Shown piece after piece: positions 1 through 64,000 of a stretch of 64,000 bases of DNA. Numbering within the stretch: position 1 is the first letter of the stretch; the number at the start of each line of letters is the position of its first letter. The notes below the pieces were generated by a model. The model saw nothing but the letters and a program-made list of their open reading frames with translations, ran no database searches and was not told the origin of the DNA. Where the stretch lies: positions 15,370,950 to 15,434,949 of the forward strand of contig NC_134029.1 of NCBI RefSeq assembly GCF_964204645.1, given 5' to 3'. This DNA comes from Tubulanus polymorphus (Eukaryota; Animalia; Nemertea). The position numbers and the translations under genes are program-made.

Positions 1-290
1 TGATATTCTGAGCGAGGGAAGCATTTCGATCACTTCTAGTCACATAGCCGAAATTTGCAAAACCATCGGTCATGCATGTGGTAAAACCCGGGAACTTCCA
101 GATGAATTTGAACACTATGCTGAATAAAATTAAATGTTTAACAAACCTTTTGCTGGTGGGATCAAAGCCCAGTTATGGGATATGGACATGGTGTATACGT
201 ATGATATATAGAAATAAAACGAAATCGAAATTTAAGAATTATACTTTTTTTAAATTTAAATTCTAATTCAGTAGGAATCCATTCAATTTT

Positions 291-1513
291 CCGGTAATAA
301 AATGCAATCCAGGTTAAAAATTAGACTTCGAGAAAAATGTCAATGCTTCAATTTCAACTTTCTCCGAAAGTGTATCATTATGCATTTTAAGAGTTCGAAA
401 TGTTCGAAAAGTTATTTCATTATGCATTCTAAGAACTCGAACAGCCATCTTTGTATCTCATACGGAAACGCTTTATTCCCGAACGTTTTATTGGCGGTCA
501 ATGGAATAGAAATGTCTTTCCATGGTATTTAAAACAAAATGATAATTTCTCAAATTTAACAATTAAAAATCGAATTTCAGTCAAATTTTAAGTTGATTTG
601 GTTTTTGGGAGGACTTGCAACATGAAAATTTATCTTAGGTTGCAATGAATTAAAACCTGTCAGCTGCATCACATAAACACTAAGGCAGTTACTCTCCCGC
701 CCAACCCCTACTTGGATTGTTCTAGTCACCCAAAGATAAAATTGAGTCTATACGGGGTTGAATTGACCTACTCACGCTGATCATTAACCGGTAATAAAAC
801 GCAATCCAGGTTAAAAATTTGACTTCGAGAAAAATGTCAATGCTTCAATTTCAACTTTCTCCGAAAGTGTATCATTATGCATTTTAAGAGTTCGAAATGT
901 TCGAAAAGTTATTTCATTATGCATTTTAAGAACTCGAACAGCCATCTTTGTATCTCATACGGAAACGCTTTATTCCCGAACGTTTCATTGGCGGTCAATG
1001 GAATAGAAATGTCTTTCCATGGTATTTAAAACAAAATGATAATTTCTGAAATTTAACAATTTAAAATCGAATTTCGGTCAAATTTTAAGTTGATTTGGTT
1101 TTTGGGAGGACTTGCAACATGAAAATTTATCTTAGGTTGAGTGGAATCGCTTTCTCGCCCCAATGAAGGCATATGCTTGGATTACAAGTTCATTTAAATT
1201 TCATTCAGTATAAACCTTCAATCAGCCAAAAACCTTTGAATCCAATTCAATCCAATTATATTCGGCAAAATCGCCCAGTCCAATGCATATCAATTCTTTT
1301 TCCCACCAAATGTACAATTCACTTCTAATTCGGCTGGATGATAATTTCTAAAATTTGCACGCCTTGCAATGAATTAAAACCTGTCAGCTGCATCACATAA
1401 GCACTAAGGCAGTTACTCTCCCGCCCAACCCCTACTTGGATTGTTCTAGTCAGCCAAAGATAAAATTGAGTCTATACGGGGTTGAATTGACCTACTCACG
1501 CTGATCATTAACC
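291..1513 (+). repeat. Tandem duplication, offset 497 bp; copy 1 lacks ~220 bp present in copy 2
   Basis: ccggtaataaaa.gcaatccagg at 291 and 788. Both copies end ...ctcacgctgatcattaacc. Confidence 0.9.
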
Positions 1514-1602
1514 CCCAAGCTATCTTTTAGTCAATTAAAATAGTGGGTGCAACATTTTTCTTCAGATCCAAGGTAAAATTTGGATAAACAAGGTTGCCCC
1601 TC

Positions 1603-1758
1603 AGTAGTAATAGGGAATATGTTGTTCTGGATCAAAGGTCGAACGGTCGTGTGAGTAAAAAATTAAAATAAATCCTCGCAAGCTCGAATTTATTTTGATT
1701 TTTTACTCACTCGACCATTCAACCTTTGATCTAGAACAACATATTCCCTATCACTCTT
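1603..1758. repeat. ~155 bp imperfect palindrome (terminal hairpin)
   Basis: AGTAGTAATAGGGAATATGTTGTTCTGGATCAAAGGT...AAATAAAT pairs with ATTTATTT...ACCTTTGATCTAGAACAACATATTCCCTATCACT around the loop CCTCGCAAGCTCGA. Confidence 0.92.
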
Positions 1759-2053
1759 AGATATTCATGTTTTAAAAGTGAGAGTAAAATGTTAACAGAA
1801 TAATCTAGAAAAATAAGATCGAATATAGATTTCGAATGATAAATTCTTATTTTTAACATAAAAAGTGTGAGTAAAGTGTGAGTGAAATAATTCATATTTA
1901 AAACAGTGAATATTTATATTTATATGAGTTAGATTCTAATTTTTAAGCATAAAAAGTGTGAGTAAAGTGTGAGAGAAATAATTCATATTTAAATCATTGA
2001 ATATTTATATTTATAGGTGTTAGATTCATTGTAATAAAAGTTTTGTTATTTAA

Positions 2054-2689
2054 ATGAAGAAAGAAGAAGAACCCAACTTCAAAATCGAAATCAATGAAAC
2101 AGATAAATTATTTTCACAGTTCAACATTAGAAATCATATTTCAGCAACAAATTTAGTGTCCGCAAGACATTATAAAATTGAAAATATTACTGTAATTAAT
2201 GAAGTATTATCAAATGAAACATATTTAATTACTGAACTAATTGATATTTTGATAATGGCGTTAAAAATCCTAAAATATTTAATACATTTTTAAATTTTAA
2301 AGGAACTTTAGATGAAAACATGATAAATATTCTTCAAACTCCTTTTAATGAAAGAAATGATGATTTAATACATTCAAAAGATTATAATGATTTGATTAAC
2401 TTAAGAATTGAAAAAAGACAATTATATTATTTTACTTTTAATAATAAACAAATTTTCTATTCATGAAAATTCATCAAATATTGGTATTCAATGTGATTCA
2501 GATAATGAAAAATTATTCAAAGATATTGCAGTTGAACGTAATTTAGATGATGAAATTAGAAAATTCAATCCTAATGAAAAAGTACATTGTGATTGTGGAG
2601 GTAAATATTTAAGATCACATAAATCAAAACATTATCAGACAATTAAACATATCGAATATGAAAAGAATAATAAATATGTATTGAAATAA
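2054..2689 (+). pseudogene. Frameshifted virus-like ORF with C-terminal zinc finger
   Basis: ORF pieces 2054-2293 and 2408-2689, ending KVHCDCGGKYLRSHKSKHYQTIKH. A related fragment lies at ~28930-29095. Confidence 0.55.
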
Positions 2690-2786
2690 GATTAAGCTGT
2701 ATGTTTAAAATATCATAACTCAAAAATGATAATTCAACTCTAAATATTTAATATTTTATAAACTGTCTAATTTTTCTCTTAAATAA

Positions 2787-2990
2787 ATGGAAGGTTTCAG
2801 CATTCCAATTGGGAAAAGTGATTTGAAACATTATTTAGTTGCTGGAGGGTTAATATTAGCTGCGCTATACTTTTATTATGAAAATATTTCAAAAGATTTG
2901 ATGAATGAAAATATTAAATTGAGCAAGAAATTAAAGAAGTTAAATGGAAATAGAAATAACAATAAAAAAGTTAATGATTTAAAAGAATGA
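2787..2990 (+). CDS. Small predicted membrane protein of segment A (67 aa)
   Basis: TAAATG start; hydrophobic YLVAGGLILAALYFYY followed by a basic, coiled-coil-like tail. Confidence 0.4.
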   Translation: MEGFSIPIGKSDLKHYLVAGGLILAALYFYYENISKDLMNENIKLSKKLKKLNGNRNNNKKVNDLKE

Positions 2991-3044
2991 GAGGATTAAA
3001 ACAGAATTTTAATTCAATTTATTTTATATATTTTAACTATAAAA

Positions 3045-3350
3045 ATGAGTGAAAATAAGGTATTAGAAATATTACACCTAATATATAAAAATCAACAGAA
3101 TATTAAATCAATTATTATGCTTTCAGGTTTATTTTCTTTTTTAATTTACTCATTGAAACAGTTGTTAGAATTCAATGATAAATGCAAAATTAGATACGCT
3201 GAACTAAAAGAAAATATAAATTATCTATCAGATCGAATAAATAATATTAAGTGTTGTGAAGTATGTAGTAAAAGGTATAAAAATTTAAAGAGTTTGAGGA
3301 ATCATAAATATATTCACGAGCTTAACAATAAACTGTATAATTCAAATTAA
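3045..3350 (+). CDS. Small C2H2 zinc-finger protein of segment A (101 aa)
   Basis: CEVCSKRYKNLKSLRNHKYIH C2H2 motif after a hydrophobic stretch. Confidence 0.5.
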   Translation: MSENKVLEILHLIYKNQQNIKSIIMLSGLFSFLIYSLKQLLEFNDKCKIRYAELKENINYLSDRINNIKCCEVCSKRYKNLKSLRNHKYIHELNNKLYNSN

Positions 3351-3479
3351 GTTTCTTAACGATATTTTAATAGAAATATCTATAATAAATGGAACAGCCG
3401 CAAACTATAAACATTACGCATTGTAAAACTTGTAGTAAACTACACGTTAAACAATATTTTAGAAATAATATTGAAACAC

Positions 3480-3496
3480 TAATAATAATAATAATG

Positions 3497-3550
<54 letters not shown>

Positions 3551-3955
3551 GTAATAGTAATAGTAATAGTAACATCAACAACAACAGCAACAGCAATAGC
3601 AATTGCAATTGCAATTGTAATGGCATTGTAATCGTAATTGTAATCGTAATTGAATTATGATTGTAATTGTAATTGAATTATAATTGTAATTGTAATTATA
3701 ATTATAATTATAATAATTATAATAATTATAATTATAATTATAATTATAATAATAATTATCATTGTCATTGTCATTGTCATTGTCATTGTCATTGCCATTG
3801 CCATTGCCATTGCCATTGCCATTGCCATTGCCATTGCCATTGCCATTGCCATTGCCATTGCCATTGCCATTGCCATTGCCATTGCCATTGCCATTGCCAT
3901 TACCATTACCATTACCATTATCATCATCATTATCATCATCATTATTATTATTATA
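3480..3955. repeat. Compound microsatellite (AAT)n/(AATTGT)n/(CATTGC)n/(CAT)n
   Basis: Seen directly in the sequence. Confidence 0.97.
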
Positions 3956-4105
3956 TTTATTTCTTATATACCGTGCTCCGTATACATTTCAGTGCGGTAT
4001 ACAAATAAACAAGGCTATAAAAACAAATTAGAACTGTCAATTAAAATATTGCCTAAAAAGAAAAGTTTTCAGCTCAAATTTAAAAGTAACTACATCACTG
4101 CAGGA

Positions 4106-4340
4106 TCACTGAGGCAGTTGGGTGTTAAATCCGACAGAATTTAGTAAAATCGTATTAGTGGATCGTAAGGATCTGGTAGGAGTATATAATGTGATTAGAT
4201 AACAAATGTAACTTGGTGGCAAATCATTCAATACTTTAAAAACCATGAGCAGAACTTTGAAATCAATGCGTATAGCGACTGTAAGCCAGTGTAGGTCAGC
4301 AAGTATTGGAGTAATCGAGACAAATTTTTTGATCTTGTGA
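4106..4340 (-). mobile_element. LINE (L2/CR1 group) ORF2 C-terminal remnant
   Basis: ITPILADLHWL.V..RIDFKVLLMVFKVLN.L.PSY....T.Y.P.RSLRS, the typical L2-clade ORF2 tail. Confidence 0.85.
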
Positions 4341-5057
4341 CAAGTCCAAGGCATATTGAGATTTTCGACACGCAGCAAATCGTTAATTTCCAAAGGTTGC
4401 TAGTAGTCATTGACACCATATAGATTAGGTTAGATATACATAATTTTTGGTCGACCGATGGCTGAATGAGTGGCCGATCTGCTTTTCCTATTTGTATGGA
4501 AATTCCAGTGTTGAATTATATCATCTAATTCCTCCTGTAAAAGGCCCTTCTGTGTTATTTCTACACAGAAAAATGGCCGCCATCGACAAAAATGGTGAAT
4601 ACAGATATAAGTTACTTTTCTGTGTGATTTTTTCGCGCAGAAAAATGGTCGTCATCGAGAAAAATGGTGAATATTGATATAAGCCATTTTTCTCTGTGAT
4701 TTTGCTCACACAGACAATTGATTTTATTTAGAATAATTATGTTTTTGGGAGCTACAAAAAAAAGATAAATATAATTGACGTCAGGATGCTGCCATACTAC
4801 ACACACATTATAGGCGTAAGGTTTATTCGTTTTTTCCTACTCGATCCCAACTGAACTCACGATTACGCATCATTGTTCTCATCATAACTGTATTCATTTT
4901 TACGTAAATCTTCTAATCTTGAGAAATTTGTTTGTGATAATGACCATACTTTTTCCTGTCCCCAATATTGCAAGTAAGGGTTTTCTGGTGATGAGGTACA
5001 TTTGTGTCCGTACATTTACCACGGTAATATTACTGTAATGTGCATTCCGTTTTTTAG

Positions 5058-5210
5058 ATGAGCGCAGATCAAAATGTTTTTTGTACGTTAACAACGGAAT
5101 TTGTAGCCACCAAACATTAGGATTACATAAAATGTCGGTGTGCTGTTGTAGTAAAACGGTTGGAAGAGGTTGGGGTGAATATTGTGAACCGTGTCCAGCA
5201 AGAGGAACAG
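5058..5210 (+). CDS. FBN: Fibrillin exon: TB (8-Cys) domain, first part (TB3-equivalent)
   Basis: tttttag acceptor and G|gtaata donor. Translates (D)ERRSKCFLYVNNGICSHQTLGLHKMSVCCCSKTVGRGWGEYCEPCP, with the CCC triplet and WG..CE.CP motif of TB domains. Confidence 0.93.
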
Positions 5211-5281
5211 GTAATATCTTGGGAAGGAAATGTTCTGTATGGCACCCTATCCTGGCAAATATATCGTACTCTTACAATTTA

Positions 5282-5964
5282 TTTGCAATGAAGAAGTCTC
5301 CAGTTTCTAGGCGCCATTTTGTGGCGGTCCCCCGGGGTCCCATTGTTGCGATAATTTGCGCACATTTATAAAACATAAGTTTAAATTGAATATCATATTT
5401 AAGCACCATTTTAAAGGAAATGAAATGCAGATATTTGCTGGCGATTCATGGATTTTTCGAATGCAACAATTGAGAACAGAGACGATGTGAACACCAAGGA
5501 CCGCATAACATAACCGCACGTTAAAGAAATCGTGATATCTATCAATTTTGAAATATCTAAGCATCTCTAAAAGCTATATTTCCAATTCTTTACAGAGGTT
5601 AAAGAGGGTTATTTGCAGATTGGGCATGGGTTGAATTTCTTTGAATATCTTTATTGACGACTGATCTGTAACCGCTTGAGTTTGAGACTATAACGCGCGG
5701 TTAAGATATGCGGTCCTTGGTTTCACATCGTCACTGTTCTCAATTGCTGCGTTCAAAAAATCCAAGAATCACCATCAAATATATGCATTTCATTTCCTTT
5801 AAAATGGTGTATAGATTAAGTTCATCGAGCTATGGACTGTAGAGCAATATGATATTCAACCTAAACTTATGTTTTAAAAATGAGCACAAATTATGGCAAC
5901 AATGGGGACCTCGAGGGACCGCCACAAAATAGCGCCTAGAAACAGGAAACTTCTTTATTGCAAA
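5282..5964. mobile_element. Foldback/MITE with ~300 bp imperfect inverted arms
   Basis: tttgcaatgaagaagt..ctaggcgccattttgtggcggtccc at the left end; its reverse complement gggaccgccacaaaatagcgcctag..acttctttattgcaaa at the right end. Confidence 0.85.
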
Positions 5965-6646
5965 CCCAACCACAATCATACAATGTTAATTTAAAGTGAG
6001 GAACTCGTGTCACCAGTTAGTCCGTTAAATGGCTTGTGTGCATGACAACTCTATCAACATCAGTTAATTATAACATTCATCTCAGTTGTAAGCCTCCGCG
6101 TACAACATTGGGCAAATCACCCCTCTGTTGGTGAACTCGTGTGGATCTGAAGGGTTCATATGTAGCAAGATCTTCTGGCAAGGAGAATTCCGAATAAACA
6201 CTATAGGCAATTAAATTGAAGTCGCTTGTTGACAGGAGGCGACAGTTTATTTACAGATGAAATACACAACCTGATTTAAATATTTGTTCTATACTGTAGC
6301 TGACTATTTGCTATCAAAACAGGCCCTTATGGGATTCATACGAAAGCTCAAGACAATTTATGAAAACGTCTTCAAAATTTCCATTAAAACTTTTGAGACA
6401 TGTGCAAAAGTGCTGTAAACCGTACATCAAAGTATTTTGAAAATTCCTACGAAAACTACATTATGTCTGTAGGCGGACAGACAGAGGTACGAAAATGAGC
6501 GCAATAGCCCACTGGGACAAAAGTGTCAAGTGAGCCAAAAAGTCATGACCTTTTTACCCCTAATACGAGGAGAGATTGTATGGAATTAATGGGTTGGTTT
6601 TGTTTGCAGATATTCTCTGAAATTTTTCGTCATTAAGAATACATTT

Positions 6647-7157
6647 AGGTAACATCAACTGGGACTGAGGCAACAGCATTCAATAAAAATCAATATCAAT
6701 TAAACATCCTTTGCTCTCACATCTTTAAAAGTATTATAATCGAAGTACCGGCACATTTCAAAAAACTACAAATACAGTCAATTCCGCAAAACAACATACG
6801 CCGGACGCGTTTGGTTTATCCGTCACGTGGTAGTTTTAGCTTCCCGGGGAAGTTTAAAGTTACCTGCTCCGAGATTCGCTCACTTTGAACTTCGCCGGGA
6901 AAGCCCAAACCATCACGTGACGGTTAATTCGTACGCGTCTGATTGATCCCTGGGTATACTCAGACTTACTCGGAGTAGATAATCGAACGCGCTAGTTGGT
7001 AACATCAACTGGTACTGAGGAAACTGCATTCAATAAAATCTATATCAATTAAGTATTGTCATTGCTCTCACATCTATAAAAGTATTATATTCGAGGTACC
7101 GGTCAGGCACATTTCACAAAACTACAAAACAGTTAATTTCGCAAAACAACATTTCCG
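6647..7157. repeat. ~150 bp direct repeats flanking a ~135 bp hairpin element
   Basis: ggtaacatcaactgg..actgagg at ~6648 and ~6998; palindrome acgcgt..ccgtcacgtg...cacgtgacgg..acgcgt at ~6806-6938. Confidence 0.75.
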
Positions 7158-7208
7158 CTGTTTCTCTGTAAAAAACGAGATTATAAATGACTCCATCTGT
7201 TTTGCTAG

Positions 7209-7268
7209 ATTCATTTAGAGAACTTTGTACTGGAGGGGACGGAATGTTGCCTTTTCCTGAACGAGAAG
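7209..7268 (+). CDS. FBN: Fibrillin exon: end of TB domain plus linker
   Basis: tttgctag acceptor and G|gtaggt donor; 60 nt, phase 1-1. (D)SFRELCTGGDGMLPFPERE supplies the 8th TB cysteine. Confidence 0.88.
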
Positions 7269-7361
7269 GTAGGTGTTGTAATTCTTTCACCAGCAGCACT
7301 TATCAGTAATTTTGTGATGAAAAGGGTATTTTCAAAGGTTTCCTTATAATTGTTTGTTTAG

Positions 7362-7487
7362 ACATAGATGAATGTAAAACCTTCCCTTCCTTGTGTTCAA
7401 ATGGAAGGTGCATCAATTCGATCCCTGGATTTGAATGCAAATGTAAACCCGGCTATGGTGTCGATGATAACGAAAGAAACTGCACAG
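7362..7487 (+). CDS. FBN: Fibrillin exon: cbEGF (FBN1 cbEGF11-like)
   Basis: 126 nt, AG/GT. DIDECKTFPSLCSNGRCINSIPGFECKCKPGYGVDDNERNCT. Confidence 0.96.
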
Positions 7488-7949
7488 GTAAAGACTTCTC
7501 ATAGAATTAACAGTTAATGACAATTTAAACATAACAAATGGTAAGTTAAGGGCCAATTTCAGCATGAATGTAAATAAGCAATTCTATCCCTCTGTCATTT
7601 TACCTATTTCAGTACATGAAAGTACATGTAACGATTCGAATTCGCACGCCATGTTTCAGTACACAAAAATACATAATGATTTTGATTCACAATGTCCCAA
7701 TCACCCTAGCCATTGGGGCTAAAATGCTTACAATATCATTTTAAAATAATTTTTGAATTTCCATGTACCTCTATCTCTCTAACTCTTTGTTGTTCCTATT
7801 CCGAGGTTAACTCAGTCCAAACTCTAATCTAACCGTACCATTAATCATAATCCGAAAAAAACTACATACACTGGGATAGATCGGGGACAAATGAATTTCA
7901 TTCAATTAATTTCTATCTTACATACACATGCGTAAATAACTTTTTACAG

Positions 7950-8075
7950 ATATTGATGAATGCACAATTTCGACTGAGGTCTGTGGAAATGGATCGTGTC
8001 TCAATATCCCTGGTTCATTTCGATGCAAATGCCATGCAGGATTTGAAAGTACTGCAATGATGCAAATGTGTATGG
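7950..8075 (+). CDS. FBN: Fibrillin exon: cbEGF (FBN1 cbEGF12-like)
   Basis: 126 nt, ttacag/gtaagc. [42 protein letters not shown] keeps the characteristic ES..MM..CM ending. Confidence 0.96.
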
Positions 8076-8831
8076 GTAAGCAAAAGAGCTTGTTTTGGTC
8101 CTAGAATCTTGGTGTCCGGAGGCAACCGAATATTAGCATCCGTGTGTGGTGAAAAATGGCGTCAATAGTTAGGTAACCCTCAAAGAACGAAACACCCTTA
8201 ATTAGTCAATAGGTACAGTAACACGTAGTCACTGAAAATGTATTCCTTCAACATTTTCAGTTCGTGTAGGCTAAATACATCTTCCCCGCTGAACCTGCAT
8301 CAACTGACGCTACAGATTGATTATAACCTCAAAGGAATTGTTACAGTTGTAGGCTCATAATGTCTGGTGGTAGGAATGTCCGGGACGGGCCCAGGGGGTT
8401 GGTTTCTATACAAGTTACGGCATTTCGCGTGGAACCGCCGCACACACACGCACTAGTCAAACTTTGCAACTATTTTCTGGGTAAATGCAATCAAATATTG
8501 TGCTTGAAAGACTGTACGGTAATCATATTTTACTGGAAAATATGACTCGACTCCAGAACAAGTAAAAGTAGAATCTTGCGCAGAATCTAATCACATCGAA
8601 CTGGTATTTGAAATAAATCCGCCTGGACTATATTGGACTGATTTTGATCGTCGACTGATTTTACTCGTTGTCAACGTCTACAATCCTAATGTCGGCCGAT
8701 TCTACTCGTCGACAATGTCAACGATCTGATGGTCGACCGATTCTACTCGTCGACAATGTCTACTATCCCGATTGACTGTGAAAATCTACTGATGGAAGTA
8801 CACGGCCCCTCGATCCAAGCCATTTAATATA

Positions 8832-9126
8832 AGTGGGTAAATCACTGGACTACTACTGGATTTTTTTTTCGTTTGTATTCGAATCCCAATATTGCGATTC
8901 TGAGTGTCAACGTACTCACATAGGCTAACTTGCAGAAATCATCATACAGTCACGTACAGGTAACAACAGCGTTTTAAGTATTAAGTGAGTACGACAAGCC
9001 TATCATGCCTATGTACTACAAACACAACTGTTTCCCTCTCGTCGGCCCTACAGTGGTGTTACTATAACTGGTGCCATTATAACATGGATAGGATTTGGTC
9101 AGGACTAGCCTAAAGTCTAATTCAGT
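8832..9126 (+). mobile_element. tRNA-derived SINE-like repeat; inverted copy at ~22903-23198
   Basis: The two copies are similar over ~290 bp. The head reads GTGGCTCAGTGGGTAAATCACTGGACT...GGTTTCGAATCCC (A-box/B-box like). Confidence 0.65.
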
Positions 9127-10177
9127 GTATGTACTAATTCACTCGATAGGCCTATTTTTAAAAACAATACAGTGAAGTATTCACACGCAGAAAGGCTGTT
9201 TGATTTGAGCCATGTGATTAAATTTGGCCAGGCCTTCTCTGACCTGCTGACATTAATAGTCAAACCTAGATCCAAAACGTACATGTCGTCACGGCTTGTA
9301 TACCAGAAATCATTGTAGGGATGTAAATTTTGCTGTTCGTAGGTTTGGTATACCGATTTCTCCATTCTTGACTGATAAGTGTACGGTACAACTGTACGCA
9401 TTATACAATTGTTCCAATGGGAATAGGGCCTATTGATTGGGCTTATTATTTCCTGCTTTAGAATACTGAAATAAGCCTAACGTTCATTCAAATATCCAAC
9501 ATCGGTGAAAGTTTGATTTCTGTACACATGTACGGTAGGTTTTCATGTTGAATGAATATTTTGCAGTTCAAAAGGGTATGATGCTGATTCCGATGTCAAA
9601 CGCATGAAGTTAGATGGTCAAGGACAGTCAACACTAAGATATCTCTCTTCGACCGATACACCATAGCACCATAGAAGATCTGATTCTTTCAACTCATGCA
9701 AAGTGATTCAACACGATCGACATTACACTGGAATAGGTTTGCAGTAACTGACGGTTCATTTCATTTAGTCCTATGTACTTTTTAGCCAATTTGGATTTGA
9801 TTGTAATTGAAACTCTGGAACTGTTAACACAAGACAAGTGGGACAAGTTGAAAAAACACAAGTTATGCTTGATTCTCATGTTCAAATTTAATTCAAATTC
9901 AAATTTATTTTATTACATCATATTTACAAAGCATATCATTGGTTCATACAGTAATAAAAATTAGGACAGAACAAATATTATTACAGAATTTTCAAAAAGG
10001 CAATGAATTTCTATAACTAAATGAACATTATTTTTCTAATAACTTAGATCAAGAGTGGCTCTCCCATTTATTAGGAAACACACACAACTAGTGGAATAGG
10101 TTTGATTTACACACATGTTGCAGGTATCAATTGTTTATCACTATATAATTTGTAATCCATAAAAGCCAAAATCAACG

Positions 10178-11213
10178 TCAGCCGGAAACCCAGACCAAAT
10201 CAATTCATAATTTATTGATTGGATCTACACTACAATATATGTATTTATTCAAATATTTCAATAAAAACATTGACTTCTTAAATCTATTCAAAATCATAAT
10301 ACATTCTTGTCTGTAAATTCACTCAATCTATCGACTCAGCAGGTGCTTAAGATAAGTTCTTAATAGGACAGATCCATTTTTAAGCATAGTGATAATACAG
10401 TATCATGATGTTTGAATGCCAAAATAAATGCCTGGTCAAATAAATGCATAGACGGACGCCGGGCGCCGGGCGCTTTCAGTTTCCACCATAGAAATGTCAT
10501 TGGTTACATTATGGTTTCACGAGTTTTAAACCATTAAAAAAATGACACCTAAATCGAAAAAATAATTTTTTCAGCAGACATTGGTACCGAGACCTAATTT
10601 ATAAGAAATTTTTCAAGTTTTTTTCTCGCAAAAATTAAACAATTAAATTTAATTTGATCTTATAATATAAGATTAGAAAATTATGAGGTTTGATTCAGCC
10701 GGAAACCCAGACCAAATCAATTCATAATTTATTGATTGGATCTACACTACAATATATGTATTTATTCAAATATTTCAATAAAAACATTGACTTCTTAAAT
10801 CTATTCAAAATCATAATACATTCTTGTCTGTAAATTCACTCAATCTATCGACTCAGCAGGTGCTTAAGATAAGTTCTTAATAGGACAGATCCATTTTTAA
10901 GCATAGTGATAATACAGTATCATGATGTTTGAATGCCAAAATAAATGCCTGGTCAAATATATGCATAGACGGACGCCGGGCGCCGAGCGCTTTCAGTTTC
11001 CACCATAGAAATGTCATTGGTTACATTATGGTTTCACGAGTTTTAAACCATTAAAAAAATGACACCTAAATCGAAAAAATAATTTTTTCAGCAGACATTG
11101 GTACCGAGACCTAATTTATAAGAAATTTTTCAAGTTCTTTTCTCGCAAAAATTAAACAATTAAATTTAATTTGATCTTATAATATAAGATTAGAAAATTA
11201 TGAGGTTTGATTC
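10178..11213 (+). repeat. Near-perfect tandem duplication, period 517 bp
   Basis: tcagccggaaacccagacc at 10178 and 10695. Confidence 0.95.
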
Positions 11214-14200
11214 ATTTCTGAAATTTGGGCTTATAATATAAGCCCAAATTTCAGAAATGAATCAAAACTTACAGTTACAGAGTTACAGTTTCATCTTCTT
11301 TCCTCCCACCCCTTTACTCTGGCATTAATTTTCAATTTTGCAAGTCTTGATTTAATTTCTTCATTAATTTAATGCTTTGGGTCCAACTTCAGTACAATTT
11401 CAATATGAAATATACTGGAGTTGATTCTCTTTCCTGTTTCATTAACAACATTTAAGTGTGTTCCTTGTCACTGACAATATTTTGAGTGTTTTCGTTACCC
11501 CGTTCTTGAGGTACTTGTGGTTGTTTTTCCGAATCGCTATGATTTCTTACTATGAAAAATTTAATCAAGCTGTGACGAGTCGTCCGTCACTTCGATTTCA
11601 TCTATTACATATTAATAGACGGACGCCGGGCCCCTCAGGACGTCCCTTTGGTAAACGCGTATATGTGGATACTACGAAGTGTCTTCTTAACTGATTCTGA
11701 CTAGCTGACAAAGTCAGAAAAAAATGACATCACTTGACGTCCGGTTTGAATCTCATGGGGGGAAATCGGATGTAGAATTACGTCACGCTAAAATCCGGCA
11801 GCGAAATAACTAAAATCCGGCAGCTTTTGGATCTGGTGATTTCAGAATTTATTCATTTTGTGATATTGAGAACAAGATTGGGTTGTTGAATAGTTTAAAA
11901 ACGAATTCAAAATAAAAAACAACGCCCACCGGTTCGAATCCCGGAGAATTATGCTCGCGCGCGGAGCAGTCAATCCCAAGCCACGGCACTAAAGAAACGT
12001 TTATTTCATAAAATTTTTATGACCCCAAAACTGCGGTTAGAGATGCGTTAGAGTCGTACGATTTACTCAAAATTCCACGACAGCGCGGCGGCCCGAATCG
12101 CATATCTGCAAGTCTCGCTCGAGTAGCAGCAGAACAGCGCGGTCGGTAAAAACATTAGTCTACGCCCCTTCTTTCACCAAATAAGGAATTCGGTACCGCT
12201 GGCCACGTGCACTGTTTATTTTGAGCCGATACTCGATATTCCCGGAGGATCAGAAACAAATAAAAATTTTAGTAATCAATTTTTGTATTGACATATGCAT
12301 TTTCCTGCTGTATTTAATTCGATTATTTCTGGCAGAAAAAAAAATTCCGATTGATGTTCAACGCGTTCCATTTTTTCACGGTACCGTAATTAAAAAATTC
12401 GTAGTAATCTTCTGGTCTTCCTATTTTCAAATGGAGCTAATTTCCAAATTAACAACCAGGTCAAAATTCTTCAATCTTGCAAAAATACCGTACCGGTATC
12501 AGTTTCACCATATCCATAGTACATTATGGTTTTACAAAGTTAAAACCATAAATATTCTTCATACATTTGATCTAAATCGAAATAGTAATCTTTTAGCAGA
12601 CAGTGGTAAACAGACCTAGGTTATATTTAATTATACAAGAAATGTTTCAAGTTTTTTTCTTGCATAAAAATTTAATTTCATTTGATCTATTTCCTCATTA
12701 TTTTCTTATCTTATGAGCCCAATTTTCAGAAATGAATCAAACCTTAGAGTTACAGTTTTATCTTCTTTCCATCCACCCCTCAACTCTGTGGCATAAATTT
12801 TCAATTTTCTAAGTTTTAACTAAAAATTGATTTAATTTGATTATTTTCTTTCCAGTTTCATTGACAACATGATTTCTTGCTATGAAAAATTTAATCAAGC
12901 ATTGACCGTGGCGTCCATCACTTAGATTTCATCTATTACATATTATTTGTTGATTGTACGTCCGCTTATGTTCGGTTTCAAAGCTGAATCATTTGACGTT
13001 TACACAATGGTTGCATATTAGGTTCGAATCTGTCAATGCATTTTATTCTATGTATCGGTATTTCAATTTACTACAATTCCTATCATTCCGAATGGCTTTG
13101 CAGAAAACCCGTCATCGCTGCTTGGCAGCTATATTTCTAGTAGCCATCCGCGACTCAACGACCTTGATTTAAACTTGATCAATTCAAAATCTGTTTATTG
13201 ACGCTTTTGGTTACATGAACTGATCAGCAATATACTTAAATGAAATAACCGGAATAAAAAATAATAAAACATATTAAAAAGAAATAAAACATATTAAAGA
13301 GGTAACAAACAAATGCCCGTTAACCTGTCAGACACGCGAACGCCGGGCTCGTAAACTCTTGGACTCGGACACGCTGAGCAATAAATTGATAAAATTGACT
13401 TTGAAATTGATTGTGGAGAAGAGAGGGAATGATTCGATAGCTCTTCCTCAAAAAGAAGAGAGAAATGTCGGAAAGGAAACACAACATGGCTACTAATTGA
13501 ACGGAGCCAAATTTCCGATGTTTACGGCTCGACAGTGCCTTTATAACGTGGATTTATCAAAATTCCCATGCAGTATCTGGAGATTGAAGTGAGCTGAAGG
13601 ATATCATACGGATTGTATCGGCGACATCGGTAAGGTAAGGAAGCCTTTACACTTTTAACAAAAACTGTGTGGAAAAGGGAAAAAATAATAAATATATCTG
13701 CAAAGCAGCGATAACGGGTTCCTGCCTTGCTGAATACATTGTCGTACAAGGGTGCGTGCAAACATTTCACCGAAAGGAACGCCACCTAGGGGTCAACTTA
13801 TGACATGGATATGTTGACCCACAAGGGCTACTACGCGCAAAGTACTTATGTACCAAGTTTAGAGGAAATCGAGAATAGCGAAGATACAGTATTTTTACCA
13901 TTCCCTAGTGGCAGTTGTATGAACTAATTTTGGCGCTTTGCGTACTATACTTATGTATATGTACTCACACCGTGTTTTTGTTTAGGTCTATCATAAAATG
14001 ACTGAATTACACGTAAGGAAACGGATGTTAGAATGAGTTTTCGAAATGTACGCCCCTACTGGTTAGAATAGGAACTTATTATGTGAGGGGTTCGTTGTAT
14101 CTCATATCCAGGTATACGTGTATCAATTTTCATAGAAATCCCTTTATCCGCTTAGTAGATATGAATAAAAATGTATTTCCAGCAAAATGTAGGTGGCGCT

Positions 14201-14261
14201 CCTGAAGAACCATATAAGTTACCTACTTAAACCATACATCACTTCAAGTATCTTGAAAAGG

Positions 14262-15298
14262 GCTGCTAACCACACATTGCAACCGCGATTCTATCGCCAA
14301 CGGTTAAGGACCTAGGAGCAAAAATCGTTGTTTTCACAGGCCCCCGGGTGGCAGTTGTACGAACTATTTATGCAGGATGGCATATTACACACATGTCTTT
14401 GTACTTATACCAAGTTTTGTGATTTTCACAATAAACAGACCGCATTACATGCGAAAAATGGATGCTGGAATCGATTTTTCAAAATTTTCGCCCCCTAGTG
14501 GTTAAAATGGGAACTAATCATATGAGGGGTTCGTTTCGTTTAGTAACCAGGTACATGTGTATCAATTTTTATAGAAATCCATTGATACCCTTAGTCGATA
14601 TAGATTTAAATGCATATTCCAGCGTCTTATAGGTGGCGCTACTGGCGAACCATATAAGCTACATAGTTATACCATACATCAATACTAGCGTCTTCGCTAG
14701 TGCTACTGGTCACTCGTCGCAGGCACAATTCTATCTCCACCGGTTAAGGAGCTAGGAGCAAAAATCTCTTTGAAAAATTGCTGCTAACCACACATTGCAA
14801 TCGCGATTCTATCGCCAACGGTTAAGGACCTAGGAGCAAAAATCGTTGTTTTCACAGGCCCCCGGGTGGCAGTTGTACGAACTATTTATGCAGGATGGCA
14901 TATTACACACATGTCTTTGTACTTATACCAAGTTTTGTGATTTTCACAATAAACAGACCGCATTACATGCGAAAAATGGATGCTGGAATCGATTTTTCAA
15001 AATTTTCGCCCCCTAGTGGTTAAAATGGGAACTAATCATATGAGGGGTTCGTTTCGTTTAGTAACCAGGTACATGTGTATCAATTTTTATAGAAATCCAT
15101 TGATACCCTTAGTCGATATAGATTTAAATGCATATTCCAGCGTCTTATAGGTGGCGCTACTGGCGAACCATATAAGCTACATAGTTATACCATACATCAA
15201 TACTAGCGTCTTCGCTAGTGCTACTGGTCACTCGTCGCAGGCACAATTCTATCTCCACCGGTTAAGGAGCTAGGAGCAAAAATCTCTTTGAAAAATTT
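14262..15298 (+). repeat. Near-perfect tandem duplication, period 518 bp
   Basis: gctgctaaccacacattgcaa at 14262 and 14780. Confidence 0.95.
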
Positions 15299-16082
15299 GG
15301 TTGCCCATTTTCGAGCCCGTAGAGCCCAAACGGTTAATCGCAGATAGGGCGTGCCATTGACTTTTTTAGCCTCCAGGCTGTTATGAACAACTTTCGTGCT
15401 CGGCCGAAGCTGAAAACTCAAAGACAAAAATTTTTCTCACACAGTAACTTTTCGATGTCAGAATTTTCAAAAGTAAAACGCCCCCTGGTGGGTGAACGGG
15501 GACCCCAATCAAAGATCCCTTCGACTTACCTCAAGGTACCTGTGATCCGTACATCTCACGAAAGTTTCAAGTAAATCTGTCAAGAAATATCGTAATGCTA
15601 ACAGAATATAGCCATCCAGGCTCTCGCGTATAGATACCGTAGCTGCATTCATTAGCTCTATCCAGGGAAGTTACTGCAAGGATGCTATTGCTTGTATATG
15701 TGGCACAAAAATTCCTCAGTTGCGTTCACTCAAGACTGACCCCATTCAGTGCGCCACATATATATAAAGATACTAAAAAACTACAGATCTAGTACACACG
15801 CTCTACTACTGCCTATAGGGACACTGACACAAACAGACGCACTGACGCGCTGTGGGAATGACACGTAGGCAATACACATACGTAGATGGATACTGTTTGA
15901 ATCAGGCTTAAATTTCGATGTTTAGAGGCTCACAGTGAGTAAACAGTGCAATTCTGATTAATATCACGTACAGTAATTGTCAATGCAGTGTAGTACTTGT
16001 GATACAGAATGGTTTCACCGACAGTGAAAGTAAGTTGCAGTTGTTTATATCCTTTCAGTAAGATCCAGTGTGAAAAAGAATA

Positions 16083-17259
16083 TAATAATAATAATAATAA
16101 TAATAATAGTAATAATAATAGTGATAATAATAGTGATAATAGTAGTAGTGATAATAGTAGTAGTGGTAATAGTGGTAGTGGTAATAGTGGTAGTGGTAAT
16201 AGTGGTAGTGGTAATAGTGGTAGTGGTAGTAGTGGTAGTGGTAGTAGTGGTAGTGGTAGTAGTGGTAGTGGTAGTAGTGGTAGTGGTAGTAGTGGTAGTG
16301 GTAGTAGTGGTAGTGGCGGTAGTGGTAGTGGCGGTAGTGGTAGTGGCGGTAGTGGTAGTGGCGGTAGTGGTAGTGGCGGTAGTGGTAGTGGCGGTAGTGG
16401 TAGTGGCGGTAGTGGTAGTGGCGGTAGTGGTAGTGGCGGTAGTGGTAGTGGCGGTAGTGGTAGTGGCGGTAGTGGTAGTGGCGGTAGTGGTAGTGGCGGT
16501 AGTGGTAGTGGCGGTAGTGGTAGTGGCGGTAGTGGTAGTGGCGGTAGTGGTAGTGGCGGTAGTGGTAGTGGCGGTAGTGGTAGTGGCGGTAGTGGTAGTG
16601 GCGGTAGTGGTAGTGGCGGTAGTGGTAGTGGCGGTAGTGGTAGTGGCGGTAGTGGTAGTGGCGGTAGTGGTAGTGGCGGTAGTGGTAGTGGCGGTAGTGG
16701 TAGTGGCGGTAGTGGTAGTGGCGGTAGTGGTAGTGGCGGTAGTGGTAGTGGCGGTAGTGGTAGTGGCGGTAGTGGTAGTGGCGGTAGTGGTAGTGGCGGT
16801 AGTGGTAGTGGCGGTAGTGGTAGTGGCGGTAGTGGTAGTGGCGGTAGTGGTAGTGGCGGTAGTGGTAGTGGCGGTAGTGGTAGTGGCGGTAGTGGTAGTG
16901 GCGGTAGTGGTAGTGGCGGTAGTGGTAGTGGCGGTAGTGGTAGTGGCGGTAGTGGTAGTGGCGGTAGTGGTAGTGGCGGTAGTGGTAGTGGCGGTAGTGG
17001 TAGTGGCGGTAGTGGTAGTGGCGGTAGTGGTAGTGGCGGTAGTGGTAGTGGCGGTAGTGGTAGTGGCGGTAGTGGTAGTAGCGGTAGTGGTAGTAGCGGT
17101 AGTGGTAGTAGCGGTAGTGGTAGTAGCGGTAGTGGTAGTAGCGGTAGTGGTAGTAGCGGTAGTGGTAGTAGCGGTAGTGGTAGTAGTAGTAGTGGTAGTA
17201 GTAGTAGTGGTAGTAGTAGTAGTGGTAGTAGTAATAATAGTAATAATAATAATAATAAT
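16083..17259. repeat. 15-bp minisatellite (AGTGGTAGTGGCGGT)n grading into (AAT)n at both ends
   Basis: Seen directly in the sequence. Confidence 0.97.
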
Positions 17260-20200
17260 CAGCAGGAATACAATAGGGTTTCTGCGAAGGCAGCAGAAAC
17301 CCTAATAAATATAGCTGCAAAGCAGCGATAACGGGTTTTCTGAGCAGGCGTGCTATTCATAGTTTGAAAAGTGGATAATAGAAATATATCAATACGGGAC
17401 ACGCATTTGACGTGTCAAGTCACACCAATGCGGTTTAACATAACATAATTTATAGTTATAGTCAAATTGGGGGTTACTCGGGTCGTTTAGTTGTCTGCGG
17501 AGTCGAGTAGATTGGTTACCCGTCTGTAACATTGGTTACGGAAACGACTCGTCAGCTTGATGAGTTGTATGTATTATGATTGTGCGCCACCTGCATCTTC
17601 CGAAATAATGTTCATATAATTATTTGAAGGGAGGATTGAAATCAATTATCAACGTACATCTGAATATGTAATAGTCCTTAGTAACTTTCTGTTGCAGAGG
17701 GCATAGAAAAGATTTTGAAATTATTTAATTAAAATATAAATTTTATTCACGAAAAATAAACTATAATGGTCAGTACAAATTGAAAATTCATAGTGTATTT
17801 TTAAGAACAAGCTTACATAGCTTACAGAATACATCACGTACATTTGAACTTTATAAGTGATGGGTAAAAATCAACGTGTGACAGAAAAAAATGTAGTTAA
17901 TTATTTAACAATATCGAAATATGTGCTCTCTTTTTAAACTAATGGAGTGATACGCAATTAATCACATGGCCTTTATTAAAAGATAGAACATACAAGTTGG
18001 ATATTTATAAGTCGAAACATGTGAACAGAAACTAAAACTTTGATGTCAGTGACCAGTATCGAATTACACAACGACAATTGGCTTTAAACTCAACAAACAT
18101 TATTAAAGAATGTTTCAAACAAAATGCTTTATATAACGACGTGAATAAACTTGTTTTACAAAACAAGAAAGTACATTTTGAACTTTTGAATGGTCGAATC
18201 CCATTTATTCACAGTAACCTGTGATGTGGCGATCCTCGGAGCCATCATTCTCGATGACGTCACTAACAAGTGGTCACGGCCGTCGCGTGCACTCATTTCT
18301 TTGAAAATCTAGCTTCCTCGCGGAGCGGGACCTGGTGACGCTGCGCCCCGACCCCTTCGCGCTGAGAAATATCTTATTCCCAGTCAGCAAAGACAGGTTC
18401 TAAAGATCATAGAGTGCATCGCTGGAGGGTTTCCGATCCAATTTGAATTGGTGCGGTGGCGCTCTCAATGCGGAAGTTTTTGTGATTTTTTCAGTCGGCG
18501 ACGGACGTTTATCGTTGTAAGTGATGGATATGTAAAAAAATGCAGGGAAACCTATCTCAATTTGTTTTTAGCGATGCAGCGGAACAAATAAAGAACATTT
18601 TGATATATAACATGACTATAGTACACTATCCCTGCTGGAATAATAAGCTCCACTCGACAAACTCGTTCCCGTGCATTTTTATCTCTCTGTTTCACACACA
18701 CAGCCCCTCTACCATCAATGCCTAACCCCTGTTCGACCAACTGTGGGCGTTTTCCTTTGAAACATAAGCCTAATTGTAAAAGATAAGCATTAATCTATGT
18801 TAATGCTGCATCTTTATCATGAAACCTAAGAAAGATTATTCTATTATTTGGTATTTTAGGCCTATGCAAATTTTCTGTCCACTACCACGTGGAAATAAGA
18901 CCCACCCAGTCAAAATTGTGCATCACGCTGTGACGAAGAAATTTGTTCTAGGCTATAAATTTAGGACTCAAACGAATCTTTTCCTCAACAAAGCCGCTTT
19001 TAGTTTGATGCAAAATGAGATTTGCTTTTAAAATGTGTAACTAGGCCTAATCAAAAGGATATTTCAAAAGCAAACTTTGCCGGGCCAAGAGCCATATTGA
19101 ATTCAATTTTTCCGAACCATTATGCCTCTTTCATCATAACATTATTTATCCTATTTCAAGATCATAGGCCTACAAGTAGAGAGAGGGCCTACGTTGGGTT
19201 CAAATCGGAATTTTAAGATTTATTTCATTTAATTCCAGGTTTTCACTGTAGATTATCAAAGACATGTGGCGTTGTGGGAGTTCATAGTTGTTTGATAATC
19301 CATCATTTGTAAGTGTAAGGCTATTTGAGGGATTCGAAACCGACATTTTGTAAATTTTGTAGCTTTATTACGTTTAATTCCAGATCACGATTGGTAGAAC
19401 ACTATATCCGTGTTGACTTAATTCCAGATGTTTATCATGACACGTTTCATTTTGGGGCGAGTCAGCGAGTTGGTATGCTGTCGGCAGAAGTAGTTTGATA
19501 ATTCGTTTCATGTAAGTAAACAGCTATTTGAAGGATTCGAAACCGAAATCTGTATTGTGAATTTTTTAGTTGTATTTTGTTTGATTCTAGGTGAATAGGT
19601 GAATAGGACATGATTCATTCTGGGAGTTTGTCCGCGAGTTTGTATACTGTCAAATGAAGTTTCTTCGTCAATTTGTCGTATGTAAGTATCAATCTATAGG
19701 TTATATAGGCCCTATTAGGGGTTCGATACAGAAATTTGGTGAATTCCTCAGATTTATTATAATTTATTCCAGGTTGTTATCAGAAAAATATGTACTTTAT
19801 TTCATAGGTTGGTCTTTGATTGAAAACTAAAAATGGATGATAGTTCTAAATTTGATGTTGATTCACATGACCAATCTAGTAGGCCTAAGTATGGCTCACT
19901 CGTCTTTTAGAATAAGAGACCTATTGCTTTAATCCTTCAATTCAAGTTGCTATACAACCTTTTATACAGATATTTACCTTATCAATATAAACATGTATTT
20001 GCCATTAGCCATACAATTCAGTAAAACTTTTCCCGTCCAGATTTTGAAACATCATTTGACTCAATTTTTCCTCCGAGAAAATTGCTTTAGCTCATTCCAA
20101 TGTTCGCAGTAAAAGTGAATGTAGCATGTATGATTCCCATCCATCAATTTTGTCTTGTTTCGTATTTTTAGCGAAAATCTCGAAAAAGTCTGACGTCGAG

Positions 20201-22135
20201 GCAGGTGGTGGCCAGACAAAGACATATTCTTGGGAAATATTTAAAGACGCATGGCAAACACACTTATTGTTCAATTTTTTCCTATCCTTATTTTGAAATT
20301 GAAGTATTGTAATAAACTATTGATTTATTTTTGTTGATCAACGCAACTAGTTTTGTTGTTTTCTTTCTTAATTTACATTTGAATTGGATGGTCATCTTGC
20401 GTAGGAGTCAGTTTGACATCGAAGCAATACAGTCTAACTTGTTGACGTCTCAGATGCAGCGGGGCAGGGCGGTCATTATATTGTGGACTTATCCAAATTA
20501 CACTTACACAGCCCAACGTGTTTCAGTGTGTAAACTCCGTCGTACTCGGCATTATAAGACAGTGAGGAATTGAGTTTTAGTCACCTGAGCCCTCGGCTTG
20601 ATTCGACCAAAAAGACCTTAACTGACTTCACAGAATTTGATTATGAGTCAAGGATTTTCTAAATTTCTGAATGCTTTCTCCGGTTTTAAGATCAATTCAA
20701 ATTCAATCTTCAAAATATTCTATTGAAAGAAATTCTACTGAAGACAGATTTTGAAATGAAGGATATATCCAGGCAAATAATTATAGCAAAATCAACTGAT
20801 GATCATCAAGGTGAAGTTTTCATTCATCTTCGGCTAATTTGTTACCCCTGATGATTGAAGCATTTTGGTTACTCGTGCCAATTAGTCAGCCACAGTCGAT
20901 TTTCATGCCATCTGACCTCTTTCCATCTGTAATTAAGCAATCAAATGTAAGAATTACTTAGGTAAGGAGCGAAATAATATATAGATATCTTAGGAGACTA
21001 TTTGAAATCATGAGTTTGTTGTGAAAATCTATTACTACAGTCTCGTAGAGCATAGACACCAAGCCACGTGGCATTGGTATTTTAATGGCTATTCAGTTTA
21101 CTCCAAAACAAGTCAATGATTAACATTAAAAAAGCTTCATATCAAGGGTATGTCGCAGGACTCGTGACGCCCATGAATTATCATCCCATAATTACAATGA
21201 ATCCAATTCTGCATGTATGTTAGCACGACTGATTACTAATCCAAATATTGCATTACAAAAAAAAATTACGCAAAACGTCAAGTACTTACAGCATCTGAGA
21301 CAGTTGCGCTTAAGTTAGCGTGTTAAGTTACGTCTTTGGTACAGCATCTGAGACAGTTGCGCTTAAGTTAGCGTGTTAAGTTACGTCTTTGGCTGTCAAT
21401 GTCGAAAAAGCCTAATTTGAAACATACATTTGAGCACTGTGGTTTAATATTCCTGCAAGAATCCGCAAAGGAATTGAAGACCGTAGTGCCCAGTTCATTC
21501 CATGAATAATAGCTGGAAAGAAAGTAATCAAAATAAATTGTCATGCACATTCAGTGTAAACCAGGCCATAACTAGCTGCTATTAAGGCATTCCACTTACT
21601 GGCTCTACCCATTATATTTAGGGCCTAAATCTATTCTAGGCGCATCCCCCAAAAAAGCTAGGCATTAAGTAAGTAGCCAACAATGATCATTGCTTCACCG
21701 AGTAGGCCTACTCATTTGCTACCATACTCATATTATCAAAGAAATCATTTAATACATTCCCTGGTTAACGGATTCTCACCTTAAAATACATCATAGAACT
21801 ATAACGGAATATCCGTTATAGTTTTATGAATACATAAACTCCGCTTTCGTTGTCATCGATACGAGTCGTCAACTTAACGCGGAAGTAAAATTCCGTGTGA
21901 AAATTCCTACCATTTCTGTCCATATCACGTTGATTTGACCCCGAAATCTTCAGGAAATGTAGCCAACGTAAATTGATTTACGAATAGAATTAATCAATTG
22001 ACTCATGGTTTCGTGAAATTCATTAAAGTCATAAAACTCGCGATAAATTTAAGCTGAAAATGATTTCAACCATCCACCATGTTGTTTCATTAATAAAACA
22101 ATTGTTGCGCGCCGGCGCTGTACTGTGATAATGCA

Positions 22136-22207
22136 TGGTTTCACTAGGATTCGAACCCTCGACCTCTCAGTTGGGAGTCAAACACCTTATCCACCATGCC
22201 ACAGGAC
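22136..22207 (-). mobile_element. tRNA-like SINE head / tRNA pseudogene
   Basis: Minus strand reads TGTGGCATGGTGGATAAGG...GAGGTCGAGGGTTCGAATCCTAG: A and B boxes with a T-arm, but poor acceptor and anticodon stems. Confidence 0.6.
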
Positions 22208-22454
22208 AGGACGCTGTTTTTATCGTTAGTGGGAGTACCGGACAGGGCGAGTCGTGATTGCTACTATCATCCGGTGTTATCTTTCAGTAAGTAATTTTAA
22301 GTTTAAAATAGGACGGGAGTGCATAGGTATAATCTACGCGGAGCGAATGCGTGTTATATTACTATCAGAATTCTACATTTCAATTAGAAGCAGTTAGTTG
22401 TCGAATCTGATAGAAGATGAATTTTATGTGCGAAAAAAAGTGGAAAATATGTAA

Positions 22455-22567
22455 ATAATAATGATAACAATCAACAGAATTACAAAAGGGTTTTCGACGA
22501 AAGTCAGAAAACCCTAATAATAATCAGCAGGAATACAATAGGGTTTCTGCGAAGGCAGCAGAAACCC

Positions 22568-22637
<70 letters not shown>

Positions 22638-22730
22638 CAGCAGGAATACAATAGGGTTTCTGCGAAGGCAGCAGAAATCACGCGAATTTCAATAGGGTTT
22701 TTTGTGAAGAAACAGAAAACCCCAATTAGG
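22455..22730 (+). repeat. Stack of hairpin termini (TAGGGTTTCTGC...GCAGAAACCCTA family) interleaved with (AAT)n
   Basis: Four variants at ~22487, 22539, 22652 and 22693; an identical one at ~17273. Confidence 0.8.
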
Positions 22731-24207
22731 AGATCAATTTTTGAGGAATACTAAATGCTGGAGAATTCTGTTTATTCCCGAACCACTTTGTCCAATGCAG
22801 CCTTTTTGAAAGAAAATCGAATAATTCAGATTTCGATCTTAATGTTTTTGCGTCTGAATACTTCACTGTATTGTTTTAATGATATCGAGTGAATAGTGAA
22901 TAGACTGAATTAGACTTTAGGCTAGTCCTGACCAAATCCTATCATTGTGATAATGGTACCAGTTATAGTAACATCAGTTTAGGGCCGACGTGAGGGAAAA
23001 AGTTGTGTTTGTAGTGCGTAGGCAGGGTAGGCTTATCGTACTCACTTAGCACTTAAGTTGTACGTGACTGTACGGTGATTTCCACAGGTTAACCGTATGT
23101 GAGAACGTTGAGCCTCTGCCTTGCAATATTGGGATTCGAAACCAAATGAAAAAAGAGTAGTCCAGCAGTAGTCCAGTGATTTACCCACTGAGCCACAGAA
23201 CGTAACTGCAGAATGAGGAAAGTTGATTGACAGATAGCCTCACCTAACCCAAACCCTATTCTTTCACGCATGCGTGTATGTAGATTATAGGAACTCACGT
23301 ACGGCGTTTGTAGGGATGTCACGTACGGTTGATCTGTGGAGATTACCGTACAGTCACGTACGGGTAACATCTTCGTACTTAAAATGGTATTGGCTACATT
23401 AATAGGCCCATAGACAAAAATATACCGGTAGGATTTCTTAGCTTCCACACTTCACAGCCGAAACAACGGACCAACCAGTAAGTCCGGATACGCACCAACC
23501 AGCACAGGCCTAACACTGGTTGTCAACTGTGTGTTCCGTAGTAGGCTATCGTAATACTTTTCTGTCGTTTATTTTCTCTCTGCGTCGAACTCAATTCTAG
23601 TGGCCACCCGCGACTCAACGACGCTTTTGGTTACATGAACAGATCAGCAATATACTTACATGAAATAAACGGAACAAGAAATCATGTATATAAAAGAGTT
23701 AACAAAGAAATTCCCATAAACCTGTTGGACTCGCAAACGCCAGACTCGTAAACTCTTGGACACTGACCCGTTGAGCAATAAATTCATAAAATTGACTTTT
23801 GAATTGATTGTCGAGAAGAGAAATTTGTCAAAATTCCCATGCAGTACCTGGAGAGTGAAGTGAGCCGAAGGATATCATATGGATTACACTGGTAACAGCG
23901 GTAAAAGGAAGCCTTTGCACTTTAAACAAAAACTGTTTTGAATAGGGGGGGGGGATAATAATGACCACGCGAATCTCAATAGAGTTTTCCGAAAGTAAAC
24001 AGAAAACCGTAATTATCAGGCTCCAAAACAGATCGCTAATGCAAACGACAATAACATGACTTCAAATAATCAGAAGCACGCTCGAATTTATTTTTCTACT
24101 CACTCGACCTCTCAACCTTTAGCCTGAACCCCTATTATCCCTATTACTCTTAAAATATTAATCTAATAACTTCTAAAATCAATTTTAATAAAAAATATGT
24201 TATTAAA

Positions 24208-24564
24208 ATGGAGAGTAGTAAACAAATACACAGTGAGAACAACAAATCATTTCTAGATAGAATAAAAGATATCACAAATATAAAATCTGTAGATTATAAA
24301 TTTAAGAATTTAAATGAACTAACAATTCATAAGAAATATTTAATTACAAATATTGATACAGTTACTAACAAATATGGAGATAAATTAGTTATTCACTTAG
24401 AATATGAAGGATTGAAAGGAAATACATATAAATTCAGAAGATATTTACCAGATAGATTTCATAGATTATCAAGTGAAGATTTAGAAGAATTATGTTCAAG
24501 TGATTTCTATTTCATATATAAGGGTAAGAATGAAAAAGGGCACCATGAAATAGATTTCGAATAA
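24208..24564 (+). CDS. 118 aa intact ORF resembling small Polinton/virus-associated (possibly ssDNA-binding) proteins
   Basis: Pattern K.L.EL....KY.I......T.KYG..L.I.L....F..YLP.RF, recalled from small proteins of Polinton-like elements. Not database verified. Confidence 0.55.
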   Translation: MESSKQIHSENNKSFLDRIKDITNIKSVDYKFKNLNELTIHKKYLITNIDTVTNKYGDKLVIHLEYEGLKGNTYKFRRYLPDRFHRLSSEDLEELCSSDFYFIYKGKNEKGHHEIDFE

Positions 24565-24578
24565 AATATGTAAAATAA

Positions 24579-25285
24579 ATGGTAGAATTAAAAGAATATA
24601 GAATATTTGTTTATTCTAGAAAACTGTTAAATTCTAAATCTCATAATTTACTAGTACAATTAGATAGAGAATTTAAGAATTGTGTTGATTTAAAATTAGT
24701 AAATGTAAGTTTCTGTAATTCTTTTTATAATGTATCGGATAAAACTTTCGAACATAGAGGGTTTATGATTTTTATGAGAAATAAAAATAAATGGTATCAT
24801 CTATTTTTAAAACCAGGATTATAGAAGAGCTCGGTTGAAAATCGGGGGTACTTCTGAATTTGAAAGTAAATTTAATAAAATTGACAGTTCTAATAAAATA
24901 AGAATAAAGATAGCTAATGATCAACATAAATTTATGGTAAACAAATCAGTAGCTAAAATGTTAGGAATTAAACCGCATGTTGTTATTGGAAACGCAGACG
25001 GTAGCTCAAATATAATACCTTTTACTCATTTTTATATTTATTGCAATTTAATTGATCCAACAAAAACATTTAAAGCAACTAAAGACATATATTAAATATT
25101 TTACCATTAAAAATGTTAAACAATTTGGAACTCAAATGAATTATAATTTAGCTGAGTGTGATTTTAAACCTTGTATTTCACGATTTACTAATTTCAAATT
25201 AGAAATAAGAAATCATAATGGATACTTAATTGATTTAAATAATTTTCCTGTAATTTATGAATTAGTTATAAGATGTAAAGAATAA
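24579..25285 (+). pseudogene. Disrupted minor capsid (penton, single jelly-roll) gene, Polinton/adintovirus type
   Basis: Three ORF pieces join into ~230 aa: N-terminal I.V.S...F/L.V.L......L.L....F.NSFYNV, middle AKMLG..FYIYCNLI, C-terminal FKLEIRNHNGYLIDLNNFPVIYELVI. Confidence 0.65.
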
Positions 25286-26189
25286 TTTTTTCACTATATA
25301 AATGAATATAACTGTTGGACCGAGTATATGTTTTGGATTTGATTTTAAACGTGAGAAAGAAATGAAATTTGATATTAATGATATAATTACACATATAAAA
25401 ATATTGCATTTTCTAATGAATCAACATTTGAATATAAAACAACAATAAATAAAGAAACTTTTAATGTAGAAAAGATTACTGATTTAATTAGAGAGTCTTT
25501 AAGATTTTATGAATTAAATGAAGATTTTATTATCGATGATATTAAAAACATATTATCTAAAATATATGATAATCATAAAAGTAGTAATGAAATAAATGTT
25601 GAAATAATTATAACTAAGTTAACTAAATATTTTGAATATCATTATATTATACGCCTTGAGTATCAGTATTCACGCTAGAAATGATGAAAAACAACCAATT
25701 TTATTTAGCGAAATAAACGCGCACCTGCTGATCCACCTCATTACCATATTCAATGCTATGACGTCATGACTGAGGTCAAAGTGGGTCAACACAAATTATA
25801 CATAACGAGATTTTGAGGGGTTTCGTCTTTAAAGCCCATAACTACCGGACAAAGGGTCGGAACTCGACGTGATAAAGTTCTTCCGATGCAAATAGCAATG
25901 AATTTTCACATGTGTAATTTTGATCGGTTAAAGATGCTGCATAAAAAACGTGCTCAATTAAATCGGATTTTTGACACTTTTTGGTGAATTTCTCAAAAAT
26001 TATGAAACCCACGTATTTCAACTTAGTACACCGTACAGAAAAATAAACAACGAAATATATTTTTGTTTAATCCGTTCAATTCGCCCACTATTAGTGAAAT
26101 TACAGGCTATTTAAATGCGATCAAAACAACGATCCCAGAAGTTTTTTGTACATTAAATTTTGTGTAGGATGAAAGTGGAAATTATTAAT

Positions 26190-26410
26190 TATAATGACAA
26201 CGATGATGATGATAATAATGATAATGATAATAGTAATAATAATTATAATGATGATAACGATGGTGACGATAATGACGACAATGACGATAATGACAATGAC
26301 AATGACGGCGACCACGACGTGATAACAGTGATAATGGAAATAATTAAAAATAATAATTATAATGCTAGTAAATAATAATGATAAATATGATAATAATCAT
26401 AACAATAATG
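26190..26410. repeat. Degenerate (GAT/AAT/GAC)n microsatellite
   Basis: Seen directly in the sequence. Confidence 0.9.
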
Positions 26411-27226
26411 ATAGTTAAAAAAAGCCTCAAAATCCTGACCTGTCAATGCATGCATGGTGCAGAGCCCCGGCTTGTGCCCTATATCTATATACCTTCGCAC
26501 ACGGGATGTAAGAGTATTACACTATGTATACTAATTTCGCTTAGAAGGTATAGATCCATGCATTTTTTCACCTGACCAATGGAATCATCAGTTGTTAAAA
26601 TGTATGTTTTGGCTCTTCGTATTCATGGAATCAGGTCAACAATCAGTTCATGTACTAACTTCGGGAATTGGTAGGAAATTATTGTGTGGTTATTTTAGGA
26701 ATTCCTAAGCCGAATCGGTCCACCCAAATTTCTTGCTACACAGTTCAGGTGTTGTGACAAGAATTCACACGTTGGATAACTATAATTTCTCAGTTTCCAA
26801 CAAAATTTAAACGTTTTCATGATACTTCTATTTGTCTCCCAGCATACACAAAGACGTAGTTTAAGCGTAGAAAAATACATCTTGCTATTAAATCTTATTA
26901 AGGTCTTTTATTAAGGATATATGTAACACTTGATGACGTATTTGCAAGATGTCATACCGTAAGGTACCGCTGCAGCAAAGAATATTCGAACATGTATTTT
27001 TAAGTAAGTCAATAGATTCTCATATTCTTGAGTTGCAGTATGCTGACGTATATGTTGCAGTATACCGACCGTCCGACCGGATTTCCCGATATAAAAAAAA
27101 AACGTTCGATAGCTGCATTAATGCCCAACTACATGTCATTTTGTGATTTAATTGAAAAACGGTTGTACCAATGAAGTATCCAACGGAATATGCAGACCTC
27201 TCAATTTGTCTAAACGTTACTTTTAG

Positions 27227-27352
27227 ATATCGATGAATGTGGCAGGGATCCATCACTTTGTCTAGGAGGAAGTTGCCAGAATACAGTGGGCAGTTTTAAA
27301 TGTGTCTGCCTCGATGGTCATGAGGTTACACCAAATGGAAGAGGATGCAAAG
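27227..27352 (+). CDS. FBN: Fibrillin exon: cbEGF (FBN1 cbEGF13-like)
   Basis: 126 nt, ttttag/gtgatc. DIDECGRDPSLCLGGSCQNTVGSFKCVCLDGHEVTPNGRGCK. Confidence 0.95.
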
Positions 27353-27555
27353 GTGATCATATTATATAGATTCTTCGATATTTTCTTATGCCAGGAGGAG
27401 CACAATAATCGGTCATACATATATTCTAAATTTGTTAAAAATGTTAAAAGCCGCCTCATTTAAACTTTCAAAGGGATCTTATAGTTTCCAAACTCCATGA
27501 TTATTTCTGCCTTCCTACTCCCTCACGTGCAATCAGCCTTAGCAGCAAATCTCAC

Positions 27556-29150
27556 AAAATAAAAAATAAATTCTCGCAAGCTCGAATTTATTTCTATTTT
27601 ATTCACTCAACCTTTCAACCTTCGATCTGAAACTAATATTATACACTTATTTTTATATCTATGTGTACTAAATAGAAAAGAATCTAACTTTTAAAAAAAG
27701 TGTTAATAAAATGATAAAATGTTTAAATATGGAAAGTGAGAACAATGTGAGTAAAATATTAAAATATTCATACTTTTTAATAAAAAGGTGTTAATGAAAT
27801 ATTGATACTTTGAAATGTAATATTTATATATATATTTTCTATCACAACTGCAGTTAACTATTTCATCAGATTTATATTTTCTCAATTTATCAATTTCATC
27901 ATAAAACCAAATTGAATACATTTTTCTTCAATCATGTTTTAATTTTCTAAATCGCATTGTATCGATTTATCTTCATAAGTTTTTTTATCTGAATTATTGT
28001 TTACATATGGTTTTTATTTTCAGTTTGCATAATTCATTCATTAAAAGCTCTGCGAAAATATAATGTTTAAATTCTTTGAAAACGAGATCCTTTAAAATAT
28101 TGTTTAATTTCATATATTAATTCACTAAGTTCTAATGAATAAGTCAAAAACGTATTGAATATTTTAACATTATTCTCATCAACTAATTTCATTATTCTAA
28201 ATATTTCGCCATCTAATAGTAAATCTTTAATGTTGTTAATCATATAAATTTTCTTCATTATGTTTGATTTCCATTAAATCTAATAAACTCTTTAATTTAC
28301 AACAATCAATTTAATAAATCATCGTTTGAATTCTTAACATTTATAAAGCAAAAAATTTAATTAAAAAAGAAAAAAAACAAAATTCATTACTCCTCGTTTT
28401 AACTTCTTTTTTAATCTAAAAAATTCATTTAACTTTTACTCCTCATTTCAACCTCATTTTTAATTTCAAAATTCATTAAATTTATACTCCTCATTTTTAC
28501 CTCGTTTTTAATTGAAAAGAATTCATTACATTTTTACACCTCGTTTTGTCCTCATTTTCAATTTGAATATCATTTATATTTTTACTCCCCATTTTGACCT
28601 CATTTTTAATTTAAAAAAAAAAGAAAAACATTTTTACTTCTCATTTTACCATCCTTTTTAAGTTTTTAAAAAGCAAAAATTAGACTAATTTTTTTATCAA
28701 TGTATTCTTTTTTACAATAAGAACAATAATAATGATTTTTATTAACATCATTTTTTCTATTAGGAACTCACTCACTCCCAAAGGAAAACATATTAAAAGT
28801 GGTGGCGAATCGCCCTCTCGCCCTCTGATCTGAAACCCACATTTCCCCATTACTGATAATATCTATCTTAATAAATCAAATATTACGTATTTAAACGTAT
28901 TTAATAACTGAACGAATAGATACTTTCGATAATGGAGTCAAAGAATTGAAAAACGACAATTATATCATTTCAATTATGACAACAAACACATTTTTTATAA
29001 TAATAATTCATCAAATATTGATAATAATAATTCTTATAAAGATACTGGAATTCAATGTAGATAATGAATTTTCTAAATTTAATCCTAAAGTGATGTTTAT
29101 GGCAAAAACCAAAGTTCTGTCAGTTTATCAATCATTAATTATCTTGTAAC
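27556..29150. mobile_element. Virus-like segment C (degenerate)
   Basis: Hairpin centre and right arm at 27556-27640; broken minus-strand ORF ~27700-28270 (ELSELIYEIKQYFKGS...VNCSCDRKY). Degenerate ~45 bp repeats at 28380-28660, a second hairpin arm at 28804-28854, then a + strand fragment related to 2400-2580. Confidence 0.55.
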
Positions 29151-29358
29151 GCATGAGCTTGTTGAATGCTTATATATTATATCTTTATTTTTTTTCGTTA
29201 AGTTAGACAATATTTTTCTGAGAAAGTTTTGTCTTTATCATTGTTTTTCTTTATCATTTCATTCGTTGATGTTATGAAATGAATAATCGTTTCGAATTTT
29301 AGTTTACCATATTGCACTTTATCATATATTTTGACTATTAGTGTTGTTCTGATTTTAG

Positions 29359-29484
29359 ATGTAAATGAATGTTCTTCTACGAGTGGGATATGTTCTAATG
29401 GGCGATGTGAAAACTTTATGGGTGGATTTCAGTGCTTCTGTCAGAGTGGATACAAACCAAACCCAACCAAAACTGCATGTACAG
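29359..29484 (+). CDS. FBN: Fibrillin exon: cbEGF (FBN1 cbEGF14-like)
   Basis: 126 nt, ttttag/gtaacc. DVNECSSTSGICSNGRCENFMGGFQCFCQSGYKPNPTKTACT. Confidence 0.95.
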
Positions 29485-30383
29485 GTAACCGTTGAAAAAA
29501 TACCATTCTTAAAATATTATGATATTATGTATATTCAGGGTTTTCTGAGGTCGAGAGGGCGAGCTCCACTTAAATTCTCTACCTCTGACTTCAAATCATA
29601 ATATCCCTATTACTTTTTTCCATGGAAATATAGATCAATTGAAAAATGATTGCAATTTTTAGTTTAAAACGTGCTAGAAAGATAAACAAGTTTTAAAATA
29701 TATGAAAAATGTTTAAGTAAAATCATTTAGGTCTTTTAACTGAAAATATAGAAAAGTAGTAAAATAATTAAGTTTTATCTAAACGTAACAAGTAATTAAC
29801 CAGTTGTTAATAGTAGATTTTTGAAAACATTGAAAAATAATAAAATAATCTATATTACTTAAAATAACAAGCACATGAGTTGATAAAGAATAGATTTTTG
29901 AATAGATTTTTTTTCAAAAAAAAATAGTAAAATAGTTAAAAATGATAAAAGGCGATGAGTAAATGATAAGGAAAATAGTGAAAAATAAGCTTAATCATCA
30001 AATGATATTGCGTGTAAATATTGCATCGATTATTCCGGTGCGTTGTCCGATACTTGGTATCCCTGCGGGAATACACGGTTACAATTGCTAGTGAATTCAA
30101 GAAATTCCGCGTTATTTGTCTTCAAACGGCAGAAGTTTTGCAAAAGGGCAACACTGAATAAAAACAGTGATCCGCTGGAAGGCGCAGTCAATCACTGAAT
30201 TACTCTATCACTTGAATTTCCTTTCAACTCTGTCTCCGTAAAGTACTTTTGGTTCCACGTGCATTTATCTAATCACTGCTCCGAACAAACGCCTATAATA
30301 AATAACTGTTCATGTTTTTCCGTGATAGAAATCAAGTTCCGTAAATTGGAGTATTTCAAATTAAATCGTGTGTTTGTTTTTAG

Positions 30384-30506
30384 ATATTGACGAATGCGCT
30401 GTACAAAACGGTGGATGTTCACACAGCTGTGTTAACAGTCCAGGCTCATTTTTATGTGAATGTCGACACGGATTTAAGTTAATGCCAGATAGAAGAAGAT
30501 GCACAG
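30384..30506 (+). CDS. FBN: Fibrillin exon: cbEGF (FBN1 cbEGF15-like)
   Basis: 123 nt, ttttag/gtatat. [41 protein letters not shown], with the NGGC and LMPD.R.CT hallmarks. Confidence 0.96.
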
Positions 30507-32219
30507 GTATATGACATATGATCCTATATTCTTCCTAGATACGCCCTAGGTCCAGAGACCCTAGATACACCCTAGTATTTTGATCCATATATGTTATCCA
30601 AGATGCGTTACAGTCATATTGAAACCTTTTTATATATTACCAAAGATGGCCGCCACAGTCATATTGAAACTATTTTTATGCCTCGGCTCAACATTAGTTG
30701 AGAGAGGAGCATACAGATTTACCCATGTCTGAATACGCCGCCGCCGTGCTAAACGATTGTTTCAAACTTGGTTCACAAGTAGGATATCACTTGAGCCAGA
30801 ACCCTATTTGAAATAGGTTCGATTCGATTCAAATTATGGCCAGCAGGGCCAATATGAAAAACGACTTCAACTGCCTAGAGGCCGCAATTGGTGACCGATT
30901 CATTTCAGACTTGGTTCACAAGTAGGTTCCCATTTGGGCCAGAACCCTATTTGAAACTGGGTTGATTCGATTCAAATTCTGGCGACCAATGGGCCGCCAT
31001 AAAAAAAAAACGTCAACAGTCGACGAATTCTTGAGTGTATATATCCATGTTTACTTTTTTCAGCCGGGTGTATACATTCTGTTTCTAGAGACATCCTTCA
31101 AAGACCCTTTCTAAATCCACCTTTCTTAAAACTCTATATCTGTCTTTTTATATGGTTTTAACCTTACATCTGTAGTGACATGTGAAAGCTGTTTTACTTC
31201 TACTTAGCCTGGCGTCATAACTTGTGATGTAGTCATTGGTCACAGCATTCCACCGGACATAGAACTATAACCGAACGGGAAGGCCGACTCCATGACGTCA
31301 CTATGCATTTGCCTTTGCCATATTCGAAATTGATCAGCGCCCTCACCGGTCGCGATAAATAATAGATTTCGGAAATGTTTTCGATAATATTTTCTCTGCG
31401 AGAATTGAACATTACCGTTTTTTCAAGATTAGGTTTTAAGACTGAAATAAATCAATGAAAAACGCTCAATTAAGAGGCGCATTTGTTTGAAACCGGTTTG
31501 TATAAACCACTTTATATCGGTTTATTGCGTGACAAACCAGTTTGCCGTTGAGTGAACAAATTCGACAGAACGAAAAGTAGGTTTGAGTCAGCCGACCGCG
31601 GAAATTTCCTCATTCGGTCGTGTTGGAAAAGTAAAAAATATCTGTTTTAAAAAGCCAATCAGAAAGCAAATACTACCCTATGATCGGCTAAGCCGTAGAT
31701 TTGGTTTTTTGGAGGAATATTTTTATTTGCACTCCAGAAAATATCATTGGCAATTATGCATAAAGTCAGGGAAAAATAGCCTTTTCTCAAATCGCATGAT
31801 TGACATTGATATGCTAATAAGACATGTGCTCAAACTGCAAATTTAATCTAATTTTATTCTGCAAAAACTAACAAATCTCAAGGAACATAATCTTCCGATT
31901 TTCATCGGAAATTTTCTGGTCGGGTTCTGAGATCTGTGTATCTTCGTTGAGAAAATAGGGAGTGGGGGTAGGTAGTGGGTCTATCTTGCCGTGGACATCG
32001 ACGACTCAATCAGACCGTAAAAGCGCCTTGGAGTATTGTTTTGTTAATCTCCGGTATATTGACCTATAGCCTTAAGAGTACTATAAATAGTACAGCATGT
32101 CGCGTTCTTAGATTATGTAATCGACAGAAAATTGATACATGCGGTAGCGTTGTCTATATCTGAGTTCTTGACTGCAGTGAAGCATAAACAACATGGATTC
32201 AAAGATCGTTGATAAAGGA

Positions 32220-32830
32220 AAAGAAAAGAAAATTATAGTTCTAGCTCAATATTTGTGTCGGGATAGACATGCTTTACATCATCTCAAGATGAGTGCTTCG
32301 GCAGCGTCGTACAAAATGCGGTTTGGCTAAGACACGGGATGAATCGATAGAAGGCGAATTTGGTGACTGTTTCTTCTCAATGAACGTAGATGACGCTACG
32401 AGTAAATCAAACAAGAAAATGTTGACTATTTTAGTTATGTATTACAGCAAGATTGAAAAGCAGGTCGTCGTTAAACATTCAGCATCCAAAAACATGATAA
32501 ATTTGATTCCAAATCTGTATACAAAGCAGCTGTTAAACTTTTCAACGATCGCCATTTATCATCACATCATCTGATGTTAATTCTTATTGACAGTTGCAGT
32601 GTCATGCGTGGGAGTAAGATTTGATTAAAAACATGAGTGCAATCCAATTTTGAGATAAGCATTCCTCATGTCCATAATGCTGCCAAAAATATACATCACA
32701 ATTTGATGGGTTTGTTGAAGAATTAATTTCGGATATTTGTTGTGACATTAAGTACTCGAAGGATATCGGAGAATGACTGTCAACTATAGCTAGAATTTTG
32801 GAATTTTGGTATGAATTACAGTGATTGGTA
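32220..32830 (+). mobile_element. hAT-like transposase remnant (first catalytic region)
   Basis: FSMNVDDATS...LTILVMYYS...VVVKH, then in shifted frames LIDSCSVMRGSK and HVHNAAK; frameshifted. Confidence 0.7.
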
Positions 32831-34384
32831 AATGTGGGTTTCAGATCAGAGGTCGTGAGGTCAACACACCACTCGCCACCACAAGTTTTTTTTCTAATAA
32901 ATGGGAGATAGAAAAGTTTTCGTAGCAACAACAAATAACAGAATAAAGCCAGCAAAAAACAATTTGAAATAAAAAAGTTAGTCGATGTTACAAAAGAAAT
33001 TGAACAAAAAATATAGCTGCGTAGCAGCGATAACGGGTTTTCTTCAAATTCATTCTTGATGATGGTAATGGTAGTAAATTGAAATACCAAAAATAGCATT
33101 TACAGATTCGAATTTCCTAATATGCAATCACTGTGTAAAATGTCAAAGGTGATAACCTTCATTCAATTAATATGAATTTATGCGATCTCATCTTAGGCAC
33201 CTATCGAGTCGATAGATTGAGTAGATTTATAGATAAGAATGTATTATGATTTGGAATAGATCTAAGTTAATATGCTAAAAAATTCTGAATAGATTTTGTC
33301 TGGGTTTCTACTCGTAAAATTACTAATAAATATATTGAGTCATGTTTGGGTTCGAAGACAAGAGTATTAGATAGAAGAGATATAACTGATATTTTGGGCC
33401 GACCTGCGTGTCGTGAGTGTTGGATGGATATCATAGTGTTAAGGCCGACCTGAAGATAGTCTAAGAAAGGGATGAACAAAATAAATATCCACATCACATC
33501 GAATCGAATGCATAGTATTTACGTTCTTTTCGTCGTCTGGAGTATTTAAAGAGACTTTTGACACAGGACTCTTCAGTTTTCCATAGTCTCCATACGGTAT
33601 GAATGGGTCGATCAGTAGAAAATCGAAGGTTTCGGTTGATTGTGGAATCGCCTAATCGCCTAAGGTTTGTGAAGTATTCGTTTCACTGTCGCTATAGTGC
33701 ACACTATAGCTAAGGCTTGTGAAGTAATAAACCGATGCAAGGTGATTTATGCAAATTGATTTTAAATGAATGAGTCAATTGTAGAGGAATATCATCTATC
33801 TTTTCCAAAATGCTAATATTTGCAATAATCATTTGAGAAAAAATCCAAAATGAAAATGAAAAAAAGGAATATTTAGATGACTTTTACTATGAATAGTTAT
33901 TTATTCCGGTTATGTATTAGTAGACATTGACTTTCACCCACCATGGCACATTCAAATACATGTATTGGAATCATTGATGATCAGGACTAGAAAATTGAGA
34001 TTCATATCAGTGATGATTATAGATTTCCAGGAGAAAGAATGATTAGTCACGTTCATAATATGATCACTAGTTGTCATCAAAAATATATATAAGAATTCCT
34101 GAAGGAGGATAATGTAACTACTTGCCATCATTCATTTATTAAATACGCATGATAATTGACTTTTTAAATCCCTTACCTCCTGTACGAAAAATTGCCATTT
34201 TAACATACTTTAAGTGTTACAGAACTTAATTGTACAATGTATTACCTTTTCCCCTTTCGTTAATGCGTATGTAATAAATGAATGGTCCGTTAATTTAAAG
34301 TCAATATAAGTGACTTAAATAGGGCCTTGGTTATAAGTACCTATAATATATAAAAGGTAACTTTGATGCAGTTACTGTTCAAAA

Positions 34385-34530
34385 AGATTCTTTCACAAGT
34401 GTACAACACATCTGTTGGTAGATTAAACTGCAGAGCAGGCATGTCAGTTTCCAAGTTCGTATGATATTTGAGATGTTTACATTGATAATAACAGTGTGAT
34501 CTTCATTGTTGATATCAGTAAATGTGACGC
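34385..34530 (-). pseudogene. Third, degenerate copy of OB-fold gene exon 4
   Basis: Clear nucleotide similarity to 40130-40265 (tcacaagtgtaca...aaactgcagagc...atgatatttgaga...aacagtgtgatc), with indels. Confidence 0.7.
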
Positions 34531-34869
34531 AAGTGCTTTATAGCAAATAGCAGTAAAGAAATCATAACGCACAGGAAATAATTTGTTTACGGCCCCTATT
34601 AGGGTTGTATGTCAGTATAGTGGGTGGAAGAGAATAAACAGTGGGTTTGACTTAGAGCCGGACCATTTCTCCTTCACTTCTATACTGATAAGCAATCCTA
34701 AAAACATTAAAGAAATCATACTGAACAGAAAATAACTAGTTTATAAGGGTTGTATGTCAGTATAGTGGGTGTGAGAGAATAAATCATGGGATTGACACAG
34801 AGCGGAGTCATTTCCACCTTTCCACCGCTATACAGACAAACAATCTTAATAGGAGCAATAAGGACTAAA

Positions 34870-35400
34870 CAGACTAGGGGTCCAGGGACACCATGACCAC
34901 TTGGGAAGTGGTTTCAAATGCTCAACAATCTAACAATTATAAAAACATAACAGTGCCTAGTGACCATATACAAAATCAATGACCTTGAAATTCAGTACAA
35001 TCATAGAACATGTCAACAGCTATGATTTTGTATATGATTGTGATAACAAAATATGGCTCGTCAACAGTTTAATAGGGATATACTAAGTTATTTTACTATT
35101 CAACGCCCCTGGTTACCATATGCAAAACCCAATGACCTTAAAACTCACTACTATCGTAGTACATGTCATGAAATCCAAATTTGCAATTGATCATGGTAAC
35201 AAAATATGCCTAGGAAGCAATCTTAATGAGGAAATACCAAGCTATTTTACAATTCAATGCCCCTCTGGTGACTATATGGAATAACTAATGTCCTTAAAAA
35301 CTCACCACAATTATAGATGATATCTGACCGACGAACGGACGGACGGATGAAAAGTGAATGCAATTGCCCGCTGGGACCAAAGTCCCAAGTGGGCTAAAAA
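34870..35400 (+). mobile_element. Non-autonomous element with internal tgaccttgaaa repeats, (GACG)n and a 3' hairpin; related end at ~6470-6540
   Basis: acggacggacggatg...gcccgctgggaccaaagtcccaagtgggctaaaaa; Helentron/HINE- or Penelope-like layout. Confidence 0.55.
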
Positions 35401-35417
35401 TGAGTATTGTGGTGTAG

Positions 35418-38400
35418 TTATTAATCAGTCAAATCAATTTCTGTGATCTTGTCTCCTTCACAAGTGTACATGATGTCTCGTGGTAAATCAAACTGTAGAG
35501 CTAAGATGTCAGCTTCTAACTTGGTATGATATTTGAGAAGTTTCTAATCAATAATAACAGTGTGATCCTCATTGTCGATATTGGTTAATGTGTCACAGAT
35601 GTCTTTGCAATTTTCAACCTATTAAAACAAAATTTGAAAAGATAAATTTCAAACATATATACATATGATTACAAAATAATGATTGTAATTTACTTAGAAT
35701 TTATTCTATAATTACGGTTTTATTTATGAGATGTTTGTTTTGCCACTACGACAATGAGAAGTCAGTGGTAGAGACATATGTATAAGACATGTCTATTAAT
35801 TAAATCTAGCATTGACATTAATTCAAATTAATGTAGGAAGTGTAAAGGTTGTTGGTGTTATGGTGGATGGTAAGAAGTGGTATGACGAGAGCAATTTACG
35901 TACTGTAGATATGAAATGTGTATTAGGTAGTATAGAATAGCATGAATGACTGTTAACGTACCTTCTCCACATTTGTCGAAACATGAGCTACTCTCATTTA
36001 TATTATAGAAATACTTCATAGTCGTCGCAGGATTGTTATTAACAGTTGGATGTGACGGTTTATTTTGAAAGGCCTGACTCATTACTCATTGGCTAAAATA
36101 GCTATTTGCATTTCTCTTGTAGAATTAAGTGGGAATAAGACAAGGGATACTTAGGAACGTACCTTTTCCACATTTGCAGTAACACTAATACGTCGTCTTT
36201 TAGGAGTTGACAAAGCATCTAAGACCGAACAAATAGGTGGATTCTTAATACTGTCTATTCGAACGTGCTCAACTTTGAACTTTGAGCTATAAAAAATCTG
36301 TAAGCAGAATTTTAAATGTAATATATTAGAAACAATGATCAAACATTTCAATACCTGTAAATTGATTAAGACACACATAATTTTCACAAATTTGATCAAC
36401 TTTGAGCATTGCAATAGTAGCCATTCATTTTTATTATATCTCCATGAGGGGAAGAAGATCATGGTTATAATGTAGGCTTAGTAACTGTTCTAGTAGAGGG
36501 GGTTTTTAACATACCGAGTGTTATATTGTTAAGTCCTGTGTGTCCTAGATTATTTGCATATTGATGAAATTAGGAAGTGGTTATTTTGCTGGATGCAGTC
36601 ATTGACTCTTAAACGATAGGGTTTATTTTGGTGGATATCATCTCTGATTGCCTGATTTATTTTATGTATGTGCAAAGAGGTGCATGACTTTGAAAATTAA
36701 ATATCTAAATTTCGAAAAATGGCGTGCACTGGGTGGGTTGGGTCACATTTGGGGGTCCAATGCAAAATGACAGTGGAGATTACTATACCCATTGTTAAAA
36801 TCTCTGTTATACTTCTCATTACAATCTGAATGTCTGACTCTTCATCCAAATCCCAAAATATCAAATAAATGTGGCATTTTATGACAATATTTTGATGGTT
36901 ACAGATGAGTAACTTCACAAATGTAGATATCAATGATGATGGATTTCGAATGACTGGATAATGCAATGTACGATTAAAAGTTATGTACAAGTAAGGCAAT
37001 TAATAGATTTATTTATCTCTTGGCACGAAACAGTTAATATAATATTTGAAAAAGTAGGATGAATGTTTACTTTACCTCTAATCTTGGAGTAATTATCACT
37101 CCAAGCTCTAAAGTAGTGGTAGGAGTAGACTGTATTTCCGTTTTGTTATTATAGATATTTACTTCCATGCGCTTGACTGTAACTCTAGACCCAGCACTTA
37201 CTTCAATACCATTCCAAAATTTTGCGACTAATTTATTGTTGTTGTCATCAGATAGATGAACATCGGTTCTCTTACCAAGGCTCTGAATTACCTTAATAAA
37301 AATTGAAAATAAATATTACAATACAGTTAAAACTTCCCTAGGACCAAGTGACTTTGTGAAAAAAGAATTATTGCTAAATTGTCAAGATAAAATATAAGAT
37401 AATGGATTTGAATGTACATGTGTAGATATGGAGTATGGATATGGCTGGAGTTTAACTGATAAAGGTTTTAAAATGGATTATATTAGAAAGTATTTACAGA
37501 AATTTTGGATCTGTAGTTTGATCACCATTCTAGATGTCAGGCATAAATAGTTATTCTAATGAAGTGGATATTTAACTGTATACGGTAAAGTATTTACTTT
37601 CACTTTTTTACTGTACATTGTATTACTATATATCATAGTATTAACTAATAAAAGTAACAATAAAATGATTTTATTGGGTTAAGGTTTTGATAGGGTTAGT
37701 GTGGAGAGGGTGAGAAGAGGGTTCTTTTTACCCCTAGGGATCGGATTAGGGTAAGGGGACGTACTGTAGATAGCTAAAACATTCGGGTGGATTTTAATGA
37801 GCTCGGTGGTCTAGTGCTATGACGGTCATCCTTATTACTGAGATGACGTATTTTACCGAGATGACATGAAATATAACATATTTATTTATTCCTTATCGGT
37901 TTAACACTTGAAATGTTATTATATCAGTAAGAAATGCCTGCTGGAGTCATATTTTGTTGGATATTTCTGTTGAAAAATAACTTAACTTTACCGAGATGAG
38001 ATCATTGATCAATCAAATTTAATGAAATTTTATTGCTAACCGAGATTACGTATTCGAAGTCCACATTTTTGAAACCAAATATCGGGAAAAATATGACTCT
38101 AGAAAGGTATTTATAATATTACTGATATAACATGATATCAAGTGTTAAAATTGATAAGGAATAAACAATTATGCTATATTTCATGCCATCTCGGTTCATT
38201 TTGGTAAATTCACTGGTCCGGGTTCGAGTCTCGCTCGATCAGCTCTATTTTTTTCTAACCCTATTCTTGACACTCTCCTTGAATTTTCTAAGTTCGCACA
38301 CCTCTGTGCGCATGTGCAGTGTAATTCAGCCAAGCAGTAATGATCTAGAGTAAAATAGTGGAAATAAACACTCAGACTGCGTTATAAAGCATGAAAACAA

Positions 38401-38580
38401 ACCTTAGCAAAAGTTCCCACAGTGATATTGAAGATGTCGTCTTCTTCCTTCGCTTTGTGTCCCTTTATTTTGATATAGTTACCGGTTGACAATTTAGCAG
38501 CAACAGCCTCTCCGATTTTATAAGAGTAAATGTCAGTACGTTTAATGCTGGCAGTTATGCCGAGGGCATAAAGAAATTCG
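35418..38580 (-). pseudogene. Rearranged second copy of the OB-fold gene (order E1-E3-E2-E4)
   Basis: E1' 38580-38403 (5' truncated), E3' 37291-37076 (30 nt insertion), E2' 36297-36163, E4' 35618-35418 with an in-frame TAG. Confidence 0.8.
37856..38195. mobile_element. MITE inserted into a tRNA-like SINE head
   Basis: TIRs accgagatgacatgaaatata / tatatttcatgccatctcggt. A-box-like gctcggtggtctagtg upstream and B-box ggttcgagtctc downstream. Confidence 0.65.
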
Positions 38581-40089
38581 TTACTATGTAGATGTAGTAT
38601 GCTGAATGCATATACAAAAAAATCACAATATATGTGATTTATTCAAATTTAGCAGAAACAGTCTCTCCAACTTTACAACGGTAAATATTTATAGTTGTAG
38701 GGTATTTTAAAAACACGTGTACGGTACCTGGCTGAATGAACGTCTGTCAGTCATTGCATTGGTGTCGTGAGCGAAAAAAGAGAAGAACCACTACACTGTA
38801 CGTTGTCGTTTTTACGACACTACGTCGTCGTTAATATTATTCTGCCGTTCGCTAGTTCGGACATACTGCATGGTAGCAGTCATGGCGAGTGTGGATAGAA
38901 AGGAATGTCTACATTTTGTGTTCGTTTTTCCTCGATTCCAATACGTGTACCTGAACGTGTGGCGTGGTGGGTGAAAGTGAACGAGTTTGGTTGAGGTAAT
39001 GGGAACCCCGTTTATCCTCACTTGCCACTTAAACATTTCTTACAAGTCAATGTCAATTTAATTATATTCACGAGGAAGGATTGAATATCCAAGTCATTTG
39101 TACAGTTACATTAAGTATATAAAATTAAATTTTAACATTTATCAAATGATAATTATCAATGTATCTATCCAAATAAAAATGTAGAAGTACCGTATAGTAG
39201 GATAGATTACGGTTGAAAAGTGACTCAAGGTGTGGTTTACTCGTTTGCTGGTTGATATAGACTGGTTGGCGGATTTCAAACTTAAGGCGAAGTTATTTTG
39301 TAAAATGCGAATAAATTTTCCTAGTTGAATTAAAAAATTATACCAATAGAAATTTGATTATGTCAGGATGACTCCGAATTTACTTGAAAGGAAATTTAAT
39401 CTGACATAATTCGACTCTTCTATTCACTGAACTTTCGTTTGTAGACCAAGTTTCTGAATGACAATCGTCTTTGCTTGCCAGGGGTTACTTTGATCATGTC
39501 CGAAAAGTTACAGTTTAGTGTTGGGTGCGAACGCACTACCCCACGTGATCCCTAGTTCCACTTGCTTTGTCTAAGCAAATTTTCAACGACTCTGTTATAT
39601 GCAATATTGTCTAACCAATATTGTGTAATAGTTAGAAATCGGGAACTAGAATGCTTAAAATATTCTAAATTTTCTTTGCAGAACACCCCAGGGGGCTTTG
39701 CACCGACAGTGCTCACAATCTCCAGTTCCACCATCAAATAAGTTCCACTCCATCTAAATTCGCACTCACTTAAAAGAAAGGCTGTGTGTGGGCCTGGTAT
39801 GTACCTGGGTATAAAAGGGTAGGGTGTACTGTTGGCAAGGATTTTTAACCAATTTGATTATCCCTAGGATTGATTAAATTGAAAAGACGTGATATGGGTA
39901 TGAAGCAGAATAAACAATATGTAACAAAATTGAAATATATTAATGATAATAGTATAACATTTATTGTGCATGGCTTTTACCATATAAACAATTTGACAAA
40001 AATAAGAATATGTATCATAGATACTAAGTCTATTGACTCTAACCAACTTTTGAGCAACTGGCCCCAGAAAAGTGAGGTATTTGGTGCAG

Positions 40090-40290
40090 TTATAATTGAG
40101 TCAAATCAATTTCTGTGATCATGTCTCCTTCACAAGTGTACATGACGTCTCGTGGTAAATCAAACTGTAGAGCTAAGATGTCAGCTTCTAACTTTGTATG
40201 ATATTTGAGAAGTTTCTTATCAATGATAACAGTGTGATCCTCATCGTCGATATCAGTTAATGTGCCATGGTTGTCTTTGCATTTTTCAAC
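40090..40290 (-). CDS. Nested OB-fold gene, exon 4 (66 aa + stop)
   Basis: TTTATAG acceptor. VEKCKDNHGTLTDIDDEDHTVIIDKKLLKYHTKLEADILALQFDLPRDVMYTCEGDMITEIDLTQL*. AATAAA on the minus strand at 39960-39965. Confidence 0.75.
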   Translation of the reverse strand, partial: VEKCKDNHGTLTDIDDEDHTVIIDKKLLKYHTKLEADILALQFDLPRDVMYTCEGDMITEIDLTQL

Positions 40291-41029
40291 CTATAAACAT
40301 AAAATTTGAAAAGATAAATGTTAAAAATATATATATCTGATTAGAAAATACTGATAGTAATGTATATAGAATTTATTTTATAACTTAGGTTTTATTTATG
40401 GGATGTTTGTTTTTCCACTAAAACAATGAAGCCACTGGTAGAGACATATGTACAAGACATGTCTATTAATGAAATCTAGCAATGACATTAATTCTAATTA
40501 AATTCGGAAGTGTAAAGGTTGTTGGGGTTATGGTGGACAGTAAGAGGTGGTATAACGAGAGATGTTGACATACTGTAGATATGAAATGTGTACTAGGTAG
40601 TATAGAATAGCATGGATGACTGTTAACAATTGGATAGTTAATTGATATCTGTCATAAATTCTACTATAAGTACAATATCTTGACGGTTACAGATGAGTAA
40701 CATCTGTAATGTAGATTCAATTGACTGAAAAATGCAATGTACAATTATATTGTAGATACATATACGTAAAGTAATTCACACTAGCTATGTAAATAGATTG
40801 ATTTTAAAATAGGGATCATTTATTTATTACGTACGCATTAGGGGAGGGGGAGGGGTCAGTGTAATTGTGTACTGTAATGCTTAATGTATACCGAAAAATT
40901 TGTGTAGGCCTACAGAGGGAGAGGGATGGTTGAACAATTCAAATTTTATGTGTTCGTAATTAAAGAATGATCCCGTGTATAATATTTAATAAAATAGGAT
41001 AGAAGAAATATGATGAATGTTTACTTTAC

Positions 41030-41215
41030 CTCTAATGTAGTGGTAGGAGTAGACTGTATTTCCGTTTTGTTATTATAGATATTTACTTCCATGCGCTTGA
41101 CTGTAACTCTAGACCCAGCACTTACTTCAATACCATTCCAAAATTTTGCGACTAATTTATTATTGTTGTCATCAGATAGATGAACATCGGTTCGCTTACC
41201 AGGGCTCTGAATTAC
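41030..41215 (-). CDS. Nested OB-fold gene, exon 3 (62 aa)
   Basis: TTTTTATCAAG acceptor and GTAAAG donor. VIQSPGKRTDVHLSDDNNNKLVAKFWNGIEVSAGSRVTVKRMEVNIYNNKTEIQSTPTTTLE has an RPA-type OB pattern (L.D....L...FW, G..V.V, I.ST..T.L). Confidence 0.8.
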
Positions 41216-41506
41216 CTTGATAAAAATTGAAAATAAATGTCACCATACAATTAAAACAGGTCCTAGCACCAAGTGACTTTGTGAAAAAAGAATTATTGCT
41301 AAATTGTTAGGATAAAATATAAGATAATGGATTTGAATGTACATGTTTACATATGGAGTAAGGATTTGGCTGTAGTTCAATCAGTAGTAGCAATAGTAAG
41401 AAGTTCAGTTATGACAGTACCTATTAGTTTATGTACAAGTAGAAGAGTAAAAGCAATATTGGTTAAAATAGCCATATTAAGCGGGAATAAGACGAGGGAT
41501 ACCTAC

Positions 41507-41641
41507 CTTTTCGACTTTTGCCGAAACACTAATACGTCGTCTTTTAGGAGCTGACAAAGCATCTAAGACCGAACAAATAGGTGGATTCATAATACTGTCT
41601 ATTCGATCCTGCTCAACTTTGAACTTTGAGCTATAAAAAAT
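41507..41641 (-). CDS. Nested OB-fold gene, exon 2 (45 aa)
   Basis: TTCTGCTTACAG acceptor and GTAGGT donor. IFYSSKFKVEQDRIDSIMNPPICSVLDALSAPKRRRISVSAKVEK. Confidence 0.8.
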
Positions 41642-42598
41642 CTGTAAGCAGAATTTTAAACTTAAGATATACGAAAAAATGATCAAAAATTTTAATACGC
41701 ATAAATTGATTTAGATACCCAGGATTTTCGCAAATTGGATCAATTATGAGCATTGCAATAGTGGCCATTCATTTTTATTATACCTCCATGACGGGAATAA
41801 GATCATTGTTATAATGTAGGCCTAGTAACTGTTCTAGTAGAGGGGGTTTTTAACATACCGAATGTTTTATTGTTAAGTCCTGTGTGTCCTAGATAATTTG
41901 CATATTGATGAAATTAGGAAGTGGTTATTTTGCTGGATACAGTCACTGATTCTTATTAGGGCCTATTTTAGTGGATATCATCTGTAATTGACTGATTTAT
42001 TTTACGCATGTACAAAGAGGTGCATGACTTCGAAAATTAAACATCTAAATTTGGAAAAATGGGGTGCACTGGGTGGGTTGGGTTACATTTGGGGGTCCAA
42101 TGCAAAAATACCGCTCCTGTCCTATCGTTCATGTCAAAGTCGAAATACTTACAGTGACTGACACAATATCGTGTAAGATTGTCGATATTCAAATAAAGAC
42201 ACTGGAGATTACTCTACCCATCGTTAAAATCTTTTTTTTACTACTCATTACAGTCTAAATGTCTGCCTCCTCATCCAAATCCCAAAATATCAAATTAACG
42301 GGGTATTTTTGTGCACAAAATTCTATAATATAAAAATGAGTAACTATTTCCGGGTTTGGATTCTTGAGTATCGGCAGTCACTGTGCGTTAAGAACTACGT
42401 GTCAACGCGTTGCGAGCCACTTGAAACATAAAAAGCAAACTTAAATTGCCAAATTGGTCGGGCTGTCAAAAACAGTAACATATTCGATAGTTCTTCGGTA
42501 TTTTAACAATAGTCGCCTATGACAAATTACGGGTATTAGCGTAAATGTTACTTTTAACCATTTTACGGTTATCGTAGGCCTATGTTATAAAAACAAAC

Positions 42599-42838
42599 CT
42601 TAGCAGAAGTTCCTACAGTGATATTGAAGATGTCGTCTTCTTCCTTCGCTTTGTGTCCCTTTATTTTGATATAGTTACCGGCTGTCAATTTTGCAGAAAC
42701 AGCCTCTCCGATTTTATAACAGTAAATGTCAGCACGTTTATTGCTGGCAGTTATGCCGAGGGCATAAAGAAATTCTTCACCACGTTTCGTGGTTCTCTTC
42801 GTAGAATTTTCCAACACGTGTACTTGCATGTCAGCCAT
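42599..42838 (-). CDS. Nested OB-fold gene, exon 1 (80 aa)
   Basis: ATG at 42838. MADMQVHVLENSTK...FNITVGTSAK followed by a GTTTGT donor (phase 0). A paralogous copy at 38403-38580 keeps the same donor. Confidence 0.8.
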
Positions 42839-42843
42839 AATGA

Positions 42844-42879
42844 GAAGTGAATACCGGATTGAGGGATGCGCAATTTATA
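42844..42879 (-). promoter_or_regulatory. TATA box plus Initiator of the nested gene
   Basis: Minus-strand TATAAA (42879-42874) lies 31 nt upstream of the A in an Inr-like TCACTTC (42850-42844). That A is 10 nt before the ATG. Confidence 0.6.
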
Positions 42880-45800
42880 CTTGGTGTATGGTCACTGGCC
42901 GGTAGTGATCCTCACCTGCCACAAGGATAACTAGACAACTTGCCACAAACAGAATTGTCGTTAGCTTTTAAGATGTGTACTATTAATTTGTGCCAATTTC
43001 AATATTGAAACGAGTTCATATTTTTGGCAAGTGTGTAATTTGAGCAAGTGTCAAGTTATTTTAGTGGCTAAAGTTGGGACATTAGTCAATTACAGACTTG
43101 GTCAATTAACTATTCTCGTAGTGTCTACATGCTGTCAGTGTTGATTTTAGCCAAAAAGTCATTATAAAAATTCATCATAATTATATTTCACTATAATTCG
43201 ATATATTTTTGATAATACAATGTACATTATTTACATTCATACAAGAGGAATTTTTAGTCAGCTGGGCCGATCACTCATCAGTAAAAGTGGTCCTATTTTC
43301 CCCAAATCCTGAAAAAATTCTTCGATGAATTTTGAAAATAAAATGATAAGTAGTTGTATAAAGTCATTTTAAAGTGTGTTTATTTTAGTTTATTTCAACG
43401 TAACGATCTGTTTCCATAAAAATGCGAGATTGACTGTAAGTACAGGCTATATCTAACTTCCCTACAAAGTATAGTGTAATCACGGAAATAATGACTCCCT
43501 CCCTATATTCCATTATGGTATAGTCCATGCGATAGCCAATGAAATTGCGCTCCGTATGAGCGTGCGTGACGCTTCAAACAATGAACAAAGTTCATGTGAC
43601 AGACCCTACACGACTGAAGTAGTAATATAATTATGACCAAAACGACGTGAAGACATTAGAATGACTTCAAAAATCGTCAAAATATACCCTTAAGGGCTTC
43701 ACGACTGATATGTTCCTTTTGGTGTAGGATACACGTTAGTAAATCTTCCCTAAATAAATGTAACGGACAATTTTTTTACGATCACTGGAACCCTGCATTG
43801 TCATGTTTTTATTTGGTTTCTCCTATTACCTGCGCGCCGAACAGTTTATACATAGCGTCAGTCAATCAGAGTCGGCCGGTGTTTTAGGCGGGACGCAGTA
43901 GCCTATTCCACTGTGTATACAGTACAGTGTAGTCTGTACATACTAAAAAAATGAACAATGACTTATTTGAAGGAATAAGTCTTTCTGAGTTAATCATTTT
44001 GATTCACTAGAAGTGAAGTTGTGTACAAGGTGGAATCTTGTATAAATAAATTATAAAGATTTAATTCATAGAAATGTCTTACGCATTTTTCATGCTATAA
44101 ACAGGATTCCGTTTTCGGATAGATGGATGACAGATGAATGGAAGGCCGAGAAGACCATGGTGCCAAGTAGCTAGGGCAAAAACTAAATTCGCTTTAAAAA
44201 GATAAATTATTAATATTTTAGTGAAAAATACTTTTATTTCAAAGCAAATAATCATTTCTGATCAGAATAAAATTATAACTTTTACAACTAATGGAAATGT
44301 AATTTAAAGTTTCAAAGTCATGCCAGTATTTAGGATTCACAGTTGTTACATTCGATTGATTTATTTGTATTGATAATTGGTACATAGATTCATTTGATTG
44401 TCATACAAAATTCAAAATTACATAGCATATCGAATAAGTCTGCAATGGCACTTAATTACAGAAAGTAAAAACAAATATGAAATTTTCAGATATAATATGA
44501 CTGAAAGAACTCGTCATTTTTCCCTATACAAAATACAAAAATATATGTACAAATTGATGGAGTGACGGATGACGAATTAAGAAAGGTTAAAGACAGTATT
44601 TTTCAAAAAATTCTAGAATTATTAAATAGGGCTTTTCTAATGAATTTCAAAACCATTTTTTTTTCTAATTAAACATAGCCTACACAATATTTTTATAGAA
44701 AAATTGTGGGTAAATTATTTGAACTGACAATGCTGTTACTAATGATTCAATAAGTTATTCAGTTATCGAGGATATAATGGCAGTTTCTCTGATAGACAAT
44801 TCTAATTATTGTCATGAATGATTTCATGCTGAGTCAATATTCCCTAGTGGTTGTTAGGAAAACACTAGTAACTCTTCAATTGCTTGATGCTACATCATAT
44901 TTGAAATAGATTTATTTAACATTCAGATCTAGTTTTGAGGAATGTATGTACAAATGATTGAAACACAATTTCAGTTCCTATTGACTCAGCATTTGTTTTG
45001 ATCAATATTGCCAAGTTCTGTATGTTTTTCACCACAAATCACCTCCCATTAATGTTTCCACGTGTCATGTATGTCTTTGTACCGTATTCCACAGAACTAT
45101 ACATTTACCCAGTCTTTGATTTACTGTACATATACGTGTAAAATACCCACTTGCTACAAAATATTACCAGAAAACCAAAATCGCCACGGTGGGTTTGGGA
45201 TCAAGTCAGTAATTTCTCCCTGATCCACTACAAGAGTTATAGCTTTCATAAAAATTAAAAAAACGCAGTTGGTTTTTGATAGAGAATTAACTTATAAAAA
45301 GAGGACAATTGGTTACTGCCCTCCTCTCGATCATGAGATCCCTTCTTCTACTTCACTAAAATTGAACAACAGGAAATTCCAATCTAAATTACACCCCATT
45401 TCCTGGATTTACTCAGGAAAAATAGTACCATCCAAAATACAGAATTAAATCTCTGAAAATTATTCTTAATTGAAAATAAACATTATAACACTCCAACTAA
45501 CTGAACCTGATAAAGTTAATAATTGAAGTTTATACTATAATCTGATGAATCTCAATATTTTAAAGTTCTAAACGTGGGCAGATGCAATCTGTTTGGATAT
45601 CTATCAGTATCCATGGGATTATTTGGGATTAATTCTCAGCGTCAGAATACGTATTTCTAGAGCAGTGGAACGGCAGCCTACTCGTGACTGAAACCCGTAT
45701 GTGATCGTGCGGGAACGCATTTACTAAAGTTAAAACCATTTCATGATGACACGAAACATCAAACGGTAAATGGTAGGCTATCACCATGATACGATATCAC

Positions 45801-46159
45801 CAATAAAGATAGATCCTTTTATTCAATTTTACCAGAGTTGTTTATTGGAGGAAAATATCATTGTTAAGTACGCCGAGAACAACCATGTTGTATCATCAAT
45901 CAGTTGACTGACATTGTAAAATTCGATTCGGCTATATTCTAATATAAGTTTTCATTTTAGGACGCCCTACCCGCCTGCTGCGCACTCATAAGGCGGTAGC
46001 ACCCTCTTACGCACTCGGCAGAGATTCGCTTTGTAATGCGTGCCGGGAAAAAATACCTTTTATTATCTTTTCCATGTGTTAAACAACAGTGATTGAATTT
46101 ACACGTTGTTTGTCGTAAATTGCAATATTGCGATGGTTATTTGCCGCTGCTGTAGTTTT

Positions 46160-46639
46160 TTGGGTCTTAGGTTTAGTATATTATATATAGGTGTCACTAA
46201 ACCTAAGGCCCATAAACCTAAGACCCGACTCTAAATCGTTATCTGTGTACTTTAGACTATTCAAAATGGTTCTAATATATAGATATTAGTTAAAATGATC
46301 CATCGATGGCCTATTTGAATTTTATTTATTTATCAGAGACGAGATATTTGAGGGTCTTAGGTTTATGGGTCTTAGGTTTAGTATATTATATATAGGTGTC
46401 ACTAAACTTAAGGCCCATAAACCTAAGACCCGACTCTAAATCCATATTTGTGTACTTTAGACTATTCAAAATGGTTCTAATATATAGATATTAGTTAAAA
46501 TGATCCATCGATGGCCTATTTAAAGTTTGTTTATTTATCAGAGACGAGATATTTGGGGGTCACTAAAGGTGTGACTAAACCTAAGACCCCCTTAACATAA
46601 GACCTAACGGGTCTTAGGTCTTAGGTTTAGTGACACCCC
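46160..46639. mobile_element. MITE-like element with internal ~200 bp duplication
   Basis: Repeated gggtcttaggtttagt / actaaacctaagaccc inverted motifs; gggtgtcactaaacct-type terminus ends ggtttagtgacaccc. Confidence 0.6.
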
Positions 46640-47300
46640 TCAACGAGCATACAAAGAAACAGCAAAAAATTTAGTCTAAAAATGCCCATCAACAATGAAT
46701 TGCTACGAGCAATATCCATGATTGACCCTAGATGTCATGGTTCAAAGGTCACGTTGGCAGAAATGAAACGGCTGCCAAAATTAGTGACAAATGTAAGTAA
46801 TTGCGCCACAAGAATTTGATGCAGGTTCATCAGTACTGTGCCAACAAAACATTGCCACCTGCAACCGATACTGATGGCAATTATGTCAGAATTGATCAAT
46901 GGTAAACGAAGGTAATTTCAACCCGAAAATATCAACATCTCTGTCGAATGATTTTGGCGATTTCATCGAGCTTTAGTTACCCAGTTGTAGAAAGGAGTTT
47001 CAGCATTCTTGGTGATTCTCCGAATACTCAGACATTGAGATTGAATATAGAAACCATGCATCAATGCTATCTAGACAGTGAAATACGCACTAAACAAACC
47101 CGCTGTTCCACATTTTCACAAAGGCAACGACGTCATGTACGACCCTGTAGATAAAAATTTGGTGAGAAACATCCAACATTCTGCTGGATGTTACAAGGCA
47201 GAGCTGACAGAAAAGAAATTCGCAGAGTCCAGGAAAGCCGTTGAAAAACTTTCAAAGAAGAAATAGTTTCAGCTAAAAGACAGAGAAGTAAGGGGCTAAC
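46640..47300 (+). mobile_element. hAT-like transposase remnant (C-terminal/dimerisation region)
   Basis: KMPINNELLRAISMIDP...VRIDQW...KYQHLCRMILAISSSFSYPVVERSFSIL...LRLNIET; stops and frameshifts. Confidence 0.7.
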
Positions 47301-48029
47301 TTTAGACGCGTTTAAAGATGACGTGGACTCTACTACTTTAAAATGTTTGCAGTGTAAGGTCTGCTTTTTGTAATCTTTGACTCAAAATGAATAAGTATCA
47401 GTTTGTCAAAATATTTCACTAAAATTACGAAATAATGGTATAGTGCGTGTCTTCTTTTCTCGGACATTAATCGTTGGGGCGTTTCACACAACAAGATAAA
47501 ATAAATTACTAATGCATGATTGGAATAGCCTTTCGTCAAGAACCTTTGGCAATAAGCCCCATATTCGCCAAGAAATACAGATAATTGATAGTACGATGGA
47601 CTGATGAATTGTTCCGTAAGCTTAGGCGAAAAATGGTACCGGTACCATTTTTCCACTCTGCTCAGATTAAAAGTTGACCCGGCCGGCTGCCAATCGACCC
47701 TGTACAATACTCTTCTTTTGTTCGAAGGAATGAGAACCTAGGCTTTCGTCAAGTTGCAGTAATGAAGTCACAGGACAGGATCGGAAGATTTTCTTTTTTC
47801 CAGATTGAGTGATATGCCTCAATGAAATAGGTCGATAGAAATTAGTTTGTCTTAAAAATATCATTATTACATGATAACTAGATTTAAATACTCTGAATGA
47901 TATCATTTTTTAATCTTGCGTAATGAGCGATTTATAAATATTTGTGATCCATTTACACCAAATAAACCTTTAAAGAATGGTATTTCGCATCGGATGTTGT
48001 ACCAAAAATTCCAGATTGATACACTACAT

Positions 48030-49001
48030 AGTTTTTCAAGCACCATGCTGTTATCCTGCGCAAAGCTGCTAGCCAACAATGCCCACCGGAGCTGAAAATC
48101 TGTTAGTTTGGTTGGGTGACCAAGGACGGTATTCCCATTCCTGCCATCTCAAAAGGACCCGCGGGACCCAAGGCACTCCTCGAGGTCATTGCAGGTAACT
48201 GTGCATCAGAAGCGAAGGCACGTAGTGCGCATAGCTGCAGCTGTCATCGTGAGGGACTTTCGTGCAGAATCTACTGCAAATGTTCATCTTGGGAAAAGTG
48301 TCATAATCCACATAAAGCTGATCAAGAGGAAGAAGATGACAATGAAACCCATGAGCAGCAAGAGGACAATTGAGCCGAAGATGAATTGGAACCAGATATG
48401 GGACTTGATGAATGGGAAAAAAATATGACAGTTTTTAAATGGCTTTGTGCAGAATATCACTTGAGGTCCTCACAGGTTACAGAAATCAAGTCAATTCTAA
48501 CTACCTTGAATTGATCTCAGACGTCCCATACAATGTTGATAACTGTTTTATCAATAGCATATTGAATAATTGCAGTTATAGTTGTTATATTTATAGTCTA
48601 TGGTTCAACACCTTCAATCAGATACCCAACATGGATGGGTTTGTCGATGATTACAGATTTTTCTAATTTTTAAGTGGCGGGCATTTATAAAGGCATTTTT
48701 CGTCACAGAAAATTATATATTCTGTTGTAATTGTTATTTTCACATTCTGTGACCTTCAAAGACCTTGAAATGGATACCAAACATTGATATGTTACTATAA
48801 AATTGTGGATTTTTAATTTCTTAATGGACATTTTGGGGCATGGTACCTTCTGGGGCTATGAAAAAGTTGCCCAAGGTTTCCAAGGTGGCATCAGTGGATA
48901 TTTTCCGTCTTTATTTCCGATCTAACTGTCTAACTGTCCGATCATTTGTATTCAAGCCGATAGAGTTTTGACTCTTTTTCATTAGTTCTGCTTAATCTCT
49001 A
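48030..49001 (+). mobile_element. DNA transposon 3' remnant with Cys-rich CXC finger (Academ-like)
   Basis: FGWVTKDGIPIP...GPAGPKALLEVI..C....HSCSCHREGLSCRIYCKC followed by an acidic tail, the Cys8-type C-terminus seen in Academ-type ORFs. Element end is uncertain. Confidence 0.55.
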
Positions 49002-49899
49002 GAGTACCGATGTTTAATTTTGATGTTGGATTAAACATACACTGATGTAAATTTAGAAAAGTCCATATTAAGTATCTCGTTTCTTGTTTATAATGCTTAT
49101 CATCTTCAGCATTAACGACCAGATGGTTGTCCTCGGCCTAAAACGCTGCCGTTAGCAAACATCTTAAGGAATAAGAGGTCAATGAATAGGAAATTTACAC
49201 GTGAAACGATCATTGGACTTTTATTTACCAAACTTTGAGTTTGTATTAACTTAATTCGTTGCATGATCCTCCATCTTAGTCCTAAAGCCAGGCAGACATT
49301 TCAGGCACCGCGCAATGCAGTTAATTCAACAGCTCGCAGAATAAAATCAATTAGTTTCACCACTGTCAGAGAACTAGGATAAATTAAATATAAGGCCTAT
49401 GTGGGATCATTAAAATGTATGACAGCTTATACCAAATTAACACTCTTCTGTTTCTGTCAGTCATAAAAGGCGTACTTGCTTATACTAAAAACAATTGAAT
49501 GATATTTACTAATAGTTACCCCACATCCAATAATCTTATATAATAATACCGAATTGTCGTACCGACTGCTCCGCCGTTTATGGATGTATCGTCCTGAATT
49601 TGCCCGGTGGTAGATCTCGATGTCTTTTATCGTTTGGGCATGGTTTCCAATGAAAATGTATTCTATAATTATGTGGTTGGCCATCTACTAAATTTTTTGT
49701 GGTATCTCCTACTGTTCACAAAGGGCGCATTGGTCTGCTGGCATCACTGACTTGAGACAGCCACTGCTGATAGAGTACGAGTTTTTGCTGCATTTGTGAA
49801 ATTGTTTTTCAAATTTAACATATCATGAGCAATTAACCCACTTAATGTAATGCTGCCGGTTCAAAGCAATACACTCACTCACTGAAGTCAGCAGAGTGA

Positions 49900-50195
49900 T
49901 TGTATTGGGCCGAGGCGTTAGCGTGTGTGACCAAACATTTTTGTTGTTTATCTGTTACCTGTTGCACCCGCGGGTTCAAATCTTCAGTACCGCGTAAAAT
50001 TGAAATGATCATATCAGTACTTTACATTTATTTGTTTCTACATAGAGTTCTGTTACCTTGGTCCTCCGTGGGAGGAAGACATTTTCAGTATGCGATTAAG
50101 GGCCTCAGTATCATCGGGCACATGTCAAGTCCGTCCGAGATCCCATATAGTCCCAACGGGCATGGGTGATAACACTACATAATAGGCCATAAAAT
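49900..50195 (+). mobile_element. tRNA-derived SINE-like element
   Basis: gggccgaggcgttagcg (A box) and cgggttcaaatc (B box), followed by a GC-richer body. Confidence 0.45.
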
Positions 50196-50506
50196 ATTCC
50201 TACTCATTTCAAGTGTAATGAATTAAAAAGTCGGAAGTTCTACGTTTAAAAATAACCCGTGGTTTCCACGGGCTTTCCACTAGTAATAACGAATACACGT
50301 AGTCATATTTCTTCCCAACATACGCCCATCGTGTAAGGTCTCATGTCAAGTACATCCTTATTCAAAAATATTTGTCATATAATTGAACCTCGTTACCATA
50401 ACATAATTAACTGGTAAATTTGCATTAGTCGTATCAAGATAGTAGATAACATGAAATATAAGATGAAGAAGTTGACTTATGTTCGTGTTCTATTACATCC
50501 AACTAG

Positions 50507-50632
50507 ATATGGATGAGTGTTCCCAGAATCCATCGGTCTGTGGCGGTGGAAAGTGTAAGAATGAAATTGGATCATACGGTTGCATCTGCCAGAATGGTTG
50601 GATTCTCTCAGAAAATCGGAAATCATGTACAG
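50507..50632 (+). CDS. FBN: Fibrillin exon: cbEGF (FBN1 cbEGF16-like)
   Basis: 126 nt, aactag/gttagt. DMDECSQNPSVCGGGKCKNEIGSYGCICQNGWILSENRKSCT. Confidence 0.94.
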
Positions 50633-50779
50633 GTTAGTTTACCTTTATCTTACTTCATGAGAGTGATAACCCATTATGTTTTCAGATCGGAGTACCCGTA
50701 CATTTTATTAAGTAAATGTTTTGCTATATAAACGGAAGAAAAAACCTTATTATCAGTAAATATTGATATAGTAAAACCA

Positions 50780-51385
50780 AATATCAACACATACAAATAT
50801 CATTTATTGAATTTATGTGACTTTTATTAAGATTGATGTATAATAAATGGAAACAGTTCAAACAACAAACTATCAAATGAATATTAAATGTTAATTAGAC
50901 AATGTATTCAATTTAATACGGATGAAAAATTATATTCCTTTAAATGAATTAACAGTTTAAAATAGTATGTCAAGATTAAAAATCAAATGATAAATCATTT
51001 AGAATTATTGAATACATTAATGAGAATAATAATGAAATATTCCAATCACTACAATTTAATTCGTGAGAACTTGATGAATTGATTAAAGAATGTAAAAGAT
51101 ACGTAAAGGGGTCTTTTTGAAGAAACAAAAAATATATGTTTTTAATTTGCAGAGATAATCATACGAACTGAAAATAAAAGGAGTTATGTATGATATGAAC
51201 AATAATAAATTAGATAATAAAACAATGGAAAATGTAGCAATACAATTAGACAATGAAAGAAGAAATGTTTGTGGAAAAAAGTATTCAATGGGATTGAGAC
51301 AATGAAATTAATGTAATAAGAGTTCTGATAAAATAGTTAACTGTAGTTGCGGTAGAACATATGCTCACAAACCTTGAATAGCACA
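50780..51385 (+). mobile_element. Virus-like segment D (degenerate ORF)
   Basis: TAATAAATGGAA start as at 3389. The broken frame includes ELDELIKECKRYVKGSF and NCSCGRTY, homologous to segment C. Confidence 0.5.
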
Positions 51386-51389
51386 TATT

Positions 51390-52380
51390 CAATTGTCACG
51401 GGCGACAAAACAAAAATAATGAATTGTCGCGGGCAATAAAACCAAAATAATGAATTGTCTCGGGCGACGAAACCAAAATAATGAATTGTCGCGGGCGATA
51501 AAACGAAAATATTGAATTGTCGCGGGCGATAAAACCAAAATAATGAATTGTCGCGACGACAAAACCAAAATATTAAATTGTCGCGGGCGACAAAACCAAA
51601 AAAAAAAATTGTCGCGGGCGACAAAAACAAAATGTAAAACCAAAATAATGAATGGTCGCGGGCATCAAAACCAAAAAGAAGAATTGTCGCCGGCGATAAA
51701 ACCAAAATATTGAATTGTCGCGGGCAACAAAACCAAACTAATGAATCGTCGCGGGCGATAAAACCAAACTAATGAATTCTCGCGGGCGATAAAACCAAAC
51801 TAATGAATTGTCGCGGGCGATTAAACAAAAATATTGAATTGTCGCGGGCGATTAAACCAAAATAATGAATTGTCTCGGGCGATAGAACCAAAATATTGAA
51901 TTGTCGCGGGCGATAAAACCAAAATAATGAATTATCTCGGGCGATAAAACCAAAATATTGAATTGTCGCGGGCAACAAAACCAAAATATTGAATTGTCGC
52001 GGGCGACAAAACCAAAAAAAAATTTCGTAGGCGACAAAAACAAAGTATAAAACCAAATTAATGAATTGTCGCAGGCGTCAAAACCAAAAACAAGAATTGT
52101 CGCGGGCGACAAAACCAAAATAATGAATTGTCGCTGGAGATAAAACCAAAGTAATGACTTGTCGTGGGCGATAAAACCAAAATATTGAATCGTCGCGGGC
52201 GACAAAACCAAACTAATGAATGGTCTCGGGCGACAAAACCAAAATAATGAATTGTCGCGGGCGATAAAAACGAAATATTGTCGCGGGCGATAAAACCAAA
52301 ATAATGAATTATCGCGGGCGATAAAACCAAAATATTGAATTGTCGCGGGCGATAAAACCAAAATAATGAATTGTCGCGGA
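51390..52380. repeat. 31-bp satellite block 1
   Basis: Unit AATTGTCGCGGGCGA(T/C)AAAACCAAAATA(A/T)TG. Confidence 0.97.
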
Positions 52381-52687
52381 ATGATGCAATCGTGAGTTGA
52401 AATAATACCTGAACAAATCGATGCACAGACATTTACTTTAGATATCTACTTGAACAATCGAGCCTACTCAGTAATATACTCAGTTTTTTACGAAACCTGG
52501 AGTTTTTGTTTCAGAGAAATTTGAGTATCAGTATCCGATGCTATATACTAACGTTAACGTTAGTTATCATCGCTCCGTCATGCTAAGTTATACATTTCAT
52601 GTCAACAAGTATCTACAGGCAGCTGTACAGTGTGTACACACTATATCTGAATACGAGGCTGGAATAACAGGCTCACTTCACGTAGGT

Positions 52688-55642
52688 TCATGATGAGGAG
52701 AAACTCGCAGCTGATCCCCGGAACGACGATGTAGTAACACACGTCGATTCGTCGATGTTTACGGCTCGACAGTGCTTTTAAAATCTAAAGTAGTAAATCT
52801 CCAGTGTATCGGTAATATGATTTGATGAGGAAAATGGGCTATTGTTAAAATCACTGTTTGAAGACCGCGACTGAATGTGAAGTCTGCGGCAATAAATTAG
52901 TTCATTTATACTTGAATTGATAATCGAAGTGACAGTCGGCCTGCGGGTTGATTTCGGGATGACGACTCGAAAAACATGTCGCCCCATTGAATGGGGCTAA
53001 ATTTTCGATGTTTACGGCCCGACAGCGCTTTTGTAACGATGATTCGTGAAAAAACACGCGGGCTATTTGTAGATCTCAGTGAGCTGAACGATATTATATG
53101 GATTGTATATGAAACAGCGGTAAGGTAACAAAGCCTATGTTCTTTTGGTAAAAATAGTGTGGAAGAAAATAATAATAAATATAGCTGCAAAGCAGCGATA
53201 ACGGGTTTTCTGCACAGTCTTAGAATCCTGTTCAACGGGGGATTTCAACAGAGCATTTGATAAGGCTAAACATCAGCCATTACTAAACAGGCTATTAGGA
53301 AACAGTATCAATGATAGGTCGCCCAAATGGCTCAGCAGTTATCTCTGAACGGAAACTTGTAACCGAAATCAACGGAACGCCTCATCTTGGAATGAGACGG
53401 TCTAACTAGTGGAGTCACTCAAGGTAGTATCCTAACTCGTCTTCTGTTTAATGTCCTGACAAATGACATACACAGTAATCCAAAATATACCAGACCGAGT
53501 AAATTTCCAAAACAACCTTAACACACTGTTCGACCAAAAAACTTAATGTTCCGACAAAACCACGGGCGACAAAACCAAAATTATGAAAACCAAATTAATT
53601 AATTGTCGCGGGCGACAAAACCAAAAAGAAGAATTGTCGCGGGCGACAAAACGAAAATAATGAATTGTCGCTGGAGATAAAACCAAAGTAATGAATTGTC
53701 ATGGGCGATAAAATCAAAATATTGAATTGTCGCCGAGCGACAAAACCAAACTAATGAATGGTCGCGGGCGATAAAACCAAAATAATGAATTATCGCGGGC
53801 GATAAAACCAAAATATTGAATTGTCGCGGGCGATAAAACCAAAATAATGAATTATCGCGGGCGACAAAACCAAAATATTGAATTGTCGCGGGCGACAAAA
53901 CCAAAATATTGAATTGTCGCGGGCGACAAAACCAAACTAATGAATTGTCGCGGGCGACAAAACCAAAAAAAGAATTGTCGGGGCGACAAAACCAAAATAA
54001 TGAAATGTCGCGGGCGATAAAACCAAAGTATTGAATTGTCACGTGTGACAAAACCAAAATAATGAATTGTCGCGGGCGACAAAATCAAAATAATGAATTG
54101 TCGCGGGCGATAAAACCAAAATAATGAATTGTCTCGGGCGACAAAACCAAAATAATGAATTATCGCGGGCGATAAAACCAAAATATTGAATTGTCGCGGG
54201 CGACAAAACCAAAATAATGAATTGTCGCGGGCGACAAAATCAAAATCATTGTTTTCTCGCGTTATTTTAGTTTTGTCGTTTTGTCGTAATGTCGCCCTAA
54301 TTTGCATATTCGTGTTTTTTTTATCAGCCACCATACTAAAGCCTTAAGGTCGCGTAAAACTCGATAACCACTTCAAGCGACACAGCGAACGATCTCCTTT
54401 CCCCCACAGCGAACGCTTACTCCGAATGTCAAGTGTGAGTCCAGCATACGGATAGGAGTGTGTTATATACTTGTATTTAGTAAATACCTTGTGCATTTGA
54501 CAATGATCGGTATGTACTGTAGGAAATATAGAGTATTGATAAATGGTTGAAGCCCGCGGCCGAATAAAGTAATATATTCTTTTATTTTGATACCTCGTCG
54601 ACATAACAGCTTTTCTCCGCTATATCTCTTCGGCCTGTTTAGTTTAGGCCTACGATTCCCCGGTACACTAAAGATTTATCTTAGTAAATACACGGTTAAT
54701 TCGGTAAAGAAAAATAGGTATTGTTATACTAACTCCTTGAAACCCGCAGCCAAATCACTGGTAGTAATAAATTAATTTGTACTCGATTTGATTCTCATGA
54801 TGAGGAGAAACTCGCAGCCCATCCCCGGAACGTCGATGTAGTAACACACGTCGTTTACGGCTCGACAGTGCTTTTAAAAGTAGTAAATTTCCAGTGTATC
54901 GGTAATATGATTTGATGAGGAAAATGGACTATTGTTAAAATCACTGTTTGAAGACCGTGACTGAATGTAAAGTCTGCGGCAATAAATTAGTTCATTTATA
55001 CTTGAATTGATAATCGAAGTGACAGTCGGCCTGCGGGTTGATATCGGGATGACGACTCGAAAAACATGTCGCCCCATTGAATGGGTCTAAATTTTCGATG
55101 TTTACGGCCCGACAGCGCTTTTGTAACGATGATTCGTGAAAAAACACGCGGGCTATTTGTAGATCTCAGTGAGCTGAACGATATTATATGGATTGTATAT
55201 GAAACAGCGGTAAGGTAACAAAGCCTATGTTCTTTTGGTAAAAATAGTGTGGAAGAAAATAATAATAGATATAGCTGCAAAGCAGCGATAACGGGTTTTC
55301 TGCACAGTCTTAGAATCCTGTTCAACGGTGGATTTCGACGAAGCATTTGATAAGGCACAACATCAGCCATTACTAAACAGGCTATTAGGAAACAGTATCA
55401 ATGATAGGTCGCCCAAATGGCTCAGCAGCTATCTCTGAACGAAAACTTGTAGCCGAAATCAACGGAACGCCTCATCTTGGAATAAGTCGGTCAAACTAGT
55501 GGAGTCACGCAAGGTAGTATCCTAAGTTGTGTTCTGTTTAATGTCCTGACAAATGACATACACACTAATCCAACATATCCCAGACCGAGTAAATTTCCAA
55601 ATCGACCTTAACACGCTGTTCGACCAAAAAACTTAATGTTCC
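52688..55642 (+). repeat. ~850 bp segment duplicated (52688-53550 and 54796-55642), containing a LINE RT fragment
   Basis: tcatgatgaggagaaactcgcagc begins both copies. DF..AFDK..H..LL..L....I......WLSSYL...SGVTQGSIL...LFNV..NDI at ~53240-53480 and ~55330-55570. Confidence 0.85.
53562..54245. repeat. 31-bp satellite block 2
   Basis: Same unit as block 1. Confidence 0.97.
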
Positions 55643-56109
55643 AACAAGAAAAGCTTGTTCGAATGAAAATAATTCTGTTTGATCGAACTATACGCTTTTT
55701 GCTTGAACCAAAAATTTTCTTCATTCTGACAAAAAATGTGTTCGAATAAAAAGCTATGTTATTGTTGAAATGAAAAATTTTAAGTCCCGGCAAAAAAATT
55801 TGGTCGAGCGAAAACAATTTTTTCGAACGAATGTTTGAATGAAAACAATTCTGTTCGATTGAACGAAATACTTCATACTTTCGGTTCGGAGAAAAAACTT
55901 TTTTCAATATACTTGTTCGAACGAAAAACTTAATGTTCTGACAAGAAAATTCTGTTAAAAAAAAAAAAGATTCTGTTCAATTGAACGATTGTTCGAACGA
56001 AAAACCTTTCGTTTGGACAAAAAAAGTTTGTTCAACTTTGTTCTTGCGATTTTGTCGCGTCGCAGAAAGTAGAACACGTACGACTCCATGTGACTGGCGT
56101 TGCTGAAAG

Positions 56110-57180
56110 ATCAGGACGCCAGTGATATGACGACTGAGTTTCAAGTCGTCAAAACGTCACGATACGTCAACATATTTATGTTGACTTGATGCGATATATC
56201 GCGATATATCGACATAAATATGGCGACTTGTCGAGTTGGAACGCGACAACTCGAGGCCCTTTATCGCTTCCGTAGATCTTTCATTAAGTAGGATCACTTG
56301 AATGATCGCTTTTAATATCACTTAAAAAAAAAAAAATAATCTGCCAAAATGACCTTAATATTCGACACTATATCTACGGAAGCGATAAGTACGGAAGCGA
56401 TAAGGGGCCTCGAGTTGTCGCTTTCCAACTCGACAAGTCGCCATATTTATGTCGACATATCGCGATATATCGCGTCAAGTCGACATGAATATGTCGACAT
56501 ATCGTGACGTTTTGACGACAAATTTCGCTTTTTCGCCCATTTTCCACGGGACAAGCCGTCATTTGAAGACACGTCTAAATGTAAGATGAGGACGCCAGTA
56601 ATATGACGACTGAGTTTCAAGTCGTCATGAATATGTCGACTTGTCGCGAGGAAAATGGTCGTGAAAACGAAATATGTCGTCAAAACTTCACTATATGTCG
56701 ACATATTCATGTCGACTTGACGCGATATATCGCGATATATCGACATAAATATGACGACTTGTCGAGTTGGAACGCGACATTTCGAGGCCCCTCATCGCTT
56801 CCGTAGATAAGGGGGCACGAGATGTCGCGTTCCAACTCGAATAGTTGCCATATTTATGTCGACATACCGCGATATATCGCGTCAAGTCGATATATCGTGA
56901 CGTTTTGACGACATATTTCGTTTTCTCGACCATTTTCCTCGCGACAAGTCGACATATTCATGACGACTTGAAACTCAGTCGTCATATTACTAGCGTCCTC
57001 ATCTTACACTTAGACATGTCTTCAAATGACGGCTTGTCCCGTGGAAAATGAGCAAAAAAGCTAAATTTGTTGTGAAAACGTCACGATATGTAGACATATT
57101 CATGTGGACTTGAACGACATAAATATGGCGACTTGTCGAGTTTGAACGCGACAACTCGAGGCCCTTTATCGCTTCCATAC
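56110..57180. mobile_element. Cluster of CpG-rich MITEs in alternating orientation
   Basis: TIR ctacggaagcgataa(g)gggcctcgagttgtcgc / gcgacaactcgaggccctttatcgcttccgtag. Copies at ~56110-56275, 56375-56805 and 56805-57180. Confidence 0.8.
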
Positions 57181-57259
57181 TATATCAGATTAATCGACTT
57201 CAAAATAGGCGAAAGCATAAGTCTTTATTACGTTATTAATTGGCCTAATTATTCAAAGT

Positions 57260-60200
57260 GGGCGACAAAACCAAAAAAATTAATTGTCGCGGGCGATAAA
57301 ACCAAAATAATCATTTGTCGCTGGCGATAAAACCAAAATATTGAATTGTCGCGGGCGACAAAACCAAAAAAAAATGAATTGTCGCGGGCGATAAAACCAA
57401 AATAATGAATTGTCGCGGGCGATAAAACCAAAATAATGAATTGTCGCGTGCGACAAAACCAAAATAATGAATTGTCGCGTGCGACAAAACCAAACTAATG
57501 AATTGTCGCGGGTGATAAAACCAAAATAATGAATTGTCGCGTGCGACAAAACCAAAATAATGAATTGTCGCGTGCGACAAAACCAAACTAATGAATTGTC
57601 GCGGGTGATAAAACCAAAATAATGAATTGTCGCTGGTGATAAAACCAAAATATTGAATTGTCGCAGGCGATAAAACCAAAATATTGAATTGTCGCAGGCG
57701 ATAAAACCAAAATATTGAATTGTCGCGTGGACAAAACCAAAATTTTGAATTGTCGCGGGCGACAAAACCAAACTAATGAATTGTTGCAGGCGATAAAACC
57801 AAAATAATGAATTGTCGTGGGCGATAAAACCAAAATAATGAAATGTTGCTGGTGATAAAACCAAAATATTGAATTGTCGCGGACGATAAAACCAAAATAA
57901 TGAATTGTCGCGGGCGATAAAACCAAAATAATGAATTGTCGCGTGCGACAAAACCAAAATAATGAATTGTCGCGGGCGATAAAACCAAAATAATAAATTG
58001 TCCCGGGCGACAAAACCAAAATATTGAATTGTTGCGGGCGACAAAACCAAACTAATGAATTGTTGCGGGCGATAAAACCAAAATAATGAATTGTCGCGGG
58101 CTATAAAACCAAAATAATGAATTGTCGCGTGCGACAACACCAAAATAATGAATTGTCGCGGGCGATAAAACCAAAATAATGAATTGTCGCGGGCGACAAA
58201 ACCAAAATAATGTATTGTCGCAGGCAATAAAACCAAAATAATGAATTGTCGCTGGTGATAAAACCAAAATATTCAATTGTCGCAGGCGATAAAACCAAAA
58301 TATTGAATTGTCGCAGCCGATAAAACCGCGACATAAAAAAAATTGTCGCAGGCGATAAAACCAAAATAATGAATTGTCGCGGGCGATAAAACCAAAATAA
58401 TGAATTGTCGCGGGCGACAAAACCAAAATAATGTATTGTCGCGGGCGATAAAACCAAAATAATGAATTGTCGCTGGTGATAAAACCAAAATATTGAATTG
58501 GCGCAGGCGATAAAACCAAAATATTGAAGTGTCGTAGGCGATAAAACCGCGACAAAAAAAAAAATTGTTGCAGGCGATAAAACCAAAATAATGAATTGTC
58601 GCGTGCTACAAAACCAAAATAATGAACTGTCGCGGGCGATTAAACCAAAATAATGAATTGTCGCGGGCGATAAAACCAAAATAATGAAATGTCCCGGGCG
58701 ACAAAACCAAAATATTGAATTGTTGCGGGCGACAAAACCAAACTAATGAATTGTTGCGGGCGATAAAACCAAAATAATGAATTGTCACTGGCGATAAAAC
58801 CAAAATATTGAATTGTCGCAGGCTATAAAACCGCGACAAAAAAAAATTGTCGCGGGCGATAAAACCAAAATAATGAATTGTGGCGTGCGACAACACCAAA
58901 ATAATGAATTGTCGCGGGCGATAAAACCAAAATAATGAATTGTCGCGGGCGATAAAACCAAAATAATGAATTGTCCTGGGCGACAAAACCAAAATATTGA
59001 ATTGTTGCGGGCGATAAAACCAAAATAATGAATTGTCGCGTGCGACAACACCAAAATAATGAATTGTCGCGGGCGATAAAACCAAAATAATGAATTGTCG
59101 CGGGCGACAAAACCAAAATAATGTATTGTCGCAGGCAATAAAACCAAAATAATGAATTGTCGCTGGTGATAAAACCAAAATATTGAATTGTCGCAGGCGA
59201 TAAAACCAAAATATTGAAGTGTCGTAGGCGATAAAACCGCGACAAAAAAAAAATTGTCGCAGGCGATAAAACCAAAATAATGAATTGTCGCGTGCTACAA
59301 AACCAAAATAATGAAATGACGCGGGCGATAAAACCAAAATAATGAATTGTCACGGGCGATGAAACCAAAATAATGAATTGTCGCGGGCGACAAAACCAAA
59401 ATAATGTATTGTCGCGGGCGATAAAACCAAAATAATGAATTGTCGCTGGTGATAAAACCAAAATATTGAATTGTCGCAGGCGATAAAACCAAAATATTGA
59501 AGTGTATTAATATTGAAGCGATAAAACCGCGACAAAAAAAAAAATTGTTGCAGGCGATAATACCAAAATAATGAATTGTCGCGTGCTACAAAACCAAAAT
59601 AATGAACTGTCGCGGGCGATTAAACCAAAATAATGAATTGTCGCGGGCGATAAAACCAAAATAATGAAATGTCCCGGGCGACAAAACCAAAATATTGAAT
59701 TGTTGCGGGCGACAAAACCAAACTAATGAATTGTTGCGGGCGATAAACCCAAAATAATGAATTGTCACTGGCGATAAAACCAAAATATTGAATTGTCGCG
59801 GGCTATAAAACCGCGACAAAAAAAATTGTCGCGGGCGATAAAACAAAAATAATGAATTGTCGCGTGCGACAACACCAAAATAATGAATTGTCGCGGGCGA
59901 TAAAACCAAAATAATGAATTGTCGCGGGCGATAAAACCAAAATAATGAATTGTCCTGGGCGACAAAACCAAAATATTGAATTGTTGCGGGCGATAAAACC
60001 AAACTAATGAATTGTTGCGGGCGATAAAACGAAAATAATGAATTGTCGCGGGCGATAAAACCAAAATAATGAATTGTCGCGGGCGACAAAACCAAAATAA
60101 TGTATTGTCGCAGGCAATAAAACCAAAATAATGAATTGTCGCTGGTGATAAAACCAAAATATTGAATTGTCGCAGGCGATAAAACCAAAATATTGAAGTG

Positions 60201-63200
60201 TCGTAGGCGATAAAACCGCGACAAAAAAAAAAATTGTTGCAGGCGATAAAACCAAAATAATGAATTGTCGCGTGCTACAAAACCAAAATAATGAACTGTC
60301 GCGGGCGATTAAACCAAAATAATGAATTGTCGCGGGCGATAAAACCAAAATAATGAAATGTCCCGGGCGACAAAACCAAAATATTGAATTGTTGCGGGCG
60401 ACAAAACCAAACTAATGAATTGTTGCGGGCGATAAAACCAAAATAATGAATTGTCACTGGCGATAAAACCAAAATATTGAATTGTCGCAGGCTATAAAAC
60501 CGCGACAAAAAAAAATTGTCGCGGGCGATAAAGCCAAAATAATGAATTGTCGCGTGCGACAACACCAAAATAATGAATTGTCGCGGGCGATAAAACCAAA
60601 ATAATGAATTGTCGCTGGTGATAAAACCAAAATATTGAATTGTCGCAGGCGATAAAACCAAAATATTGAAGTGTCGTAGGCGATAAAACCGCGACAAAAA
60701 AAAAATTGTCGCAGGCGATAAAACCAAAATAATGAATTGTCGCGTGCTACAAAACCAAAATAATGAAATGACGCGGACGATAAAACCAAAATAATGAATT
60801 GTCACGGGCGATAAAACCAAAATAATGAATTGACCCGGGCGACAAAACCAAAATATTGAATTGTCGCGGGCGACAAAACCAAAATAATGTATTGTCGCGG
60901 GCGATAAAACCAAAATAATGAATTGTCGCTGGTGATAAAACCAAAATATTGAATTGTCGCAGGCGATAAAACCAAAATATTGAAGTGTCGTAGGCGATAA
61001 AACCGCGACAAAAAAAAAAATTGTTGCAGGCGATAAAACCAAAATAATGAATTGTCGCGTGCTACAAAACCAAAATAATGAACTGTCGCGGGCGATTAAA
61101 CCAAAATAATGAATTGTCGCGGGCGATAAAACCAAAATAATGAAATGTCCCTGGCGACAAAACCAAAATATTGAATTGTTGCGGGCGATAAAACCAAAAT
61201 AATGAATTGTCGCGGGCGACAAAACCAAAATAATGTATTGTCGCAGGCAATAAAACCAAAATAATGAATTGTCGCTGGTGATAAAACCAAAATATTGAAT
61301 TGTCGCAGGCGATAAAACCAAAATATTGAAGTGTCGTAGGCGATAAAACCGCGACAAAAAAAAAATTGTCGCAGGCGATAAAACCAAAATAATGAATTGT
61401 CGCGTGCTGCAAAACCAAAATAATGAAATGACGCGGACGATAAAACCAAAATAATGAATTGTCACGGGCGATAAAACCAAAATAATGAATTGACCCGGGC
61501 GACAAAACCAAAATATTGAATTGTCGCGGGCGACAAAACCAAAATAATGTATTGTCGCGGGCGATAAAACCAAAATAATGAATTGTCGCTGGTGATAAAA
61601 CCAAAATATTGAATTGTCGCAGGCGATAAAACCAAAATATTGAAGTGTCGTAGGCGATAAAACCGCGACAAAAAAAAAAATTGTTGCAGGCGATAAAACC
61701 AAAATAATGAATTGTTGCGTGCTACAAAACCAAAATAATGAACTGTCGCGGGCGATTAAACCAAAATAATGAATTGTCGCGGGCGATAAAACCAAAATAA
61801 TGAAATGTCCCGGGCGACAAAACCAAAATATTGAATTGTTGCGGGCGACAAAACCAAACTAATGAATTGTTGCGGGCGATAAAACCAAAATAATGAATTG
61901 TCACTGGCGATAAAACCAAAATATTGAATTGTCGCAGGCTATAAAACCGCGACAAAAAAAAATTGTCGCGGGCGATAAAACCAAAATAATGAATTGTCGC
62001 GTGCGACAACACCAAAATAATGAATTGTCGCGGGCGATAAAACCAAAATAATGAATTGTCGCTGGTGATAAAACCAAAATATTGAATTGTCGCAGGCGAT
62101 AAAACCAAAATATTGAAGTGTCGTAGGCGATAAAACCGCGACAAAAAAAAAATTGTCGCAGGCGATAAAACCAAAATAATGAATTGTCGCGTGCTACAAA
62201 ACCAAAATAATGAAATGACGCGGACGATAAAACCAAAATAATGAATTGTCACGGGCGATAAAACCAAAATAATGAATTGACCCGGGCGACAAAACCAAAA
62301 TATTGAATTGTCGCGGGCGACAAAACCAAAATAATGTATTGTCGCGGGCGATAAAACCAAAATAATGAATTGTCGCTGGTGATAAAACCAAAATATTGAA
62401 TTGTCGCAGGCGATAAAACCAAAATATTGAAGTGTCGTAGGCGATAAAACCGCGACAAAAAAAAAATTGTTGCAGGCGATAAAACCAAAATAATGAATTG
62501 TCGCGTGCTACAAAACCAAAATAATGAACTGTCGCGGGCGATTAAACCAAAATAATGAATTGTCGCGGGCGATAAAACCAAAATAATGAAATGTCCCTGG
62601 CGACAAAACCAAAATATTGAATTGTTGCGGGCGATAAAACCAAAATAATGAATTGTCGCGGGCGACAAAACCAAAATAATGTATTGTCGCAGGCAATAAA
62701 ACCAAAATAATGAATTGTCGCTGGTGATAAAACCAAAATATTGAATTGTCGCAGGCGATAAAACCAAAATATTGAAGTGTCGTAGGCGATAAAACCGCGA
62801 CAAAAAAAAAATTGTCGCAGGCGATAAAACCAAAATAATGAATTGTCGCGTGCTGCAAAACCAAAATAATGAAATGACGCGGACGATAAAACCAAAATAA
62901 TGAATTGTCACGGGCGATAAAACCAAAATAATGAATTGACCCGGGCGACAAAACCAAAATATTGAATTGTCGCGGGCGACAAAACCAAAATAATGTATTG
63001 TCGCGGGCGATAAAACCAAAATAATGAATTGTCGCTGGTGATAAAACCAAAATATTGAATTGTCGCAGGCGATAAAACCAAAATATTGAAGTGTCGTAGG
63101 CGATAAAACCGCGACAAAAAAAAAAATTGTTGCAGGCGATAAAACCAAAATAATGAATTGTTGCGTGCTACAAAACCAAAATAATGAACTGTCGCGGGCG

Positions 63201-64000
63201 ATTAAACCAAAATAATGAATTGTCGCGGGCGATAAAACCAAAATAATGAAATGTCCCGGGCGACAAAACCAAAATATTGAATTGTTGCGGGCGACAAAAC
63301 CAAACTAATGAATTGTTGCGGGCGATAAAACCAAAATAATGAATTGTCACTGGCGATAAAACCAAAATATTGAATTGTCGCAGGCTATAAAACCGCGACA
63401 AAAAAAAATTGTCGCGGGCGATAAAACCAAAATAATGAATTGTCGCGTGCGACAACACCAAAATAATGAATTGTCGCGGGCGATAAAACCAAAATAATGA
63501 ATTGTCGCTGGTGATAAAACCAAAATATTGAATTGTCGCAGGCGATAAAACCAAAATATTGAAGTGTCGTAGGCGATAAAACCGCGACAAAAAAAAATTG
63601 TCGCAGGCGATAAAACCAAAATAATGAATTGTCGCGTGCTACAAAACCAAAATAATGAAATGACGCGGACGATAAAACCAAAATAATGAATTGTCACGGG
63701 CGATAAAACCAAAATAATGAATTGACCCGGGCGACAAAACCAAAATATTGAATTGTCGCGGGCGACAAAACCAAAATAATGTATTGTCGCGGGCGATAAA
63801 ACCAAAATAATGAATTGTCGCTGGTGATAAAACCAAAATATTGAATTGTCGCAGGCGATAAAACCAAAATATTGAAGTGTCGTAGGCGATAAAACCGTGA
63901 CAAAAAAAAAAATTGTTGCAGGCGATAAAACCAAAATAATGAATTGTCGCGTGCTACAAAACCAAAATAATGAACTGTCGCGGGCGATTAAACCAAAATA
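57260..64000. repeat. 31-bp satellite array (over 6.7 kb, runs off the window) with higher-order repeats
   Basis: Same unit; diagnostic variants recur at ~1446 bp spacing. Confidence 0.98.

Follow-up and report, generated by a model that had tools for sequence, protein, structure and literature searches.

The palindromic end and its copies

The question raised by this locus of Tubulanus polymorphus is what kind of element leaves a long palindrome, followed by small virus-like ORFs, in the introns of an animal gene. In the window (the whole stretch of 64,000 nucleotides that was analysed) the remnants, labelled E1 to E6 in Table 1, are flanked by cbEGF/TB exons with AG..GT borders, which supports the intronic position given in a preliminary description of this DNA and the placement of the remnants in an animal fibrillin-type gene. 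They are fossils without an evident effect on this host gene.

Table 1. Element remnants in the window, with positions counted from its first nucleotide
Feature	Position	Strand	Basis
E1: AGTAGT, probable outer tip, Polinton-type end motif	1603..1608	+	sequence, read depth, motif of PMC8097293
E1: imperfect palindrome, 150 bp, 68-nt arms (1606-1673, 1688-1755), 14-nt loop	1606..1755	none	complementarity, folding
E1: conserved core stem-loop, 8-bp AT-rich stem, 14-nt spacer	1666..1695	none	pattern search against shuffles
E1: ~3 direct repeats downstream of the hairpin, ~87-91 bp each	1774..2027	+	1774-1936 against 1861-2027, 80% identity
E1: ORF X, a broken accessory gene coding for a C-terminal Cys/His motif, pieces in different frames	2054..2689	+	ORF listing
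E1: 67-aa ORF without Pfam match	2787..2990	+	ORF listing
E1: 101-aa ORF, weak C2H2 zinc-finger match	3045..3350	+	Pfam E 5e-4, below curated cut-off
E1: gene start similar to the N-terminus of an HNH/endonuclease VII-like ORF in L001, cut short by microsatellites	3389..3478	+	pairwise comparison
E2: loop and right arm, without left arm	24076..24151	+	alignment, folding
E2: OB-fold protein of 118 aa, intact, predicted to be an SSB of phi29/PRD1 type	24208..24564	+	fold; 62% to L001 ORF
E2: penton (minor capsid) gene, broken over three frames, part of its middle missing	24579..25285	+	identity to L002 ORF
E2: broken next gene of penton module	25302..25678	+	17/24 aa identical to L002 gene after penton
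E3a: hairpin with short stem, and right arm	27556..27640	+	alignment, folding
Decayed ORF X relative, directed away from the 28854 end	27744..28330	-	alignment
AT-rich direct repeats	28380..28760	-	repeat comparison
E3b: end motif alone, lacking a long hairpin, of a second end subtype	28804..28854	-	profile, folding; 81% to 32815-32872
ORF X fragment beside E3b	28854..29088	+	alignment
E4: degenerate hairpin terminating in inverted end motif	29520..29614	none	z -2.5
E5: bare end motif, then broken SSB gene	32820..33013	+	profile; SSB 74% over 23 aa to L002 SSB
E6: ORF X-type cargo, end motif merely suggestive	50660..51395	+	DNA alignment

The palindrome, previously described as ~155 bp at 1603-1758, is found to span 150 bp, with 62 of the 68 arm pairs complementary (91%), and its fold, at -56.7 kcal/mol (z -16.7), is equalled by none of 200 shuffles. 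The doubled AGT at 1603 agrees with the (AG)3 or (AGT)2 end motif of Polintons/Mavericks, the (AGT)2 form being reported for Mavericks in the available text of PMC8097293; the other window ends begin with AGT(A/G)AT and lack the doubled AGT. The core stem-loop pattern occurs twice in the window, once at the start of the related metagenome contig L002 and never in shuffles, and the 18-nt loop motif occurs three times in the window (1678, 24076 and 27576), as compared with none in 100 shuffles. An Rfam search of positions 1-34000 gave no matches, nor did a hairpin pattern search of viral contigs and metagenome contigs.

In the bin containing the AGTAGT tip the read depth climbs from 7-11 to 297; it is 970 at the loop and remains at 329-486 over 2085-2609, as compared with 1.7-11 in the non-repeat flank bins, and the reads, which come from outside 23.7-30.1 kb, the stretch with E2-E4, indicate tens to hundreds of diverged copies. 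At two of the six arm mismatches the pairing letter is present in most reads (244/258 and 226/245), and the arms of the family are therefore more symmetric than those of the E1 copy. Because left-arm-like sequence precedes the loop in many reads, a one-off head-to-head fusion of two ends, as had been proposed for this palindrome, is unlikely. No pile-up of molecule ends is seen in the sheared short reads, a data type that is uninformative on this point.

A profile search of the window located arm homologs at 24098-24148, 27602-27634, 28804-28854, 29566-29614 and 32820-32870, and none in the reversed window; since six of the arm stretches went into the profile, 27602-27634 is the sole independent match. 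This is in agreement with the earlier observation that the loop and right arm are found again at 24076 and 27556 and, more weakly, at 28804-28854 and ~29540-29613. The homolog at 32820-32870 had been overlooked. The E6 end motif is missed by the profile of the window ends, and the cargo of E6 is 62% identical in DNA sequence to 27801-28365 over 591 nt.

A long hairpin is present only at 1606, in one of the six window end copies that were folded; 27550-27610 has a stem of ~22 bp (z -4.6), and the folding of 24040-24151, 28770-28854 and 32820-32900 is no better than chance. The preliminary description of a hairpin-terminated family is thus correct for the palindrome and for the recurring loop and arm, and overstated for the window, because a long hairpin is seen once and most cargo ORFs are broken. 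Its proposal that copies start at the loop applies to 24076; the copy at 27556 already starts ~20 nt to the left of the loop, which leaves 24076 as the one copy that begins there, and integration at the hairpin apex is suggested by this one copy. Neither the 6-bp TSD expected of a Polinton/Maverick nor a paired right end was found for the window remnants, which are one-ended.

Cargo genes behind the ends

Relatives of ORF X are found in the window at 27744-28252 (minus strand) and 28854-29088 (plus strand). The similarity of 3389-3478 to the HNH/endonuclease VII-like ORF of L001 is weak (pairwise E 1e-4 over 17 aa). The predicted fold of the intact protein encoded behind E2 resembles PRD1 P12 and the SSBs of small podoviruses, with weak PDB matches (E of at least 0.013), and Pfam, PDB-sequence and PHROG scans gave no name for this protein. 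The end is followed by an SSB gene in both E2 and E5, and also in the two relatives described below. The penton pieces are 45-62% identical to a 254-aa ORF of L002, whose low-confidence model (pLDDT 52) matches the mavirus minor capsid protein (E 1e-6) and a MELD-virus penton (E 3e-6). The penton-like gene that had been noted among the cargo is confirmed in this way, and with it the single jelly-roll minor capsid (penton) gene expected of a Polinton/Maverick is present in the window; the view that different cargo follows the arms of capsid-encoding virus-like elements with a fold-back end is also upheld. Word-based homolog searches with the SSB and with the penton piece found nothing, and an Atlas search with the penton piece returned only scores under 0.9. 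No resolvase, protelomerase or HUH Rep is present in a partial set of 14 window ORF pieces.

Relatives on metagenome contigs

Two metagenome contigs from other samples, L001 and L002, encode proteins that are 33-62% identical to those of the window. L001 opens with a stem of 16 bp (z -3.2) and a right-arm homolog, whose score against each of three window arms is reached by none of 2000 shuffles; the profile of the window ends does not detect this end. Behind it come the SSB gene (62%), a polymerase gene 4 nt further on, and the HNH gene. The polymerase (1365 aa) is of the protein-primed type, with a match to Pfam DNA_pol_B_2 on part of the protein (28.2 bits, above the 25.8 cut-off); the full-length protein and its C-terminal part gave no polymerase Pfam match and no phage tblastn match.

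L002 starts with the same stem and 14-nt spacing as the window core, with a different loop. This stem by itself folds no better than chance (z -1.0), and the right arm of L002 is unlike the window arms (score reached by 247-1355 of 2000 shuffles). The end is followed by the SSB gene, the penton gene and a 126-aa gene as in E2, and then by rve+chromo (integrase E 1.5e-10) and Pox_A32 (A32/FtsK packaging ATPase E 4.6e-11) genes, the analysis covering all of this contig up to its last 1,023 bp. A 415-aa ORF without Pfam or PHROG match is presumably the double jelly-roll MCP. The penton and putative MCP genes are also found on a 16,883-bp contig and a near-identical SSB gene on a 998-bp contig, which fits an element of ~17-18 kb with the SSB gene in a collapsed TIR. 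A single contig joining the end, pPolB and integrase was not seen. Viral contigs yielded no locus in protein scans, with two stretches confirmed in one scan. A weak 36-aa match in a bacterial MAG, from a genome contig scan, was taken as chance.

Discussion

The remnants are probably decayed end fragments of a many-copy Polinton/Maverick (adintovirus-type) family, with the palindrome as the likely outermost 150 bp of the terminal repeat, because an AGTAGT tip, a hairpin, SSB-like and penton genes and a high read depth occur together, and because the relatives carry pPolB or capsid, integrase and ATPase genes behind a similar end. No pPolB, MCP or integrase fragments were found in the window (as already noted for polymerase and integrase), which counts against this assignment, and the sole ATPase match has an E value of 0.23. 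The (AGT)2 tip and the relatives with pPolB (L001) and with rve and A32 ATPase (L002) argue against the earlier view of a hairpin-telomere element distinct from Polintons; on the tip motif and the relatives, the hairpin is judged likely to lie inside a Polinton TIR, a case that the preliminary description had itself set against its reading.

Such an element would presumably start its replication at the AGT tip by protein priming, displace a strand as it proceeds, and insert by means of its own rve integrase. The displaced strand would fold its tip back, so that template switching could lengthen the short stem-loop that is conserved until the entire tip is copied in inverted form. The intronic pieces are probably fossils truncated by deletion and later insertions. 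The AT-rich core stem-loop may well be a cis-acting origin or recognition signal, with the long arms as a subfamily-specific fold-back.

With the adintoviruses, as described in the accessible parts of Starrett et al. 2021 (PMC8502044) and Barreat and Katzourakis 2021 (PMC8097293), the window shares the (AGT)2 tip and the penton, and the relatives share pPolB, rve integrase and A32/FtsK ATPase. Genomic copies are mostly decayed in both cases, and the size inferred here, about 17 kb, compares with a Maverick average of 16.9 kb in the available part of PMC8097293. The differences are the folded-back tip (neither 'palindrom' nor 'hairpin' appears in that part of PMC8097293), the SSB-like gene directly behind the end ('SSB' occurs 0 times in the available part of PMC8502044) and the adenain protease, which is not recognised among the 13 ORFs scanned in the 10.4 kb of the incomplete L002 contig. 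Reports of end hairpins or SSB genes were not found in the literature on animal Polintons, although supplements of bioRxiv preprints may list such features.

A more far-reaching proposal, that of an animal Polinton lineage with parvovirus-like fold-back ends and a built-in SSB gene, with hybrid protein- and hairpin-primed replication and possibly two segments, is unlikely. The ends of parvoviruses (ITRs) and the telomeres of poxviruses have an imperfect terminal fold-back of ~150 nt followed by short repeats, as here. Unlike in these viruses, no Rep/NS1 or resolvase was found among the ORFs scanned here, and the relatives bear an integrase and pPolB. It is unlikely that the fold-back is a working primer, with the excised tip hairpin priming its own synthesis as in parvoviruses, alone or together with protein priming. 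The palindrome does extend to the tip, the right arms of L001 and E2 retain the inverted end motif, the family arms are more symmetric than those of E1, and a self-priming model is published for virophages/PLVs of Halocafeteria (10.64898/2026.07.28.741278, available part). However, the linked polymerase belongs to the protein-primed family, whereas the palindromes in the accessible text of that preprint occur mainly in non-pPolB elements; the same tip is present without a hairpin at 28854 and 32820; all three window loops face the same way, without flip/flop (weak, n=3); and neither Rep/HUH nor resolvase is recognised in a partial set of 15 ORFs of L001 and L002.

Still less probable is a bipartite Polinton, in which a polymerase segment of ~6-7 kb and a capsid/integrase segment have a common hairpin end and SSB gene. 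Both L001 and L002 begin at the end, the L001 polymerase is found in three assemblies that are all 5.9-7.2 kb long, and the window ends precede different cargo. Nevertheless, L001 breaks off within a tandem array of 11-bp units, where assemblies usually break, and its second end is not seen, the L002 module also occurs on the 16,883-bp contig, which is long enough for a polymerase, and an SSB gene within the TIR accounts for both contigs. That the hairpin is an independent MITE and a chance neighbour of viral ORFs is highly implausible and largely refuted, since, even though the depth of the loop bin exceeds that of the cargo 2-3 times and the L-loop-R unit carries the end motif on either side, the cargo depth stays high, 83 reads join a short right arm straight to the internal repeats, the ends of E2, E5, L001 and L002 are all followed by an SSB gene, homologous internal sequence runs on past the right arm and no TSD surrounds 1606-1755.

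For the decayed Polinton/Maverick ends, the new part that remains of interest is a stem-loop that persists among relatives despite changes in its sequence and that lies immediately in front of an SSB gene, in a lineage that bears a polymerase. To our knowledge, the start of Polinton replication has not been demonstrated directly. A coral paper, in its available part, still cites the 2006 model. The end stem-loop, with swapped stem or loop letters, and the adjoining PRD1/phi29-type SSB gene provide a concrete, testable cis-signal and protein.

The range of terminal palindromes, which are on record for protist virophages/PLVs, is also extended to an animal lineage that bears a polymerase. In PLV subtype 4 and the virophages of Halocafeteria seosinensis, according to the accessible text of the preprint cited above, the palindrome lies within the TIR at the extreme end of an integrated double-jelly-roll element, as proposed here; it measures 52 nt in the pictured subtype, as compared with 150 nt here, and the hosts are protists and the elements mainly without pPolB, whereas here the host is an animal and a relative bears pPolB. 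Terminal palindromes and terminal-protein priming also coexist in Streptomyces telomeres, where the protein binds a folded single strand (PMC4513846, available part); the bacterial ends are patched by Tap/Tpg, and the likeness is one of analogy, with no claim of homology.

Terminal palindrome and related ends

The element remnant E1 opens with the palindrome claimed in the preliminary description, which is borne out when compared with 200 shuffled sequences (62 of 68 arm pairs, z -16.7), and the AGT directly 5' of it makes the tip AGTAGT. Its loop and arm had also been said to recur; homologs are indeed found at those sites, and the loop motif occurs three times in the window versus never in 100 shuffles, but the homolog at E5 (the remnant at 32820) had been overlooked. 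The idea of a hairpin-terminated family goes further than the window does: when six end copies of the window are folded, the long hairpin is formed solely by E1, the copy at 27550 has a short stem, the one at 29520 is degenerate, and three of the six show no folding above chance. The copies at 28854 and 32820 represent a second end subtype, having the identical tip without the fold-back. No TSD was found around the end copies in the window.

Coordinates of features in the window
Feature	Position	Strand	Remark
E1 tip	1603		
E1 palindrome arms	1606-1673, 1688-1755		14-nt loop
Palindrome arm homologs	24098-24148, 27602-27634, 28804-28854, 29566-29614, 32820-32870		
Fibrillin-type host gene exons	5060-5210, 7362-7490, 7949-8075, 27226-27352, 29358-29487, 30383-30507, 50507-50633	+	1 TB domain, 6 cbEGF; AG..GT borders; motif scan
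ORF	4106-4354	-	taken by us to resemble the C-terminal tail of LINE ORF2
Short high-copy host repeat	510-614, 1035-1139		upstream of E1; depth 150-200 versus <11 in flanks
Nested AAT/GCCATT microsatellites	3460-3960		mirror symmetry; in place of the right part of E1
Two tandem duplications	10178-10994, 14256-15073		near-perfect; periods 517 and 518 bp
15-bp tandem array	16009-17331		probably a minisatellite; readable as 440-aa Gly/Ser ORF with Asn runs
Long 31-bp tandem array	51260-64000		strong AT skew; begins at the end of E6 (remnant at 50660-51395); broken up by other repeats and by inverted repeats at 56145-57181

Copy number and diversity in genomic reads

Raw genomic reads (one run, labelled with the species of the best match; 12% of it sampled; 23.7-30.1 kb not covered) give a depth of 970 at the loop, versus 1.7-11 in non-repeat flank bins, and depths over the E1 cargo of 329-486 across 2085-2609 and 120-237 across 2715-3239. 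Related copies therefore number tens to hundreds. Such a copy number is ordinary, as more than 1,600 polintovirus regions per genome are possible in corals (10.1101/2023.10.06.561300). Only 177 of the 7,879 aligned reads are at least 99% alike and 4,406 are less than 90% alike; thus, this is an old, diverse family in which E1 is one decayed copy.

Loose read ends (296 at 1656, 274 at 1665 and 295 at 1696) reveal copies in which the core stem-loop is retained but flanked by different outer arms; the group at 1665 is similar to the left arm, and in 83 reads a short right arm is joined directly to internal repeats. The constant part is therefore an AT-rich stem-loop of ~20 bp, about 60-90 nt from the tip, the long fold-back being confined to a subset of copies. 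For two of the six mismatches between the arms, the pairing letter is found in most reads; the imperfection of the palindrome is thus partly decay.

Cargo genes

The ends are linked to genes. The ORF at 24208, in the remnant E2 (at 24076), is intact (118 aa), with 20 relatives at E <= 0.001. Its model (pLDDT 76) matches SSBs of small podoviruses (E 6e-4); its matches to PRD1 P12 and further OB folds are weak (E >= 0.013). In the Atlas the protein matches unnamed eukaryotic clusters (0.94), Phi29_Phage_SSB (0.83) being a lead only. The protein is predicted to be an SSB of the protein-primed-virus type, and an SSB remnant is also present behind the E5 end. The gene at 24579-25285 is spread over three frames, and its pieces share 45-62% identity with an intact ORF (254 aa) of L002, a metagenome contig carrying a relative of the SSB-like gene. 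The low-confidence model of this ORF (pLDDT 52) has 39 matches at E <= 0.001, to minor capsid proteins from mavirus, a MELD virus and giant viruses, which upholds the penton-like gene of the preliminary description. Both the cargo of E1 and the related sequences at 27744-28330, 28854-29088 and 50820-51395 consist of broken, unnamed accessory genes. In agreement with the earlier remark that neither polymerase nor integrase is visible, the 64-kb window retains no pPolB, MCP or integrase.

All eight window ORFs checked (2054, 2787, 3045, 3389, 24208, 24579, 25302 and 32901) have (T/A)AAATG at their start, and the L002 genes likewise begin within this motif, a start-site signature common to both.

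Metagenomic relatives

Scanning metagenomes with the SSB alignment gave 402 candidate stretches, leading to two loci. L001 (5,888 bp) opens with a perfect 16-bp stem, different in sequence from that of the window (z -3.2), followed by a homolog of the window right arm that terminates in the inverted tip motif. With each of three window arms, none of 2000 shuffles reaches the score of this homolog, which is also the top match across the whole contig for the two arms tested. Downstream are an SSB gene (62% identity), a family-B polymerase of 1365 aa, whose residues encoded at 2150-3400 score above cut-off for DNA_pol_B_2, and a gene of HNH/endonuclease VII-like type. The polymerase, at 728-4825, has C2H2 fingers at its N-terminus and contains an insert resembling endonuclease VII.

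L002 (10,460 of 11,483 bp covered) opens with the 8-bp stem and 14-nt spacing of the window and a different loop (0 of 200 shuffles); the folding of this stem by itself is within chance, and the arm shows no similarity to the window arms in a shuffle comparison. SSB, penton and a 126-aa gene then follow in the order of E2, and further downstream there are more ORFs, a putative MCP, an rve+chromo integrase and an A32 ATPase. Three AT-rich repeats of 107-108 bp with an internal inverted repeat, at 9096-9412, separate the ATPase from the gene after it. Also on record are a 16,883-bp contig with the penton of L002 and a near-identical MCP, and a 998-bp contig with a near-identical SSB. The simplest reading would be one Polinton of ~17-18 kb, with hairpin and SSB within a ~1-kb TIR, under which L001 and L002 would represent the two ends of such elements.

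Nature of the elements

The feature likely represents end fragments, now decayed, of a Polinton family. These ends combine a stem-loop conserved in subterminal position, a fold-back specific to a subfamily and an SSB-like gene. From what is known of the family, protein-primed strand-displacement replication would start at the AGT tip, the displaced strand would be coated by SSB, and integration would proceed via rve. The core stem-loop is a candidate origin or recognition signal, because the stem is kept while the letters change, and the long arms may have arisen, and been homogenised, by fold-back copying. In Streptomyces telomeres, terminal palindromes coexist with protein priming (PMC4513846).

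Vertebrate Mavericks, on average 16.9 kb long, have (AGT)2 ends, 6-bp TSDs and TIRs of 46-1,447 bp, and the available excerpts of that report mention no palindromes or hairpins (PMC8097293). Adintovirus genes are PolB, rve, FtsK, hexon, penton and adenain (PMC8502044). A literature search on animal Polintons found no publication describing hairpins at their ends or SSB genes in them. Halocafeteria virophages and one PLV subtype, mainly elements lacking pPolB, have palindromes within TIRs, adjoining TSDs, and hairpin priming is proposed for them (10.64898/2026.07.28.741278); that self-priming from the hairpin also operates here is improbable. Another preprint, which in the excerpts available marks palindromic repeats in a single figure legend, describes independently moving replicase modules (10.64898/2026.10.13.758929). 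A segmented element, with polymerase and capsid genes on separate molecules as on L001 and L002, is somewhat less probable still. That these multicopy, gene-linked ends belong to a MITE is very improbable.

Host gene setting

The host exons come from a motif scan, by which further exons may be overlooked. The first exon found is downstream of E1, whose position within an intron is therefore presumed, whereas the intronic placement proposed earlier stands for the remnant pieces that sit amid the cbEGF and TB exons of the fibrillin-type gene.

Follow-up and report, generated by a model that had tools for sequence, protein, structure and literature searches.

The stretch of DNA that we analysed (the window) comprises 64,000 nucleotides of contig NC_134029.1 of the nemertean Tubulanus polymorphus and contains a small gene on its minus strand, LOC141905245. 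According to the RefSeq model, exon 1 (42599..42838, 240 nt) encodes residues 1-80 and with them most of a predicted first OB fold (OB1). Exon 2 (41507..41641, 135 nt) adds residues 81-125, which comprise the end of OB1, a linker of two helices, the basic motif PKRRR and the first strand of a second fold (OB2). The core of OB2, including W151 and Y172, is encoded by exon 3 (41030..41215, 186 nt, residues 126-187), while residues 188-253 and the stop codon in exon 4 (40090..40290, 201 nt) correspond to a minimal, acidic third barrel (OB3). The introns measure 957, 291 and 739 nt, all are GT..AG and phase 0, and the joined exons form an open frame of 253 aa (P0001). This frame is letter for letter identical to XP_074650160.1, an uncharacterised T. 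polymorphus protein retrieved by a protein search with exon 1 as query. The four minus-strand exons with phase-0 introns and 253 codons that a first-pass annotation had proposed were thus borne out at the same coordinates. The TATA box, initiator and polyadenylation signal noted there are likewise present on the minus strand, as sequence matches only: TATAAA (42874..42879) lies 31 nt ahead of the A of the putative initiator TCACTT (42850-42845), and a putative AATAAA signal is found at 39960..39965.

Stop-free minus-strand stretches of 45-80 codons account for 1-7% of positions in the surrounding intron. Four of them that can be joined in frame to give a single homologous protein with a good predicted fold are therefore not a product of chance. 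Junction-spanning sequence, of the kind that the first-pass annotation had proposed to look for in RNA, was found for two of the three junctions: in contigs of the public run X4, exon 2 is joined exactly to exon 3 and exon 3 to exon 4, so that the introns of 291 nt (intron 2) and 739 nt (intron 3) are missing. Both joints read CT..AC on the plus strand, with short sides of 39 and 49 letters, and they are specific to this gene since a neighbouring copy has a different exon order. No exon 1-exon 2 junction was seen in the contigs of four public runs (X1-X4), and the contigs of X1-X3 contained no intron-skipping joints at LOC141905245. None of these runs carries a library label, and X4 was taken as RNA only from its intron-skipping joints. 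One contig of X1 lacks 68 nt within 40191-40260 and has 5 different letters in their place (net 63 nt), which affects residues ~198-220 of the third barrel; another contig has four changes in this part that occur in neither local copy. These variant contigs could represent an allele or a further paralogue.

The opposite strand carries exons of a host gene. A TB domain exon at 5.05 kb has fibrillin-1 as its best solved match (E 1.8e-7; LTBP1 1e-4), and six calcium-binding EGF exons are located at 7.3, 7.9, 27.2, 29.3, 30.4 and 50.5 kb. The EGF exons at 30383..30508 and 50506..50634 (both plus strand, ends approximate) flank LOC141905245, and no host-type exons were found between 30.5 and 50.5 kb. 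LOC141905245 is therefore likely nested within a single fibrillin-type intron of 20 kb, where we infer that the 30.4 and 50.5 kb exons share a transcript. The earlier placement of the gene antisense inside a fibrillin intron holds insofar as it sits backwards between fibrillin-type exons; the single host intron follows from the presumed shared transcript. No Rfam family was found in the host intron.

Elsewhere in the window, a 136-codon open frame (24154-24564, plus strand) lies in a 25% GC island of another host intron. It had no Pfam match and no relative in viral contigs, and our impression is that it looks like a remnant of a mobile element or virus. A 116-codon frame in a 22% GC island (3000-3350, plus strand) gave a weak C2H2 zinc-finger match (E 7e-4, below cut-off). 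A 31-bp satellite occupies 51391-52379, 53586-54246 and 57260-64000, with ~215 copies at the window end; its long stop-free minus-strand frames are due to the repeat.

Downstream of the intact gene we found a shuffled, stop-broken duplicate (LOC141904928 in RefSeq; 35424..38754, minus strand), in which a new first exon is followed by a partial exon 1, exon 3, exon 2 and exon 4. Its exon 4 has a premature stop at the codon matching residue 212; the duplicate is spliced, with two of its exon junctions present in X4 contigs. A third, decayed fragment of exon 4 (34389..34526, minus strand) is ~80% identical. The local amplification that had been suspected is supported. The exons of the intact and the broken copy differ at 33 of 687 sites and the aligned intron parts are 87-89% identical; unlike these, the outer flanks of the local copies have nothing in common. 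The proposed dN/dS comparison among copies was run on the intact/broken pair only, and its value of 0.61 is uninformative, being indistinguishable from 1 (p 0.19).

For P0001, AlphaFold2 produced a model from a 39-row alignment with a pLDDT of 90.2 and a pTM of 0.76. The model places OB1 at residues 4-83, helices at 91-98 and 105-109, OB2 at 116-188 and a third unit at 191-249, which is composed of three strands, one helix and two strands. An independent Atlas model reached a pLDDT of 0.82; a single-sequence fold (pLDDT 31.6) was set aside. Two OB folds with a helical linker had been read from the letters alone, and the AlphaFold2 model agrees in their positions. The same reading had seen an extra acidic C-terminal domain. 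Acidic it is, with a net charge of -8 and a pI of 4.5 (OB1-OB2: net +7, pI 9.3), but rather than an extra domain it is predicted to be a third, minimal OB barrel: the closest structural matches to residues 186-253 of the Atlas model are CusF/DUF1344-type small OB proteins, with TM scores of 0.70-0.79, below the bar for a family name.

Among solved structures, Foldseek ranked HIN domains first (E 1.3e-12, TM 0.45-0.49), followed by Teb1 AB (8e-11) and by BRCA2 (5e-9). A second structural aligner gave a Z of 14.6 for HIN (178 aligned residues, rmsd 5.8 Å), a tie with Teb1 AB (Z 14.3, rmsd 12.8), and values of 12.6 for BRCA2 and 12.6 and 11.8 for RPA70AB, on a scale where many unrelated OB folds score Z 10-12. 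Residues 1-189 of the model cover 188 HIN residues versus 207 residues of RPA70AB. In the Atlas, the sole named matches were HIN rows (TM 0.52-0.53), next to archaeal RPA-like rows (0.55-0.61) and an unnamed chordate cluster (0.59). The first-pass annotation had seen a likeness to both HIN and RPA70, and both were recovered: HIN by structure and RPA70 by sequence profile.

The family profile matched Sulfolobus SSB (E 3.5e-7), fungal RPA70 over both barrels (4e-4) and human RPA70 (0.03). At E<=10 the Pfam family REPA_OB_2 was recognised in 27 of the 39 rows, with a best value of 5.8e-8; its curated cut-off was reached in 2 of 25 hits. P0001 alone matched no Pfam family at cut-off, and its sole direct sequence match in the PDB (E 0.25) was rejected as chance. 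As for HIN, P0001 did not match the profile PF02760, PF02760 was absent among the 25 of 44 Pfam families listed for the 39 rows (the rest being single-row matches weaker than E 0.047), and two family profiles retrieved no HIN chains from the PDB at E<=10.

Conservation centres on OB2. W151 is kept in 37 of the 38 rows that have a residue there, position 172 is aromatic in 38 of 38, the position of R133 is basic in 37 of 37, and an S/T-P-x-K/R motif precedes OB2 in 29 of 39 rows (P0001 itself has A before PKRRR); these counts are not independent, since isoforms and near duplicates are among the rows. W151 and Y172 align with W56 and F79 of SSB and with the W and F of the RPA70 chains 4gnx and 1jmc. 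Alanine scans, as described in PMC8954794, mark W56 and F79 of SSB as important for ssDNA binding, W56 contributing less than W75 and F79. In the family alignment, SSB W75 has no aromatic counterpart, OB1 contains no conserved surface aromatic assignable to base stacking, and no cysteine is conserved.

To collect relatives, 1.84 billion representative sequences were searched with HMMER at E<=0.001. The 27 hits consisted of P0001, its neighbour, one chance hit (P0023, a 3982 aa beta-helix protein, which was dropped) and 24 relatives; the alignments excluded P0002 and P0003, which represent the local broken copy. The relatives are mostly 200-340 aa long and distant, with ~20-30% identity (23-39% over matched stretches). 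Among the 20 that we looked up, 15 clusters carried names, all of them uncharacterised proteins of marine invertebrates, and 5 had none. The named genera are Tubulanus, Lineus, Crassostrea, Saccostrea, Mytilus, Holothuria, Apostichopus, Anneissia, Patiria, Asterias, Ptychodera and Priapulus, that is, nemerteans, bivalves, echinoderms, one hemichordate and one priapulid. What had been taken for a stand-alone, locally amplified invertebrate version is thus not merely local: it is a RefSeq-modelled member of a family that extends across several invertebrate phyla. In several species the family has two or more diverged copies; those of Tubulanus are 29% identical and stand apart in the tree. This tree (24 rows, no HIN sequence included) cannot order events, with 4 of 21 inner branches supported; its median end branch of 1.28 changes per column indicates very fast divergence. 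In one Priapulus protein (P0013, 416 aa) the second half repeats the OB2-OB3 part, which shows that the module is duplicated as a unit. No relatives were found in viral contigs or prokaryote genomes, and PHROGs gave one weak match among 25 rows. Word-indexed protein searches returned nothing beyond the local copies and a single starfish protein and are uninformative on fusions. A literature search, with supplements and subscription papers outside its scope, found no description of an invertebrate HIN-like family or of its gene ids. What is new here is the undescribed family; what was known is an unnamed RefSeq model, and OB-fold ssDNA binders are an established kind of protein.

The intron positions also appear to be common to members across phyla, judging from proteins and one genomic exon. 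Fragments or isoforms of an oyster cluster, a holothurian and a crinoid diverge from the full-length protein where intron 1 lies; of four truncated predictions, three end where intron 3 would fall and one ends a codon further on. Metagenome scans gave no match with P0001 as query, and one 1.9 kb locus (L001) with the oyster cluster. The OB2 exon of this genomic fragment reads AG, 68 codons, GT, with phases 0-0, and its ends are the equivalents of introns 2 and 3 of LOC141905245. A broken coding-like stretch (L001:1-417) lies 650 nt upstream of the homologous exon; it has no convincing Pfam match and may resemble the end of a transposon protein.

Taken together, we favour, as the more probable reading, that P0001 is a small nuclear ssDNA-binding protein derived from the RPA70 A-B tandem; the family as a whole is likely fast-evolving, derived from RPA70AB, nuclear and ssDNA-binding. 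In OB2, W151 and Y172 would contact the bases and R133 and K149 the backbone, and the basic OB1 would lengthen the binding surface. The basic motif before OB2, which we take to be a nuclear import signal, would direct the protein to the nucleus, and the preceding S/T-P of most members, presumably a kinase site, could be phosphorylated. The acidic OB3 may bind proteins, or the basic face of P0001 itself, rather than DNA. The family turns over by duplication and decay, as is evident from the broken neighbour, and this pattern is more in keeping with an accessory function at exposed or foreign DNA than with one in core replication. With RPA70 A-B and crenarchaeal SSB the protein shares profile homology, the cleft aromatics of OB2 and the tandem arrangement (Z 11.8-12.6). 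It differs from RPA70 in its length (253 aa versus ~600 aa) and in lacking the 70N barrel and the zinc-binding C domain, while its family has a shorter unit, a helical linker, and multiple copies with paralogues 20-30% identical.

The residues that are conserved best belong to the nucleic-acid cleft of OB2, and this speaks against the notion that the barrels no longer bind nucleic acid and now serve as a protein-interaction module. Very fast divergence, the acidic, minimal OB3 and the common use of OB folds as a scaffold, reflected in the Z scores of unrelated ones, are in line with such a module; nevertheless we regard it as highly improbable.

A point against an ssDNA-binding role is that the closest solved structures of the predicted fold are HIN domains, which bind the dsDNA backbone according to PMC3458909. 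P0001 could be a protein that binds dsDNA irrespective of sequence in order to sense or shield foreign DNA, and that signals through a partner bound to OB3 in place of a pyrin domain. The first ranks of HIN in both structural searches, the matching length of the unit, the linker of two helices and a birth-and-death turnover as in PYHIN clusters would fit. However, Teb1 AB ties with HIN, the HIN superpositions reach TM scores of only 0.45-0.49 with an rmsd of 5-6 Å, HIN profiles are matched neither in Pfam nor in the PDB, and the W and Y/F of OB2 are RPA-type. In most rows OB1-OB2 carries a modest net charge, between -2 and +11. P0001 has no pyrin domain, its OB1 starting at residue 4, and no death-fold, TIR or other signalling domain was detected in P0001 or 25 further hits scanned; longer forms were looked for with exon 1 and by the family search without length limit. 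The nucleic-acid sensor suggested by the first-pass annotation is therefore unsupported here, though other members of the family may act as one, and we judge a HIN-like dsDNA binder improbable.

The same annotation had considered carriage by a transposon. In its most specific form, the family would be divergent RPA-like cargo of animal Helentrons that coats the displaced strand, and LOC141905245 a stranded or domesticated remnant. The literature describes RPA-like ORFs in Helentrons, among them animal stand-alone RPA70 A-B-like proteins of ~350 aa (PMC4067079), and highly divergent RPA homologues in Helitrons of zebrafish and sea anemone (PMC4683698). Several diverged copies per genome, the patchy spread, the antisense intronic position with decayed neighbours and the high Atlas scores of unnamed chordate clusters are also what such cargo might leave behind. 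Yet at this locus none of 103 stop-free frames of >=48 aa in 30.5-50.5 kb matched a Helitron or other transposon protein family; Rep/Helicase is missing, and the duplicates share no outer flanks. Terminal repeats or a 3' hairpin-CTRR end bracketing the intact gene were not found, which is weak as evidence because the ends of an old element may have been lost to decay. Over the exons, contig depth resembles that of the flanks and not that of repeats, again a weak point as depth gives no copy number. The family introns are shared across phyla, whereas the mite Helentron RPA is intronless and matches RPA1 strongly (PMC4067079). Transposon carriage is thus unsupported at this locus, though it may apply elsewhere in the family, and we consider Helentron cargo unlikely. 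An imperfect inverted pair of 46-48 nt (83%; 33927-33972 and 38934-38981) encloses the shuffled copy and the exon-4 fragment, with the intact gene outside; it could mark the ends of a fold-back or gene-capturing element. A MITE-like region at 46153-46637, 3.3 kb upstream of LOC141905245, consists of a 205-bp tandem pair that contains palindromes, together with an inverted pair of 21 nt.

Reported sequence searches found HIN only in therian mammals, that is, marsupials and placentals (PMC3458909; PMC13253634), which bears on the origin of the DNA-binding half of AIM2 and IFI16. Like the HIN-200 domains of the PYHIN proteins AIM2, IFI16, p204 and MNDA, P0001 has a tandem OB unit with a helical linker (189 residues versus 188), and HIN is its best solved structural match. 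It differs in the absence of pyrin, in the added third OB fold, in keeping the RPA-type W and Y/F, in the lack of a profile-level match, in an inter-domain fit of 5-6 Å and in an extra intron at the end of OB1. Without a pyrin domain and a HIN profile match, P0001 is not a PYHIN member.

Gene structure adds to this comparison. The HIN alignment in supplement S3 of PMC3458909 is cut to the two HIN exons and ends in L-x-S-x-x-H-S-x-I-K. By eye, and in agreement with the structural ranges, this motif is in register with I-x-S-T-x-x-T-x-L-E at the end of exon 3, so that the 3' boundary of the second HIN exon falls at the place of intron 3 of LOC141905245. Intron 1 has no HIN counterpart. We assume that the internal HIN intron, like intron 2, follows the first strand of the second OB fold. 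Unit length, the helical linker and, more tentatively, gene structure tie the family to HIN more than to RPA70. Phase-0 introns at domain ends are common, and this counts against the HIN link.

It is conceivable, if on the whole doubtful, that the family is a sister lineage of mammalian HIN, both descending from an OB1-helix-OB2 module of early bilaterians whose OB2 core was encoded by one phase 0-0 exon. Therian mammals would then have built AIM2 and IFI16 from it through loss of OB3 and of the ssDNA aromatics and gain of a pyrin domain; the module may have been delivered by a rolling-circle transposon, and unnamed chordate clusters in the Atlas (298-358 aa) might form the bridge. Against a sister relation stand the tie of Teb1 in Z and the absence of non-mammalian vertebrate members among those retrieved. 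The family is a candidate intermediate, with a predicted structure nearer to HIN than RPA70 is and a sequence that is still RPA-like, and it makes the origin of HIN testable by intron positions, profile comparison and a binding assay. Should the HIN link fail, what is left is a nucleic-acid-binding family that evolves fast, lacks a published description and occurs in oysters, mussels, echinoderms and worms.

Returning to our favoured reading as an ssDNA-binding family, further tandem OB proteins of this kind are Teb1 (the RPA70 paralogue of Tetrahymena telomerase), POT1/TEBP-alpha and BRCA2. OB-B of Teb1 superimposes on P0001 with an rmsd of 1.4 Å over 87 residues; the orientation of the Teb1 domains differs, as the AB rmsd of 12.8 indicates, and P0001 has no sign of a telomere role and no sequence match at cut-off. 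The top viral structural match of P0001 was the baculovirus ssDNA-binding protein LEF-3 (E 2.4e-9), with which, at a TM of ~0.3, an rmsd of ~10 Å and 8-11% identity, it has only OB folds in common.
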